Source: an uncultured virus (IMG/VR IMGVR_UViG_3300042874_000014) (taxonomy: Duplodnaviria > Heunggongvirae > Uroviricota > Caudoviricetes > Crassvirales). From it: 64,000 nt of DNA. The notes under the pieces were generated by a model. The model made no database searches and was not told the origin of the DNA. It saw only the letters and a list, made by a program, of their open reading frames with translations. The first letter of the stretch is position 1, and every line of letters starts with the position of its first letter. Where the stretch lies: IMG/VR virus record IMGVR_UViG_3300042874_000014; one strand, given 5' to 3'. Positions 1 to 64,000 of the stretch are shown here, in pieces. The position numbers and the translations under genes were made by a program.

Positions 1-681
1 TTTTAATCGTTTATGTGGTTGTGCTACCCATTCGGTAGTATCGTTGCCATATACATCACGTTTAAAGTAACCAGCTTCGAATTGTAACTTATGCTTATTT
101 GTCTTCCAATCTACAATCTTAAATTCTTTAGTAGTGTGATTAAGCAATAGTAAATCTATAAGACCTGATACTAATCTATTCTCTAAGTCAAATACTCCAA
201 TTTCAGCGTATATATGAAACCCTTGTGTATTATAATACATTAATGTTTTATATATCAATGGGTATTTATCACGTAAGCCTACAAATAGTTCATCGTCTAT
301 ATCTAGTAATCCGAAATTATGGTCATTCATTATATCAACAATAGTGTATATTCTATCATTGATAAACATCGACCCTGCATTTCGTTTATAATTAGTTGCT
401 GTCTTTACTACAACCTCTAAGTAGTTATGTTTAATAGTACCTTTAGTACAAGCTTCTGTATTTATAACAACCCAAGCTGCTTCTATTTCGGCAGCTGTCA
501 TTCTGTAATATTTATGACCTTTAGCGTTCCAGTACTTGCGTGATGTTGCCGCAGCTACGGCTTTAGTATCGAATGCTTCTATGTACTTACCTATTAAAGT
601 AGTAGTCGAGGTATAAGTATTAGATAAGTTATCTGTGTACTTATGTAACTCTTCGTTAAAATATATTATAGGATATGTCAT
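1..681 (-). CDS. PD-(D/E)XK nuclease family protein (3' end runs off the window)
   Basis: Not in the ORF track. Manual translation from ATG at 681: MTYPIIYFNEELHKY...KGTIKHNYLE...YAEIGVFDLENRLVSGLIDLLLL...IVDWKTNK; E...D...DWK arrangement typical of PD-(D/E)XK nucleases. Confidence 0.75.
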   Translation of the reverse strand, partial: MTYPIIYFNEELHKYTDNLSNTYTSTTTLIGKYIEAFDTKAVAAATSRKYWNAKGHKYYRMTAAEIEAAWVVINTEACTKGTIKHNYLEVVVKTATNYKRNAGSMFINDRIYTIVDIMNDHNFGLLDIDDELFVGLRDKYPLIYKTLMYYNTQGFHIYAEIGVFDLENRLVSGLIDLLLLNHTTKEFKIVDWKTNKHKLQFEAGYFKRDVYGNDTTEWVAQPHKRLK

Positions 682-687
682 AATTAG

Positions 688-1302
688 TTATTTAGGCATC
701 ATGCTATGAGTGATAGGAATATCAGCTCTACCTACTCGTTTATGTAATATTTCAGTAGCTGCTAAATCTTTTGATGTATTTAGTTTATCTATTAGTTCTG
801 GTAGTTTAGAAGCCATAGTCATAATAACTTGTAATGACGAAATAGCATCGTTTACTTCGCTTAGTTTACCATCAGCTTTGTTCTTATTTAATATAAATTG
901 TTTCTCTAGTGCTTCGGTTAATGAATCTATCATCAGGTTAGACGTATTGAATGTTTTTAACATAGACGCATAAGCTAAAGTTTGAACACCGTTGATTAGA
1001 GATGAATACACATCAATTGCGGCAGCCATTACTTCATCTACTACATAAGTAGGTTCTAGTCTAGCTATTTTAACAGCACGATTATGAAGTTCCTCACCCT
1101 TATAACCTTTCTGTACTAATTCACTTTTAGGATTGACAATATGAAACATATAACTAAACTCCTTAAAGGCTTTAAACTTGTCCTTAGTGTTATCCCTTTT
1201 GAATACTGCATTGAGTTCACTGTGTAGTAATATCTCTTTGATATTCAACTCTAATCCGTTAGGTGTTAATATAAACGAATCGAATACATAATTATTTGCC
1301 AT
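688..1302 (-). CDS. hypothetical phage protein (helical)
   Basis: 204-aa ORF tightly packed between co-oriented genes. Confidence 0.7.
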   Translation of the reverse strand: MANNYVFDSFILTPNGLELNIKEILLHSELNAVFKRDNTKDKFKAFKEFSYMFHIVNPKSELVQKGYKGEELHNRAVKIARLEPTYVVDEVMAAAIDVYSSLINGVQTLAYASMLKTFNTSNLMIDSLTEALEKQFILNKNKADGKLSEVNDAISSLQVIMTMASKLPELIDKLNTSKDLAATEILHKRVGRADIPITHSMMPK

Positions 1303-1687
1303 GACGAATGTTTAATATATTAACTGAAAATGTTTTATTACTTGTTGATTTATTACGTTTGTCGTCGCTTAATCGTTTAGATGACCAAGACCGTAATTCA
1401 GCATCTACTTCATCTTTTGTTAAACCTAAGTCGTATAATCGTTTACGTTCTATTACTGCGGCCTTACGTCTAAGATTGAATTTAAACTGTCCGAAACCTA
1501 CGATGTGGATATCTCGCTCATTAGCCATTTCATTAGCTATATACTTACCCTGTAATCGTATTATCTTCTTTACTTCACTAAATGGTAGAATAACACCGAA
1601 TCTATTTATAAGATAAAATCTAATATCCTTTATTATCTCAACCTCAATCTTACGGTCTTTATACTCTTCGTCGAAATTATCAATCAT
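1292..1687 (-). CDS. HU/IHF-like DNA-binding protein
   Basis: EMANERDIHIVGFGQFKFNLRR resembles the HU/IHF signature (I-x-GFG-x-F); basic protein. Confidence 0.6.
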   Translation of the reverse strand: MIDNFDEEYKDRKIEVEIIKDIRFYLINRFGVILPFSEVKKIIRLQGKYIANEMANERDIHIVGFGQFKFNLRRKAAVIERKRLYDLGLTKDEVDAELRSWSSKRLSDDKRNKSTSNKTFSVNILNIRHGK

Positions 1688-1720
1688 AGTCGGCTCCTTT
1701 GTTAATTTACAACTAGCGTA

Positions 1721-2197
1721 TTATTTATATACAATAGCTATATTACTAATTGTTGTAATTAATGCAATTGTAACTGATACGTAATCATCATCACCGCCTA
1801 TAAACGCATCAGGTTTCTCATTAGGTACAGTATAATCGTTATTCAATATTGCATTTCTGATAGCGGAATGAGCATCAACACCTCTCAAAATAGCACTCTC
1901 TCTATTAAATTTAACACGTAATACGAATAAGTCATTATCGCTAGGCAGGTCAGATATAATGTTTATAGCTTGATAGTTTTTTAAAGTTACTGTATCGTCG
2001 ATAGCTAAACCCTTTACACTATAACCGAAAGCCTTAACTTTAAGGGTAATGTCTTTACTAAAGTTTAGATTAGTATTAACGTTACGTATTTCAGACTTCT
2101 TCAAACTAGATGTAGCCATTAATAATACATCACCACCTAATACAAAGTTATTGTCCGTGCTAGTGCCTGCCTCTGTAACATTTATTTTAATTCCCAT
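1721..2197 (-). CDS. GroES-like (co-chaperonin fold) protein, divergent
   Basis: Likely start MGIKINV at 2197. FVLGGDVLL, KVKAFGYSVKGLAIDDTV and LITTISNIAIVYK line up with GroES beta strands (PLxDRVLV, VLAVG..VKVGDxV, LIxxxDILAIV). Confidence 0.45.
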   Translation of the reverse strand: MGIKINVTEAGTSTDNNFVLGGDVLLMATSSLKKSEIRNVNTNLNFSKDITLKVKAFGYSVKGLAIDDTVTLKNYQAINIISDLPSDNDLFVLRVKFNRESAILRGVDAHSAIRNAILNNDYTVPNEKPDAFIGGDDDYVSVTIALITTISNIAIVYK

Positions 2198-2244
2198 AAT
2201 CCTAATTAGTTTAATTGATTTATTATCACTTGTTATATCTGCCA

Positions 2245-2252
2245 CAAATATA
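2245..2252 (-). promoter_or_regulatory. Bacteroidota-type -7 promoter element (TATATTTG)
   Basis: TAnnTTTG match on the minus strand ~50 bp upstream of the 2197 ATG; no clear -33 element. Confidence 0.4.
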
Positions 2253-2444
2253 AATTCAAACTTCCTTTTTCGTTTACTATATACTAAATTTTTATTCAAC
2301 CATATACTATAATAGTCTGAGTCTCCCATCGAAATCCGGTACGACTTAGTAAACTAGAATATATAGCACTATGTGATTAAACTTGCTTATCTTTGTTGCC
2401 GTACTATTAGTTTATTACTATATACTTTAATTAGCTCAAGTAAA

Positions 2445-2472
2445 CACATATCCTCACCTACGGGGGAATGTT
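2445..2472 (-). repeat. dispersed CCCCCGTA motif, copy 1
   Basis: cacatatcctcacctacgggggaatgtt. Confidence 0.9.
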
Positions 2473-2595
2473 CGACATACTTAACATCTTCATCATTCTT
2501 AACATCTTCGGTCGGTACTAGCATTCTCATCATCTTCATCATCTTCGTCAAACACTAGCATACTACATTAAACATCAATTTCGAACCTATAATAC

Positions 2596-2892
2596 AATAC
2601 TAATACTAATACTAATACTAATACTAATACTAATTATATATATAATAATATATAATATATTATATATTATAATATATTATATTATTATTATTATATATAA
2701 TATAACAGTTGAATATATATTGCTAAATCTATTACTAAATCTGTTTTTAAATCTATTGCTAAATCTGTTTTTCTATCTGTTTTTCTATCTATTTTTGTAT
2801 CTGTTGAGGTATGTGATTTGATAAAAAGATTGTAAAAAGATTATAAAAAGAAGACAAGAAGAAGACAAGAAGAAGACAAGAAGAAGACAGAT
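2596..2892. repeat. microsatellite cluster: (ACTAAT)n, pure A/T tract, 12-bp CTAAATCT-type repeats, (AAGAAGAC/AAG)n
   Basis: Tandem units directly visible. Confidence 0.85.
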
Positions 2893-2943
2893 TTAAGTAT
2901 ATGTTTAAGTATATAAGAAGATACGTAAATCTCAAATTTATAG

Positions 2944-2972
2944 AAAATCCCCCGTAAGGGAGGAAGATGTGC
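2944..2972 (+). repeat. dispersed CCCCCGTA motif, copy 2
   Basis: aaaatcccccgtaagggaggaagatgtgc. Confidence 0.9.
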
Positions 2973-3059
2973 TACGTTGCTATGTAGTAAACTTGAATAA
3001 TTTGTAATTAATTATATATAATAGGATATATAATAGGATATAATGATAGATATGATATG

Positions 3060-3396
3060 ACATATGATGTGATGTAAAATTTATATAAAATTTATGTGAT
3101 GTGATATAAATATAAATTTATGTGATGCGATGTGATGATATATATATATATAATATGTGATATATGTGTGATGCTATATTTTATGTGATATTATGTGATA
3201 TTATGTGATATGTGATATTATAAATTATGTGATATTATTTAATATGTGATATTTAATATAAAATTTATGTGTGATATATAATATTTATAATACGTGTGAT
3301 ATAATATTTATAATACGTGTGATATAATATTTATTATTTATAATATAATATGTGATATTTAATATATATAATATAATATGTGATATTTATGTGATG
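3060..3396 (+). repeat. AT-rich array of roughly 20 TGTGAT boxes (candidate origin or regulatory array)
   Basis: Co-oriented TGTGAT boxes, including a tandem duplication ataatatttataatacgtgtgat x2 at ~3278-3323. Confidence 0.8.
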
Positions 3397-3581
3397 CGAG
3401 TAAGTCGTAACCACCCGGTGCGACCGTCGGTGCGAAATGGTAGGATTGAAGTAGGGGGGACATCATGTGAAATACATGGACTTTCTGGAGTGTTCAAAAC
3501 TTGCCGGTGTACTACCACTGGTATCATATAATAGCTAAGGTGCATGAGGTAACTCGTAGTATGCACCTATTCATTTGTACA

Positions 3582-4058
3582 ATGAGTAAATTAGCTCCTG
3601 CTGGTAGTAAGCTTACAGAACGTTCTGTAACTAACTCTACTATGCGGGTTGCTTCTATTACAATCACTGGCAGTAAGGTTAATATGAACCTTGTTGATAG
3701 TGATAACGTTGGACGTTGGATTGTATTATCAGAGAAGCAGTATCGCCACACATTGGCAGGTATCGGTCTCGGTAATACGGCATCATTAAACAGAACCGTT
3801 CTTATGGTTAAAGGTAGTACAGCTTCTGTATCTATCGAAGACCGTAAGGTAGGTGATGTTTATATGAATCAAAACAGTAGCGACGAGAACGCTAGTAAAC
3901 TTTGTGTTGTTGAAAAAGCACATCAGAGTTTGTCTATCGATTCTCTATCGTTGTCTAAGACTAAGGAGACTATGTTGCTAGAAGCGACTATGTCTGACTT
4001 GCTTAGAGAACGTGATGTTACGGTTGATTCAGATGATGCATCTGACGACTTGCGTTAG
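3582..4058 (+). CDS. hypothetical protein with acidic C-terminal tail (first plus-strand gene)
   Basis: Likely start MSKLAP at 3582; ends DSDDASDDLR. Confidence 0.7.
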   Translation: MSKLAPAGSKLTERSVTNSTMRVASITITGSKVNMNLVDSDNVGRWIVLSEKQYRHTLAGIGLGNTASLNRTVLMVKGSTASVSIEDRKVGDVYMNQNSSDENASKLCVVEKAHQSLSIDSLSLSKTKETMLLEATMSDLLRERDVTVDSDDASDDLR

Positions 4059-4069
4059 TAATAGCGAGC

Positions 4070-4615
4070 TATGTGGGTACGTATAACCTACAGAAAAAGT
4101 GTCCAGTAATGGATTAAGTACGTGATGTTTTGTTGCTTTTAGTATAAGAAAAGTAACTACTCGTTGAATCGAGCACGAAATAGAGCATGGAATCACAGTC
4201 GGTATTCTGCCATGCTCTTACTAATACCATTGGGTCTGAATAGACCTCTTAACCAACTACTGTATCTTGTATATGAGTATGACTTCGATGTCGAGTTGGT
4301 TCTAATATGGTGGTTACTAACCCATATACCTAAAGCAAGGATTGGTATATGTTGTATGATTAATTTGACAAATTAAGATTACACCTCTTGCCCTTGTAAG
4401 GAGTAGACTTCCTTATGGCTAACCATCTATGATAATGTGCACAATTATTATAGACATGGTAATTACAATTAACGAGACTATATTATATACACGTCAGGTA
4501 TAATAGATGTCATGTCCGGTGATACAAGTAAGCTACTACTTGTTGAGGGGGTTCTCTATAACCAACTACTATACGTTATGTATGAGTATGACTTCGATGT
4601 CGAGTTGGTTCTATG
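4070..4615 (+). ncRNA. candidate structured ncRNA with duplicated ~54-nt module
   Basis: At least 10 consecutive hairpins; identical 33-mer at 4272-4304 and 4581-4613. Confidence 0.45.
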
Positions 4616-4619
4616 TGCA

Positions 4620-4820
4620 ATAGTAGTACTATTTCTTTACTTAGATGGTCGCACGTCTAATATAGTAGTACTTATTGTTACGTTTAGATGGTAGTACTAT
4701 TCATATAGTAGTACGTATTGCGATATCTTCATGGTCGCACGTCTAATATAGTAGTACAAGTAGCGGCATCTTCATGGTCGTACAAGTAGCAATAGCACAG
4801 CAACTTGCGACATCTTCATA
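4620..4820. repeat. degenerate 43-bp tandem repeat (about 5 units)
   Basis: atagtagtac at 4620, 4662, 4705, 4748, alternating with atggt(c/a)g(c/t)ac at 4645, 4688, 4731, 4774. Confidence 0.85.
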
Positions 4821-4862
4821 CAACATACAACACGTTGCCCTAGTTCATAGTTTTTAACCAGG

Positions 4863-4927
4863 CCCAAGCGTGCTAAGTAAATCAAGTGAATTATATAAAC
4901 TTACCCTACGTCCCAAGCGTGCTAAGT
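4863..4927 (+). repeat. 16-bp direct repeat cccaagcgtgctaagt x2
   Basis: Exact copies at 4863-4878 and 4912-4927, both followed by similar caag(t/c)gaa. Confidence 0.85.
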
Positions 4928-4955
4928 TTAACAAGCGAAATATCAAATCTTATAT

Positions 4956-5084
4956 ATGTTTAAAGTATTAGTTTACAATCAAGCCACTGGTAAGGTTCGT
5001 ACGTTGGTTTTCAATAGCTCAACCGAAGCATATCACTGGCTACAAGTAAACTCTGACTACGAATTGATGGAAGTTCTATCATAA
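4956..5084 (+). CDS. small protein (42 aa)
   Basis: MFKVLVYNQATGKVRTLVFNSSTEAYHWLQVNSDYELMEVLS; AT-rich leader and plausible composition. Confidence 0.55.
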   Translation: MFKVLVYNQATGKVRTLVFNSSTEAYHWLQVNSDYELMEVLS

Positions 5085-5192
5085 TAGTAGTCATAGTTTA
5101 GCTTAATTTATCTCTTCTGCCACGTAATGTGGATTCTGTTACAGTATAGGCTGTATATGTGTTAGTATATATTAATCTTTAATACCATCGTC

Positions 5193-5294
5193 ATGTTTTA
5201 CATAGGTTATATAGTATATGTATCGTTATTATTAGCTCTAGCAATAGGAGTAAATGCTCGTATTAATAGAGTAAATAGACGATATGAGGAATAG
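5193..5294 (+). CDS. single-TM micropeptide (33 aa)
   Basis: MFYIGYIVYVSLLLALAIGVNARINRVNRRYEE: hydrophobic stretch followed by basic residues. Confidence 0.45.
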   Translation: MFYIGYIVYVSLLLALAIGVNARINRVNRRYEE

Positions 5295-6229
5295 TAGGGG
5301 CTGAGCGTGGTATGTCATATCTTAGGGTATGATGTGCCACGTATGTCCCATTCTATATGCTATATGCAGGTGGTATATGATGATATATCTGTTTAATATG
5401 CTAATTTGATTACTATGCTACTTGAATGTGGTATATAATTAGGTATGTTTGATTGAATATAATGTGAATTATGGTAGGTTTAATGATGTAAATTATAGGA
5501 TTATTAGTGATTTAATATATAGTAACAAGTGATTTTGGCGGACTGTGCTGGGATATCTTGATTGATATAGAATGACTAAAATGTGATTTATGGTGTAAAT
5601 TATAGGATAAATTATAAGATTATTAGTGATTTAATATGGGCTTAAAGGTATGATTAATGGTATGATTAATGGTATGTTAAGCGGATTGAATGGTTGATTA
5701 TGTGATAAATTATAGTGTTATTAGTGATGTTATATGGGCTAATGTATCTAGTTTAGTACATACTGCACCCAAGGGTGATATATACTCCCACATCTCTTCC
5801 ACTATCTCACATAATATCCCAGTTAAATCTCTTCCTCACTCTCACCTTAAATCTCACATTACATATTACTTTAAATCTCACCTTAAACATACCCTTAATC
5901 AAGCATATTACCTATTATATTACTTGATTTTACCATATGTTACTTATATTACCCTAATTAGATATACTCGATTAGTTTCAACATTAGACTAATCATATTA
6001 AATTAGCTTAGATAACCATATATATTAAACATGTTACAATATCGGGTCTGTATAATATACTATATACATTTAATATTGCAAGCGTGTTATATATTGTAAT
6101 CTTAAATCAATTAATTCAACCTATGAATGTGATAGCCTTTACGTGGCTCGTAGGATAAGTAAGCTATATGCTGAAACCAATAATCACACAGATATTTATA
6201 ATCAGTTAAACAATTAAACATTTTAGAAA

Positions 6230-6946
6230 ATGGCAAAAATTGCAAAAAGTGTTAAGGTAGCTGCCAGTGTAGCTCCAGCACAAGTAGAGGAAAACGTATT
6301 AGTAGCAGCGAACGTTGCTGAACAAGTTGCTGAACAAGCTGAACCTAGTACTAAAGAAAGTATTAATCTTAAAAAGAAACCTAATAAGTTTGTATTAGGT
6401 AAACCAGTTATCAAGCGTACTAATTATTTAGTTACTGCTGCTGGTGTCAAACGAAGTCTATCATTAGATGGACATGATGAGCACAAACTAATTGCTCGTC
6501 GAGTTAATGATTTTGTAGTTGTAGAAGAAGCTGTAACAGGTGAAGTATATAACGACTTAATCGAAATTGATAACGTGATAACTAATCGTGTTGAGTTTGA
6601 ATCGAAGAAGAACGTATGGGTTCCGGTGGATAAGTTCAATCCTATGGATTACAAACGTTTGTTCAAAGATGTATTATTAACATCAAACTTTCTATTATCC
6701 GAATTGGCTGAAAAAGGAGATAACTCTGAGGTGTTCTATGGTATGAGCCATGAGACTAAAACAGGCTTAATTGTATTTAATGCTCATTGGAATAAAAAGA
6801 CCGCTAACAAACGTATTGAGATACGACGTATGGATAAAGGTAATATGTTTAGAAAAGAGGATATGTACAAGTTATATCCTACCGCTGAGTATATAACCAT
6901 CAATCGTGGACTTTTGGTATTAATCTTTAATCGTGCTGAAGAGTAA
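6230..6946 (+). CDS. hypothetical early protein
   Basis: 238-aa ORF with A-rich leader and Ala/Val/Glu-rich N-terminus. Confidence 0.8.
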   Translation: MAKIAKSVKVAASVAPAQVEENVLVAANVAEQVAEQAEPSTKESINLKKKPNKFVLGKPVIKRTNYLVTAAGVKRSLSLDGHDEHKLIARRVNDFVVVEEAVTGEVYNDLIEIDNVITNRVEFESKKNVWVPVDKFNPMDYKRLFKDVLLTSNFLLSELAEKGDNSEVFYGMSHETKTGLIVFNAHWNKKTANKRIEIRRMDKGNMFRKEDMYKLYPTAEYITINRGLLVLIFNRAEE

Positions 6947-7221
6947 TGAGAACAGTATTCGAAGTAATATTAGTAATAGCCACTATTGTGGTAATGCTAT
7001 TTGTAGGAGACATCGACGCACTTAATGAATCAAGACCTGTCGAGGTATGCGATAATTATGTTGTTACTAGAGTTGAATTAGTGAATACTGATTCGACTGG
7101 GACAACGTATTTAATCGAATATTCCCCCGTAGGAGGAGATTATAGTCAACTTTGTATGCTAAGCAACGTGCCCTTTATGACAGGTGATACTGTTGTATCT
7201 ATGGCTCCGATGTACTGGTAG
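6946..7221 (+). CDS. small membrane-anchored protein
   Basis: N-terminal hydrophobic helix; start overlaps the upstream stop. Confidence 0.7.
   Translation: MRTVFEVILVIATIVVMLFVGDIDALNESRPVEVCDNYVVTRVELVNTDSTGTTYLIEYSPVGGDYSQLCMLSNVPFMTGDTVVSMAPMYW
7118..7145 (+). repeat. dispersed CCCCCGTA motif, copy 3 (inside CDS)
   Basis: aatattcccccgtaggaggagattat. Confidence 0.85.
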
Positions 7222-7229
7222 TATTAATT

Positions 7230-7268
7230 ATAAGGTGGTTGCTATTATTAGTAATCACCTTATTTTAT
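7230..7268 (+). terminator. intrinsic terminator
   Basis: ataaggtggttgcta/tagtaatcaccttat stem followed by a T-rich run. Confidence 0.65.
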
Positions 7269-7297
7269 CCATATTATTAATTTAATAAGTTTAAGTT

Positions 7298-7714
7298 ATG
7301 ATAAACGAGAAAGAAGCCCCTAAAGGTTATAAGGCAGTACAACCTATTACATCTAATACTTGTATCGGTTGTGCATTTGAAAATAAGTACAACGATAAAG
7401 GGTCATGTATAGTTGATGACCCATGCGGTAATGGAACTCGTGATGATAAACAAGATGTAATATTTGTTAAAGATACTCAAGATACTCAAGATACTCAAGA
7501 TACTCAAGATACTCAAGATACTCAAGATGATACTTTAACATTATTGACATCTATGAAGCTACATACGTCAATTGTTTTCAAGAAAACTGATAATAATACT
7601 GATAGTCCTACAATGGCTATGACTAGAGTTGCATCAGGTTGGATATATCATATATGGTCAGACGACATTGATGCTTACGTACATCATGTATTTGTACCTG
7701 ATAAGATAAGCTAA
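7298..7714 (+). CDS. hypothetical Cys-rich protein with (DTQ)6 linker
   Basis: CIGCAF...C...C...RDD.QDVIF motif; (gatactcaa)6 at 7472-7525. Confidence 0.75.
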   Translation: MINEKEAPKGYKAVQPITSNTCIGCAFENKYNDKGSCIVDDPCGNGTRDDKQDVIFVKDTQDTQDTQDTQDTQDTQDDTLTLLTSMKLHTSIVFKKTDNNTDSPTMAMTRVASGWIYHIWSDDIDAYVHHVFVPDKIS

Positions 7715-7716
7715 CT

Positions 7717-8223
7717 ATGATTAAACATATTGAAAAGTTCCGTGAAACACTAGATTACTTAGAGCGACATTACAATAATGTACAAAAGGCTTGGGTGCTA
7801 GTTCAAGATACTTGTTCAGATTTTGACTTTATACAGAATGTAGATGTCAGAAATGAAATAGATGCAGCTGTCAAACTACATGATTTAAGTAAACTATCAG
7901 CCGAAGAGTTTACACAATATCGACAATGGTTTCACCCAGTATCGAAAGAGATAAGAGATAAACCATTAGTAAGAAAAGCGTTTAATCATCATATTGAACA
8001 TAATGACCATCATTGGCAAACATGGACTAAGAAATACGATAGACCCGAAGCTGATATACATCTTGTTCATAATATCATAGATTTGATAGCTATGGGTTTT
8101 GAATTTGAAGATAACGCTAAGGTCTATTATGAAAATAATAAACATAATATAATACTCCCTGAATGGGCTATTACACTTATGTATAGTATTTTCGATAGAG
8201 TATATACAGCAGAATCACATTAA
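7717..8223 (+). CDS. HD-like protein (DUF5662-like)
   Basis: LHDLSKL..EEF..Y, HH..HNDHHW, IID..AM motifs. Confidence 0.65.
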   Translation: MIKHIEKFRETLDYLERHYNNVQKAWVLVQDTCSDFDFIQNVDVRNEIDAAVKLHDLSKLSAEEFTQYRQWFHPVSKEIRDKPLVRKAFNHHIEHNDHHWQTWTKKYDRPEADIHLVHNIIDLIAMGFEFEDNAKVYYENNKHNIILPEWAITLMYSIFDRVYTAESH

Positions 8224-8266
8224 GCAATAAGTATATTGCTGAAATAAACAATTAAACAATTAAACA

Positions 8267-8500
8267 ATGGAAGGTCTTAACAAGGTATCAGTCAATATGA
8301 TAGATAAACTCTACTCTGACATAAGTAACACATTAAACAATGAACTATCTCACGAACAACACGTCGATATAATGACATTATTGATTAATAATCTACGAGA
8401 TAGAACTGTTGGACAAACGAACACTAATATTAATAATGCACATGCTAATATGTCAGAAGCGACAAGTATTGCACTTAGGTTTGTTAGTCTGATAAAGTAA
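8267..8500 (+). CDS. hypothetical protein
   Basis: 77-aa ORF after an aaacaatt-repeat leader. Confidence 0.65.
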   Translation: MEGLNKVSVNMIDKLYSDISNTLNNELSHEQHVDIMTLLINNLRDRTVGQTNTNINNAHANMSEATSIALRFVSLIK

Positions 8501-8520
8501 TCATACGTTTAGTATTTTAA

Positions 8521-8618
8521 TAAGTTGTTAACTAAGACATAACCGAGTAGTACACAAATGAATATTGTAAATCTAATATCGTTAATGTATCAGATTACTG
8601 TTATTAGTTAACAACTTA
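8521..8618. other. long intergenic inverted repeat (15-bp perfect stem)
   Basis: taagttgttaactaa (8521-8535) / ttagttaacaactta (8604-8618). Confidence 0.75.
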
Positions 8619-8653
8619 ATAGTTCACTTATATTTATTTAAACAATAATAACA

Positions 8654-8929
8654 ATGAATAAGCAGATAGATATTAAAACACAAGCTGAATTAATCGAGTT
8701 TATAAATAAGAAACTTAGATTAAGTATAAGTAGTGATTTATTAGTTACCCGTTGTAATACGTTACATAGAATATACGATTTGCTAAAGAAGTATAATATT
8801 ACTAGAAGAGTACTAAAACCTTACTATAACGAATCTATCATATGGGACGTAAAGACTAGATGGTGCACATTAGAAATCATGCTAAATAATAAGATTATAG
8901 CTATACGAACGTTTAGTAGATTAATATGA
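8654..8929 (+). CDS. hypothetical protein
   Basis: First of a run of overlapping small ORFs. Confidence 0.65.
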   Translation: MNKQIDIKTQAELIEFINKKLRLSISSDLLVTRCNTLHRIYDLLKKYNITRRVLKPYYNESIIWDVKTRWCTLEIMLNNKIIAIRTFSRLI

Positions 8930-9198
8930 GTAATTATAAATCAAAGGAATTAATAGAGTTACCTTACGGTTTACTTATTATGAGTAAGCGGTATAAAGAT
9001 AATCAGTTATTCCTGAAAGCGAAGTGTAAAGTAAACTGTAGTGTTATATATCGTAACTATATGGTTCTAACAGTAGATGAACAAAGTAGTGTTCAAATAG
9101 ACAATCTATATCATGCGTTTGCGATTAAAGTAAACGCTGATTTAGATTTTATGGAAGAATTAGAAGTAAGTATGAAACCATTAAATCATAACAAATGA
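8926..9198 (+). CDS. hypothetical protein
   Basis: ATGA overlap with neighbours. Confidence 0.65.
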   Translation: MSNYKSKELIELPYGLLIMSKRYKDNQLFLKAKCKVNCSVIYRNYMVLTVDEQSSVQIDNLYHAFAIKVNADLDFMEELEVSMKPLNHNK

Positions 9199-9497
9199 CA
9201 AGAATTAAACGTAAGCTTATAGCTGTTGATGTAGTAGTACCATCAAATATAGCTGATTATGTTAGGCGAAGATTAGGTATAAAGTTTCTTAACGACGATT
9301 CAGATAATTCATTTCAAGTACCTACCGAAACACAATTAAGACGAGTACATAAATTGCTATCTAATCGAGATATTAAACATTACGTGATAACAGGTAATAT
9401 ATTGACTAATGAATCACATAATAAAACATATTTGTTTTTTATTGTAGAATTAGTAGATAGTGTAGTTCATGTGAGATGTTATAATACGGATAACTAA
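9195..9497 (+). CDS. hypothetical protein
   Basis: ATGA overlap. Confidence 0.65.
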   Translation: MTRIKRKLIAVDVVVPSNIADYVRRRLGIKFLNDDSDNSFQVPTETQLRRVHKLLSNRDIKHYVITGNILTNESHNKTYLFFIVELVDSVVHVRCYNTDN

Positions 9498-9500
9498 GTT

Positions 9501-9767
9501 ATGAGTACAGATAATCAAACAGGCGTAGATACTGACACAGTAACTAGCACAATTCAAACACTAAGTATCGAAACTGTCATAAGCGACAATGAAGTAATAA
9601 TATTATCGACTATTGAAGTTGATGGTGGTCAAATGTTTACTATGAAAGTCTATAATATAGAGAATGATACACAGATTATAGCGGTGTCTAGTTTAGATAT
9701 AGTTGTAGACGTGATTCGAGAATATCAAAGGAAATTAAAAATGTTAAACTCTAACGTTAATAAATAA
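9501..9767 (+). CDS. hypothetical protein
   Basis: Operonic spacing. Confidence 0.65.
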   Translation: MSTDNQTGVDTDTVTSTIQTLSIETVISDNEVIILSTIEVDGGQMFTMKVYNIENDTQIIAVSSLDIVVDVIREYQRKLKMLNSNVNK

Positions 9768-9770
9768 GCT

Positions 9771-10553
9771 ATGATTATAGGAATAAGCGGAAGAATGCAA
9801 GTAGGTAAAGACCTAACTGCACAGATGATACAGGTCATAACCAGTAGTAGTCCGTTAAGTAAAGCCGACACTGCTTATAGAAGAGTATGTGAAAGAAACG
9901 CATTGACAATAAACGGCTATCATAATAGTCCTTTTAAAGTAGTTAAATTCGCAGATGTTATTAAGGATATAGTATGTATTCTTACAGGTTGTACTAGAGA
10001 TAACCTTGAAGATAACGAATTTAAAGAATCGCTATTACCCGAAGAATGGATTAGGTACGGAGTTGCTAACGGGTTTATAAAAAAGTATGAAGGTGATGGT
10101 GAAATGCGTATGCCGATAATGATTAATGAGCAATGCAGTAAAGAACGATATACTGAAGAGCTTAATACTAATTGGCAAACAGCATACAAGTCGCACTTAA
10201 CATATAGAGGGTTATTACAACACGTAGGTACTGATTTGTTTAGAGTTAATTTACATGATAACACATGGATTAACGCACTAATGAATAAATATACCGCTGG
10301 TGAATATTGGTTAATATCCGATGTACGATTCCCAAATGAAATTGCAGCGATTAAGTCTAAAGATGCTGATAGTAAGATATTAGCTATCGTAAGAGACATG
10401 GATTATCGACATGACCATATATCTGAAACAGCACTATCCGATTACGAATTTGAACATACTATTGCAAATAACGGTAGTAAACATGAATTATTCGATAATG
10501 TACTAGCTTGGGTAAAGATTAATTACCCAGATTATGTTACATTCAAAGAATAA
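9771..10553 (+). CDS. deoxynucleoside monophosphate kinase
   Basis: MIIGISGRMQVGKD P-loop; R.LLQ.VGTD..R, NTWIN, ISDVRFPNE, H.SE motifs. Confidence 0.9.
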   Translation: MIIGISGRMQVGKDLTAQMIQVITSSSPLSKADTAYRRVCERNALTINGYHNSPFKVVKFADVIKDIVCILTGCTRDNLEDNEFKESLLPEEWIRYGVANGFIKKYEGDGEMRMPIMINEQCSKERYTEELNTNWQTAYKSHLTYRGLLQHVGTDLFRVNLHDNTWINALMNKYTAGEYWLISDVRFPNEIAAIKSKDADSKILAIVRDMDYRHDHISETALSDYEFEHTIANNGSKHELFDNVLAWVKINYPDYVTFKE

Positions 10554-10558
10554 GATTA

Positions 10559-10660
10559 GGGTTAAACGTATAAAACACTTGGGTAAGCTACAATAGTTTA
10601 AGTGTTTCCTGATGTAGCGATACATAAAGGTTTCTATCGGTTCGAATCCGAATAACCCAC
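10559..10660 (+). ncRNA. tRNA-like RNA (non-canonical or pseudo-tRNA)
   Basis: T-arm tcgg-TTCGAAT-ccga, 3' taaccc pairing with 5' gggtta, and an atgta-GCGA-tacat hairpin; no canonical anticodon arm. Confidence 0.55.
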
Positions 10661-10683
10661 AAACATTTTAAATTAAATTAACT

Positions 10684-11517
10684 ATGGCACGAAAAAGAAC
10701 AGTAGCTAAAAGCATCAATGAGTTTTTTAATGCTTTCATTAATGAGAATAGTACGATAACTAAGTACAAGGATTACAAAATAGAACGACATAGTAATGCT
10801 ATACTACTTAGATACAAGTTTAATAGAATTGTAGCAATATTTGATACTACTAATATGCTTGTAATGTCTATTAAAAATTATAACCACAGTTGGCGTTTAA
10901 GTAATTTTATTATGAATGCTTACAGTACAGATGAAGTATTGCATTTAATGGTAAGTATTTGTAACAAGTTCGATGATGTACACGTTAAAGATAATGTTGT
11001 TACAATTCCGTATGATGTAATCGTAACATCATTTGTTCGTACATATATTGCCGATAGAGTTATAGAACGTGCTCACCGTGAGTATAATCAGATATACGGT
11101 AACGGTAGAGTATCGTTAGATAGTAGCACTAGAAGTAGTATTGCATATTTGCGAAACAAAGTAGATAAAGTATTATACAGATTGCGTAAAACATCATTCA
11201 TTAAGCCTATAAAGATAAGTCTTAGTAGTCGCATAACTTTGAATGAATATATGTTAGTATATACTAATAAATCATTTAAACCTGACCGTAAATTATTAAC
11301 ATACGTTGGTAGTCTAAACAATTTATTGTACAATGGTTTGTTTTCAAGCTATGAATACGGAATAGTAGATATGAAAAATTGGATAGCTAAGATGAACGTA
11401 TTGCACCGATTTATTAAATTAGATAGCAAAGCTAAGCAAGTTGAATTTAAGACAAATAAAGCTTTCTGGGAAGCCGAATACAAAATATATGCAGTCCAAA
11501 AACATACTTCCAACTGA
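10684..11517 (+). CDS. hypothetical basic protein
   Basis: 277-aa ORF. Confidence 0.75.
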   Translation: MARKRTVAKSINEFFNAFINENSTITKYKDYKIERHSNAILLRYKFNRIVAIFDTTNMLVMSIKNYNHSWRLSNFIMNAYSTDEVLHLMVSICNKFDDVHVKDNVVTIPYDVIVTSFVRTYIADRVIERAHREYNQIYGNGRVSLDSSTRSSIAYLRNKVDKVLYRLRKTSFIKPIKISLSSRITLNEYMLVYTNKSFKPDRKLLTYVGSLNNLLYNGLFSSYEYGIVDMKNWIAKMNVLHRFIKLDSKAKQVEFKTNKAFWEAEYKIYAVQKHTSN

Positions 11518-11788
11518 TAAAGACATATACACGAAATTAGCGTATTTAGAGGAAGATATATATAATATTCTCGTATCTACTCAAGACGCTGATTTTATAA
11601 GGTATGTACTAGATGATTTCTTCTATAATGAGTTAAATGGTGATATTAGATTAAGGCATTTACTAAACCTTAGTGTTATTATTGCTCATATAATGATATT
11701 AAATACACCAGCGGCTATAATAGATATTAAAGACCAGAGAGGTTACGAGAAATGGATAAAGAATAGTTATGAACAATTAATACAATAA
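11489..11788 (+). CDS. hypothetical protein
   Basis: Likely ATG start MQSKN within the 115-aa ORF. Confidence 0.6.
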   Translation: MQSKNILPTDKDIYTKLAYLEEDIYNILVSTQDADFIRYVLDDFFYNELNGDIRLRHLLNLSVIIAHIMILNTPAAIIDIKDQRGYEKWIKNSYEQLIQ

Positions 11789-11791
11789 GAT

Positions 11792-12220
11792 ATGCTTAAT
11801 TTTAATAAACCGGTATTGACTATAAATACTACATCTAAGAAGTATAAAGATAGTATTTTAAATAAACAAGTTATACCCGTAGCCGATGCTGAACCAATAG
11901 TGCATTGTAAAGTTATAGGTAAAATAAGACCTAATAACATATGGGTTGTTGTATTAGATGGTGAACATGAAGGCAAAGAGCTTAAATTAACCGATAACTC
12001 TTATAACTTTGACCGTTATCCTTTACATAAGGAATACTTGTGTATCTCACGTAATATTATTCTAATGCCTGACTACAATATGGCATTTAATGATACTACT
12101 AAGAAATACTATACTTGCTTTAATAAGAGCGTAGTTATAAAAGGTAGAGTTATAAAAGGCATTAAAAGTTGTAGAGTTAGTGTTAAACAGGTAGGTCGAT
12201 TACGTAATGAGTACAACTGA
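11792..12220 (+). CDS. hypothetical protein
   Basis: 142-aa operonic ORF. Confidence 0.7.
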   Translation: MLNFNKPVLTINTTSKKYKDSILNKQVIPVADAEPIVHCKVIGKIRPNNIWVVVLDGEHEGKELKLTDNSYNFDRYPLHKEYLCISRNIILMPDYNMAFNDTTKKYYTCFNKSVVIKGRVIKGIKSCRVSVKQVGRLRNEYN

Positions 12221-12611
12221 ATTTCTGAAAGAACTAGCAACTTTTAAAGATACAGTAGTTGATATAAAACTATACTTTGAATCTACTGGTAAAACTATAC
12301 CTGAATATATTAAATTCGATTTTCAAAGTATGCTAGGTAGATTAGATATGTACTTGTTAATTAAACATAACATATCGTCTATTCTAGCTTATATCGACGA
12401 CGCTAATGATACATATATAGGTTATGTGTACGCTATGCCTGACTTAACAAATGACGGATTACACTTTGAATCTAAATGTAGATTAGGAGGTAACGTATTT
12501 AATAGAACTTGTGTCTTAATACCTAAAGTAAAATTAACAAACGAATTGATTTTAGACATGCGAATGCAAGCAATGATTAAAGTACTAGACGTAATAGAAA
12601 ATCCATTTTAA
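12207..12611 (+). CDS. hypothetical protein
   Basis: 134-aa operonic ORF. Confidence 0.7.
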   Translation: MSTTEFLKELATFKDTVVDIKLYFESTGKTIPEYIKFDFQSMLGRLDMYLLIKHNISSILAYIDDANDTYIGYVYAMPDLTNDGLHFESKCRLGGNVFNRTCVLIPKVKLTNELILDMRMQAMIKVLDVIENPF

Positions 12612-12623
12612 TACAAATAAGAT

Positions 12624-14078
12624 ATGAATGAATTTAACAAACCTGTAATATCAAGTAACGTAAAGGTAGAAGATGTAGGCGTGGCTAGTATTATAAGATT
12701 AATACCATCACAGAAGCAGATACTATACGATATGTTAGATTATATAGAATTTGAAAAAACTGATTCTAAAATAATGACACTTGAAGGTTACGCAGGCACC
12801 GGCAAGACTACTTTATTACGATTTCTAATAGATAATTTAAAGAAGTATTCTATTATAGGTTCTGCACCTACTCATAAAGCAGTAGCGGTACTCAAGAAGT
12901 CAATAAGGATAAAGACTGAAACTTTAGCTAAACTATTAGGTTTAAGACCTGATGTTAATTTAGCTGAATATACTCCTAACAATCCTGTATTCGCACAGCT
13001 AGCCGACCCTGTCGTAGCAGAGTATAACGTACTGATTGTCGATGAATGTTCTATGGTTAATACAGAACTATATAAACTAATACTTAAAGAAGCTAAAGCT
13101 TTTGGAGTATTAGTTATATTTGTAGGCGACCCGTATCAGTTACCTCCAGTACACGAACGTATATCACCGACATTCAATGTAGCTAAAAAGTTTACACTAA
13201 GTGAGATAATTAGACAAGAAGAAGGACACCCTTTATTAGAATTATTAGCTATGGCTAGAAACGATGTAGCTAATAAAGGTAATAGTTTATTAACTCATAT
13301 ATTTAGGAATGTAAATACTTCTAACATACGTGATGATATAGGTTATCGAATAAATACTTATAAATCATCATCAGTTGAGTTTAGTAATAATCTATTACAG
13401 AGTATAAACGAAGATGTTATAAACACTAAATATCTAGCTTTTACTAATGATAACGTACTATCTTGGAATAAGTATATTCGTAGTAAGATAATAGAGGATT
13501 CATCATTTCTTCATATACGTGATTTATTAACTGGTTATAACTCTATTCTTGATAATTTCAATAGTATGATTATAGCACGGTCGAATGATTATAGTATTGA
13601 TGGTGATGAATTAATAGATTACACAGACGAGCACGGATTGCATGGTAAATTAGTTCAATTAAAGAATATAGATACTAATTTCACATCACCTGTATTATTC
13701 GTATTAGACCATTCTGATAAAGAGAACGTTGAACACTTTAAAGATTTGTATTTTCCATTACTTATGTCAGCTCTTGCCGACGATAGTATAGGTAAAGTAA
13801 GAAGTAGACGATTTAAAGAATTGTATAAGTTTAAAGAAAAAGTATTATTATTAAATGATATAACTATTGGTAATGAATATGCCGCTAAAGACTTAGATTT
13901 CTATTACGGCTCAACTATTCATAAATCACAAGGTAGTACATATAATAATGTATTTATTAACTTTAAAGACATAATCTACGATAATAAAGGCAAAGTGTAT
14001 GGTAACTTACTATTACGTAATAAACTAATATATGTGGCTTTATCGAGAACAACAAAAATCGCAAACATAATAATTTAA
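12624..14078 (+). CDS. dda: SF1B (Dda/RecD-like) DNA helicase
   Basis: GYAGTGKT, APTHKA, VDECSM, GDPYQLPPV, TIHKSQGSTY, YVALSR. Confidence 0.92.
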   Translation: MNEFNKPVISSNVKVEDVGVASIIRLIPSQKQILYDMLDYIEFEKTDSKIMTLEGYAGTGKTTLLRFLIDNLKKYSIIGSAPTHKAVAVLKKSIRIKTETLAKLLGLRPDVNLAEYTPNNPVFAQLADPVVAEYNVLIVDECSMVNTELYKLILKEAKAFGVLVIFVGDPYQLPPVHERISPTFNVAKKFTLSEIIRQEEGHPLLELLAMARNDVANKGNSLLTHIFRNVNTSNIRDDIGYRINTYKSSSVEFSNNLLQSINEDVINTKYLAFTNDNVLSWNKYIRSKIIEDSSFLHIRDLLTGYNSILDNFNSMIIARSNDYSIDGDELIDYTDEHGLHGKLVQLKNIDTNFTSPVLFVLDHSDKENVEHFKDLYFPLLMSALADDSIGKVRSRRFKELYKFKEKVLLLNDITIGNEYAAKDLDFYYGSTIHKSQGSTYNNVFINFKDIIYDNKGKVYGNLLLRNKLIYVALSRTTKIANIII

Positions 14079-14089
14079 TATTTATAACT

Positions 14090-14704
14090 ATGCCGAATAA
14101 AAAAAATAACAATGACAGTTCTACACAAGAGCTTGGTGTTGATAACGATGGTAACGTCGTAGCTAAACCAATTAAAGCTAAACGTAGTAAGACACATATT
14201 CAATCAAAGTATAACAAACTATTAACTGAACCGATTAAGGCTAAACCCACTAAGTCATATACTCAATTAGAATATGACAACTTACTAGCAGAATTAGAAT
14301 CAACAAAAACAGCATTAGCTGTAAACTTAATAGATTTACAAGTTATAAAAGATTCTATTAAACTTAATGATAGTTTACGTGTAGCCGAAACAAATGAAAT
14401 AATTACACAAGTTGATGCATTAAATAAAACAATAAGAGATAACAACGCTAATATTGAAACATTAGATGCAAGGAACAATAAGTTAAATTTACATATAAAC
14501 GAATTGACATTATTGAATACTGACTTAGTAGATAAAAATAAAAAGATATTAGCGTTGGCTGATGAAAGTAATAAAATGGTAGGCTACTACACAGCAAAGA
14601 ATGATGAATTAATCAAACTAATCCATGCTGCACCTAAGCCAGTTCTATTATTTTATCGCTCTTACATATATAAACTTATGTCTACTGTCACAGGACAGAA
14701 ATAA
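14090..14704 (+). CDS. coiled-coil protein
   Basis: Heptad-rich central region. Confidence 0.7.
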   Translation: MPNKKNNNDSSTQELGVDNDGNVVAKPIKAKRSKTHIQSKYNKLLTEPIKAKPTKSYTQLEYDNLLAELESTKTALAVNLIDLQVIKDSIKLNDSLRVAETNEIITQVDALNKTIRDNNANIETLDARNNKLNLHINELTLLNTDLVDKNKKILALADESNKMVGYYTAKNDELIKLIHAAPKPVLLFYRSYIYKLMSTVTGQK

Positions 14705-15240
14705 TGAAGTGTACTAAATGTAAGTTAGCACTAGGTAGAACAAACCAAGTTACTGCATACGGTACACCTAATTCAGAAATATGGTTTATAAAGTTTGCAC
14801 CTAGTTCTGGTGAAGATAAGTTAGGTACTATAATGGGTAGTGATAAATCATATAAGTTTCTATCTCTTATGATTGAATATGGTTATGACTTTAACAATAC
14901 CTATTATACTAGCTTAACTAAGTGTAAAGGTTCATCACGTGTAACAGGTATAGAAACTGATTTATGTATAAAGAACCAACTTAAAGGTGAGATACCTGAA
15001 CCAGCACCTAAGATACTTGTTATATTGGGTATTAATACGTTTAACTTTCTAACACATACCCATACTATCAAAAAGAATAGAGATTTGTATGGTGAATGGT
15101 TTAAGGTAGGAAGATTCGATAACTGTACACTAGCACCTGATTTTACAATATCGACTAAAGATAGTGATATGGAATCTTTTAGATGGCATATTAATTCAAT
15201 TTTAACAAAGTTATCTTTGATAAACATAGTAGGCATATAA
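14704..15240 (+). CDS. uracil-DNA glycosylase family 4-like protein (catalytic motifs degenerate)
   Basis: CxxCxL...RTNQV.AYG, APSSGED..G, TSLTKC...C, PKILVILG. Confidence 0.75.
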   Translation: MKCTKCKLALGRTNQVTAYGTPNSEIWFIKFAPSSGEDKLGTIMGSDKSYKFLSLMIEYGYDFNNTYYTSLTKCKGSSRVTGIETDLCIKNQLKGEIPEPAPKILVILGINTFNFLTHTHTIKKNRDLYGEWFKVGRFDNCTLAPDFTISTKDSDMESFRWHINSILTKLSLINIVGI

Positions 15241-15262
15241 TCCCCACTTACGGGGGGTGTTC
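15233..15262 (-). repeat. dispersed CCCCCGTA motif, copy 4
   Basis: gcatataatccccacttacggggggtgtt, between the UDG-like gene and polB. Confidence 0.85.
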
Positions 15263-15269
15263 TATAAAC

Positions 15270-17306
15270 TTGAGATGTGTGGAATCTTGGATATATGATA
15301 TAGAAGTGTTACCTAATTATTTTGGAGTAACCTTTGAGAATGTGAGTAATACCGATTATAAATTATTTGAAATTTATAACGATAGAATAGGCGATGGTTC
15401 TAAGAACGATATGCTTAAACTAATAGCTTTTCTAACACCTGATAAAACAATAATAGGCTATAATAATTCAAAGTATGATGATGTTATTCTTAAATATGTA
15501 ACTAATACATTATCTAAGCGTACTGTATCGGCTATTACTAATACTAAGATATACGAACTTAGTAAAGATATCGTTGAAGGTATGAAATTAGGTTATATTT
15601 CGAATCCTATAATAGATAAACTTTATTTTAGTAAAATACCTTGTAGAACATTAGATTTAATGAAGATTCTAGCATTAGATAAACAACTTAAATCATTAAA
15701 GCAAACTCTAATTAATGTAAATTGGGAAGATATACTAGATTTCGAACCTCCCCCCGTAAGGGAGGATATTATCGCCAGAGTTTACTATGACGGCAAGAGT
15801 TTAGAATCAATTAACCGAATCAATCAGTTTAATAGATTTGTAACTGCTGATTTCATAGATGATTTACGATATTATAATCTTAATGACGTGCGTGGTACTA
15901 AACACTTGTACAAACACGTTAAAGATGAAATAAGATTACGTTATAGTATTAGTAAGCTATACGGAGTAGATGTACTTAATTCTAGTAGAAGTAATATAAG
16001 TGATATATTACTTGAAAAGTTCTATGCTTCGGCTACGGGGTTAGAACCTTACGAGTTTATCAATGAACGTACTATTAGAACTAAGATGAAGATAGGTAGT
16101 GTCATATCAGATAAGATAAACTTTAAAACAGATATATTTAAAAATTTAAAACATAAGCTAGATTCTAAAGTAATAACCAGTGTAGATGAATTAAAACAAA
16201 CTATTAACTTTAATGGTGTTTTATATGAAATGGGTGCTGGTGGATTACATAGTAAAGATAAACTGGCTATATTTAGAGAAACAGATGAGTATATAATACG
16301 AGATGTAGATGCTGCATCTTATTACCCTAATCTTATTCTGATGCTAAGACTAATACCTAAACATTTAAGGGAAGAGTTCCTTGATGTATTACGTATGATA
16401 GTAACAGAACGATTATTAGCTAAAAAGAACGGTATTCAATTAGTAGCCGAAGCGTTAAAGATTGTTATCAATTCTATATTTGGAAAGTTAGGCTCAGAGT
16501 TTAAATTCATATATGATAGACTAATGATGCTAGCTACTACTGTAAACGGTCAATTATTCTTATTCTTACTCATTGAAGATTTTGTTAGTATAGGTGTTGA
16601 ACCAATATCAGCAAATACTGATGGTATAGTATGTAAGATACCTCGTGATAAAGAAGCTGAATATTACGCAATATGCGATAGATGGAAAGATTTAACAGGT
16701 ATTGATTTAGAATATACTGATTATATTACATACGTTAGACGAGATGTTAATAATTACATAAGTGTTAAACGAGTTACATATGACCCTAAGAAGCATATAG
16801 ATATGTCTATTTACGAAGATGATAAAGGTCAATATATAAAAGATATTAAACGAAAAGGTATGTTTAATAAGTATAAACAATTCGAAGACTTAGCTAAAGG
16901 TGTAGACAAACCTATCATATCACAAGCCCTAGAAGAATACTTTGTAAATGATGTACCGATAGAGAAAACAATAAGAGAAGAAAAAGATATAACTAAGTTT
17001 TTCATAAGTCATAATACGGCTAGTAAGTACAGAAATGTATTACAAACTTTAGTAAAAGGTGAAATAGTTACTGAATATCTACAAAAGAATCTAAGATATT
17101 ATATATCCGCTAAAGGTGGTGTATTATTGAAATATTCTGATAATAGTTATACACATCAAGCTAAAGGTTTATACGTTACTGTAATGAATAAGCTAGTACG
17201 TAAAGAAAATCATTTAGATTATAATATTGATTATCCTTATTATATATCTAAAACTAGAGAAGTGATAAACGGAATTGAAGATAAACAAACAAGTATGTTT
17301 TTTTAA
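15270..17306 (+). CDS. polB: family B DNA polymerase (crAss-type)
   Basis: Exo motifs YDIEV, GYNN..YD, YNLNDV; polymerase motifs DAASYYP, KIVINSIFGK, NTDG. Confidence 0.93.
   Translation: MRCVESWIYDIEVLPNYFGVTFENVSNTDYKLFEIYNDRIGDGSKNDMLKLIAFLTPDKTIIGYNNSKYDDVILKYVTNTLSKRTVSAITNTKIYELSKDIVEGMKLGYISNPIIDKLYFSKIPCRTLDLMKILALDKQLKSLKQTLINVNWEDILDFEPPPVREDIIARVYYDGKSLESINRINQFNRFVTADFIDDLRYYNLNDVRGTKHLYKHVKDEIRLRYSISKLYGVDVLNSSRSNISDILLEKFYASATGLEPYEFINERTIRTKMKIGSVISDKINFKTDIFKNLKHKLDSKVITSVDELKQTINFNGVLYEMGAGGLHSKDKLAIFRETDEYIIRDVDAASYYPNLILMLRLIPKHLREEFLDVLRMIVTERLLAKKNGIQLVAEALKIVINSIFGKLGSEFKFIYDRLMMLATTVNGQLFLFLLIEDFVSIGVEPISANTDGIVCKIPRDKEAEYYAICDRWKDLTGIDLEYTDYITYVRRDVNNYISVKRVTYDPKKHIDMSIYEDDKGQYIKDIKRKGMFNKYKQFEDLAKGVDKPIISQALEEYFVNDVPIEKTIREEKDITKFFISHNTASKYRNVLQTLVKGEIVTEYLQKNLRYYISAKGGVLLKYSDNSYTHQAKGLYVTVMNKLVRKENHLDYNIDYPYYISKTREVINGIEDKQTSMFF
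15745..15772 (+). repeat. dispersed CCCCCGTA motif, copy 5 (inside polB)
   Basis: aacctccccccgtaagggaggatatt. Confidence 0.85.
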
Positions 17307-17318
17307 TATGAAATTATA

Positions 17319-18686
17319 ATGAATTTTAAAATAGAGTTCGCTAATATAAAGGCAGCATTAGGACAAGGGCTATACATATATAGTTCTCATAAATCTAAAT
17401 ATGAATTGATTAAACAATTTCATACCGCTGTTACATTAAATAAAGCAATAGAGCGAATAACATTTGATATAATAAGTTTTCATAGTGATATGTTATATCC
17501 TAAAAACTTCATAGAATCATTAACTTTAAAAAGTAATTTAGATAAGAGCGAACAATTAACCTATGGCGTATTTGATATATACGACGATGGTGATATCGAT
17601 AGCATGATGAATCACATTACCGTTAACGGTGGTTATAAATTCAACTTAGTATTCGTGAGTGATAATAACTTATCATTCGTGAATGAAGTAATAAAGATAT
17701 TTGTTCCTAATCTAACTATTATAAATAGTTTCTATAAGGATATATTATTCTTTAAACACACTATTAGTTTTAATGAAGCTGATGCTATTACTTATAATAA
17801 TTTAACCGATGAGGTTGATATAGGTTTAGCTAAATTTGATATAAGTGCTTTTTCAGATAATAAAGATATTAGATTTAATAACGCTTTTGAATTAATATCA
17901 GCTTGTAATAAAGGTTATGGATTTAAAGATAGTCATGGTAATTATAGAAATATGCCTGCTACATACTTTGTTAATAAGTTAGCTGAACATAATGGCTGGA
18001 ATAAAGAATTAGATAAATCGATAGATATGTTTAAAGATATTGATGATAACTTTAAACCTAGTGCCATAGTAGATAGTGCTAATGTGATAATGCGATTACT
18101 AGCAGCACGTACTACAATGCTTAATAATAACAATAGTAGACGAGAAGCTTTATTTAACTTTTTATTAAGTTATCCTAACAAGAGAATAATAATATGGGTA
18201 AACTCAACAGAGTTCGCTAATTCTGTATTGAATAAAGCGACAACCTATAATTATAATTTTAAGATTAAAGGTTACCATGATAAACTACCTAAGGAAGTAC
18301 TTAGAGATACAGATGGTAATATAATATATAAAGAAACTAAAACAGGCAAGCGTGTTGAGTCTATTATAGGTGCGAGTATTCAAAAACGCATCAATTTAGA
18401 ACGATTTGCAAATGGTGATATAAATGTATTACTTATGTCAGGCAAGCTAACCAAAGGCAAGATTCTTACCGCTAAATGTGATTTATTGCTCGTTTCGGGC
18501 AACAATTTAGACTTAGCAAATACATTATATGATAAGAATATGCAGATATTAAATGATTCCTTAAAGGTTGTTTTCATGCCTATAAGTCATTCTATTGACA
18601 AACGTAAGTTTAATAATATGCTTGCTAAATCAAGCCTAGCTTTAGAAATGGACAGACTAAACGAATTTCAACAAAGTCAGGTATAA
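17319..18686 (+). CDS. degenerate SF2 helicase-like protein
   Basis: C-terminal RecA2-like motifs RIIIWVNSTEFA, YH..L, R..LERF..GDINVL; no Walker A or DExx motif. Confidence 0.55.
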   Translation: MNFKIEFANIKAALGQGLYIYSSHKSKYELIKQFHTAVTLNKAIERITFDIISFHSDMLYPKNFIESLTLKSNLDKSEQLTYGVFDIYDDGDIDSMMNHITVNGGYKFNLVFVSDNNLSFVNEVIKIFVPNLTIINSFYKDILFFKHTISFNEADAITYNNLTDEVDIGLAKFDISAFSDNKDIRFNNAFELISACNKGYGFKDSHGNYRNMPATYFVNKLAEHNGWNKELDKSIDMFKDIDDNFKPSAIVDSANVIMRLLAARTTMLNNNNSRREALFNFLLSYPNKRIIIWVNSTEFANSVLNKATTYNYNFKIKGYHDKLPKEVLRDTDGNIIYKETKTGKRVESIIGASIQKRINLERFANGDINVLLMSGKLTKGKILTAKCDLLLVSGNNLDLANTLYDKNMQILNDSLKVVFMPISHSIDKRKFNNMLAKSSLALEMDRLNEFQQSQV

Positions 18687-18710
18687 GATTTAATGAATAT
18701 TTTTATATCT

Positions 18711-18747
18711 TTTGCTTGCATATTTAAGTTAAATGTTTTATATTTGC
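18711..18747 (+). promoter_or_regulatory. Bacteroidota sigma-type promoter
   Basis: TTTG/TTGC at -33 and TATATTTG (TAnnTTTG) at 18739-18746, just upstream of ATG 18754. Confidence 0.65.
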
Positions 18748-18753
18748 TCTTAT

Positions 18754-19632
18754 ATGAATGATATTAAAAAACATACTGCAAACGATGGATTAGCAATAAG
18801 TGATAAACTTAATCACACATTGTCTGAATTACGTGAAGCAGCCGAAAGTTTAATGTTAGCTGGTACATACAATAAGCAACTAGAGAAAGTTGAAGATGTA
18901 ATGTTTGCAATGGCAGTGGGATTAGAAATAGGTTTACCACCTGTTACTTCTATCATGCTAGGCAAGAAATTAAATCAAAGTACAATCTTTAGTGTTCTAA
19001 AAGGTAAAAGTATGGGAATTGACCCAATCACAGCGATTGAGAATATACATATTATACCAACAAAGAACGGCGATATCTCTGTAACTGGCGTACATATCAT
19101 TACAGCCCAATTAGCGAAGGCAGGTGTAACATTTGATATACTAGAAGATGCAACACCTCTATATAAATATATGGACGCTAATCGTAATGTATATGATGTA
19201 GATATTGTAAAATCTAATCCTGAACTATTCTATATCGCTAAGACCGATGCTGATGAAAAAGGTAAGATTAAAGTTGCATTATCTGGCGTACCTGCTACTA
19301 AAAGAACGAGTATTAAATTCAGACGTAAACTATTTACTGGTGAGTTTAATGAGATAATTATTAGATATACATTACAAGAAGCTACAGACGCTGGTCTATA
19401 CAATGGAGTACATTCTATTAAAGGTATTGATGTAAAAGGTAAAGACAATTGGAACGAGAATCCAGCTACCATGTTACGCAATCGAGTGTTATCCATAGGT
19501 GGTAGAATTATAGCATCTGATTATTTAAAAGGTACGTATGAGTTTTCCGAAATATCCTATGATGTAAATAATGAAGTTGTTATACCAGAGGGTACTACAA
19601 CTATTCTAGGGAATAATGGAAATCCTATTTAA
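18754..19632 (+). CDS. RecT/Bet-like single-strand annealing protein
   Basis: G..MGIDP..AIENIHII; YTLQEA..AGL...KDNW..NP..ML.NR.LS..GR. Confidence 0.75.
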   Translation: MNDIKKHTANDGLAISDKLNHTLSELREAAESLMLAGTYNKQLEKVEDVMFAMAVGLEIGLPPVTSIMLGKKLNQSTIFSVLKGKSMGIDPITAIENIHIIPTKNGDISVTGVHIITAQLAKAGVTFDILEDATPLYKYMDANRNVYDVDIVKSNPELFYIAKTDADEKGKIKVALSGVPATKRTSIKFRRKLFTGEFNEIIIRYTLQEATDAGLYNGVHSIKGIDVKGKDNWNENPATMLRNRVLSIGGRIIASDYLKGTYEFSEISYDVNNEVVIPEGTTTILGNNGNPI

Positions 19633-19691
19633 TAAATCATACACAACAAGTAATTAATCAATTTTTTATTAATATTTTAAAACGTAAAATT

Positions 19692-20303
19692 ATGTTAATG
19701 TTTAAAACACCTCAATTGTCAGTTTCAAAAAGAAACGTATCATTAGTACCAGTATTGTCAATTGCCCCTACTGAGGGTATTGTTCGATTGAACGAAGCCG
19801 CTAGTAAATTCTTAGGAATTAAATCTAGTGAGTACATGGCGTTCTTTAATAACGAGAATGTGATTCTTGAGGCATTGCAAAATAAAGATAGCGAAGACCA
19901 TGCCGCTCTTCAAGAATGGGCTGAGGAAAATAACACAACCGCTGACAAGTATCCATTGACATTTTGGGTTGCTAAAGGTTGGGGATTAGTAGACGAGAAA
20001 GGTAATCCTATCATGGGCGTTGAGCGATTGTCAAAAAGTGATATCGACAATGGTGTAGTTGCCGAAGAAGTACAACGATACGTTGGTAGCAAGATGAGTT
20101 CGCAAACCGGTGCTACTGGTTACGGTACATTGTCTGGTGCATCTATCGTTAACTGGAAGAAGTTAGGTGGTAGCAAAACTGGTAAAGTAGCTTACACTAT
20201 TAACCCACAAGGTATTTCAGTAGATATGGACGGTCGTGATGTTACTATGTACGAATTAGTATTTGACGAAACTGCCGATTCATCTGATTTAGATAACGAA
20301 TAG
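19692..20303 (+). CDS. replication-module protein with acidic tail
   Basis: 203-aa ORF between SSAP and SSB-like genes; ends ETADSSDLDNE. Confidence 0.7.
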   Translation: MLMFKTPQLSVSKRNVSLVPVLSIAPTEGIVRLNEAASKFLGIKSSEYMAFFNNENVILEALQNKDSEDHAALQEWAEENNTTADKYPLTFWVAKGWGLVDEKGNPIMGVERLSKSDIDNGVVAEEVQRYVGSKMSSQTGATGYGTLSGASIVNWKKLGGSKTGKVAYTINPQGISVDMDGRDVTMYELVFDETADSSDLDNE

Positions 20304-20327
20304 TATCTGTTAGATATAACAATAGAG

Positions 20328-20352
20328 AAAGCGGTGTAATGCCGCTTTTTTT
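20328..20352 (+). terminator. intrinsic terminator
   Basis: aaagcggt...gccgc followed by T7. Confidence 0.8.
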
Positions 20353-20402
20353 AGCTCTAATAAAAAATAACCAATCATTAATTTTATAAAATTTTAAGTA
20401 TC

Positions 20403-21158
20403 ATGGCAAGAGGTATTACGAAAGAAACAAGAAGCGGAAGCTTTAGAAAGTTTAAGCCAGTTCCTGAAAAACATTACGGATTAAATATTGCAGTATTGCA
20501 TTCTGTTACTGTTACAAAACATATTGCAAAAGAAGATTCAAAACAAGAGAGTTTTAGAGGTTTAGAAGTACCTCGTATCACTTTTGAATTTAGAGAGTTT
20601 ACAAAAGACGAACCTGCTATTTTCTATCATAGCTATAACGCTTTAGAATTAGATAGAGAATCAACAACTATGTTAGAAGATGCTATGTTTCAAATGACAA
20701 ACCACTTTATCAGTGCTTTTAAACATGACATTACAGATGAAGAATATACACTCTTAAATATGACAGCTACTGAAAACTCTAAACCTAGTGAAGTATTAGC
20801 TGACTATAATAAGTTTTTCGACGGTGTCGCTAAGATATTCAACGAGGGTAATAACGGTAAAGCTATCTTTAAGAATGACAAAGACGAGCCACGTGTTATA
20901 TACCTTAAATTGTTGATGTATCAATTAATTAAAGGTCAATCATCTTTAGTCAATAAAGGCGACTTCGGTATTCCTATGTTTGTAGGCGAAGGTATTGTAG
21001 AACTTTATCGTAAAGATATTAAACCTAATCTAGCTATCAATATTGCAAAAGGTGAATCGATTATTCCTCGTGAAGCTACAAGTAGTATTGCAAAGTCCGC
21101 CAAACCTGCGAATAGTTCGCCTGTATCAGAAGATGATATACCAGACGATTTAAAATAA
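20403..21158 (+). CDS. putative single-stranded DNA-binding protein
   Basis: Flexible tail ending EDDIPDDLK; position before primase. Confidence 0.55.
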   Translation: MARGITKETRSGSFRKFKPVPEKHYGLNIAVLHSVTVTKHIAKEDSKQESFRGLEVPRITFEFREFTKDEPAIFYHSYNALELDRESTTMLEDAMFQMTNHFISAFKHDITDEEYTLLNMTATENSKPSEVLADYNKFFDGVAKIFNEGNNGKAIFKNDKDEPRVIYLKLLMYQLIKGQSSLVNKGDFGIPMFVGEGIVELYRKDIKPNLAINIAKGESIIPREATSSIAKSAKPANSSPVSEDDIPDDLK

Positions 21159-21178
21159 TAAGTTAATACTATTTTAAA

Positions 21179-21215
21179 AAAGCCTCATTACGCAAGTAGT
21201 GGGGCTTTATTATTT
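21179..21215 (+). terminator. hairpin or terminator
   Basis: aagcctcattac-GCAA-gtagtggggctt followed by a T-rich run. Confidence 0.6.
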
Positions 21216-21217
21216 AT

Positions 21218-22819
21218 ATGCGAGGTATAACTAAGAAACTATCTAAAGATGATATACTAGAGCATGTTTCACAAGCTAGTATATTTGCATTTTATATAAA
21301 TGTTTTACTGAATAGAATTGATATAACAGAAGAACATATAGACGAAATAGAAATGAATAACCTACTTATTAACTCACCTATAAGAACAGATAATAATCCA
21401 TCTATGGGTTTTAAATATAATAAGAAAGGTAAGCTAAGAGCTAAAGACTTCGCTGGTTACTTTTGGGGTGATTGTTTTGATTTTGTAGGTTATATATCTA
21501 ATGTCAATGTATCAACTAAGAATGGATTTTATACTATTCTGAAAAAGATAGTAACCGACATGAAGATAAACATAACCGATGTAATAATCGAAGATAGTAT
21601 AGAAATAAAAATAGTACGTGATTTAGTACGTAATCGAAAACACGTATTTACAATAATCGAAAGAGACTGGAATGACAATGATGTTAAATATTGGGAACAG
21701 TATCGAATAGATATAGATTTCCTAAGAATGTACCATGTAGTACCAGTAGAATATTATTACGTAGATAAAGAGATACAACCTATGGTTAAATATAACTATC
21801 GAGTTAATGATAGATGCTATGCTTATATGTTCGGTAAGGATAATATGGGTATAGATAACGTAGAATTGTATTTTCCAGATAGAGGTAGACAAGATGATTA
21901 TTCTAGGTTTATAACAAACGCTAGTGTGATAAAAGGTCTACTTAACTATCATAATTCAGCAGAGACTTTAATAATAACCAAATCGTATAAAGACGTTATT
22001 GCGATAATGAAATTTATATACGATAACTATCGCAATGAATTTTATAATACTAATTGCATAGCAACAAGCGGTGAAACAACATACTTACCAGTAGGGAAAC
22101 TAGACTATCTTATACGTACTCATAAGCGACATATAACATTACTAGATTTCGATAGAGCTGGCATACAAGCATCACAACATTATAAAAAGTATGGATTCAT
22201 ACCTTTATTTATAACAAATGGCAGATTTAATACTATAAACTATTACGCTAAAGATTTTACAGATTTCATAAGTAGAACAGGAGTTAAAAAACTAAAAACA
22301 TTAATGGACGATATATATCCCTCACTAATAAACGTAACTACTATACGTATACGATTATTAAGACGTAAATCAGAATTGCTAAGGAAAGATAATAAGCAAG
22401 CTATTTTAGTAACTAGCATAAGTGAAGAATTAGCAAAAAACATAGAATCAATAGCTGACAAGCCTACAAGTATTATATCAATACATGGTGTAGATATATT
22501 AATACGACAAGTATTAGCATTAGGAGAATCAGATACCGCTACTGAAACACAAATAAAATTATGGATTGATAAGCTAGACGACGTATGGATTCCTGCTGAT
22601 TACAATCCTATTGACAATACCCAACTATGTAAAATAGATAATCTTAATAAGGTTATACCGCTATATACACAGCCGGGAAGTTTTAAACGATATTTCGATT
22701 TTATAATAGGCAGTATTGACAATCCTAAGCACATACTTGTATTTAGTATGCCTTTGATTCAATACTACAACGCAACTAAGAAACTTTTTGAATTTATAGA
22801 ATATGATACAGTATCTTAA
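21218..22819 (+). CDS. DnaG-like primase (crAss-type) with C-terminal extension
   Basis: SPIRTDNNPS, DF.G..GDCFDFV, ITKSYKDV, DFDRAG, KDFTDF. Confidence 0.85.
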   Translation: MRGITKKLSKDDILEHVSQASIFAFYINVLLNRIDITEEHIDEIEMNNLLINSPIRTDNNPSMGFKYNKKGKLRAKDFAGYFWGDCFDFVGYISNVNVSTKNGFYTILKKIVTDMKINITDVIIEDSIEIKIVRDLVRNRKHVFTIIERDWNDNDVKYWEQYRIDIDFLRMYHVVPVEYYYVDKEIQPMVKYNYRVNDRCYAYMFGKDNMGIDNVELYFPDRGRQDDYSRFITNASVIKGLLNYHNSAETLIITKSYKDVIAIMKFIYDNYRNEFYNTNCIATSGETTYLPVGKLDYLIRTHKRHITLLDFDRAGIQASQHYKKYGFIPLFITNGRFNTINYYAKDFTDFISRTGVKKLKTLMDDIYPSLINVTTIRIRLLRRKSELLRKDNKQAILVTSISEELAKNIESIADKPTSIISIHGVDILIRQVLALGESDTATETQIKLWIDKLDDVWIPADYNPIDNTQLCKIDNLNKVIPLYTQPGSFKRYFDFIIGSIDNPKHILVFSMPLIQYYNATKKLFEFIEYDTVS

Positions 22820-23831
22820 TTTAGTCAAGAACGTATTATCTAATGGTAGAAACAAAGATACTAGAACAGGTAATACTATATCGTTGCACGGTAATATTAG
22901 TAGATACGATTTACGTAATGGATTTCCTATATTAACTACTAAGTATGTAAATATTAATTCCGTAGCTAGTGAATTAGAATGGTTTCTAAAAGGAAGTAGT
23001 AACATCAAAGAGTTGATTAATAACGATGTACATATATGGGACGAAGATGCTTACGGTTATACTGTTAGAAAACACGGTGGTTTCATATTAGATAGAGTTG
23101 CTGAACATTTCGGTATAGAAACATCTTTAAAAGATTACGATTTATATAAATTACTACTAGCTGAACCAGACCTATTTCCGTTTAACATAACATCTGTTGG
23201 GCGAATGTATGGCTATCAATGGCGTAAGTTTAATGGAGAATTAGACCAAATTAGTAACGCACTAGATAAACTTAAAACTAATCCTTTAGATAGAGCTATA
23301 ATAGTAACTGCTTATAATCCTTTGGATATTGAACAACAAGCTATTAATACTTGTCATACCATGTTTCAATTACTAGCTTCACCTATGACGTTGGCTGAAC
23401 GAATAGAACACGCAAGTATGATATTCGAAGCAGGTACTACATTAGATTATATAGAACATGAATTAGATAGTGCTAAAGTACCTAAGTATTTCTTAGACCT
23501 AGCTCTGTATCAGAGAAGTGGTGATATATTCTTAGGAGTGCCGTATAACATATCTAATTACTCATTGTTATTAAGTATCTTTGCTAAAGAGAGTAACATG
23601 ATACCTAGAGAGTTTATTCACACTATCGGTGATGCTCATATTTATAAAAATCATATAAGTCAATTAACACAAATGTTAGATAATGACTTATACAGATTAC
23701 CAGTATTAGTCTTAGACAAAGATACTACTTTAAATAGTTTTACACATAGTCACGTTAGACTTATAGATTATAATTCACATAAATTCCTACATGGTAAATT
23801 AAACACAGGTCATGACAAATGTAAAGTATAA
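22803..23831 (+). CDS. thyA: thymidylate synthase
   Basis: DTRTG, FPILTTK, ELEWF, YG.QWR, CH..FQ, YQRSGDIFLGVPYN, GDAHIY.NH. Confidence 0.95.
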   Translation: MIQYLNLVKNVLSNGRNKDTRTGNTISLHGNISRYDLRNGFPILTTKYVNINSVASELEWFLKGSSNIKELINNDVHIWDEDAYGYTVRKHGGFILDRVAEHFGIETSLKDYDLYKLLLAEPDLFPFNITSVGRMYGYQWRKFNGELDQISNALDKLKTNPLDRAIIVTAYNPLDIEQQAINTCHTMFQLLASPMTLAERIEHASMIFEAGTTLDYIEHELDSAKVPKYFLDLALYQRSGDIFLGVPYNISNYSLLLSIFAKESNMIPREFIHTIGDAHIYKNHISQLTQMLDNDLYRLPVLVLDKDTTLNSFTHSHVRLIDYNSHKFLHGKLNTGHDKCKV

Positions 23832-24252
23832 CTTTCTGTCTGAATTAGACAAAGGTAAAATAGAACGAGGTCTAAAGAGTATGAGCGATAAAGAGGTTAA
23901 TGAATTAAGTCTCTTTTATAAAGCTATTTTAGAGAATCCCGAATTATATAATTACAAGTCTTTTGCATATGAATCTTTTAAATATAGTATTATATATCTT
24001 ATAAAATCTAATAGGAGTACTATAACTATGGACGAGATGCTTGATATTGATATAATACGAGCAACATCACCCGTAATAGTAAGAAGTAAGAAGTCAGTAC
24101 TATCACCTAACGCTAAGAAACTAATGAGAATAGCTGATAGTGAAGAAGAAATAGCTGAAGATAGAGAAGAATTTATAAAACAAGTGATGGAGAATTATAA
24201 AGCAACACGACAAGTAAATAATTTAAACTTAAATAAAAAATCTAATGAATAA
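23812..24252 (+). CDS. hypothetical protein
   Basis: 146-aa operonic ORF. Confidence 0.7.
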   Translation: MTNVKYNFLSELDKGKIERGLKSMSDKEVNELSLFYKAILENPELYNYKSFAYESFKYSIIYLIKSNRSTITMDEMLDIDIIRATSPVIVRSKKSVLSPNAKKLMRIADSEEEIAEDREEFIKQVMENYKATRQVNNLNLNKKSNE

Positions 24253-24499
24253 CGAAGTATTGCAGAGATTAGAACAAGAGCGTAAAGAACTATCAGATAA
24301 ACAAGGTAAGCTAAAAGCTTTTATAGATTCTGATGAATTTAATACATTAAGTATGCCTGAAAGTGCTATACTATTAGTACAATCTGATGTAATGACGATG
24401 TACTATAATGTATTATCGCTAAGATTACTTATAGACAGTAATATCAAGGACATCAACAATTCCCACCTTACGGGGGAAGATACATCAAACAACAAGTAG
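24245..24499 (+). CDS. small helical-hairpin protein (crAss001_48-like)
   Basis: RL..ERKEL..K..KL.AFI...LL..Q..VM..Y..VL..R pattern. Confidence 0.65.
   Translation: MNNEVLQRLEQERKELSDKQGKLKAFIDSDEFNTLSMPESAILLVQSDVMTMYYNVLSLRLLIDSNIKDINNSHLTGEDTSNNK
24455..24482 (-). repeat. dispersed CCCCCGTA motif, copy 6 (inside CDS)
   Basis: caacaattcccaccttacgggggaagat. Confidence 0.85.
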
Positions 24500-24500
24500 A

Positions 24501-26105
24501 ATGGAAGAGATAAACAAAAATGTTATAATTAAAAAGACAGATAGTGATATTATTACAGGTAAAAATGCAATTTATGATATCGCTAAGTATATACTTACAC
24601 CTGTTATAGCAAGTATTGGCCCTCATGGTAGTTTGACTAGTATTCAACACTTTCGAGGCAATGAGTTTAAATTTACATTAACTAAAGATGGTATAACTAT
24701 CTTAAAGAGTCATAAGTATAATACATCTCATTATAGATTCGTACATAAAGTATTAATTGAAGCAGCCGATAATACTGTAAATAATGTAGGCGATGGCACA
24801 TCATCAACTTTATTATTTATTGAATTATTATTAGCTGAGTTAGTTACATTGGCACAAGCTGTAAATAGTAAAAAACTTGGTATTACTGTAAAGAGTATAG
24901 TAGACAGGTTACGTATCAGTGAACCTAGTATATTAAATTATTTAACAAGTATGGCAAAACCAGTAACTTTAGATTCAATATACGATATAGCTATGATTGC
25001 TTCTAATGGTGATGAAGAGATGTCAAACCATATAGCAGCTATAATAAACACCTATGGTTTTGAACCGTATATTGACGTAATTGAATCTGATTTAAAATCA
25101 ACTCATATTACTACCTATAAAGGTATAGTTTATGATGATGTTGAACTATCTTCTTATTTCCTTAAAAGTAACAGACTTGAAGCAGAGAACGCAAAGATAA
25201 TAATAATAGATAAGAAGTTACATACGTTAGAACCATATATTACATTATTAGATAGAGCTATTCAGAATAATGAAACTCTTATAGTAATGGCATTAGGTTT
25301 TGAAGATAATGTAATGAACATATTTATAGAAAATTCAACACGTGGTTCTAAAATCATTCCTGTAAAGATTCCGGGATTGGCTACTGAACGTAATGACAAT
25401 ATAGCTAATATTATAGCATTAACAGACGCACCGTATATATCAGATACGATAGGCACTGTAATTGAGAATATTAAATATGAAGACTTAGGTCTTATTAAGA
25501 ATTTTAAAATAGTTGCTGATAAAATGATAATAGAGCCTGTCGATACTGATAACATTACTAATAATATTCAGAAACGTATAAATTTTATACTTAGTGAAAT
25601 TAACGCTATTAAAGTTGATTCCGATATACATAGCTCTGATAAGGAGTATAAGATAGCGAAATTAACTAAGTATAAGTCTATGCTGGCATCAGGTAATGTT
25701 AAAATATTAGTAGGTAGCGATACACCGAGTAATACTAAAGAACTTAAAGATAGATACGACGATGCAATATCTGCTTGTATAAACGCTAAACATGGTGTTG
25801 TTACTGGTGCTGGTGCGATATACGAACAATTAGCAAATAGACTAAACTCTGATACGTACTTAAATATTGATTTTATTATAATGAGTGCTGTATCAAGAGC
25901 TATTAGTAAACTAGGTGATACTTTATATAATAAAGCATTCCCTAACGCTAAGACTAATACAGATTTACCATTAAGTATGGAGATTCCAAATAACGTTATA
26001 GAACCATTACTTATATCACATAATGTAATAAGCAATGGATTTACTGCTGTAACTATATTATTAAAAACTAATTATATAATTGCTGACGATGTCCACTACA
26101 TTTGA
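24501..26105 (+). CDS. groEL: GroEL-like chaperonin
   Basis: IGPHG, LTKDGITI, VGDGTSS, IASNGD, KELKDRYDDA, GVVTGAG, VIEP. Confidence 0.92.
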   Translation: MEEINKNVIIKKTDSDIITGKNAIYDIAKYILTPVIASIGPHGSLTSIQHFRGNEFKFTLTKDGITILKSHKYNTSHYRFVHKVLIEAADNTVNNVGDGTSSTLLFIELLLAELVTLAQAVNSKKLGITVKSIVDRLRISEPSILNYLTSMAKPVTLDSIYDIAMIASNGDEEMSNHIAAIINTYGFEPYIDVIESDLKSTHITTYKGIVYDDVELSSYFLKSNRLEAENAKIIIIDKKLHTLEPYITLLDRAIQNNETLIVMALGFEDNVMNIFIENSTRGSKIIPVKIPGLATERNDNIANIIALTDAPYISDTIGTVIENIKYEDLGLIKNFKIVADKMIIEPVDTDNITNNIQKRINFILSEINAIKVDSDIHSSDKEYKIAKLTKYKSMLASGNVKILVGSDTPSNTKELKDRYDDAISACINAKHGVVTGAGAIYEQLANRLNSDTYLNIDFIIMSAVSRAISKLGDTLYNKAFPNAKTNTDLPLSMEIPNNVIEPLLISHNVISNGFTAVTILLKTNYIIADDVHYI

Positions 26106-27303
26106 TGAAAGTACAGTCTTTTTAATAAAGATTGCAAGTAAAGATGTATTATTTTATACAGCTACTAAACAAGTTAATAAGATATATAAATCTTGGGGGT
26201 CTTATCGAAAATCCCCCGTAAGTGGGGAATATGTGCCTGAGAATCACGGTAAATACAAGTCTATGAGCGATAAACTAACACATGAATTTATAAAGCTTAT
26301 AAGCGATAAGATTAATGATGGTTACAAACAATTAGATAATTACATGACGTATGAGCAATTCATAGAATATGTAAATGACAATAAGCTATTAGATACTATC
26401 GATATAACTACTGATAAGAATGGTAACGTTAAACCACAATTAGCTAAACCTTTTAAAGCAAATGTTATAAAAGGTTTACGGATAGTACAAGATAAGATTA
26501 ATGGCGTTAGAGCACTACCTCAATTAAAATCATCTGACAACGTTGATTTATTCTCTAGTGCGGGCTTTGTATGTAGAATCACGTCGAGAGAAGGGATTAC
26601 ATACAGAGTACCTCATTTAGAGGAGTTATTAAGAACATTATTAGTTATAGCAGAAGATGAAATAGGACGCCATGTAATATTAGATGGTGAGTTATATATT
26701 GATAAAGCAAGTGTTACAACTATCGCTGGGGCAGCTAAGAATCAGAATAATGATTTACATTCAGAGCTAGTGTTTAAGTGGTATGATATAGCTATATCAG
26801 ATATGGATAATAACAAACGTGATTATTATCGTAAATTAATATTCGATAAGTTTGCTGCTTATAATACAGATAAGAAGATAGTATTAATCGAATCGCTGTA
26901 CCTTAATAGTGATGCTGAAACAGTAGATTACGGTAACAAACGAATAGACGCTGGTGAAGAAGGTATAATAATAAGAAATCCTTATGCTACTTATACATTT
27001 GGCGGTCGAGATAATAGAATGATGAAGTTTAAACGAGTTTATGACGGTGAGTTTAAACTTATTGATATTATTAGTAGTGGTAAAGATAAATATCGAGGTG
27101 AACCTATTGCTATGTTTGTATGTAAGAACGATATAAACGATTTAGTTTTTAACGTAACGCCCGAAGCTAGTAAAGAATTACGTAGAGAGTATTACATTAA
27201 ACAACACGAATTAATAGGTAAATCAATAACTGTTACTTACAGAGAGAGAACTGATAAAGGTTTACCATTTCACACTAACGGTATAATTAGAGATTATGAA
27301 TAA
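26089..27303 (+). CDS. ATP-dependent DNA ligase
   Basis: PQLAK, QDKINGVR (motif I), LDGELY, EGIIIR, MKFK; C-terminal OB fold. Confidence 0.9.
   Translation: MSTTFDESTVFLIKIASKDVLFYTATKQVNKIYKSWGSYRKSPVSGEYVPENHGKYKSMSDKLTHEFIKLISDKINDGYKQLDNYMTYEQFIEYVNDNKLLDTIDITTDKNGNVKPQLAKPFKANVIKGLRIVQDKINGVRALPQLKSSDNVDLFSSAGFVCRITSREGITYRVPHLEELLRTLLVIAEDEIGRHVILDGELYIDKASVTTIAGAAKNQNNDLHSELVFKWYDIAISDMDNNKRDYYRKLIFDKFAAYNTDKKIVLIESLYLNSDAETVDYGNKRIDAGEEGIIIRNPYATYTFGGRDNRMMKFKRVYDGEFKLIDIISSGKDKYRGEPIAMFVCKNDINDLVFNVTPEASKELRREYYIKQHELIGKSITVTYRERTDKGLPFHTNGIIRDYE
26207..26236 (+). repeat. dispersed CCCCCGTA motif, copy 7 (inside ligase)
   Basis: gaaaatcccccgtaagtggggaatatgtgc. Confidence 0.9.
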
Positions 27304-27931
27304 TAACACAAACGATATGTTCGCTCAGAATGATAGTAAAGGATTAGTTAAAGTATTAACTAATCCTGATACTATCTTAGTGCTTAAAGCAACTGATATA
27401 GAGAGTGAAATAAAAAAAGACTTATTAGAAATAGACGATGATAGTATTAAGTTAGCGTATTATTCTAATTTAAAACGTATTCAAGCTGCAATTGAAAGTG
27501 CAGCTAAAGATGTAACTATCAAAGAGGTATTAAGTGAGTCTTTTTATAAAGTTAAAGATAACGATAAAGTAAGACTAACTAATGCTACTATTACATACGG
27601 TGCAACATATACTAAGTATAACTTTGATAATTGCGAGCACCCTGTATTAGATTTCCTAAAGGCTATGGAAGATAAGTTTAAAGAATTAAGAAAGTCCACA
27701 GAGGAAGAACTAAAAGCTATTCCTGAAGTTGAGAACAAAATGGGAGACGATGGTGTTACATCAACATACGGTAAAAAGATATTTATCGATGTTGATGATG
27801 TAGTCGCCAAACTTAATTTTGTAGCAGAGCAAGCTCAAATAGTAATAGATACAATAGATAGCACTGGTGGTATATTTAAAGTATATCGACCTATTAAGGA
27901 ACAACAACTTGGATTAAAAATAGCAAAATAA
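27296..27931 (+). CDS. hypothetical protein
   Basis: 211-aa operonic ORF. Confidence 0.75.
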   Translation: MNNNTNDMFAQNDSKGLVKVLTNPDTILVLKATDIESEIKKDLLEIDDDSIKLAYYSNLKRIQAAIESAAKDVTIKEVLSESFYKVKDNDKVRLTNATITYGATYTKYNFDNCEHPVLDFLKAMEDKFKELRKSTEEELKAIPEVENKMGDDGVTSTYGKKIFIDVDDVVAKLNFVAEQAQIVIDTIDSTGGIFKVYRPIKEQQLGLKIAK

Positions 27932-28246
27932 ATGAGAACTATAAATTTCAGTGAAGCGATAACCCATATTGAAAATGGAGGTATTGTAGTAAGAGAAGAT
28001 AGAATGTTTGAATTTATAGCAATCGGTTCTGAATCAACTATTGAATCAATTGAGCGATTAAAATCTATTTCTGCCTTTTCACATAACGTATTAAAGTTGT
28101 TATCTAATAACGTAAGTGATACTATACGTACTACTGCTTTAGTAGTAAAGATAATTCCTAATGATAGGATTGTGCAAGGTTATGCTTTTACAAGTGATGA
28201 TATGCACGCTAGATATTTTATCGCAGACGTCGAAGTCGATGATTGA
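27932..28246 (+). CDS. DUF2829/Tad2-like protein (divergent)
   Basis: INFSEAI..IENG..V.R at the N-terminus; Y.FTS.DMHA at the C-terminus. Confidence 0.5.
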   Translation: MRTINFSEAITHIENGGIVVREDRMFEFIAIGSESTIESIERLKSISAFSHNVLKLLSNNVSDTIRTTALVVKIIPNDRIVQGYAFTSDDMHARYFIADVEVDD

Positions 28247-28403
28247 TTATGAACTTAACACTAAGGTATCTAAATTGATAGATACCTTAGTTAAGATTGT
28301 ACCTACTACATCTAAGACTAAGAAACAATATTTAAGAGAATCATTCGATAGAGAGATACGTGAATTTATAACTAAAATTGAATTAAATGATAAGACTAAA
28401 TAA
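28239..28403 (+). CDS. small hypothetical protein
   Basis: Likely start MIDYEL at 28239. Confidence 0.55.
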   Translation: MIDYELNTKVSKLIDTLVKIVPTTSKTKKQYLRESFDREIREFITKIELNDKTK

Positions 28404-28878
28404 GTTTAATTGGGATAACATTGAATTATACTTAGCGGTATTCGTATTGAATATAGCTTTAGCGTATAGTGTATATAAATATACTAGACCTGTGGTTATA
28501 GTTAATAATAATAAACAGCAATTAACAGATACTATAAATAGATTAACACTTACAGATAATAATGTCATATACTGGATTACAGTATTTAATATAAAGCACC
28601 CTAATATCGTGCGTAAACAAATTATATTAGAGAGTGGCTACTATAAGTCAAGAAGAACATTACAGCATAATAATATAATAGGTGCTCAAATAAACGATAG
28701 TACCCCCATACATTATGATAATTGGATAGAGAGCCTAGTAGCTTATAAACAGATTCAAAAGACTGTATTAAAGAATAGACGATTAACAGACGGTGAATAT
28801 CTTAACGCATTACGTGAGTATGGATATTTTAAAGACCCTGATTATGAGAGTAAAATAAGACTAATTAAATTAAATTAA
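28387..28878 (+). CDS. membrane-anchored glucosaminidase (GH73-like peptidoglycan hydrolase)
   Basis: N-terminal TM; HP.IV..Q.ILESG...NNIIG, W.ES..AY, GY..DP.Y..KI. Confidence 0.8.
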   Translation: MIRLNKFNWDNIELYLAVFVLNIALAYSVYKYTRPVVIVNNNKQQLTDTINRLTLTDNNVIYWITVFNIKHPNIVRKQIILESGYYKSRRTLQHNNIIGAQINDSTPIHYDNWIESLVAYKQIQKTVLKNRRLTDGEYLNALREYGYFKDPDYESKIRLIKLN

Positions 28879-29289
28879 ATGAAAGATATAAACATACCTT
28901 ACGTAAAGACGTTTGATGCTTCGGGTACTATTACTAATCCTATTAAACGTTCATATATTAACATTTACCCTAATCGACAACAGCGACGTGCTCATTTGAA
29001 CGAACCTAGCGGTTTTAATAATAGAGGTAAGAAGAATAGTTTTACATTGCTCGGTAACGGTACAGCAATAGCTAAGTATAAACGAGTAGTTCAGCATATT
29101 ATTGTAACTACTGATAAAAGTTTACAAGCGATGGCTAAGAAGTTTACTCGTAACGCAGGTAATGTAATAGACGGTAACGTGGTACGTACTAAAATTAGGA
29201 CTATATATAATTATATATTGATGAACGATAGTGGTAAACGTGATAGACAAAATAAACAAGATAATTGTAAGGATAGCAACGGAATTTAA
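28879..29289 (+). CDS. hypothetical basic protein
   Basis: 136-aa ORF, last of the plus-strand arm. Confidence 0.65.
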   Translation: MKDINIPYVKTFDASGTITNPIKRSYINIYPNRQQRRAHLNEPSGFNNRGKKNSFTLLGNGTAIAKYKRVVQHIIVTTDKSLQAMAKKFTRNAGNVIDGNVVRTKIRTIYNYILMNDSGKRDRQNKQDNCKDSNGI

Positions 29290-29425
29290 TATAACGTATA
29301 AGTAAATTATTCTTATTTAGATTAGTGAAATTTATGTTAATTATTTTGTTTAATATTAGATTACCTAATTGAAATTATCTTTAAATCTGGCTATATGCCG
29401 TGCAGCGTAATGATAGATTTTAGCT

Positions 29426-29470
29426 AAAAAACAAAGTCCGATTAAGTTTCAACCTAATCGGACTTTTTAA
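29426..29470. terminator. bidirectional terminator between convergent arms
   Basis: aaagtccgatta/taatcggacttt stem flanked by A and T runs. Confidence 0.8.
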
Positions 29471-29498
29471 TTATTTACTATATGGCTAACTACATACT

Positions 29499-32400
29499 TT
29501 AATGTAATTTATAGAATGTATTATTATCTGGTAAATTCATGAATCGTCTATAATGTACTTCCAGCGGTGTCATTTTATATCTTAGTACATTTAATTTAAG
29601 TTCTTTACTATGGATACCACCTTTGTAATAATTAGCTTTGTCATTACCGTTTAACGAGTTTATAGGGAACATTATTAAAGCTTCACCGAATCTATAAACT
29701 AAATCTACTGTTGTCCAACCTGACATAGGAGCTTTCATAAACTTAGCACCTTCGTTGAACCAACCCATCGGAGTATAAGCCATTAATTCACTCTTTAAAG
29801 CATCTACTTGATATATTAAGAAGTTATAAGCTAAACTTTCTTGTAATGCTTCCTCGTCGTCGTCTAAATTCTTTAACATTGCTAATACCGCATACGCTGC
29901 TGCAATAGCTAAAAACTCATATGCTGTTCTACGTACATCGGCTTTATCGTATTCACTTAGTAAATTCCAATGAAGACCTATGTTAGATAAATATTCACGT
30001 TGTGTTGCTAAAGCTGTTTTAATATACTCACGTTTAGATTGTGATTCTCTACCTAATCTATCATGTACATAATCTTTACCTAAGCCTGATGTTAAAAAAC
30101 TAGCTGTAACTTTCCACGAACCTTTATCCCATTCATCACGTCTAACGTTATAGAAAGCTTTTACATTAAATCCTCCTCTAGTACCCATTCGTTTAGTCCA
30201 ACCACTACGTACCCAATGTCTAAACTGCATTAGCATTTGACCTAACATCTCATGCTCTATTGCACCTTTATCCTCAGGGTTATAGATACCGTGTATTTTA
30301 TGGTTTACACCTCTAATTTTAGTAATCAGTTCACCGAAAGTTGTAGTAGTTAAATCAGAATCTTGTTTTATACTAAGGAATCCATTATTTAATTCAAATT
30401 GACTATATACAGTTGGGGCAGCTTCAAATACAGCTTCTGCGTTCTTACGTGCTATTTCATTTTTTTCCGCTAACTGTTTCGCAATGTCTTTATTCTTAGA
30501 AGTGATAACTCCTTTAACTGATTCTCTTACTGATTCAAGATATTGTTTTTTAGAATATACCTTACCATCTATAACACGATGTGATTCTAACATTGCGAAT
30601 AATGTTGAGTTCTGCATTAAGTATTCACCTGCTTGCTGTCCTAGATAACCAACATTGAATAAATCTTTAACTCTATCTTTCCCTATATCTAACAATGTTT
30701 TATCTACGATAGTGCCATCTACCAATGAAGATGATTCAGTACCTCGTTCCATAGCGTCATATAATATATTACCTACGGCTACCATTGCTGATTCTATATT
30801 ACTAAAACCTAATTCGGGTTTGCTCATATTACCTGTAATACTATTTGCTACTCTTGCTTGGGCTACTGCTAACCCGTGTATGTTAAAGTGCATAGCACCA
30901 CCGGCTTCAACAGCTGTCATTATACCACCATATACAACGTTCTTAACAGCACTGAATGGATTCCACGCCATACCTCTGTATGAAGTATATGTTCTAATAA
31001 CCTTTAAAGCTTTATCGTATTTTCCCTCGTCTAGGAATTGTTCTGCAAATACCATTCTGTATTCATCTTGTATTCGTTTAGCCAATCTACTCTCTTTACC
31101 TGATATTGTCTCAGGTGATGCTGGTCGTAGTTTAGTCTTAGTTGTTCTGTCTAATACTTGTTTCACCATACCTTTATCTCGTGTTATGTTTTCTAGGTTA
31201 CGTATGAAAGATAGTAATAATCTTATTTCAGGGTGCATTTCAGATTTCATCTTATAGTTTAGACCCGCTTCTATGAATTTAGGCATACTTAATAATAAGT
31301 CTTTACTAACTGCCGAAGCGTGCATTTCACTGTTAGCTTTACGTATCTCGTTATTCTTGTCTCGAATAGCATCATACATATTATCTAAATCAGTTTCTAA
31401 ACCAAAGTTAAGATTAACATGTTCAAGTAGTCTATTATTATATTCATCGAATGTTTCATTTTTTAATTTATCTAAAGGTTTTATAGTAGGTTTCTGATTT
31501 ATCTTAGATGAATTTCTAAATAACACATCATATACTATTTGCCCCTCTACGTCAGTCTTTATAGTCTTCTCTACTTTATTATCACCTTCTATCTTTACTG
31601 TTGATTCACTTGGTATAAATTGCTGTTCAGTGAATGAGCTTTCGTATGTACCGACAGTGCTTCTATATAAATCTTTAAGGTATGTTAAATATTCTTTTTC
31701 TTCTTGTGTTAGCTTTTTAAACTTATCGTTTTCAAACTTACCTGACTTAGGTACTGGTACACCACCGTGTGAAACTCTATGATTTTTATTTATATACTTC
31801 GGATTAATACCTGTGTTAATACGATAGTTCATTTTAGCTTGTGTATATTTAGCAGTCTTATCTTTAGGTAGCATTACTGTCCATATATCAAGAGGTTGCC
31901 ATCTACCGAAATCATTCTGATGGTGATTGTTAGTGTACCATTCGTCATACTCGTCAGCTGATAGTTTTTTAGCTTCGGTTAAAGCATTATAATAATATTC
32001 AGTAGGTGTATGTTCTACCATATCGTAAAACGCAGTAATAGCTTTTTTCAAATGGGACGGTAAGCCTTTATGACCACTAGGTGCAGTACCATGTTGTTCA
32101 ATCAAGTCTAGTATTGTTTCTAAACTAGCTCCTGCGGCTATGGCTTCTACTACGGGTTCGCTTGCATCACCAAATTCTTTACCGAAACTATAATTAGATA
32201 ATCTGCTAGCTCGTTTTGATAATTCTATTTCATCTTTTGACATACGTGTAGGGTCTAACATACCAGTATAATCATAATAGTTAGCTAATCTATTTTTTAA
32301 TAACTTACGAACTTCTTTTCGTATATTGTTCTTAGCGTAGTTTTTAAATATCTCGTCTATCTTTGCCCAAAAAGCATCATTGCCCTCACTGTTTCTACTC

Positions 32401-34862
32401 ATGAATTTATTATACTCTTCTTCCGATTTGGCTTTAGCTTTAATAGCATCTGCCCAGAATATACCGCTAGTGTTTGACTTATTTATAGTAGCTACCTTTT
32501 CGTAATAATTTGCTACAACTTTGTCATTAGCTATTAAATTGTTACGTTCTCTACGTATAAGTTCTAAGGCTTTCTTATCTGTTTGCGATATATTATTAAA
32601 ATCGAAATTACTAGAATACTTATCGTATATCACACTACTTCGTTCACTTAATTCATGAACTAGGTCTCGTTGCTCAGGACTCAATGTATTAAATATCATA
32701 TAATACTCTTCTGTAAATTCTGTTTCTAAGTGTTTAGCTTTCCACATTGCGAACTCATTAGATTTCTCATTATATTTATTAGAACCTACTCTTAATAACG
32801 ATAGCTCTAATACATACTCTTCATACGTATCTAAATATTCATAGTTAAACTCATCTATCAATCGACCTTGCTCATCTATAAGCTTACTGAAAAAAGCAAT
32901 TCGGTCGTTAGCTGACATACCTAGTGTAACAAATTTTGAACTTCTATTTACAAAATCTGATGTAATAGTTTGACCTATTAGTCTAACACTATTTAGTTTA
33001 TCATGCCTACGCTTAGTTATCAATGTTGCTAAATAGTTATCAATATCCATAAGAGCATCAAAGTTACCTTGTGTTGAATTTATATCTTTTATAGCATCAA
33101 TATAAGTTTTAGAATCTTCTACTTCAATACCCTTAGCTCGTAATGATTCAAGAACTACATCGAAGTATTTATACATTAAGCTATTATATAATTGCTCATT
33201 GGCTACAAACTTATCTGATTCTTCTTTAATGTTCTGTATTAAGTCTAATGTAGCTCTCTCTATATCAGTCTTGTTAGGGATATTTGATGTAAAGTCTACT
33301 AATTCTTTATTCGCTTTTACGTTTGCTAAAAACAATCGAATATTATTTAATTTATTTGTCAAATCTATTCTATCAGAATCAGTAAACTCATTATTATCTT
33401 TGTTTAAATAGTTATTTTGTAAATCGACCAATAAGTTAGCTATCTGTAAATTCGTTGAGCTATCGTGTGCCGCTATTTCAATCAAAGCATCATATAGATT
33501 CTTTTCATTATTAGATTCTTCATAAGCTACTAATAGCTTTTCAACTATATTTCGGGTATGGGTTGTTGATTCTTTAAAGGCTTTAGCTTTGTTATGATTG
33601 CCGTACTCTTCGATAAAAGCATTTAGTTTGATTACTTTTCTATGTATAAATTCTTGTAGCGACTTTAAAGCGTTGGTTCGGTTTATAGTAGATATTTGGC
33701 TGTTACTGTTTGCAATAGCTCGTTTTATCTTAGATATTGCAGACGTATCATTAAATAAGTACTGTATGATTTTAGTCAAATCTGTTTCAGTTGCTTTATT
33801 TATCCTAGCCACTACTTTCCTTTTCCATGCTAAGAAAGCATCATAGCCGGGATATGTACCAGTTGAACTCTTATTAAATTCATTCTTTAAATCTCTACTA
33901 TTAAAAGCTATTGATAGTAATTCCATTAACAATAGTTCAGGATTATCAGTATCAATATTTGTTAAAGCTTCTTTAAATAAAGGTGCTTCTTTAAATAGTA
34001 TATTAACACCCTCTTCAAATAATTCATCAAACGATAAACCTAATTTAGCACTAGCTGCTCGTAGTAAGAGCATAGTAGAGGCACCAGTGTTATTTATACC
34101 ATGCTTTGAATCATATACTAATCTTGGATTAATCATAGTATTACCGTTATCCTTATCTATTACGAATGTTGTATTTTGAGTAGGGTCGATACTATAATTA
34201 AACGAAACATTCCCGTGAGTTAATGCTTCGGCTATATCCGATTGTAATTTATTCTGGGCTAGTATAGCTTTTGATGAACTACTTAATGGGTCATTTACAG
34301 GCATACCGAACTCGTCTAGTTCTACGTTAAGTCCTGCACCATCTGTTATATCTGAACCTGAAAGTTCAAATGGTTCTTGCATTACTAAGTTACCGTTAGC
34401 ATCGAATAAATCAGGTTCTAGTTCAACAACTGGAACACCTATAAGCTTATATAGTTTCTTCTGTACAGGCATAGCTTGAATTATGTTTTCTCGCTTATCT
34501 ACCATTAGTGTATCATTAGTTTTACTATTATCGAAATTGGTATCGTAAACAAATACAGCAACGTACTTACTTTCCTCACCTACGGGGGGATTTAAGACTA
34601 CCTCCACATCTTCGTATTTAGTATTGTCTTTATTATGCAACCAGTATAACAATGGCTCATTTCTATCATTTACTACTTTAGATGTAGTACTAGCATCTGG
34701 CTCATTTACCCAATCACCAAACTTAGCACGAAATGATAATTGTTGTGTATTAAGAAATATATTAACTGCATCACTATCGTTAAAATTATTAACTTTAAGT
34801 GATTTAAAAAGATGGCTCACATTACCCGAGCCATCTTTTACTGAACTTTTACATACGCCCAT
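29499..34862 (-). CDS. large virion-ejected polyvalent protein
   Basis: 1787 aa; N-terminal F.AKFGDW...SKVV...EPLL motif; C-terminal HG.Y...D, G.M.MQFR.W and a hydrophobic helix, as in crAss ejection proteins. Confidence 0.75.
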   Translation of the reverse strand: MGVCKSSVKDGSGNVSHLFKSLKVNNFNDSDAVNIFLNTQQLSFRAKFGDWVNEPDASTTSKVVNDRNEPLLYWLHNKDNTKYEDVEVVLNPPVGEESKYVAVFVYDTNFDNSKTNDTLMVDKRENIIQAMPVQKKLYKLIGVPVVELEPDLFDANGNLVMQEPFELSGSDITDGAGLNVELDEFGMPVNDPLSSSSKAILAQNKLQSDIAEALTHGNVSFNYSIDPTQNTTFVIDKDNGNTMINPRLVYDSKHGINNTGASTMLLLRAASAKLGLSFDELFEEGVNILFKEAPLFKEALTNIDTDNPELLLMELLSIAFNSRDLKNEFNKSSTGTYPGYDAFLAWKRKVVARINKATETDLTKIIQYLFNDTSAISKIKRAIANSNSQISTINRTNALKSLQEFIHRKVIKLNAFIEEYGNHNKAKAFKESTTHTRNIVEKLLVAYEESNNEKNLYDALIEIAAHDSSTNLQIANLLVDLQNNYLNKDNNEFTDSDRIDLTNKLNNIRLFLANVKANKELVDFTSNIPNKTDIERATLDLIQNIKEESDKFVANEQLYNSLMYKYFDVVLESLRAKGIEVEDSKTYIDAIKDINSTQGNFDALMDIDNYLATLITKRRHDKLNSVRLIGQTITSDFVNRSSKFVTLGMSANDRIAFFSKLIDEQGRLIDEFNYEYLDTYEEYVLELSLLRVGSNKYNEKSNEFAMWKAKHLETEFTEEYYMIFNTLSPEQRDLVHELSERSSVIYDKYSSNFDFNNISQTDKKALELIRRERNNLIANDKVVANYYEKVATINKSNTSGIFWADAIKAKAKSEEEYNKFMSRNSEGNDAFWAKIDEIFKNYAKNNIRKEVRKLLKNRLANYYDYTGMLDPTRMSKDEIELSKRASRLSNYSFGKEFGDASEPVVEAIAAGASLETILDLIEQHGTAPSGHKGLPSHLKKAITAFYDMVEHTPTEYYYNALTEAKKLSADEYDEWYTNNHHQNDFGRWQPLDIWTVMLPKDKTAKYTQAKMNYRINTGINPKYINKNHRVSHGGVPVPKSGKFENDKFKKLTQEEKEYLTYLKDLYRSTVGTYESSFTEQQFIPSESTVKIEGDNKVEKTIKTDVEGQIVYDVLFRNSSKINQKPTIKPLDKLKNETFDEYNNRLLEHVNLNFGLETDLDNMYDAIRDKNNEIRKANSEMHASAVSKDLLLSMPKFIEAGLNYKMKSEMHPEIRLLLSFIRNLENITRDKGMVKQVLDRTTKTKLRPASPETISGKESRLAKRIQDEYRMVFAEQFLDEGKYDKALKVIRTYTSYRGMAWNPFSAVKNVVYGGIMTAVEAGGAMHFNIHGLAVAQARVANSITGNMSKPELGFSNIESAMVAVGNILYDAMERGTESSSLVDGTIVDKTLLDIGKDRVKDLFNVGYLGQQAGEYLMQNSTLFAMLESHRVIDGKVYSKKQYLESVRESVKGVITSKNKDIAKQLAEKNEIARKNAEAVFEAAPTVYSQFELNNGFLSIKQDSDLTTTTFGELITKIRGVNHKIHGIYNPEDKGAIEHEMLGQMLMQFRHWVRSGWTKRMGTRGGFNVKAFYNVRRDEWDKGSWKVTASFLTSGLGKDYVHDRLGRESQSKREYIKTALATQREYLSNIGLHWNLLSEYDKADVRRTAYEFLAIAAAYAVLAMLKNLDDDEEALQESLAYNFLIYQVDALKSELMAYTPMGWFNEGAKFMKAPMSGWTTVDLVYRFGEALIMFPINSLNGNDKANYYKGGIHSKELKLNVLRYKMTPLEVHYRRFMNLPDNNTFYKLH
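34565..34594 (-). repeat. dispersed CCCCCGTA motif, copy 8 (inside CDS)
   Basis: cttactttcctcacctacggggggattta. Confidence 0.85.
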
Positions 34863-34866
34863 TATA

Positions 34867-37014
34867 TTAACATTTATTTGTTATAGAATTACTACTTAAC
34901 GCTAAGTTAAACTTTAACTTTCCTTGCTCTATTGTGATTTTACTATCACTTGCTTTATAATCGCCTGTATCCTCACTTTCGAATAACGCTTGGGCTAGTT
35001 TCTTATGTGTTTCACTAACGTTTAGATTAGTTAGTTTTACACCTATTTCTGTTGTAGTAGCATCGCTTAATGTTGGGTCAGCCACTAGATAATCTTTATA
35101 ATCTTCACCTTTTGCAATCATAGCTTTATCGTTTTTCAGTAATACTACTTGTTCTACTTTATAGAATCTCATAACGTTATTTAAGTCAGGTGCTTTAACT
35201 ACTTTAGAATTTCGTATTAGCTTGTTTAATTTATATAGCTGTTTACTATTTAGTATAAGTGTTTCATCATCTTTCAGCTCTATCGTTAAACCTGCGTTAT
35301 TAGCGAATTTTAAATTATTGTCTATAACATAGTTTTTAATTAATTCGATTGTTGGATTTTCAATAGGGTCTACGTTATATTTTATAAATTCATTCTCGAC
35401 TAATTGTAAACCCGATTGAATATTGAATACGGGATTAGTTAATATTTCATATGGTATAATATCTATAAATGAACCTACTCGGTTACTTAAACCGCTTGTT
35501 ATAAAATTATAACGTACTAAGTTTATAGCAAGTTGTTTTAAAAAGACATCATCACTATTGTATAAAGTCATAAATGATTTATTTAATTCTGCTTTTAAAT
35601 CAGGATTCTTACTATCGAATTTAAAATCTATTTTATGAAATCCGTTATTCATTACACGGCTAGCGTCTGTAACAGGTCTTAAATAATATAGTATGTTACT
35701 GTCATTTGCTAATCCTTTATATTTAGATTTAATATATAATAACTGATTAGCTACTGATAGTTTACTATATGCATCAAAGCCTATCTTAGTTATACGTTTA
35801 ATATCAGAATCTGTACCTAGTAATCTATTTTCAGTATGCTCATTCATATTCAATAGTGTTTTACTATTACCGTATCGTAATGCAAAATTGTTTATTCCGT
35901 TTAATGTAGCTTTATATACATCTTCATGTCTAGCTTTAGGTATATTGTAGAAACTATTAATAGTTCCTATAATCTCTGAAAAACCTTTATTTGATTCAGT
36001 ATATACAAATGTATCTTTAAATAGTGTTTTAAATCGTAATACACCTTCTAATAAATAAGTATTAAGTAAAGGATATGCACTAGGTGTAGTACCTAATTTT
36101 ATAGTTTTAGGTTCATTTGATTCTGTTTTATTAGCTGTATTATTATCACTTACGATAATATCTTTATTTTTAATATTATCTTTATTATCTACTGCTTTAT
36201 TGTCTAATTCTTTATTAACTTTAAACACTTCTTCGATAGCTTTTGCACCAGCGTCGCTTAATCCTTGTGTACCAACACCTGCAAATCGTTTAGATAACAC
36301 GGGTACGGTTGTTTCTACAAACGATGTATTTTCCCATTTAAACCATTTTTCTTCAAATTGGTCAAATACGTACACTGGTTTATTTGTAGCAATAGCCATT
36401 TGAACAGCATATCCAGTACCGCCTGCAACTATCTCTTTACCTGATTTATTAACAAATCCCTTACTGTCTTTCTCATTAGGTGTAACTATTTCACCGACAG
36501 CTACTACCATATCAGCATTCTTAACTTGTAGATAGTTACGTCTCATTAATCGACCTGCTTCACTATTACTGTCTAGTACTGGACGTTTTAATGTATTCGC
36601 TGCATTAGTATAAGCGTTTTCTATTTCGTTTAATTCGGCTTTATCTAATTTATCTAAATGTTCAGGTCTATATGCTGTAACTGTACCTATACCGTTTAGA
36701 TTAGCGTGGTATTGCCATTTAGTATCAGAACCTTTAGCTCCACCTGATGTCATAGTTCTATCAGGATTAGTTAATTTAATGTCAGGATTAGTTGACGTAG
36801 ATTTATTAAATATTTGATATTCTATTTTATCGTTAATTATAGCACTTATTGCTTTATCTTCTAAATCGCTTAATAATTCACTTACTTGTTTACTTGTAAA
36901 ATTAAGTGATTTTAAATAATTTGAAAACTTAAGTTTATTCTCACTCAATATTTCTTCTTGTAATAACTCAATACTATCGTATCTCTTTCCGTTATATGTC
37001 GGTAAACAACTCAT
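34867..37014 (-). CDS. SLOG-domain polyvalent protein with possible vRNAP C-terminal-like region
   Basis: SGGAKGSD...RRNY.QV..AD...GGTGYAVQMA....KPVYVFDQ...FAGVGT (SLOG-like); LVRYNFITSG....SFIDIIP. Confidence 0.7.
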   Translation of the reverse strand: MSCLPTYNGKRYDSIELLQEEILSENKLKFSNYLKSLNFTSKQVSELLSDLEDKAISAIINDKIEYQIFNKSTSTNPDIKLTNPDRTMTSGGAKGSDTKWQYHANLNGIGTVTAYRPEHLDKLDKAELNEIENAYTNAANTLKRPVLDSNSEAGRLMRRNYLQVKNADMVVAVGEIVTPNEKDSKGFVNKSGKEIVAGGTGYAVQMAIATNKPVYVFDQFEEKWFKWENTSFVETTVPVLSKRFAGVGTQGLSDAGAKAIEEVFKVNKELDNKAVDNKDNIKNKDIIVSDNNTANKTESNEPKTIKLGTTPSAYPLLNTYLLEGVLRFKTLFKDTFVYTESNKGFSEIIGTINSFYNIPKARHEDVYKATLNGINNFALRYGNSKTLLNMNEHTENRLLGTDSDIKRITKIGFDAYSKLSVANQLLYIKSKYKGLANDSNILYYLRPVTDASRVMNNGFHKIDFKFDSKNPDLKAELNKSFMTLYNSDDVFLKQLAINLVRYNFITSGLSNRVGSFIDIIPYEILTNPVFNIQSGLQLVENEFIKYNVDPIENPTIELIKNYVIDNNLKFANNAGLTIELKDDETLILNSKQLYKLNKLIRNSKVVKAPDLNNVMRFYKVEQVVLLKNDKAMIAKGEDYKDYLVADPTLSDATTTEIGVKLTNLNVSETHKKLAQALFESEDTGDYKASDSKITIEQGKLKFNLALSSNSITNKC

Positions 37015-40000
37015 TATTTCTTAGTTTTAGTAAAGTTTTTATTATTATTTGATTTAGATTTAAGCTTTTCTTTTAGTTTTTCAAAATGAACATCTATATT
37101 ATTCATTGTATTATTTTTACTTCGTAATCCGTTGTTCTCTACTTGCTTATACATAAAGTTAGCGTCTGTAACTTTTTTAACTTGCTGTGCGTGCTCTATC
37201 AAAATAGTATTAAGGTTATATACAGCACGTGCTAGATTATCCTCATCTACTTTATATAACTCCTTATCGTCCATAATAGTTTGAACATTTCCTAAATTAT
37301 CTTCACCTAATATATCAAGTAAATAGTTAATCTTACGCCTACTATCCCTGTTGTTATAAGTTTTGTTAATTTCATCACTAGCATTACGCTGTAATAGTGT
37401 CTGTACTACATCAGGGTTGTCTAATAAATATTTAGTTAAATCCGATTCACTAACTTTACCGTTAGTGTTAGGCATACCTGGTACGCCACCTAACAGATTC
37501 ATAGATGATTCGTTTAATAACTTTTCATCTACATCGTCTCCCGGCATCATATCAAAAGGGTCTAATAGTGATATACCTGCAACTAATCCGCCTGCGACAC
37601 CCACTGCGGCACTACCAGCCATAAGCTGCACTCTGGTATCGTAATACTTATCTTGCAATTTAACCATATCATGTACTGCATTATTTAAATCTCTTAGTCT
37701 TTGTCTATAAACTTGTAATTCGCCATTAATTGTTTTAAAGTTTTCTTCTAATACTTTGTTTTCAGCTTTTAGTTTTATTAACTGCTCATTAGTTGCTGAT
37801 TCTTGTTCTACTTTATTCGCAATCATCTTATCAATAATAGCTTGTTTATTACTTTCTAAATTATCAAAACTCTTTTTAGCTTTAGCTATACGTATATCCA
37901 ATGTTGCGGAATTTGCTTTAATATAGCCCTCTAATGTTTTAAAATCATCATCGTTTGTTCGTGATTTATACTTATGGCCACTACTATTTCTATACTTAAA
38001 ATAATATAGTTTCCGTTCTAACTCATCTTTAGTTAAACCTTTTGTTTTGAATGACATATTCTCATTATATATAGCCATCTCGTTTGTTCTTTGAGAACGA
38101 GACCTTATACCTTTACCCCCCTCTGTTTCTCTAGCTAATTTAAACTCCTCTATCTTCCTATCTATCTTACCTGCTATTGATGCGTAAGTACTATTACCGT
38201 AGTCATCTGTTGATATTATTCTTATACCAGTTCTTTCAGTAAATTCATCAAAAGCTTTACCTGTATCGTCATTAGCTAGAAAAGCTTTACCGAAATCTTT
38301 ACCACATCTCATCTTTTGTACTTTATCCTCCGGTATATTATACTTTCTTGCTATATCTTGTACTATCTCCAAGTCCTCAGGACTTAGTTCGGCCAGTCCG
38401 TCGGTTTGTCTTTTTATCTCCTCCATCATTGTGAATGGGTCTGTATCGCTATGTTTTAATTTCAATTGTAGATTAGCATATACATCACCGTGTTTACTAT
38501 TACCTGTTTTAACGGCGTTTAATCCAGAGACATCTCTTAGTTGTCCTCCTTTGTTAGTACGTAGTTTCCAATGTCCGTATAATGAATCATCTAACCATTT
38601 AGCTATATTCTTATCTGAATCTAACCCTCTACTTATACCAGTATTCTTGACATACCATTCGTTCATAAGTAATTGCATTCTTTCGTCATCGTCTACTATC
38701 TTACTCAAATATGGCTCTTTTAAATCATATTTCATTTCTCGGATTAGTTTAATTTTGGATTCTTTACTCATAGCCTTAAAGTTAAAGTTAGGTGCTAACT
38801 TTACCTCTGACCCGAATAAACCTTGTGCGTGTTTTAGTTGAGCTTTCCTCATAAAGGCTTTATCGGTATTAGCAATCATATTAAATATTTTAAAGCCGTG
38901 CTTAGGCGTATCAGATATAAAGTAATCCATTGCGGTCTTTAATACAGTATCGGTCTTATCTAAGAGCTCCTTAGCTGTATATGGTATAACTATTTCTTTA
39001 TTGTTTTTAATAGCGTATTCAGCGGCTGCAAAATAAGCATCTGGGTCAAGCTGTCTAAATAACTCATTAGCTATATGACCTTGAGCTTTACCTGTTTTTT
39101 TATTACTTTGTATTATTACAAAATCTAGCTCACCTTGTTCACCAAATTCAGGATTAATAGTATGCTTCTTAGAGAATGTAGTATCTTGCACGTGTTTTAG
39201 TTTATTAGCTACATTCTTATCGTAATCAGCTTGTGTTATTAAAAAGTCTAAGTCGTGGGTAGTATGGTTTAATTTACCATCTATCACGAGAGCACTAGAA
39301 CCAAATGCTTTACCACCAGTCATATCTTCTACCATATTTTTATTCCCACTTACTGTTTTTAAATATTTAGTCTCCATGTGCATTTCATCAACTACGTTCT
39401 CTGCGTACTCACCCTCTCTACTCAATGTTGTCTCAGTAGTAGGTTTAACCGTATTCTTAAAGTGTACTTCTTCGCCAGTAGCATAATCTATTATCATAGC
39501 TGGTTTATTCGCATCGTTAGAACTATTAATTATAATTTTATCACCCTCTACTCTCATTGCTTCGTTTATTATTTTACCATCACGTGCGTTTGTAAAAATA
39601 CCTTGTTCGTATCTAGGTTTTGTACGTTTATTCTCAGTCGTATTATCTCTTATATTGTCCCTTTTATTTAAACGTTGGTCCATATCTCGAATAGCTCTAA
39701 ATTTTATAGCAGCTTGTTCATCACTAATGCTGTTTTTATTATCTATTAATAGCCTATATGTATCATTAGCAGTAACATCTAAGTTACCCATCTCCTTTAT
39801 TGTTTTTGAATGTTCAGCTTCAGCAAGTGCTATTTTATTATCAATACGACTAGGTATTGCTATATCTAATGCTTTATTTGCCGTTTCTGAAATAGTATTA
39901 TCTAGTTTACGTAATCCCGGTACGGCATTATTAGCCATTGCTCTTAACGTTTGTAACTTAGATGCTTTACTTAAACCCTCGACTGATTTATAAGCCTCGC

Positions 40001-41201
40001 CTAGATTTTTAAACTTATTAAGTTTTGATAGTTTAGCCCATATACCTATACCTATAAGATTCAAAGGGTCTAATAATATCTCCTCTGCCATATTAGCATC
40101 ATTCTTCTCACCAGTTAGAGCATCACCTATACTATAATCATCTTTATACGACGACTGTACCATTTTAGCAGGTATCGTTAACATAGATAAAGCATTACCT
40201 ATTTGTCCAAGTCCTGATAATACAGGGTGGTCTTTATAATTATTTAGTATTTCTATCTTCTCGTTGCGAGTATAATTACTATTATCCATAATACTTTGTA
40301 TAGCCGCCATAGGATTAACACTACTTAATGCTTCAAAACCTTGTCTAGTATCATTCCATATAGTAGATTGATTTTCAGGTAATTTAGTTAATACTTCCTG
40401 CTCTTTATCAGTGAATGACTCTAACCATGAAACTCTATCTGTATCACCTTGTGGTCTCAACCTCATTAGCTCACGAGCCGTATTTATATCAGCAGCTTCT
40501 TGATACTTACGTATTCCCTCTTGTCTAAGATATTCTCGCCAACTAACAGCGTCAATTCGTTTAGCAGCTTCATGACCAATAGGTGCATTAAATCGTTTCT
40601 CGATGTATGCTTCTAAGTCTAATGGATTGTTTCTCTTATATGCTGCTTCTAGCCTACTACCATCTGTTGCATATACTGATACTTCGGGTATATAACTATT
40701 ACTTGCTGTTAACATACCATCTCTAGCTGCTCTTTCTATAAACTCAGCTTCTGTTAATTTAGCATTAGCGTCTATATTTTTATTATAAACTACTTCTTCA
40801 TCATCGACAGCTATCTGCTTTTTATTTTCAATTATATCAGCTGGAACAACAGGATTATTGGCATTGTTAGTAACTGGTGGGATAATAGGTTTGGCAGCAG
40901 GTTTAGTAGAAGTAGTAGAACCGGTAGTAGATTCTACCGGTTCGTTATCTTCGTTATCTATTACTTCGTCAATCTCAGTAATCACATTTCCTCCCTTACG
41001 GGGGAATCTACTTCCATCATTGGCATATTCTGCGGCAGTAGGTAGTCTATCAATATATTTATCAATACAGTCATGACAGCCACTACTTATATACTTTTGT
41101 ATTTTAGTTCTATCCTTTTTAGGTATTATGACTATATCACCTAATTTGTTTTTAAGTATCAGTTCCGAACCTTCGGCTTCAACATTTATTGTCTTCTTCA
41201 T
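37014..41201 (-). CDS. large protein with Pol-beta-family nucleotidyltransferase motif, coiled coil and TM helix
   Basis: FGSSAL...HDLDFLI...ELDFV; LMAGSAAVGVAGGLVAGISLL. Confidence 0.65.
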   Translation of the reverse strand: MKKTINVEAEGSELILKNKLGDIVIIPKKDRTKIQKYISSGCHDCIDKYIDRLPTAAEYANDGSRFPRKGGNVITEIDEVIDNEDNEPVESTTGSTTSTKPAAKPIIPPVTNNANNPVVPADIIENKKQIAVDDEEVVYNKNIDANAKLTEAEFIERAARDGMLTASNSYIPEVSVYATDGSRLEAAYKRNNPLDLEAYIEKRFNAPIGHEAAKRIDAVSWREYLRQEGIRKYQEAADINTARELMRLRPQGDTDRVSWLESFTDKEQEVLTKLPENQSTIWNDTRQGFEALSSVNPMAAIQSIMDNSNYTRNEKIEILNNYKDHPVLSGLGQIGNALSMLTIPAKMVQSSYKDDYSIGDALTGEKNDANMAEEILLDPLNLIGIGIWAKLSKLNKFKNLGEAYKSVEGLSKASKLQTLRAMANNAVPGLRKLDNTISETANKALDIAIPSRIDNKIALAEAEHSKTIKEMGNLDVTANDTYRLLIDNKNSISDEQAAIKFRAIRDMDQRLNKRDNIRDNTTENKRTKPRYEQGIFTNARDGKIINEAMRVEGDKIIINSSNDANKPAMIIDYATGEEVHFKNTVKPTTETTLSREGEYAENVVDEMHMETKYLKTVSGNKNMVEDMTGGKAFGSSALVIDGKLNHTTHDLDFLITQADYDKNVANKLKHVQDTTFSKKHTINPEFGEQGELDFVIIQSNKKTGKAQGHIANELFRQLDPDAYFAAAEYAIKNNKEIVIPYTAKELLDKTDTVLKTAMDYFISDTPKHGFKIFNMIANTDKAFMRKAQLKHAQGLFGSEVKLAPNFNFKAMSKESKIKLIREMKYDLKEPYLSKIVDDDERMQLLMNEWYVKNTGISRGLDSDKNIAKWLDDSLYGHWKLRTNKGGQLRDVSGLNAVKTGNSKHGDVYANLQLKLKHSDTDPFTMMEEIKRQTDGLAELSPEDLEIVQDIARKYNIPEDKVQKMRCGKDFGKAFLANDDTGKAFDEFTERTGIRIISTDDYGNSTYASIAGKIDRKIEEFKLARETEGGKGIRSRSQRTNEMAIYNENMSFKTKGLTKDELERKLYYFKYRNSSGHKYKSRTNDDDFKTLEGYIKANSATLDIRIAKAKKSFDNLESNKQAIIDKMIANKVEQESATNEQLIKLKAENKVLEENFKTINGELQVYRQRLRDLNNAVHDMVKLQDKYYDTRVQLMAGSAAVGVAGGLVAGISLLDPFDMMPGDDVDEKLLNESSMNLLGGVPGMPNTNGKVSESDLTKYLLDNPDVVQTLLQRNASDEINKTYNNRDSRRKINYLLDILGEDNLGNVQTIMDDKELYKVDEDNLARAVYNLNTILIEHAQQVKKVTDANFMYKQVENNGLRSKNNTMNNIDVHFEKLKEKLKSKSNNNKNFTKTKK
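40983..41010 (-). repeat. dispersed CCCCCGTA motif, copy 9 (inside CDS)
   Basis: cacatttcctcccttacgggggaatcta. Confidence 0.9.
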
Positions 41202-41205
41202 ACGA

Positions 41206-52313
<11,108 letters not shown>

Positions 52314-52314
<1 letters not shown>

Positions 52315-54824
52315 TATTTTAATAGTCCTTGTTGTATATTATAATATTGTCCTGCTGCTGTTTTATAAGCTTTCTTATTTACTCGTCTATCTACATCTGT
52401 AACCCCAGGACCGTTTAACATAGTGTTATACACATTTGTGATATCCAGTGGTGCACTATGATTGATACTAAGCATTACTTTAGGGTCGCCAGCTACTTTT
52501 AAATCAATATACGTTTCTACTAAATCACCAGCTTGTGCACCTAATCCTGAAAGAGGGTCTAAACTATTAGAGTTATTAGCTGTAACTTTATATGAACTAT
52601 AACCATCGCTAGTAACCATTGCTTTATAAATATTATGTCTTAGTTGATTAAAAGGTGTGTCCAATTTATTATTATGCACTATCACAGTCTTACCGTCTAC
52701 TACAACTGACATTAAATCATGAGCTATTGGATTATTAACATTAACGAAACTAATATCACCTATTGATATAGATTTATTAGCACTTGTTGTAAAACCATCA
52801 GCTCCAGTGTCGTATGACCTTAATGTTCTAGGTTTATCTAATAAGCCGTCCGTTTCGTCCCATACTACTACATTAGCATCGGGTGTATCATCTGCCGGAA
52901 ACTTATCAATATCATTAGCTCCCATGACTAAGTCAGAAGCAAAGATAGAGTTTAAACTCTGTATCAAAAAGTTATTTTGTTCTTTAACATCTTTTACTTT
53001 ATTTCCCATTATTTTATTACCCCATTCGCTATATCCTGTTATTTCTACGAAGTGTAAAGCCTTCTCTTTGGCTAAGTAAGCTTCATTAAGATAATGAGCT
53101 TGTGTTGATGTACCACCTTCTGTACCACTCATCACACGCTCGAAATCACCTTGTGGTAATTTGTTATACTGATTAAGTGCTTTATAATATTCCGCTTGAA
53201 CAAAATTACCATCTTTATCAAACATATTAATACCTGCGTCTTTAGCATATAGGACGACTGCATTACTTGTAAATATTCTAGTTTCAGGAGTAGCTTCATC
53301 ACTAGCGGTATTATTAGTGCCATCTACTGTAAAGTAAGCCATAGGTGCATTTTCACGTTTATAGTCTAACCATACTTTATGAACATCATCTTTATCTGAA
53401 CCCTCTAACGTTATTACAGGTTTAGGCTTACCGTTACTATCGTTAGGGTTTGCGGCATATTCGAAATAGTCAATTAGATGCTGTAATTTATTCGGAGCAA
53501 CATATGCTACGTTAAGTCTAGTATCGTCATTCAAGTTTTGCATTTCTTTCATATACTCTACTGGGGTTTGACCACCAAGCGGTACATAACTTGCAATAGT
53601 ACCATCACTTGCCTTAATAGGCATACCTTTTTCAGCAACAGTAAAGAAATCTACAATATCTTCTGTTGTTTTTATATCACTAGGTGTAAACTTGGTTGTA
53701 TTACTAGCTACCTTAGATGGAGGTGTATAACCATAGTCCCTAGCTGCATTAAACGTCTCACCGTCACCTTCCAAAGTACTACTAATATTGTTACCATTAA
53801 CAGCATCGTATAATGACTCTTTACCTTTATATCTACTATCTTGAGTTATCCCTTTATCACTCGTAACAGTAGTGGGAGATGTCGAGCCGTTATCAGTAGC
53901 AGCAGCTTCAGTCGTCCTCTTATTAAGACCCTGTACATCTTCACCGTTTGATATTTGGTCAAAAGCATATTTATTAACAAACATCTTCACTATTGCTTCT
54001 TTATCCTTTAATTTTTGAGGATTATAAACATTACCATTCTCATCAATAGCGTAATGACCCGGTGCTTTAACTTTCATTCTACTATCGTAGTAAGTATTAA
54101 ATTCATTATTTGAATCAAAACTATCTCTAATAAATCTTTCAATATCGGCAGTAGTAACCCATTGATGATTTCTAAATGTACGTTCAATAGCACCTGCTAA
54201 ATCAGGATTACCTGCATAGTTCGCTTGAGTTACCATCTTACTTATGTCCCATTGGTCACTATTAGGTATAAACCCGGCAGTCATAGAGTTATAAAATGTT
54301 AAAGGATTTATAATATCACTAACTGTATAAGGTGTATGACCACCAACTATAATATTAGGATTAGTCTCATCGGCTGTAACTTTTTTATACTGCGATTGTA
54401 TATACTCTTTATTAGCTTTTACTTCCTCAGGTGTTAGTTTACCTTCTATTTCTTTTTTATCAAGTTCTGCGTAATTAGTGTTTACTCTAGCTTGTTCAGC
54501 AAGAGCTTTATGTAATACTCTATTAGATGCGTACTTGTTTGTCATATCAGATAGTATATCACCTGATTGCTCATATAGATTATTATCGTGAATATACTTC
54601 ATAGATTCATTATAATCATTTAGTATCTGTTCTTTTAATGCTATATCTTCCTTATTAACATCTAAGTTATTTAAGATAGCATTCATCTCTGTATCCTGTG
54701 TCTGTTTATTAGTGTATGAAGCATCTACTCTATCATACATCGCTTTTATGTCCGTTAATGGCATACCGACATATTGCGGTCTTGTCTCGGCATACGATAA
54801 TAAGTTCATTACATCTCTAGGCAT
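52314..54824 (-). CDS. virion cargo/ejection protein
   Basis: 836 aa; lies between the cargo gene and vRNAP; N-terminal YV.MP...helical region. Confidence 0.6.
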
Positions 54825-54848
54825 TGTTTTAATTGTTTAATTGTTTAT

Positions 54849-54888
54849 AAAAAAATAACGTTACCACTTTTAAAAGCAGTAACGTTAA
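54849..54888 (-). terminator. intrinsic terminator
   Basis: On minus strand, taacgttactgc...gtggtaacgtta followed by T7. Confidence 0.6.
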
Positions 54889-54932
54889 AGTATTGAAAAC
54901 TATTACACGACCATCGGGCGTATCTAACTTTT

Positions 54933-56783
54933 TTATTCAGCTAGTTTTTTAGCTAGTTTATCAGCAAGGTCTGCATCATGTGCCTTACCTGTTGCTCTCA
55001 AATCACTAATAGTAGCTTGAACCATAGCTGGCGAATATGACTTTATGTTTATACTATCACTAAGCATAGTGTTAGCCATAGCTCTAGGTGTCGCATTAGT
55101 AGTACCCTCTTTCATAGCTTCTAATGACATCTTATCTTTATTATACAACATGTTGTTGTCATTAAATCTAACAGCATCATCTTGTAGATTAGCAGCGTTT
55201 GCACTGTGCATTGATATATAACCTAAATCTTTAGCGTATCTATTATCTTCATGCTTATCCATTTTACCTGTATTAGCTGAACCAACAATATAATCATAAT
55301 ATGCTTTCTTATTACCTAATTCAGTTTCTTGATTATGTTTAGTTCCATAGAGCTTATTACTAGCGTCAATACCGCTTACCATATTAGCTCTAGCTCTAGC
55401 TGACACATTATTAGAATTAGCACTATTGTCAGCAATCATAGTATTAGCGGCAGCTTGTTGTTCACGAATACTATTAAGTTCTGGACGTATGTCATACTCT
55501 GTATTCATATAAGGTGTTCTATTCAATGTATATTTAGGCAACGGTGTATTCTTATACTTATTGGCTAAATATAAATTAGCAGCGTTGTCTATCAAACTTA
55601 AAGCGTCATAGGCAGCACCAGGTCTAGCACCACTTACTTTAGCTTCACCTCCGCCTTCTTTCTCGTCTTCGTTTGTATCAGTTTCATCATTCGCTTTAGC
55701 ATTCTCTTTAGCTGTACTGGTAACATTACCCGAACCGTCTATATATCTATCGTTATTGTCATTACGAAATAAATTCATAGCTCTTTGCATAAATGGTAAT
55801 TTCTTACGAGGTGCTTCACCGTATGAGTACATAGGTACACCATCATAAGCAGATTCTATATCAGCCCCTGTTGCAAACATAGGTGCAGAACCTTCATCGA
55901 TAGGTATTGCTTGACCACCTTGTGGCATACCTTGTGGCATACCTTGTGGCATAATGCCCGACATTCCTTCACCACCAGCCGGCATACCTTGTCCCATACC
56001 CTGCGGCATACCACCAGCTCCTACATTACCATTACTTTGTTGTTGAGTAGCGAATACTTCTTGTATCTTACTATCTATTTCAGCAATACCTGATTCAAGA
56101 ATACTCATCTTAGTCGCCACCTTTTCTAATTCTCTATCGTATTTATTACGCTCAAACATGTCGATAGCGTTACTCTTCTTAACTTCTAGGGCATCGATAG
56201 ATTCACTTAGTACTTTAATGTCATGCTCGAGTTTACCTTTTTGTTTCTCTAAAGGTGCAGTAAGTGTACTAGCTCCTGATTGGGCACTATCTATTTGAAG
56301 ATTACCATCAGGTGATTTACGCATAACCTCACCACCCTCTACTTCACCAATCGGTGTCTGAATACCTCCCTCAGCATGACTATTACCAGCCATCATAACT
56401 GATTCATCGTTTAACGGAATAGCTTGTCCGCCAGACATAGGTTGCATAGCAGGGTCAGGTACAACTCCACCAGTAGCATAATATCTATCATATATACTCT
56501 TTTGATATGATTGATTATAGGCTACATCGTATATACCTTTAGCCTTAGCTTCCATCTGTAATCTAGTCTGTTCAACATCTTTTTCTTTTTCTTCGGCAGT
56601 CTTACTTTTAAGATAACCACTAGCAGCTCCAACAGCAGCTCCTGCCGCCATACCCCAAGGTCCAGCAGCACTACCCATGCTAGCACCTTGAGCAGCTCCT
56701 TCTAATATAGCACCCGAGCCATACTTAGCCGTAGGTTCAATATAAACAGGTCTAACTACTTTACGCTTTGTTGTAAATTTCAT
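54933..56783 (-). CDS. virion cargo protein (glycine-zipper TM, GxSHxxGGI...EVEGGE motif)
   Basis: GAAQGASMGSAAGPWGMAAGAAVG; YATGG/FATGA repeats; GMPQ repeats. Confidence 0.7.
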   Translation of the reverse strand: MKFTTKRKVVRPVYIEPTAKYGSGAILEGAAQGASMGSAAGPWGMAAGAAVGAASGYLKSKTAEEKEKDVEQTRLQMEAKAKGIYDVAYNQSYQKSIYDRYYATGGVVPDPAMQPMSGGQAIPLNDESVMMAGNSHAEGGIQTPIGEVEGGEVMRKSPDGNLQIDSAQSGASTLTAPLEKQKGKLEHDIKVLSESIDALEVKKSNAIDMFERNKYDRELEKVATKMSILESGIAEIDSKIQEVFATQQQSNGNVGAGGMPQGMGQGMPAGGEGMSGIMPQGMPQGMPQGGQAIPIDEGSAPMFATGADIESAYDGVPMYSYGEAPRKKLPFMQRAMNLFRNDNNDRYIDGSGNVTSTAKENAKANDETDTNEDEKEGGGEAKVSGARPGAAYDALSLIDNAANLYLANKYKNTPLPKYTLNRTPYMNTEYDIRPELNSIREQQAAANTMIADNSANSNNVSARARANMVSGIDASNKLYGTKHNQETELGNKKAYYDYIVGSANTGKMDKHEDNRYAKDLGYISMHSANAANLQDDAVRFNDNNMLYNKDKMSLEAMKEGTTNATPRAMANTMLSDSINIKSYSPAMVQATISDLRATGKAHDADLADKLAKKLAE

Positions 56784-56894
56784 ATTGTTACTATTTAATT
56801 AATTATTGATTTATATGTATTATGTATATTACGTGTCTAATCTATATTATATGTCTAATGTACATTACGTAGATACGTAGATACTTGTCTAATG

Positions 56895-57005
56895 TAAATT
56901 CCCCCGTAAGGGAGGATATGTGCGACTTATGCTATTTTAAGTAAACCTTAGCATACTTTAGCATACATCAATAGCACATACTTCTCACCTACGGGGGAAT
57001 GTTCT
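56895..57005. repeat. inverted pair of CCCCCGTA motifs (copies 11 and 12)
   Basis: ttcccccgtaagggaggatatgtgc ... gcacatacttctcacctacgggggaa. Confidence 0.9.
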
Positions 57006-57386
57006 ATTATCTTTGACTCTTCGTAATCTTAGATATTATATCAATCTACTATTATCACTTGTTATATAATCAAATACATCACTACTTCTAATAACAGATT
57101 TTGGTCGGACAATTAGGTCATCTGCCGTGCTAATTCTTGTATTATGTATTCGTTTGTATTTTACGTTCTATGTTGGCTATGTATAACTCTGTTTACAGAT
57201 TATATATAGCATACCTAACCCTACTAATCGCTTTTAATTGCTGGCTAAAAGTAATGTTTTTTTATGACAAATCCAAATTTTTGATATATTATTTTTAAAA
57301 TTTTATTATATTATTTATTTAAACATATACCTTATTATTGCCTATATACTATATATTGTTTCTAGTTATACCTTATTTATTATAAG

Positions 57387-60300
57387 TTATCTATGTGCTT
57401 TCCTTGTCTTTGATGCTATACTATTTAGTATAACTTTTAGATTATCTTTATTATCTATTATTAATCTTACTACTACATATTTAGATATAAATTCACTCTT
57501 GTCAAACCAGTCTTTTTGAACCTGTATATCGTTGTCTAATTTGGTATGGTCTATTACACCTCTGTATGATATAAAGGGCTGTAAGTTGTTTATTATGGCA
57601 TCTCTGAACTCGTTAAAGTACCAAGTAGCTGTTACTTCACGCCCACTTTCTTGCTCAAACCATTCTTGATTAGTTTTGTTTATTTCTAATCTATTTGTAC
57701 ATTGATTATCATCGTAAATATATAAGGCTGATATTGTCTTGTTAGGTATCAAAACATTGTCGGAATCAAGTACTTCCGTTTCAAAGCTGATACTTTCAAA
57801 TATTTTGTCTACATCAATAGGTTCTTTAAGGATTATATCTACATATGATTCATTTATCGTATCGTCTGTATATACACCATAATTACCATTATTCATAACA
57901 AATAAGTTGTTATTATCTATCATACTTATCTTATTACGATTGTTCATATATACGCTAGGATTGTAGTCATGTTCTGCGACCCAACCAGATAACGCTATGT
58001 CGTAACTCATAGTCATATTGTTTAGCAAATTACCATTATATAATCTTATTGTAACTGCTGGTTGCAATATATATATAATTGATATACTATTAGGTAATGT
58101 ATAGATAGCTAATTGTTTACCGTTAGCATTAATAACAGGTAGTGTTATATTAGTCCAAGTGTTATCTACAAACAATCTTATTGTAATTGTTTCGTATATT
58201 GCAGTATCTAATATCTCAAATGTTAGTACTGTACCTGAATCTAAGATACTATTATATTGACCATCTGTAATATCGGCAAGAGGATAGGCATCTTTTATTG
58301 TCAAGATTAATCTATTATTATAGTCGTCCATTGTTGTTATAATACCAGACCTAGTATACGGATTATCTTGATTGTTACTCATTTGTAAAGCCTTATCAAA
58401 CCAAGTAGCCATTTCTATATTTTGTAACTCTTGTAACTCTTTACCGTTAAATAGTCCTATTATTCTACGATTGACATCTATTGCTAAATAACCTATACGT
58501 GTTACGATATTAGCTATACTATTGACAGTACCGAAATATCCATTCTTATCTAGTATTATCTCGTTTGGTTCTCTATCGAATATATCACCTTTACCTAAGT
58601 ATGAATTTTCAGTAGCACTTAATTCTAAAACGTCTTTAACCTTAGCTATAAATAGTGAGAACTCAGTATGTATAATTAACACGTCCGTTAAACTTTCTAA
58701 TTTACGTATAGCACCTTTGTTCTTAGGCATCTCATAATACTCATCTTCTCTGAAGTTACGCCAGTTTATTAGTTGCGATTCATTACCTTGTTTAGGACTT
58801 CTCGCTATCCTATATGGGAATTTATATAGATGTAATATAGTAGGATTATTTATAGCACTTGACTTGAACTCATTTAATATACTATAATCAATATTATAAT
58901 CCCATGTTGTATGAATATCTGATAAGTTGAATGTAGTCAATGAACCGTTCATCTCGTCTAGTTTAGCTAGATAATTACCTGCATCATTTCTAGGATAAAA
59001 CATTTTATCATCATCGTTACCGTGTCGTAAGCCTACGTTAGCGAATGTTCTAACAGGTATTGCGATATATGATTCAATCATATCGTATATAATACGTTTA
59101 TAATATAGTGAGAAATATGTATCGCCGCCGTAGTGCTTTAATGCTAAGGTATTCGCTAATAATCCTTGATTCATAGAGTAATCGTCTAAGTATATCAATA
59201 GACCCGTAGATACTAAAGTTTGATTGTAGAAGTCTTTATACATATTTCTATAATAGTTACTTAATGTACCTATTGAGAAAGCAGGTATTTCTCTATCTAC
59301 GTTAAACGTGGCTGCGATAGCCTCTTCTCGTTTATCATTATCATATACACCTTTTTTATTATTAGGTGCTACAAATTCAGCTTTACTATATTCTCTGTGT
59401 CTATGGGCAGTAGTGAAGCAATAAGTATCAGTTAATAGATTGTACTCATAGTTATTATTTGCTTGATTATTCAACGCTACCATTTGAGTGTGCATATCTA
59501 AATACTTACCTTTAGCATTAGCTTTACCACCAGCGAATAAATCAAAAGGGTGCATCTTAAAAATACTATGAGGATTACTTATAATTTCAGCTTGTGTACT
59601 ACCTAACAATGGTGAATCTTCCGTTATCTTCGACGCATTGAATATATCACGTTTAGCATAGAAGAACTCTAAGGCTTGTAACTTATCATTAGCTTCATGA
59701 GGTATAATTATATTACCGAACTTTAAGCCTAGTACTCGACCGAACATAGAACCATCTAAATCAAGATTTAATTCACTTATGTCAAACACATCTAATCTTA
59801 ACGTATTGCTAATTATATTAATATCTAGTTCGTGATTGTCAGCAGATAACAGATACGACGGATTGTCGTTAAGTGGAACACCTACTTCACTATGACCTAG
59901 TAACATACGAAACACAAGCGATTCTCCTAATTCTAAATATATAGTTTCATCTATTGTTATAGAACCAGAGTATGCTTGGTGATTCTCTGTTACAAACACT
60001 AATGTTTGATTACTGTACTCTATTAGATTGCCATCGTAGTTTAAATAATTAGTTTTATTAGTTGTAGCTTTATATACACCTATTGATATTAATTCAGGTA
60101 CTACGTCATCTTGTTGACCAAAGTTACAACCTGAGGTACCACCACGTAAAGCATTCCATAAGAACGTTATTGTACCTGTTACTCTAACAACTACTGATTG
60201 CTTAGCTTTGAATAATGTATTAGCCCCACTACTATCCAAATGTGAAGTAGAACTAATAGCTGTTAATTCTTTATCGTTATTGGCATTATAGTTATTACCG

Positions 60301-62246
60301 TGAATAGTACATGTATCATTAACTATACCTGAATAACCAGTAGGTTCAATATCATTTATACCGAATGTATTTCTTAATCTATTTTCACCACTAATTCCAT
60401 CGGTTACGTTAAAATAATGATAAGCCCTATTGAAACACATACCTAGAAAGAAGTTATGATACATAGCAAAGTATGTAGTACCGGGATGCTGTGCTGCATA
60501 TACCATACCAGCTGTGCTAAAAGCAAACTTCATATTACTGAATTGTTTACTTTCTAAGAACTCATTATTGATAGTGGTAGTAATAGGTATTATCTTTAAT
60601 ACGTTATGTACGTGAGTTCTAGCGTAAGTACTAGAGCCAAAAGCACTCGTATAATCATCTGTTACTTCATAGCTGTTATCTGTTAATGAGGCAGCACTCT
60701 GTAAGTTAGGCACTAAGTCTATACTAACAGTAGGTGGCATATTAGCGAACGTTTGACCTATTATATTCTCGATAGTATCTATTGCATTAAATTGGCAATT
60801 AAGATAATTAGCATCTGGGAACTTATGATGTCTTACGTTACCTGTTAAACCTTGCATAGTACTTGGATATATTTCATCTTCGTTATGCCAGTACCCCATT
60901 CGACCAGTAGTCGGACTAGTAAGTGCTACAATAGTTTCAAATTGAAATCGTTTACCATCACCGTTACTTATGCTTACACATTCAGAGAAATTAGCATCGT
61001 TAGCCACTGGTTGTAAATCATTAGCTAGAGGTAGTCTACCCGGAATATGATAACTTTTTGTAAGCTTTCCTGAGTTAAGTCTACCGGCAACATATAAAGC
61101 TACTACTTCACCCGGCATAAAACCTGTTCTATGAAACACCATTAAAGGATTTTTATAAGAACCTTTTAAACCATCTAGTGAGATAGGGTCTTCGTACACC
61201 CATTGCACATCTATACTATTAGCCATCTCTTGTAGGTTCACACTATCGCCGTCTTCTATTGATGCTACGACTAGCCTATCTTCTATAACAGTACCAGTAT
61301 CAACTTTATACATAAGTGCTGAATCTATAATAATATCAGCTTTTGAAATCTCTATAAAGTTCTTACCGTCAAGTATTACAATATCCTCACTACCGTCTAC
61401 GTTTAAAGTATCGGCAGAATAAGCTCGTTGTATGCCCTCAACACTTGTGTATACCACTACTTGATATTTCTCAAACTTAATATCTAAATTATCTATTTTA
61501 ATCTTTATAGCTTTAGATGTTCTAGTGTTACCTTTATCACCCATGTAATTACTAAATTCATCATTACCTACGGAAGGTGTTATAACAATAGGTCTACTAA
61601 AGTTAGATACTAATGTCATATCTCCATCTTTGTACAAATATCGAATACCTACTAAATATGAGCCAGTCTTCATTACTCCGTTATTATCTTCAACAGATAG
61701 TAAATTGAATCGTGGAACTTTAATATTAGAATGTTGATAAATTAAACTTATCTCATCATTAGCATTAGTAGTTAATTCTTTATTTGCGTCTAATGGGTCT
61801 ATGAATGGTAGAGTATTTATATTAAGTATGCACAATCTATTTGAATTAGTTTCTATACCATTCCACCAAGATATGATTAAATCTTTGTTTCTATCATAGG
61901 TATATTTCCCACTTACGGGGGGATGTTCGTCATACTGCATATGTTTAGTTCTCAAAATAGTCTTAAGATTATTGTCTAAATCGAATGTTTCTATTTTAAA
62001 GAATTTCATATAACCTGCGGTATGTTCAATCTCACCACCCATACCTGTGGAGAATATAACACTAAGCTCTGGGGTATCTATCTTACCTATGAATGTAAAC
62101 TCTAGTTTATCATGTTTAGAAAATCCAAGTTCGTTAGATATAGACTTATTGTCATTATTAACTACTATATTTCTAGCATGATTCCAAGAGCCGTGCTCAT
62201 TCTTGTTAATCCGTTTATCTTTCGATAATCTTTTATTAATATCCAT
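57387..62246 (-). CDS. tail stabilization/muzzle protein
   Basis: 1619 aa beta-rich; W.HARNI...NE.G N-terminus, G.GDIF, W.AEHDY.P, W.FNEFRD; crAss gene order. Confidence 0.75.
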   Translation of the reverse strand: MDINKRLSKDKRINKNEHGSWNHARNIVVNNDNKSISNELGFSKHDKLEFTFIGKIDTPELSVIFSTGMGGEIEHTAGYMKFFKIETFDLDNNLKTILRTKHMQYDEHPPVSGKYTYDRNKDLIISWWNGIETNSNRLCILNINTLPFIDPLDANKELTTNANDEISLIYQHSNIKVPRFNLLSVEDNNGVMKTGSYLVGIRYLYKDGDMTLVSNFSRPIVITPSVGNDEFSNYMGDKGNTRTSKAIKIKIDNLDIKFEKYQVVVYTSVEGIQRAYSADTLNVDGSEDIVILDGKNFIEISKADIIIDSALMYKVDTGTVIEDRLVVASIEDGDSVNLQEMANSIDVQWVYEDPISLDGLKGSYKNPLMVFHRTGFMPGEVVALYVAGRLNSGKLTKSYHIPGRLPLANDLQPVANDANFSECVSISNGDGKRFQFETIVALTSPTTGRMGYWHNEDEIYPSTMQGLTGNVRHHKFPDANYLNCQFNAIDTIENIIGQTFANMPPTVSIDLVPNLQSAASLTDNSYEVTDDYTSAFGSSTYARTHVHNVLKIIPITTTINNEFLESKQFSNMKFAFSTAGMVYAAQHPGTTYFAMYHNFFLGMCFNRAYHYFNVTDGISGENRLRNTFGINDIEPTGYSGIVNDTCTIHGNNYNANNDKELTAISSTSHLDSSGANTLFKAKQSVVVRVTGTITFLWNALRGGTSGCNFGQQDDVVPELISIGVYKATTNKTNYLNYDGNLIEYSNQTLVFVTENHQAYSGSITIDETIYLELGESLVFRMLLGHSEVGVPLNDNPSYLLSADNHELDINIISNTLRLDVFDISELNLDLDGSMFGRVLGLKFGNIIIPHEANDKLQALEFFYAKRDIFNASKITEDSPLLGSTQAEIISNPHSIFKMHPFDLFAGGKANAKGKYLDMHTQMVALNNQANNNYEYNLLTDTYCFTTAHRHREYSKAEFVAPNNKKGVYDNDKREEAIAATFNVDREIPAFSIGTLSNYYRNMYKDFYNQTLVSTGLLIYLDDYSMNQGLLANTLALKHYGGDTYFSLYYKRIIYDMIESYIAIPVRTFANVGLRHGNDDDKMFYPRNDAGNYLAKLDEMNGSLTTFNLSDIHTTWDYNIDYSILNEFKSSAINNPTILHLYKFPYRIARSPKQGNESQLINWRNFREDEYYEMPKNKGAIRKLESLTDVLIIHTEFSLFIAKVKDVLELSATENSYLGKGDIFDREPNEIILDKNGYFGTVNSIANIVTRIGYLAIDVNRRIIGLFNGKELQELQNIEMATWFDKALQMSNNQDNPYTRSGIITTMDDYNNRLILTIKDAYPLADITDGQYNSILDSGTVLTFEILDTAIYETITIRLFVDNTWTNITLPVINANGKQLAIYTLPNSISIIYILQPAVTIRLYNGNLLNNMTMSYDIALSGWVAEHDYNPSVYMNNRNKISMIDNNNLFVMNNGNYGVYTDDTINESYVDIILKEPIDVDKIFESISFETEVLDSDNVLIPNKTISALYIYDDNQCTNRLEINKTNQEWFEQESGREVTATWYFNEFRDAIINNLQPFISYRGVIDHTKLDNDIQVQKDWFDKSEFISKYVVVRLIIDNKDNLKVILNSIASKTRKAHR
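61899..61928 (-). repeat. dispersed CCCCCGTA motif, copy 13 (inside tail gene)
   Basis: ggtatatttcccacttacggggggatgttc. Confidence 0.85.
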
Positions 62247-62248
62247 GT

Positions 62249-62935
62249 TTATCTATTATGAAATGATATATCCGTTGCATCAGGATTTAATACTAAGCTA
62301 GTCCATAACTTTCTGTGTATTTCACGAGCGTCCCTGTCTAAACCCTTAGCACTATTCTTAGCTTTTAAAAACCATTTCTGCCATAGCTTATTTGGGTTAT
62401 TATCGTTCAAATGTGATGCTAATGAGTAAATAGGGTGCTTGTAACCTCTAGCTATTATTCTAAACAATAGGTAATATTCTATTGCTAGTAATACCTTTTC
62501 TCTGTTAGGTACTAATGGTATCTCCATGTTTAATTCCTCACAAAATTTACTAGCTAGTTTAAAATAATGAACTCTCATAGTAGCATCTTTATACCCACTA
62601 ACAAATGTACCATCGTTGTTTAACTGATATGTACCTTTATTTGGAAATTCATCAGCTTGCTCTACGTCATGTTTGTTAGCACTATTTACTCTAATTTGTC
62701 TAATCTTCATGTACTCTATTGCCTTAAGACCTTGTATAAAACATGGTAGCTGACCTATGTGATTTTTAACTTCTACGTCTTCGTGGCAAGGTATAAAACC
62801 ATCATATATATTCATATGATTTAAAGCTTCACCTATCCATTCGTATGCTCTAGGTTCCCAATCACTTGATAGAATGTCATAGTGGTCATATACTCTACGT
62901 ATTACCTCTCTACTTGATATTTGTTCATAAATCAT
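62249..62935 (-). CDS. tail tubular/ring protein
   Basis: S.REVI.RVY...EWIGEAL...LPC...PLVP....AI.YY; adjacent to the stabilization gene. Confidence 0.7.
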   Translation of the reverse strand: MIYEQISSREVIRRVYDHYDILSSDWEPRAYEWIGEALNHMNIYDGFIPCHEDVEVKNHIGQLPCFIQGLKAIEYMKIRQIRVNSANKHDVEQADEFPNKGTYQLNNDGTFVSGYKDATMRVHYFKLASKFCEELNMEIPLVPNREKVLLAIEYYLLFRIIARGYKHPIYSLASHLNDNNPNKLWQKWFLKAKNSAKGLDRDAREIHRKLWTSLVLNPDATDISFHNR

Positions 62936-63815
62936 AATGCGGATTGTATTTATTAATATGGTCTGGATTCATGTTAGTTAATAATAATGCTCTTTGTACA
63001 TTACCCATACTTAAATTAGTTAAATCGTCAATCGTATAGTTCTTAGTTATATCCTCTATACTGGTTATGTATTTACCCTCTTCTGTGGGATAATAGCTAC
63101 TCGGGTAGAATCTATAATATTGAGAGTTCTTGGCATATCTATGGTTACTCCATTTCCAAAATATCTCTTTAGTTGTTTCATACACACTTAACCATTTCTC
63201 ACCATCGGGTGCTGTCTTTTTATTATATGGTGTACCGCCTTTATCTATAATCGCTTGCTTTCTCTTCATCGAATTAGGGAAGTCATAACAACGTTTCATA
63301 TCAGTAGTATCAAGTACCATTATCTTTATATCGCCTAAGTTAAATGGTATCTTGAATTTCTTATAGCCTTGTATTAATATTTCAGATATGTTAGTATTAT
63401 ACATATTGATTATATTATTAAATGTTCTATAATCAACTATGTCCATACTTTGATTCTCTAATTTATACTCTAGTTCTTTAAACTTTTTATACTTCTTAGT
63501 GTATGTTATAGCGAATGATAATAGTAACGCTTCTTCATCAACTGTAATAGTAACACCGTATCGTTGTGCTTCATCTTTTATTTTAGTTAGCATGGCTTCA
63601 TATGTTGAACCAATACTTGCGTTCTGCATATACTCATACACAAAACCTAATCGTTCTTTTAGTGCATAATTATCTTTAGCCGCTGTAATAAATAACATAT
63701 TAGATACACTTTCTAATGTATTTTCTAAAGCATCGTATGAATATATCATAGCTTTATACTCTTTCTCACTTTGTTCTACATAGTACTTATAGAACTTTCT
63801 AGCATGTGCTCTCAT
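62925..63815 (-). CDS. crAss IHF-like structural-module protein
   Basis: F.IPFNLG.I.I, S.KRKQ.I...G.TPY.....P.GEKWL, W.W, YRF.PS. Confidence 0.6.
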   Translation of the reverse strand: MRAHARKFYKYYVEQSEKEYKAMIYSYDALENTLESVSNMLFITAAKDNYALKERLGFVYEYMQNASIGSTYEAMLTKIKDEAQRYGVTITVDEEALLLSFAITYTKKYKKFKELEYKLENQSMDIVDYRTFNNIINMYNTNISEILIQGYKKFKIPFNLGDIKIMVLDTTDMKRCYDFPNSMKRKQAIIDKGGTPYNKKTAPDGEKWLSVYETTKEIFWKWSNHRYAKNSQYYRFYPSSYYPTEEGKYITSIEDITKNYTIDDLTNLSMGNVQRALLLTNMNPDHINKYNPHYDL

Positions 63816-64000
63816 TCTTTCTCATCGTTTAATTCAACATTAGCTGATATTGGTTTCTCTTTAAGTAGAGCTAATTCTTTAATAACTAAATCTCTAACTA
63901 AGATTAACATACTTGCATCTATTGGTAATTCATAATCTTCGTTATAGCAATTGTCATCATCACAACCAAACCTTATCTCACGAGGGTCGGCGTATATTGC
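63812..64000 (-). CDS. C-terminal fragment of a tail ring/structural protein (5' end outside window)
   Basis: Manual translation ...AIYADPREIRFGCDDDNCYNEDYELPIDASMLILVRDLVIKEL...; TGA at 63812. Confidence 0.55.
   Translation of the reverse strand, partial: AIYADPREIRFGCDDDNCYNEDYELPIDASMLILVRDLVIKELALLKEKPISANVELNDEKE

Follow-up and report, generated by a model that had tools for sequence, protein, structure and literature searches.

The promoters of the N4 virion RNA polymerase (vRNAP) form a stable DNA hairpin on one strand, with a stem of 5-7 bp and a 3-nt loop; N4 has three early promoters, that is, a few copies that lie upstream of, and co-directional with, the early genes and are used by a single-subunit, N4/T7-like virion RNAP. 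The promoters of the T7, T3, SP6, and K11 RNAPs are asymmetric, near-identical words of about 23-30 bp, with concerted variants that match the respective enzyme. Chi and KOPS are words of 5-8 nt that are enriched in the host chromosome, and ssi sites and other priming origins (G4 oric, RSF1010 ssiA/ssiB, the ColE2 origin) number one or two per replicon and lie at the origin. Among other dispersed phage motifs are the start-associated sequences that cluster K mycobacteriophages carry and the consensus at the nick sites of T5, phiKMV, and tf. In the human gut, the prototypical crAssphage and related phages count among the most abundant viruses; to our knowledge, little has been established on how crAss phages replicate or on how their transcription is controlled.

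The window analyzed here is the whole stretch of 64,000 nucleotides from an uncultured virus (IMG/VR IMGVR_UViG_3300042874_000014). It represents a divergent crAss-like phage with replication genes in the Intestiviridae order (helicase-PolB-SNF2-RecT-gp19-SSB-primase-ligase in both), and the metagenome runs that match it are 11 DNA runs from cave, biofilm, and soil, with no RNA run among them. The window contains 13 exact copies of the core CCCCCGTA(R)G, distributed over both strands, compared to a mean of 0.22 and a largest count of 2 for CCCCCGTA in 100 dinucleotide-preserving shuffles. An earlier note on this DNA had placed 13 copies at positions and on strands that all proved correct on recount, had estimated less than one chance occurrence in the window, in agreement with the shuffle mean, and had named similar counts in a shuffled genome as an outcome that would speak against a site family; the shuffles give no such counts. 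All 13 copies read CCCCCGTARG; a scan of the window for this 10-mer with one mismatch yielded no additional copies and revealed no decayed ones, and when the core is loosened to CCCGTR, there are 23 matches, with the motif context in the same 13 only. Among the 8-, 9-, and 10-mers of the window, the core shows the strongest enrichment, and it forms a GC-rich island within an AT-rich genome. Base composition near the sites shows a slight depletion of G over about 100 nt downstream in crAssphage and none in the window. The flank conservation noticed earlier is real and extends the motif to about 34 nt, with a consensus of approximately [T/A][C/A]GAA[C/A]A[T/C][T/C]-CCCCCGTA(A)-G[G/T]G[A/G]GGA-W(W)ATGTGC; the full ATGTG tail is present in 6 of the 13 copies, including all four copies in the two long intergenic regions. 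The proposed rule that the loop reads either C-GTA-G or C-GTAA-G holds for the window copies (4 and 9, respectively). Searches of the window for tRNAs and Rfam families detected neither. The promoter spacings of Bacteroidetes sigma-A, ECF-type, and sigma-54 were compared with the motif by eye, and none fits.

Table 1 Copies of the dispersed motif and neighboring repeats in the window
Feature	Coordinates	Strand	Context
Motif copy	2442..2475	-	Intergenic; faces leftward gene block, first ORF start 2329
Motif copy	2940..2973	+	Intergenic; faces rightward gene block; ATGTGAT unit array comes next
Motif copy	7115..7148	+	In 91-aa ORF 6946-7221, ~150 nt ahead of ORF starting 7298; sense
Motif copy	15232..15265	-	Core between ORF 14704-15240 and PolB, 3' part overlaps last codons of ORF 14704-15240; antisense
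Motif copy	15742..15775	+	Inside PolB, ~aa 160, read PPVRED; sense; no insertion when compared with homologues
Motif copy	24452..24485	-	C-terminal tail of crAss001_48-like ORF 24245-24499, read SHLTGE; antisense
Motif copy	26204..26237	+	ATP-dependent DNA ligase ORF, aa 44; sense
Motif copy	34564..34597	-	1787-aa ORF (RNAP-associated homologue), aa 92; sense
Motif copy	40980..41013	-	1395-aa ORF, aa 66; other frame, FPRKGG; sense
Motif copy	42704..42737	+	3702-aa vRNAP ORF, ~aa 3196, FPPYGG; antisense
Motif copy	56892..56925	+	Intergenic; convergent with next copy at 89 bp; antisense
Motif copy	56973..57006	-	Intergenic; ~190 nt ahead of start (56783) of ORF 54933-56783; sense
Motif copy	61897..61930	-	1619-aa virion protein ORF, aa 109, PPVSGKY; sense
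ATGTGAT array, 15 same-strand units, origin-like	3050..3400	+	Directly after copy 2949(+) (core position); possibly associated
AT-rich tandem repeats	2588..2889		Between divergent copies 2459(-) and 2949(+) (core positions); possibly associated

Eight of the 13 copies are located in ORFs, among them those for PolB, the ligase, and the vRNAP, as had been claimed, and translation recovers the peptides quoted at the time (SPVGGD, PPVRED, FPRKGG, SHLTGE, and FPPYGG); the other five are intergenic. With respect to the local genes, nine copies are in the sense and four in the antisense orientation. The in-gene copies span several frames on both strands, and two of them coincide with ancestral P-[IV]-x-[GE] peptides and entail no insertion, in PolB and in the virion protein, where the conserved peptide is P-[IV]-x-G. 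Beside its site, the window ligase is longer by about 9 residues, so that its insertion status is ambiguous, and in crAssphage, contig L019, and L016, a loop insertion of about 22 aa that is specific to the lineage contains the PolB site. Intergenic DNA is preferred both in the window (5 of 13 sites against 8% non-coding DNA, P=0.0025) and in crAssphage (11 of 31 against 8%, P=2e-5). The remaining 20 of the 31 crAssphage sites are within genes, with no preference for gene ends, and their orientations are 12 sense, 17 antisense, and 2 undetermined; motif sites also occur inside long genes. Given that the frames and peptides differ, that decayed copies are absent, and that variants are kept in distant relatives, these sites are a family selected as DNA rather than as peptide, in line with the earlier proposal. 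A cassette combining a stop, a Shine-Dalgarno sequence, and a start (TAA-GGAGG-ATG) was considered and rejected: there is too little spacing, only a minority of the copies have an ATG, and copies lie in open frames. The start-associated sequences and the nick-site consensus resemble the motif in that a word of 13-20 bp occurs in ten to thirty copies per genome, with the tf nicks on both strands, but the start-associated sequences sit directly before start codons.

In distant relatives, too, no word is more enriched than the motif core. The prototypical crAssphage carries 31 sites (ACYCCCCGTRGAGGATGGA), the Delmidovirus genomes cr11_1 and cr110_1 carry 33 and 34, Diorhovirus cr3_1 carries 28, crAss002 and cr107_1 have 12 and 9, and 18 of the 23 Rudgehvirus sites are the C-to-T variant CCCCTGTA; the reversed-pattern control gave 0 matches in every phage record. 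In five genomes from other groups (Steigviridae, Suoliviridae, Crevaviridae, and one marine contig), the motif scan gave 0 sites. The PolB of the cave phage is only about 30% identical to those of the gut phages that carry the motif. The earlier note had regarded a lack of conservation at orthologous positions as an argument against its reading; orthologous sites are in part retained between genera, crAssphage, L019, and L016 have the PolB and ligase sites in common, and for 32 of the 33 sites of cr11_1, there is a counterpart on the same strand of cr110_1 at two synteny offsets, within windows picked after the data were seen (random mean 12.2). Five Bacteroidota genomes, a host test set that may not include the true hosts, show no enrichment of the motif (pattern/reversed control 39/42, 34/61, 108/150, 21/24, and 66/70), and the variants differ among phages that have similar Bacteroides hosts. 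On these sequence comparisons, the motif is not a host signal.

A megablast comparison of 20 kb of window sequence with GenBank phages gave no match, a scan of IMG/VR with one 16-mer variant gave 8 single, unrelated matches, and PolB-based scans of IMG/VR and metagenome contigs retrieved relatives at no more than 37% identity; PolB relatives at 98% and 50% are known as proteins only. A crAssphage 15-mer, compared with genome contigs, had scattered single matches in unrelated bacteria among the matches listed. The portion of the crAss phage literature covered by our search contains no published description of this dispersed site.

In most of the genomes compared, the sites are spaced evenly along each strand. 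In all six strand sets of crAssphage, cr11_1, and cr3_1, the CV of same-strand spacing is 0.31-0.59, compared to about 0.92 for random placement (P<=0.015), and the spacing in cr110_1 is similarly even. The window values are 0.40 and 0.38 (P 0.06 and 0.02, the plus strand being borderline). The Rudgehvirus minus strand is even (0.35), whereas its plus strand is not (0.95, P=0.65), and evenness in crAss002 is not significant (n=4 and 7). With the strands pooled, the CV is 0.65-0.84, so that evenness is a per-strand property. The strands are equally populated with sites, with no polarity switch seen, and sites on opposite strands are often 30-600 bp apart; close opposite-strand pairs number 3 in the window against 0.78 at random, 3 in cr127_1 against 0.35, and 8 in cr11_1 against 3.4.

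Crevaviridae cr127_1 has a dispersed motif of its own, 45 bp long and present in 10 copies on both strands, with the GC-rich core CTCTCGCCCTTGTGGCC. It resembles the window motif in that its core is GC-rich within a crAss-like genome that is AT-rich, and also in its even per-strand spacing (CV 0.19 and 0.21), close opposite-strand pairs, upstream GAACA(C/T) box, and downstream TGTGC box; cr127_1 matches the window in its SF1 helicase and in the order of its replication genes. The motif differs in the core itself, in its lower copy number, and in the location of 7 of the 10 copies in intergenic DNA. With the copies placed by hand on the existing annotation, 7 of 10 are in the sense orientation, 20-300 nt upstream of gene starts.

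What the motif has in common with N4, the analogy chosen in the earlier note, is an inverted repeat that is GC-rich and has a loop of 3-4 nt, and an RNAP that the phage injects; neither the hairpin nor the promoter analogy carries over to the relatives. The proposed c(GNA)g or c(GNNA)g mini-hairpin does not fit the GTG loop of 15 of the 31 crAssphage sites or the T that replaces C before GTA in 18 of the 23 Rudgehvirus sites (T-GTA-A loops). Folded as DNA, the window sites reach -2.9/-3.2 kcal/mol against -1.2 for shuffles, whereas those of crAssphage (-1.3/-1.6 against -1.3/-1.2) and L019 (-0.9/-1.0 against -0.7) fold no better than shuffles; the stems need bulges, and the single-stranded fold is weak. 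The RNAP of the window is of the crAss two-barrel type rather than the N4/T7 type: the 3702-aa ORF contains the crAss DFDID motif at aa 3061 and matches crAss RNAP genes, and a search of the window for the T7-type RNAP family gave no match. The number of sites, 13-34 per genome, also departs from N4, and an N4-type promoter set was rejected, with 13 copies, 8 in CDSs and 4 antisense, set against a few co-directional early promoters. The Steigviridae carry a homologous vRNAP without the motif, which argues weakly against the vRNAP as the reader.

The reader of this DNA-level family is almost certainly something phage-encoded. Beyond that, we infer reading by a phage protein, strand-specific reading, and replication as the process, and we tentatively favor, at less than an even chance, a strand-specific cis-acting site used by a co-evolving phage protein for priming or loading in DNA replication. 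On this reading, the 13 copies are members of an old cis-acting site family common to the cave/biofilm phage and the Intestiviridae including crAssphage, recognized as DNA by a sequence-specific phage-encoded protein that would co-evolve with them. They would act one strand at a time and be required every few kilobases per strand, serving inside the genome as primosome- or ssi-like points of loading or priming for strand synthesis; where intergenic DNA is not at hand, they would be written into genes at places where the peptide nearly fits already, and the close opposite-strand pairs beside repeat-rich, origin-like regions would serve as two-way start points. Like the motif, ssi sites are tens of bases long and form oppositely oriented pairs (at the origin); they are strand-specific, as the motif sites would be, and their dedicated primase or initiator co-evolves in specificity with the site; the difference is that here dozens of sites are spread evenly over a genome of 90-100 kb, with the priming role putative.

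In favor of a replication role, copies 2459(-) and 2949(+) flank the AT-rich repeats and adjoin the 15 ATGTGAT units, which resemble the 3' tail of the motif, (W)ATGTGC, and are possibly associated with it. The ORF next to this array gives no support for a RepL-like initiator (E=4 to RepL; no Pfam match at E<=1). In crAssphage, site pairs at 95.7-95.9 kb and 28.1-28.2 kb are upstream of its two repL genes; the accessible part of one report (PMC10983915) predicts an origin upstream of crAss repL. The SF1 helicase is encoded by 8 of 8 Intestiviridae and also by Crevaviridae and is absent in the motif-less crAss001, phi14:2, cr114_1, and G001, but this association is confounded by shared ancestry, which leaves one or two independent events, and Whopevirus and Obtuvirinae have the helicase yet only 0-4 matches in a scan with the motif pattern. 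Also counted against replication, known primases need only 3-5 nt. The equal numbers of sites per strand to the right of the origin-like region imply that a lagging-template-only model with one two-way origin does not fit. Unpaired copies, in the window and cr127_1 combined, are sense in 7 of 7 cases, which is equally promoter-like.

This last observation leads to the main rival, which we consider rather unlikely: the sites could be transcription signals, promoters (or promoter plus terminator) for the crAss RNAP or for the host RNAP with a phage factor, with antisense copies yielding antisense or primer RNAs. As in phage-RNAP promoters, and the T7 group in particular, an asymmetric word of 25-45 bp is dispersed in near-identical copies, some of them within upstream genes, and varies in concert between lineages; the enrichment in intergenic DNA and the sense copies ahead of genes in cr127_1 agree with this, as does the window, where 9 of 13 copies and 3 of 3 unpaired ones are sense and an outward copy stands on both sides of the divergent switch region. 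However, T7-group promoters are all co-directional and mark transcription units, whereas here many sites are antisense or mid-gene, both strands bear sites to an even degree, and no RNAP of the T7 type was detected. In crAssphage, 17 of the 29 assignable sites are antisense, and most are gene-internal without a preference for gene ends; in the window, 5 of the 9 sense copies are inside genes (at aa 160 of PolB, at aa 44 of the ligase, and in three giant ORFs). Promoters would not be expected to be evenly spaced on both strands, and the Steigviridae lack the motif despite a homologous vRNAP. In the available part of a study of phi14:2, the early vRNAP transcripts are reported to share no upstream motif (10.1101/2020.03.07.982082). 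An RNA-level role appears very improbable: the G-run strand would fold in transcripts into a pyrimidine-arm/YUAC-loop/G-run hairpin acting in mRNA stability, processing, or antitermination. This strand does fold better than shuffles in crAssphage (-5.3 against -2.8 kcal/mol, with the C-run strand less stable at 24 of 31), L019 (-6.7 against -1.9, 6 of 6), and the window (-8.1 against -2.7, 8 of 13), and the Rudgehvirus G-to-A change turns a G.U pair into A-U; yet it is the mRNA sense strand at only 4 of 13 window and 17 of 29 crAssphage sites, any pyrimidine run can pair with a G-run, which may make the fold a by-product, the cr127_1 core gives only 2-3 base pairs when paired by eye, and no Rfam family matched.

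Even per-strand spacing with a bounded largest gap would also be expected of a self-marking polar sequence, Chi/KOPS-like but phage-private, at which a strand-tracking translocase or helicase-nuclease encoded by the phage would change its activity, sparing phage DNA or directing its processing, but not that of host DNA. Chi and KOPS share with the motif a density of one per several kb per strand and the strand and orientation specificity that the motif would have, and the gene products of the phage include an SF1 helicase of the Dda/RecD-like type (which has an exonuclease V PHROG match) and a PD-(D/E)XK exonuclease; the existence of lineage variants and the lack of enrichment in the five Bacteroidota genomes, which may not be true hosts, also agree. 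Nevertheless, this purely inferential idea seems improbable: the host-shared Chi and KOPS words are far from a site of at least 20 nt, relatives are annotated with Gam-like nuclease inhibitors, and the close opposite-strand pairs are left without explanation. Those pairs and the regular spacing along the genome would suit an architectural or packaging site, among the proposals of the earlier note, at which a DNA-binding protein, for example, an HU/IHF-like virion protein, would organize, condense, or eject the genome. Orientation should matter little for such a site, whereas evenness is lost when the strands are pooled, and crAss001 is annotated with HU/IHF-like genes yet lacks the motif; we consider this option unlikely as well. 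Finally, a selfish short element, functionless for the phage and spread by insertion or short-patch gene conversion like yeast mitochondrial GC clusters or Rickettsia palindromic elements (RPE), would account for a GC-rich island present in genes on either strand, the PolB loop insertion in crAssphage, L019, and L016, and the extra residues beside the window ligase site. We give it very little credence: the window PolB and virion-protein sites lack insertions, there are no decayed copies, positions are stable between the two Delmidovirus species and in part between genera, spacing is even, and the Rudgehvirus variant changed in concert.

Extending the replication reading to all these phages, we suspect that Intestiviridae, the window phage, and, with a different word, Crevaviridae may have an undescribed genome punctuation, a possible if doubtful generalization: strand-specific, evenly spaced sites of 25-45 bp that would co-evolve with a replication-module protein and provide many internal start or loading points, with a need strong enough for them to enter essential genes. 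A word of 20-45 bp at 10-34 evenly spaced places per genome, found from gut to cave phages and written even into polymerase, ligase, and RNAP genes, offers a directly testable handle on crAss biology and could aid the recognition and classification of these phages in metagenomes. Two cultured phages carry the motif, Rudgehvirus jaberico (23 sites) and crAss002 (12 sites), which makes the reader protein accessible, with the 34-bp word as a bait and the natural C-to-T variant of Rudgehvirus as a ready test of specificity. The Intestiviridae consensus also contains apparent direct-repeat half-sites around the C-run, which are present in about one-third of the crAssphage sites.

The dispersed GC-rich word of the window belongs to a family of sites that are conserved at the DNA level, vary between lineages, are evenly spaced on each strand, are often paired and are preferentially intergenic. 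All 13 copies of the core CCCCCGTA reported in the earlier note were recovered at exactly the same positions and on the same strands, and the estimate of less than one chance occurrence held up, the core appearing 0.22 times on average and at most twice in 100 dinucleotide-preserving shuffles. The core is the top enriched 8-, 9- and 10-mer of the window, and all 13 copies read CCCCCGTARG. Because no further copy was gained when one mismatch was permitted in this 10-mer, and because, with the core shortened to CCCGTR, only the known 13 of the 23 matches had the motif context, the family has no decayed members in the window. The flanks had also been described as conserved, and indeed about 34 nt are common to the aligned copies. 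An upstream [T/A][C/A]GAA[C/A]AYY box is followed by the C-run with GTA or GTAA after it, then by G[G/T]G[A/G]GGA as a purine arm and finally by a tail, (W)ATGTGC, that is complete in 6 of the 13 copies, including all four in the two long intergenic regions.

The window represents a divergent crAss-like phage, with Pfam matches to crAss001_48 and CrAss_Ring_1, PHROG matches to PolB, primase, Dda-like helicase, ligase and others, and DFDID present in a 3702-aa ORF; its genes form three blocks (see table). Eight copies lie within ORFs, as the earlier note had it, and five are intergenic, compared with about 8% of the DNA outside the listed ORFs (P=0.0025). Nine copies have the same sense as the local genes and four run antisense to them; a sense copy occurs on the opposite strand 89-1744 bp from every antisense one, and all three unpaired copies are sense. 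The frame CCC CCG TAR always includes a stop codon, and the in-gene copies are read in the remaining frames, on both strands; translation yields the differing peptides noticed previously (PPVRED, SPVGGD, FPRKGG, SHLTGE and FPPYGG).

Judging by comparison with homologous proteins, the in-gene copies of the window are substitutions, not insertions, in PolB and a virion protein, the ligase being ambiguous. The PolB copy sits over a segment that reads PP[IV]xx[ED] in homologues (PPVRED is retained in a 98%-identical PolB, and a 50%-identical one has PDCTDEE), the copy in the 1619-aa virion protein covers a conserved P-[IV]-x-G peptide, and about nine extra residues adjoin the ligase copy. In the prototypical crAssphage and two related contigs, L019 and L016, PolB has a common site, placed antisense in a loop of about 22 aa that is specific to their lineage and follows the GGLHS motif; the loop is absent from the window, Rudgehvirus and the contigs L009 and L010. 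A ligase site is likewise common to these three; it is complete in crAssphage, and L019 and L016 have a near-site that keeps the P-V-x-E/G reading. The PolB and ligase sites of the window are located at different positions.

Among relatives, TCCCCCGTA was the top word in a k-mer scan of loci chosen by PolB alone (about 30% identical), with 4-6 copies per 13-22 kb in 16 contigs from the human gut that comprise one species-level group (95-99% identity). The crAssphage genome (BK010471.1) contains 31 sites with the pattern [KWD]ACYCCCCGT[AG]GAGGATGGA, 16 with GTA and 15 with GTG, split 18 to 13 between the strands. Counted with the pattern CCCCGTRNRGR, the reverse of which, used as a control, gave 0 in every genome in this count, matches number 33 and 34 in the Delmidovirus species cr11_1 and cr110_1, 28 in cr3_1 (Diorhovirus), 12 in crAss002, 9 in cr107_1, 4 each in cr8_1 and Rudgehvirus (OQ198719.1), 3 in cr271_1, and 0 in Whopevirus ctbg_1, Crevaviridae cr127_1, Suoliviridae cr114_1, the Steigviridae crAss001 and phi14:2, the marine contig G001 and the fragment G002. 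Rudgehvirus carries a variant, with 23 sites matching YCCCYGTRRRKG, 18 of which read CCCCTGTA; this wider pattern gave 0 sites in five genomes outside Intestiviridae and, within the family, 0 in Whopevirus and cr8_1, 1 in cr271_1 and 11 in crAss002. The search patterns used for relatives miss diverged variants of the motif; they gave 0-4 matches in Whopevirus and Obtuvirinae. Among the phages with the word, Rudgehvirus jaberico (grown on Bacteroides cellulosilyticus WH2) and crAss002 (grown on B. xylanisolvens) are in culture. Of the 33 cr11_1 sites, 32 can be matched to a cr110_1 site on the same strand at one of two synteny offsets; random placement gave a mean of 12.2 and a maximum of 20, the offset windows having been picked post hoc from data already seen. 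By this comparison and the shared PolB and ligase sites, the sites are old and stable. In Rudgehvirus and about one third of the crAssphage sites, the C-run is bracketed by a pair of similar 6-7-mers with a spacing of about 12 bp (TGTAAAC..TGTAAAG; GTAGAC..GTAGAG), which have the appearance of tandem half-sites. Some intergenic crAssphage copies have an extra upstream GC-rich arm (GACCCGCTNCG...CGCT) that combines with the partner copy into an inverted repeat, about 45 bp in size, with an AT-rich spacer of about 70 nt at its centre.

Crevaviridae cr127_1 (NC_055886.1) has a 45-bp GC-rich word of its own, aCGAATtTCGGAACACCTCTCGCCCTTGTGGCCAtTAaAC, in 10 copies, of which 7 are intergenic and one stops about 20 nt ahead of the primase start; there are three close opposite-strand pairs, and all four unpaired copies are sense (in cr127_1 and Rudgehvirus, sites were assigned to genes by hand from annotation tables). 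Its resemblance to the window motif is weak, the common elements being limited to the boxes GAACA(C/T) and TGTGC.

Same-strand spacing is even, with a CV of 0.31/0.43 in crAssphage, 0.53/0.46 in cr11_1, 0.59/0.37 in cr110_1 and 0.38/0.55 in cr3_1, compared with about 0.92 for random placement (P<=0.015 for every strand set of these four), 0.40 and 0.38 in the window (P 0.06 and 0.02), 0.21 and 0.19 in cr127_1 (P ~0.01) and 0.35 on the Rudgehvirus minus strand (P=0.0002); even spacing was not seen on the Rudgehvirus plus strand (CV 0.95, P=0.65) or in crAss002 (n=4 and 7). With both strands pooled, evenness drops markedly (CV 0.65-0.84), since sites on opposite strands can be as close as 31-600 bp. 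Such close pairs are more numerous than under random placement in the window (observed 3, expected 0.78, P=0.04), cr127_1 (3 vs 0.35, P=0.005) and cr11_1 (8 vs 3.4, P=0.02), more weakly so in crAssphage (6 vs 2.9, P=0.07) and in Rudgehvirus (4 vs 1.7, P=0.10), but not in cr3_1 (3 vs 2.6). The intergenic preference recurs in crAssphage (11 intergenic and 20 genic sites vs 8% non-coding DNA, P=2e-5), where long genes bear sites as well, for example, four of alternating orientation in the RNAP gene.

The gene order helicase, PolB, SNF2, RecT, gp19, SSB, primase, ligase is common to the window and Intestiviridae. Homologues of the SF1 helicase were detected in 8 of 8 Intestiviridae tested (33-39%) and in Crevaviridae cr127_1, the best match (42%) among the 13 genomes tested, and were not found in crAss001, phi14:2, cr114_1 and G001. 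From this distribution, the dispersed GC-rich words appear to accompany the helicase-bearing replication module, a link confounded by shared ancestry; they do not track the vRNAP and virion genes, which are universal in Crassvirales. The PolB and primase of the window are nearest to those of Rudgehvirus among the compared genomes, cr127_1 not included, and the module may be mosaic.

Two window copies, 2459(-) and 2949(+), face outward from the divergent switch region, and the repeat-rich stretch 2588-3400 is origin-like in its composition of repeats. The ORF that follows the repeat array has no family match and is not detectably RepL-like. In crAssphage, two convergent site pairs are located upstream of its two repL genes, one adjoining 27-nt direct repeats; in a preprint, an origin is predicted to lie just upstream of a repL gene (PMC10983915).

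Coordinates of features in the window and in related genomes
Sequence	Feature	Position	Direction	Remark
Window	Gene block	1-2329	leftward	
Window	AT-rich tandem repeats	2588-2889		between divergent gene blocks
Window	15 ATGTGAT units	~3050-3400	same strand	resemble motif tail
Window	Gene block	3501-29289	rightward	
Window	ORF after repeat array	3501-4058		
Window	Stretch of 1.6 kb	4058-5690		no ORF of at least 80 aa
Window	43-nt repeat	4645-4783		3.2 copies
Window	Perfect 9-nt tandem repeat AAGATACTC	7470-7528		6.6 copies, within ORF 7298-7714
Window	SF1 Dda-like helicase	12624-14078		
Window	GroEL-like chaperonin	24501-26105		PHROG 5725, E=8e-51
Window	Gene block	29499-63815	leftward	
Window	Short tandem repeats in vRNAP gene	49672-49777		TGC 10.7 copies, TGCCGATGA 3.6, AGGAGGTGTAAC 3.8
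BK010471.1	PolB with loop site	8953-11280		
L019	PolB with loop site	10001-11977		
L016	PolB with loop site	7491-9764		
BK010471.1	Copies with extra arm	28040-28215, 95700-95905		
NC_055886.1	Example copies of cr127_1 word	19670-19725, 28670-28900, 42010-42260		
L001, L003, L005, L006 (IMG/VR)	Perfect hairpin	301-316		

The lack of enrichment in five Bacteroidota genomes, the concerted variants and the differences between phages of similar hosts suggest that the reader of the sites would be a phage-encoded protein. A host signal was rejected, the pattern being no commoner than its reversed control in these five genomes; a scan of genome contigs gave, among the matches listed, scattered single ones. 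The per-strand spacing points to action on one strand at a time, and the link to the module, together with the origin-like neighbours, to replication as the process possibly served. We tentatively favor a role in replication, in which the sites would serve for priming or loading. The main rival, a transcription signal, which we consider somewhat less likely, would agree with the motif architecture and with the predominance of sense copies in the window and in cr127_1 but not with crAssphage, where antisense and mid-gene sites are in the majority. In phi14:2, from another family, sigma-70-like middle promoters and early transcripts without a common motif are described in the text of a preprint whose supplement lists promoter motifs from 14 crAss-like genomes (10.1101/2020.03.07.982082).

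Less weight is given to the ideas that the sites are a private guide analogous to Chi or KOPS, organise the DNA architecturally, are selfish elements or form an RNA hairpin. Folded as RNA, the G-run strand (the reverse complement of the C-run strand) does better than shuffles in all three lineages (crAssphage, L019 and the window), via G.U pairs. This fold is not decisive, the strand being mRNA-sense at only 4 of 13 window and 17 of 29 crAssphage sites; no Rfam family or tRNA matched the sites. The stable DNA mini-hairpin proposed in the earlier note fails as a general rule: as DNA, crAssphage and L019 sites fold no better than shuffles, only those of the window doing somewhat better, and the c(GNA)g loop rule is broken by the GTG loops of crAssphage and the T-GTA-A variant of Rudgehvirus. 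Four IMG/VR contigs share a perfect hairpin, TCCTCCC-CCGTAA-GGGAGGA, with identical flanks, which is unrelated to the motif.

Within the literature covered on crAss motifs, repeats, stem-loops, promoters and the word itself, we found no description of the sites, and no relevant term occurs in the portions covered of PMC7886860 and of a review on Crassvirales, PMC10136315. Apart from the sites, the window encodes a GroEL-like chaperonin and carries several other tandem repeats, including the 43-nt repeat in the ORF-poor stretch, which has no tRNA or Rfam match.

Follow-up and report, generated by a model that had tools for sequence, protein, structure and literature searches.

The stretch at positions 4070-4615 of the window, the whole 64,000-nucleotide piece of viral DNA analysed here, raises the question of what a hairpin-rich sequence with an internal duplication does at the start of a phage early region. 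An initial annotation had read it as a large structured non-coding RNA of undescribed type, with repeated modules for processing or protein binding. For the Crassvirales phage phi14:2, the available text of 10.1101/2020.03.07.982082 describes a virion polymerase that transcribes the early genes, and two early intergenic regions that yield abundant, persistent RNAs. The same text states that the function of early non-coding RNAs in the Crassvirales is unknown, that the crAss virion polymerase prefers single-stranded DNA, and that crAss early promoters have no known motif.

The early region and its first gene

The window is part of a crAss-like (Crassvirales) phage genome. It has the crAss gene order and the DFDxD motif of the virion RNA polymerase (as DFDID, at residue 3061, inside a 3702-aa ORF), its tail ring protein matches CrAss_Ring_1, and the nuclease encoded at 1-681 matched 31 phage records at 32-47% identity, the listed ones being crAss-like or gut phages. 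The stretch or a part of it is contained in 13 sequencing runs, labelled cave, biofilm or soil and none of them RNA.

The module region lies just right of a strand switch, behind a gene whose product is SSB-like. A profile built from two syntenic crAss-like genes (loci L073 and L075) finds this product among 4924 ORFs with an E value of 7e-12, the top seven matches of a Foldseek viral search are all crAss proteins, one of them annotated as SSB, and VIA-align returned mostly OB folds, with a weak best Z of 5.3. The structure model has a pLDDT of 60, a first prediction with a pLDDT of 35.7 having been unusable. Pairwise BLASTP of the product against the L073 gene was not significant, the atlas and representative searches returned no close relatives of it, and IMG/VR searches with the two flanking proteins returned no related locus. 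In prototype crAssphage, an annotated ssb likewise stands at the start of the early region. Given its position behind the SSB-like gene, the stretch most likely continues the first early gene as untranslated sequence.

The eight hairpins of the initial annotation (4072-4092, 4102-4113, 4160-4173, 4183-4217, 4233-4246, 4397-4415, 4422-4460, and 4524-4543) each fold alone, and in this sense the region is structured as described. It is not a single, conserved large RNA, as 4231-4622 is optional and the overall fold is modest, with fold z-scores of -2.70 for 4060-4620, -2.32 for the block 4231-4622, and -0.73 with a 250-nt span limit; among 49 control windows, seven reach a z of -2.3 and six a z of -2.7. 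The neighbouring coding regions fold much better than the stretch, namely the RNA of the SSB-like gene (window 3480-4070, + strand; z -7.65) and an RNA that contains two small genes, 4956-5084 (42 aa) and 5193-5294 (33 aa) (window 4900-5420, + strand; z -5.35). Both small genes end in tandem stop codons, and the first is preceded by AACAAGCGAAA, which is common to the syntenic place in L073.

The fold of the SSB-like mRNA was compared with the listed differences of the strain of run X5 within 3498-3849, which make up 34 of the 40 entries listed. Eighteen of these 34 fall on unpaired positions, three keep a pair, and six make up three compensatory pairs, leaving seven that break pairs, several of them beside alignment gaps, against 17.8 expected; 18 of the 34 are synonymous as read. 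The strong fold, the compensatory pairs, and the scarcity of broken pairs together suggest that the gene is under selection for both its protein and its RNA fold. Judged from these strain differences, covariation supports the fold of the SSB-like mRNA better than that of the module-bearing block. The first genes of six other crAss genomes, two of which were chosen by position or size alone, have fold z-scores of -1.2 to -4.4. Regions behind the SSB gene in other crAss phages are often strongly folded and have no module in common with the window. In crAssphage ctcc615, a 700-nt non-coding region behind the first early gene (L158 6300-7010, - strand) has a z of -10.9 and no Rfam match, and a 14-nt stretch of it that makes a T-loop-like hairpin recurs in the early region of phi14:2 (L160 2905-3590, + strand). 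A/T-rich low-complexity tracts with a 12-nt periodicity (window 2560-3400 and 5420-6000), which possibly belong to an origin or genome-end region, flank the structured early region; similar tracts occur in cr127_1 and prototype crAssphage. The 8-mer CCCCCGTA occurs 13 times between window positions 2459 and 61914, on both strands.

The stretch joins a conserved part to an optional, exchanged block, and its components are listed in Table 1. The conserved part is also found in strains that lack the block, a block-less contig covering 4017-4230 with 3 of 214 letters different. A third, degenerate module within the conserved part has a 4-bp closing stem, a 9-bp arm, a UA linker, and a 4-bp stem with a UUGAAU loop that stacks on the closing stem. 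As this third module lies outside the block, block-less strains keep one such arm, and the window strain has three. The spacer between the two full modules contains a 24-codon ORF (4429-4503) of doubtful reality and with no Pfam match, as well as an SD-like AAGGAG inside the hairpin at 4397-4415. A perfect 8-bp inverted repeat with a 1-nt centre (window 4364-4380), also inside the block, is operator-shaped rather than an RNA hairpin. Downstream of the block, the tandem units are present in both allele types and are covered in runs X5, X6, and X7; a duplicated 16-nt motif lies at window 4863-4952.

Table 1. Components of the early non-coding region and its upstream gene, in window coordinates.
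Feature	Position	Strand	Basis
First early gene, SSB-like (OB-type fold, acidic tail)	3582..4058	+	profile, Foldseek, VIA-align
Conserved 5' part: two small hairpins, three-way junction, 9-bp hairpin	4059..4230	+	fold z -1.96
Third, degenerate module	4121..4177	+	MFE = centroid; pair probabilities 0.74-0.98, 100-nt span
Optional block, 392 bp	4231..4622	+	contig comparison
Module copy 1	4251..4304	+	repeat and folds
Hairpin-rich spacer between modules, candidate released RNA of ~255 nt	4305..4559	+	fold z -1.96
Module copy 2, better-folding copy	4560..4613	+	repeat and folds
Five degenerate 43-44-nt tandem units	4620..4830	+	repeat families D3, D9, D13

The duplicated module and its likeness to a tRNA top half

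The duplication was found as claimed, in the form of a direct repeat of 55 nt whose copies are 91% identical and 309 nt apart; an 18-nt core of the module occurs twice in the window, against 0.02 expected. In copy 1, 4251-4258 pairs with 4294-4301 to close the module, the variable arm spans 4259-4278, one A is unpaired, a T-arm-like stem with a UUCGAU loop occupies 4280-4293, and the tail reads CUA. The last 30 nt of copy 2 are identical to 4275-4304, and the five differences between the copies all fall in a 13-nt arm (P 3.7e-4). The structure common to both copies consists of an 8-bp closing stem, an arm of variable length, an unpaired A, a 4-bp stem with a UUCGAU loop, and the CUA tail, with the 4-bp stem stacking directly on the closing stem to give a 12-bp stack. 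The variable hairpin does still pair, all 19 module pairs being kept in both copies; the pair changes between them are one compensatory and one one-sided, and with two sequences only, the shuffle control was not beaten (252/500). The GAGTAT element is fixed as proposed but, in the best model, is mostly paired: AGU closes the arm, the following U extends the last stem, and a single A is left unpaired.

The proposed three-way junction holds for copy 2, with arm pair probabilities of 0.7-0.9, and is absent from the MFE structure of copy 1, in which the arm has probabilities of ~0.15-0.2. Under local folding, the closing stems have probabilities of 0.82-0.93 and the T stem of 0.43-0.80 across both copies, the arm and T stem of copy 1 being weak (0.15-0.44). 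Without a span limit, the two copies prefer to pair with each other (p ~0.8), and modules cross-paired in this way would still give a tRNA-like closure around a 363-nt RNA. Both copies also form the three-way junction under DNA folding parameters.

As modelled, each module resembles the top half of a tRNA, with a 12-bp stack, a T-loop-like UUCGAU, and a variable side arm. With the acceptor taken as 7 bp, the NCCA end of a tRNA corresponds to UCUA in both copies, and the last base of the invariant 30-nt core falls exactly on what would be A76. With 4 bp, one of them a U-G pair, and a 6-nt loop, the T arm is shorter than that of a tRNA (5 bp and 7 nt), and there is no D loop. According to the available text of PMC11143913, hairpins made of acceptor, T stem, and T loop are cut by bacterial RNase P, which measures a length of 12 bp and also processes the phage M3 and C4 RNAs; the pairing of the RCCA is called essential in cells. 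Set against these minihelix substrates, both modules have a stack of ~12 bp (8+4 pairs), and the UUCGA of the T loop (UUCRA plus two bases) is followed by one base only; a 3' RCCA tail was found in neither copy, both having UCUA.

An acceptor-plus-T-arm geometry descriptor and a T-loop pattern were devised after the module had been seen, so that their chance rates are inflated and their significance is overstated. In the window, the descriptor matches only the two modules; shuffled windows gave 0.25 matches (10 of 40 had one, none had two) with this post hoc descriptor. In 1.33 Mb of crAss loci, it matches 29 places, comprising 17 tRNA genes (three confirmed by Rfam, the rest by eye), one tRNA-like element, and 11 non-tRNA places that represent five distinct sequences. 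With the equally post hoc loop pattern, three T-loop-like hairpins lie in 4059-4955, against 0.018 expected, and five on the whole + strand.

The Rfam comparison returned nothing, tRNA included, at E values up to 10 bar two chance matches. A tRNA is ruled out, as ARAGORN in its default mode calls no gene, Rfam finds no tRNA, and the element has no D arm, a 4-bp stem, and a 6-nt loop. A tmRNA was rejected likewise: ARAGORN in tmRNA mode calls no gene even at an 80% threshold, there is no Rfam match, and the third stem pair is C-G, not G-U. In mitochondrial mode, ARAGORN reads copy 2 as a D-armless tRNA among 15 such calls in the window, and the 80% threshold gives 30 calls; as the program is unspecific at lowered thresholds, these calls were given no weight. 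A Y RNA of the YrlA type was set aside, there being no D arm and no TROVE gene among the 32 window proteins scanned, of a contig longer than the window. A CRISPR repeat or mini-array (spacer 279 nt), an integron attC site, a REP element, and a type I toxin were all rejected by eye against their consensus. Elsewhere among the crAss loci, a tRNA-like element of 92 nt (L073 3899-3990, - strand), whose acceptor and T arms are good and whose middle is long, scores below the Rfam gathering score, and a 62-nt shortened tRNA-like gene (L145 168-229, - strand) scores 34.5 bits with the Rfam tRNA model.

Searches for relatives returned the two copies themselves. The initial annotation had proposed a covariance model to find the module in other crAss genomes; this model (R1), narrow because it was built from two sequences, recovered only the two copies from 85 sources (1.35 Mb), and gave nothing significant in the window without filters, in seven loci including phi14:2, or in five whole related records. 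The 18-nt core has one match in IMG/VR, in a coding context and due to chance, and 41 in metagenomes, none with module flanks (0/41); a 19-nt core gave no real match among 27 in GTDB, a gapped module pattern none among two in IMG/VR, and blastn against phages and plasmids no match. Beyond the strain-contig copies, IMG/VR, metagenomes, GTDB, and phage and plasmid records held no homologues for covariation. As for antisense targets, the rest of the window matches the complement of the block over 14-15 nt at most. In the literature searched, which covered few subscription papers, no description was found of the module or of tRNA-like modules in crAss early regions, and the available portions of PMC4919913 and 10.1101/460113 contain nothing specific to it.

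An optional block exchanged between strains

The strain comparison used contigs from four of the 13 runs (X3, X5, X6, and X7; X4 and X8-X13 were left out) and rests on the listed 40 of 123 other-letter entries, 12 of 40 indels, 15 of 40 loose ends, and 25 of 53 pieces. Contigs of X5 (depth 29) and X7 (depth 5.2) lack the block and join 4230 to 4623, the same 22 other letters replacing it in both runs; read by eye, these letters pair with the right flank into a 13-bp hairpin and look like the copy 2 arm. The window-type allele is seen in X3 over 4374-4863, and in X6 at the right junction only (the end of copy 2 and the right flank, depth 22.6). The downstream contig of X6 has 42 other letters and seven gaps, the same counts as the block-less X5 contig. 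From the filled junction and the X5-like downstream background of X6, which come from separate contigs, allele and background seem to assort independently.

At a depth of 120, a 363-nt X7 contig spans 4275-4613 with seven other letters and 26 gaps (one base missing at 4306, 25 additional ones in the copy 2 arm), whereas the flanks have depths of 2-6. The divergence of this block copy, 7 of ~313 aligned letters (98% identical), compares with ~8% between sister strains in the flank. A second X7 contig enters the module at 4270 from at least 255 unlike letters; its A/T arm is shorter by 3 nt, and on the 5' side of the closing stem, whose other strand is not covered, one A is replaced by C. Residual depths of 146.2 and 2 x 146.4 in X7 point to three further contig ends with the core, in keeping with the three X7 contigs that can each be placed at two positions. 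On the evidence of these contigs and depth residuals, an abundant X7 replicon combines other flanks with a spacer that is 98% identical and with no fewer than two modules, perhaps three. A rare contig in X5 also runs from the module core into other sequence. Across the contigs, the side arm is up to 25 nt longer or 3 nt shorter, and the 30-nt core is invariant.

The X7 copy also bears on whether the region codes for protein. Repeat coding, either by the ORFs 4164-4376 (70 aa) and 4512-4694 (60 aa), which share a frame, or by a cassette for the 24-codon ORF, could draw on a 309-nt spacing that is a multiple of 3, on five differences that amount to two synonymous and two conservative codon changes, on one assembly in which the 60-aa product is called as a gene, and on the two stops that end the 24-codon ORF, as they do three neighbouring genes. 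The single-base loss at 4306 and the 25-nt gain break both long frames, however, the 70-aa ORF crosses the block edge, no family match was found, the starts are not preceded by the A/T-rich leader seen in front of this phage's genes, and double stops are present after 4 of 16 other genes as well, so that coding is highly improbable. The earlier statement that the stretch has no convincing ORF stands, both long frames being broken in X7 and neither matching a family.

The X7 363-nt contig begins and ends on the same 30 letters, which fits a circle and a linear repeat pair equally. This shape at high depth, together with two structured direct-repeat modules ~0.3 kb apart that combine an invariant core with a variable arm, would be expected of an uncatalogued self-cleaving ribozyme, the block then being a retrozyme-like unit that releases a 309-333-nt monomer. 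We regard this as very improbable, as the same contig shape is expected in graph assembly from a linear genome with two copies, no ribozyme family in Rfam matches, whether at the gathering score or with E values up to 10, and no hammerhead, HDV-like, twister, or pistol core was recognized by eye against the consensus; the single unpaired junction base would also leave little room for an active site, and the proteins scanned include no reverse transcriptase.

Core invariance may reflect only recent duplication or conversion. A wholly neutral origin, in which a repeat-prone region was recently duplicated, its hairpins are background, and the arm varies as hairpin loops mutate fast, is in keeping with block z-scores inside the genome's range, with short duplications that are common in this region as well as in 4 of the 5 crAss early regions compared with it, and with the dispensability of the block; but the differences cluster in the arm and keep its pairs, the core is unchanged across several contexts, and the tRNA geometry recurs beside a third similar fold. 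On balance this origin is distinctly unlikely.

The lost block reaches 20 nt past copy 1 and 9 nt past copy 2, and the empty allele retains no solo module. With breakpoints outside the repeats, a single crossover between repeats does not account for the step between the empty and filled alleles. This observation bears directly on the possibility that the modules act at the DNA level only, serving a small non-autonomous cassette as PeSL-like or MITE-like sites of recombination or integration within a hyperplastic early region, and that their likeness to tRNA is incidental. The other flanks and the mismatch between block presence and flank ancestry would suit such a cassette, as would the junction formed under DNA parameters, an insert readable as TG...CA, the SSB-like neighbour gene with the preference of the crAss virion polymerase for single-stranded DNA, and the precedent of the T4-type phages, in which, according to the available text of PMC2839356, repeated PeSL stem-loop elements drive the gain and loss of small segments. 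In contrast, the repeats do not mark the ends of the block, neither a target-site duplication nor a terminal inverted repeat was seen, the modules have no promoter-like site, a third module-like fold lies outside the block, and the G-U pairs favour a + strand RNA; we consider action at the DNA level alone unlikely.

Proposed processing marks and recombination repeats, and other readings

The module is a real feature of this DNA, and its function we infer. Tentatively, and with somewhat less than even confidence, we favour a reading in which the stretch is an exchangeable cassette in an early non-coding transcript, its modules being RNase P/Z-type processing marks that double as recombination repeats. 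Early in infection, the region would be transcribed from left to right as the non-coding 3' end of the first early transcript, and each module would fold locally into a tRNA top half whose tail has UCUA instead of NCCA. A cut by host RNase P is predicted at the 5' foot of the module, and RNase Z or exonucleases may trim the 3' tail. The cuts would leave stable small RNAs, among them the spacer RNA of 255 nt or one of 363 nt that is held closed by pairing between the modules. As near-identical direct repeats, the modules offer homology for recombination, through which module number could change and the block could move between related phages, as PeSL cassettes do. The presence or absence of the block (its joint is seen in 2 of 4 runs), its occurrence with other flanks, and a side arm that varies while the 30-nt core and the pairing are kept argue for this processing-cassette reading; the short T arm, the UCUA tail, the lack of a D loop, the weak arm and T stem of copy 1, the cross-pairing preferred without a span limit, and the A-to-C change in the closing stem of one X7 copy argue against it, and the recombination step is opposed by a lost block that overshoots both repeats and leaves no module. 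The initial proposal of a phage RNA with repeated processing or protein-binding modules fits this anatomy.

By analogy, the module would work most like an RNase P minihelix substrate, yet its tail is not RCCA. With the phage M3 and P1/P7 C4 RNAs (as far as PMC11143913 was available), it has in common a 12-bp coaxial stack, a UUCGA-type loop, a short unpaired 3' tail, and a phage setting; it differs in having 8+4 rather than 7+5 pairs, a 6-nt loop, UCUA rather than RCCA, and an extra variable arm, and in being duplicated within an optional, exchangeable block. The block, for its part, may be likened to a PeSL-bounded segment without a promoter. As with the PeSL cassettes of the T4-type phages RB49 and phi1 (available text of PMC2839356), repeated stem-loops occur in a variable early region and a few hundred bases are present or absent between close strains. 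Unlike a PeSL, the module has no promoter or SD element, a search of the modules for an early promoter of PeSL type finding no sigma-70-like or Bacteroidota-type site; there is no clear ORFan between the copies, only two copies lie in the window, and block loss removes both, with breakpoints 20 and 9 nt outside the repeats.

The early non-coding RNAs of phi14:2 (g004-g005 and g005-g006; available text of 10.1101/2020.03.07.982082) are like the stretch in being long and non-coding, in the Crassvirales early region, and on the early-gene strand. One phi14:2 stretch has a tRNA-like RNA, a tmRNA, whereas the stretch in the window has no tmRNA and is a candidate transcript only; the phi14:2 early region gave no sequence or model match to the module. 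The tmRNA, in the early non-coding region at L160 4031-4502 (+ strand), scores 46 bits against a gathering score of 47, with an E value of 2.6e-15. It probably corresponds to one of the two RNAs that the preprint leaves without a function, its placement at g005-g006 being deduced from the current annotation. Bacterial and phage Y RNAs (YrlA; available text of PMC4201824) likewise place a tRNA-mimicking T-arm domain in a non-coding RNA, and some of them are cut by RNase P; in contrast to YrlA, the module has no D arm and no Ro60-binding stem, and no TROVE protein is among the 32 scanned.

These comparisons also leave room for modules that are not cut at all, and that instead, on a stable early RNA, act as decoys of the tRNA elbow or as sites for proteins, either to titrate a host defence protein that targets tRNA or to bind a protein of the phage, with copy number (one or three) tuning the dose. 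Three T-loop-like arms within 500 nt, a module number that varies, a non-canonical 3' tail, and the early position are what such sites would show, and there are precedents in the persistent early RNAs of phi14:2 (10.1101/2020.03.07.982082), in an early TROVE gene of crAss001 (PMC8375218), and in the tRNA mimicry of Y RNAs (PMC4201824), as far as the available texts of these sources describe them. However, the 32 window proteins scanned, from a contig longer than the window, include no TROVE match, there is no conserved anticodon loop, and no partner was identified, which leaves uncut decoys rather unlikely. A bolder extension of processing is improbable: a mobile, non-autonomous RNA cassette with tRNA-mimic ends, excised by host tRNA-processing enzymes from the first early transcript as an end-closed RNA of ~310-360 nt with its own function, for example as a decoy against tRNA-targeting defence, would spread between unalignable phages and vary in copy number through its modules.

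Returning to the favoured reading of processing marks that double as recombination repeats, the locus offers a natural plus/minus allele of a putative structured early RNA segment, together with a short, defined module that has predicted cut sites. The result for the SSB-like mRNA suggests that RNA structure is a general feature of the transcript made by the virion polymerase. If the favoured reading is true, tRNA look-alikes would mark off the parts of the first transcript in crAss-like phages, and non-coding cassettes would be exchanged from one genome to another.
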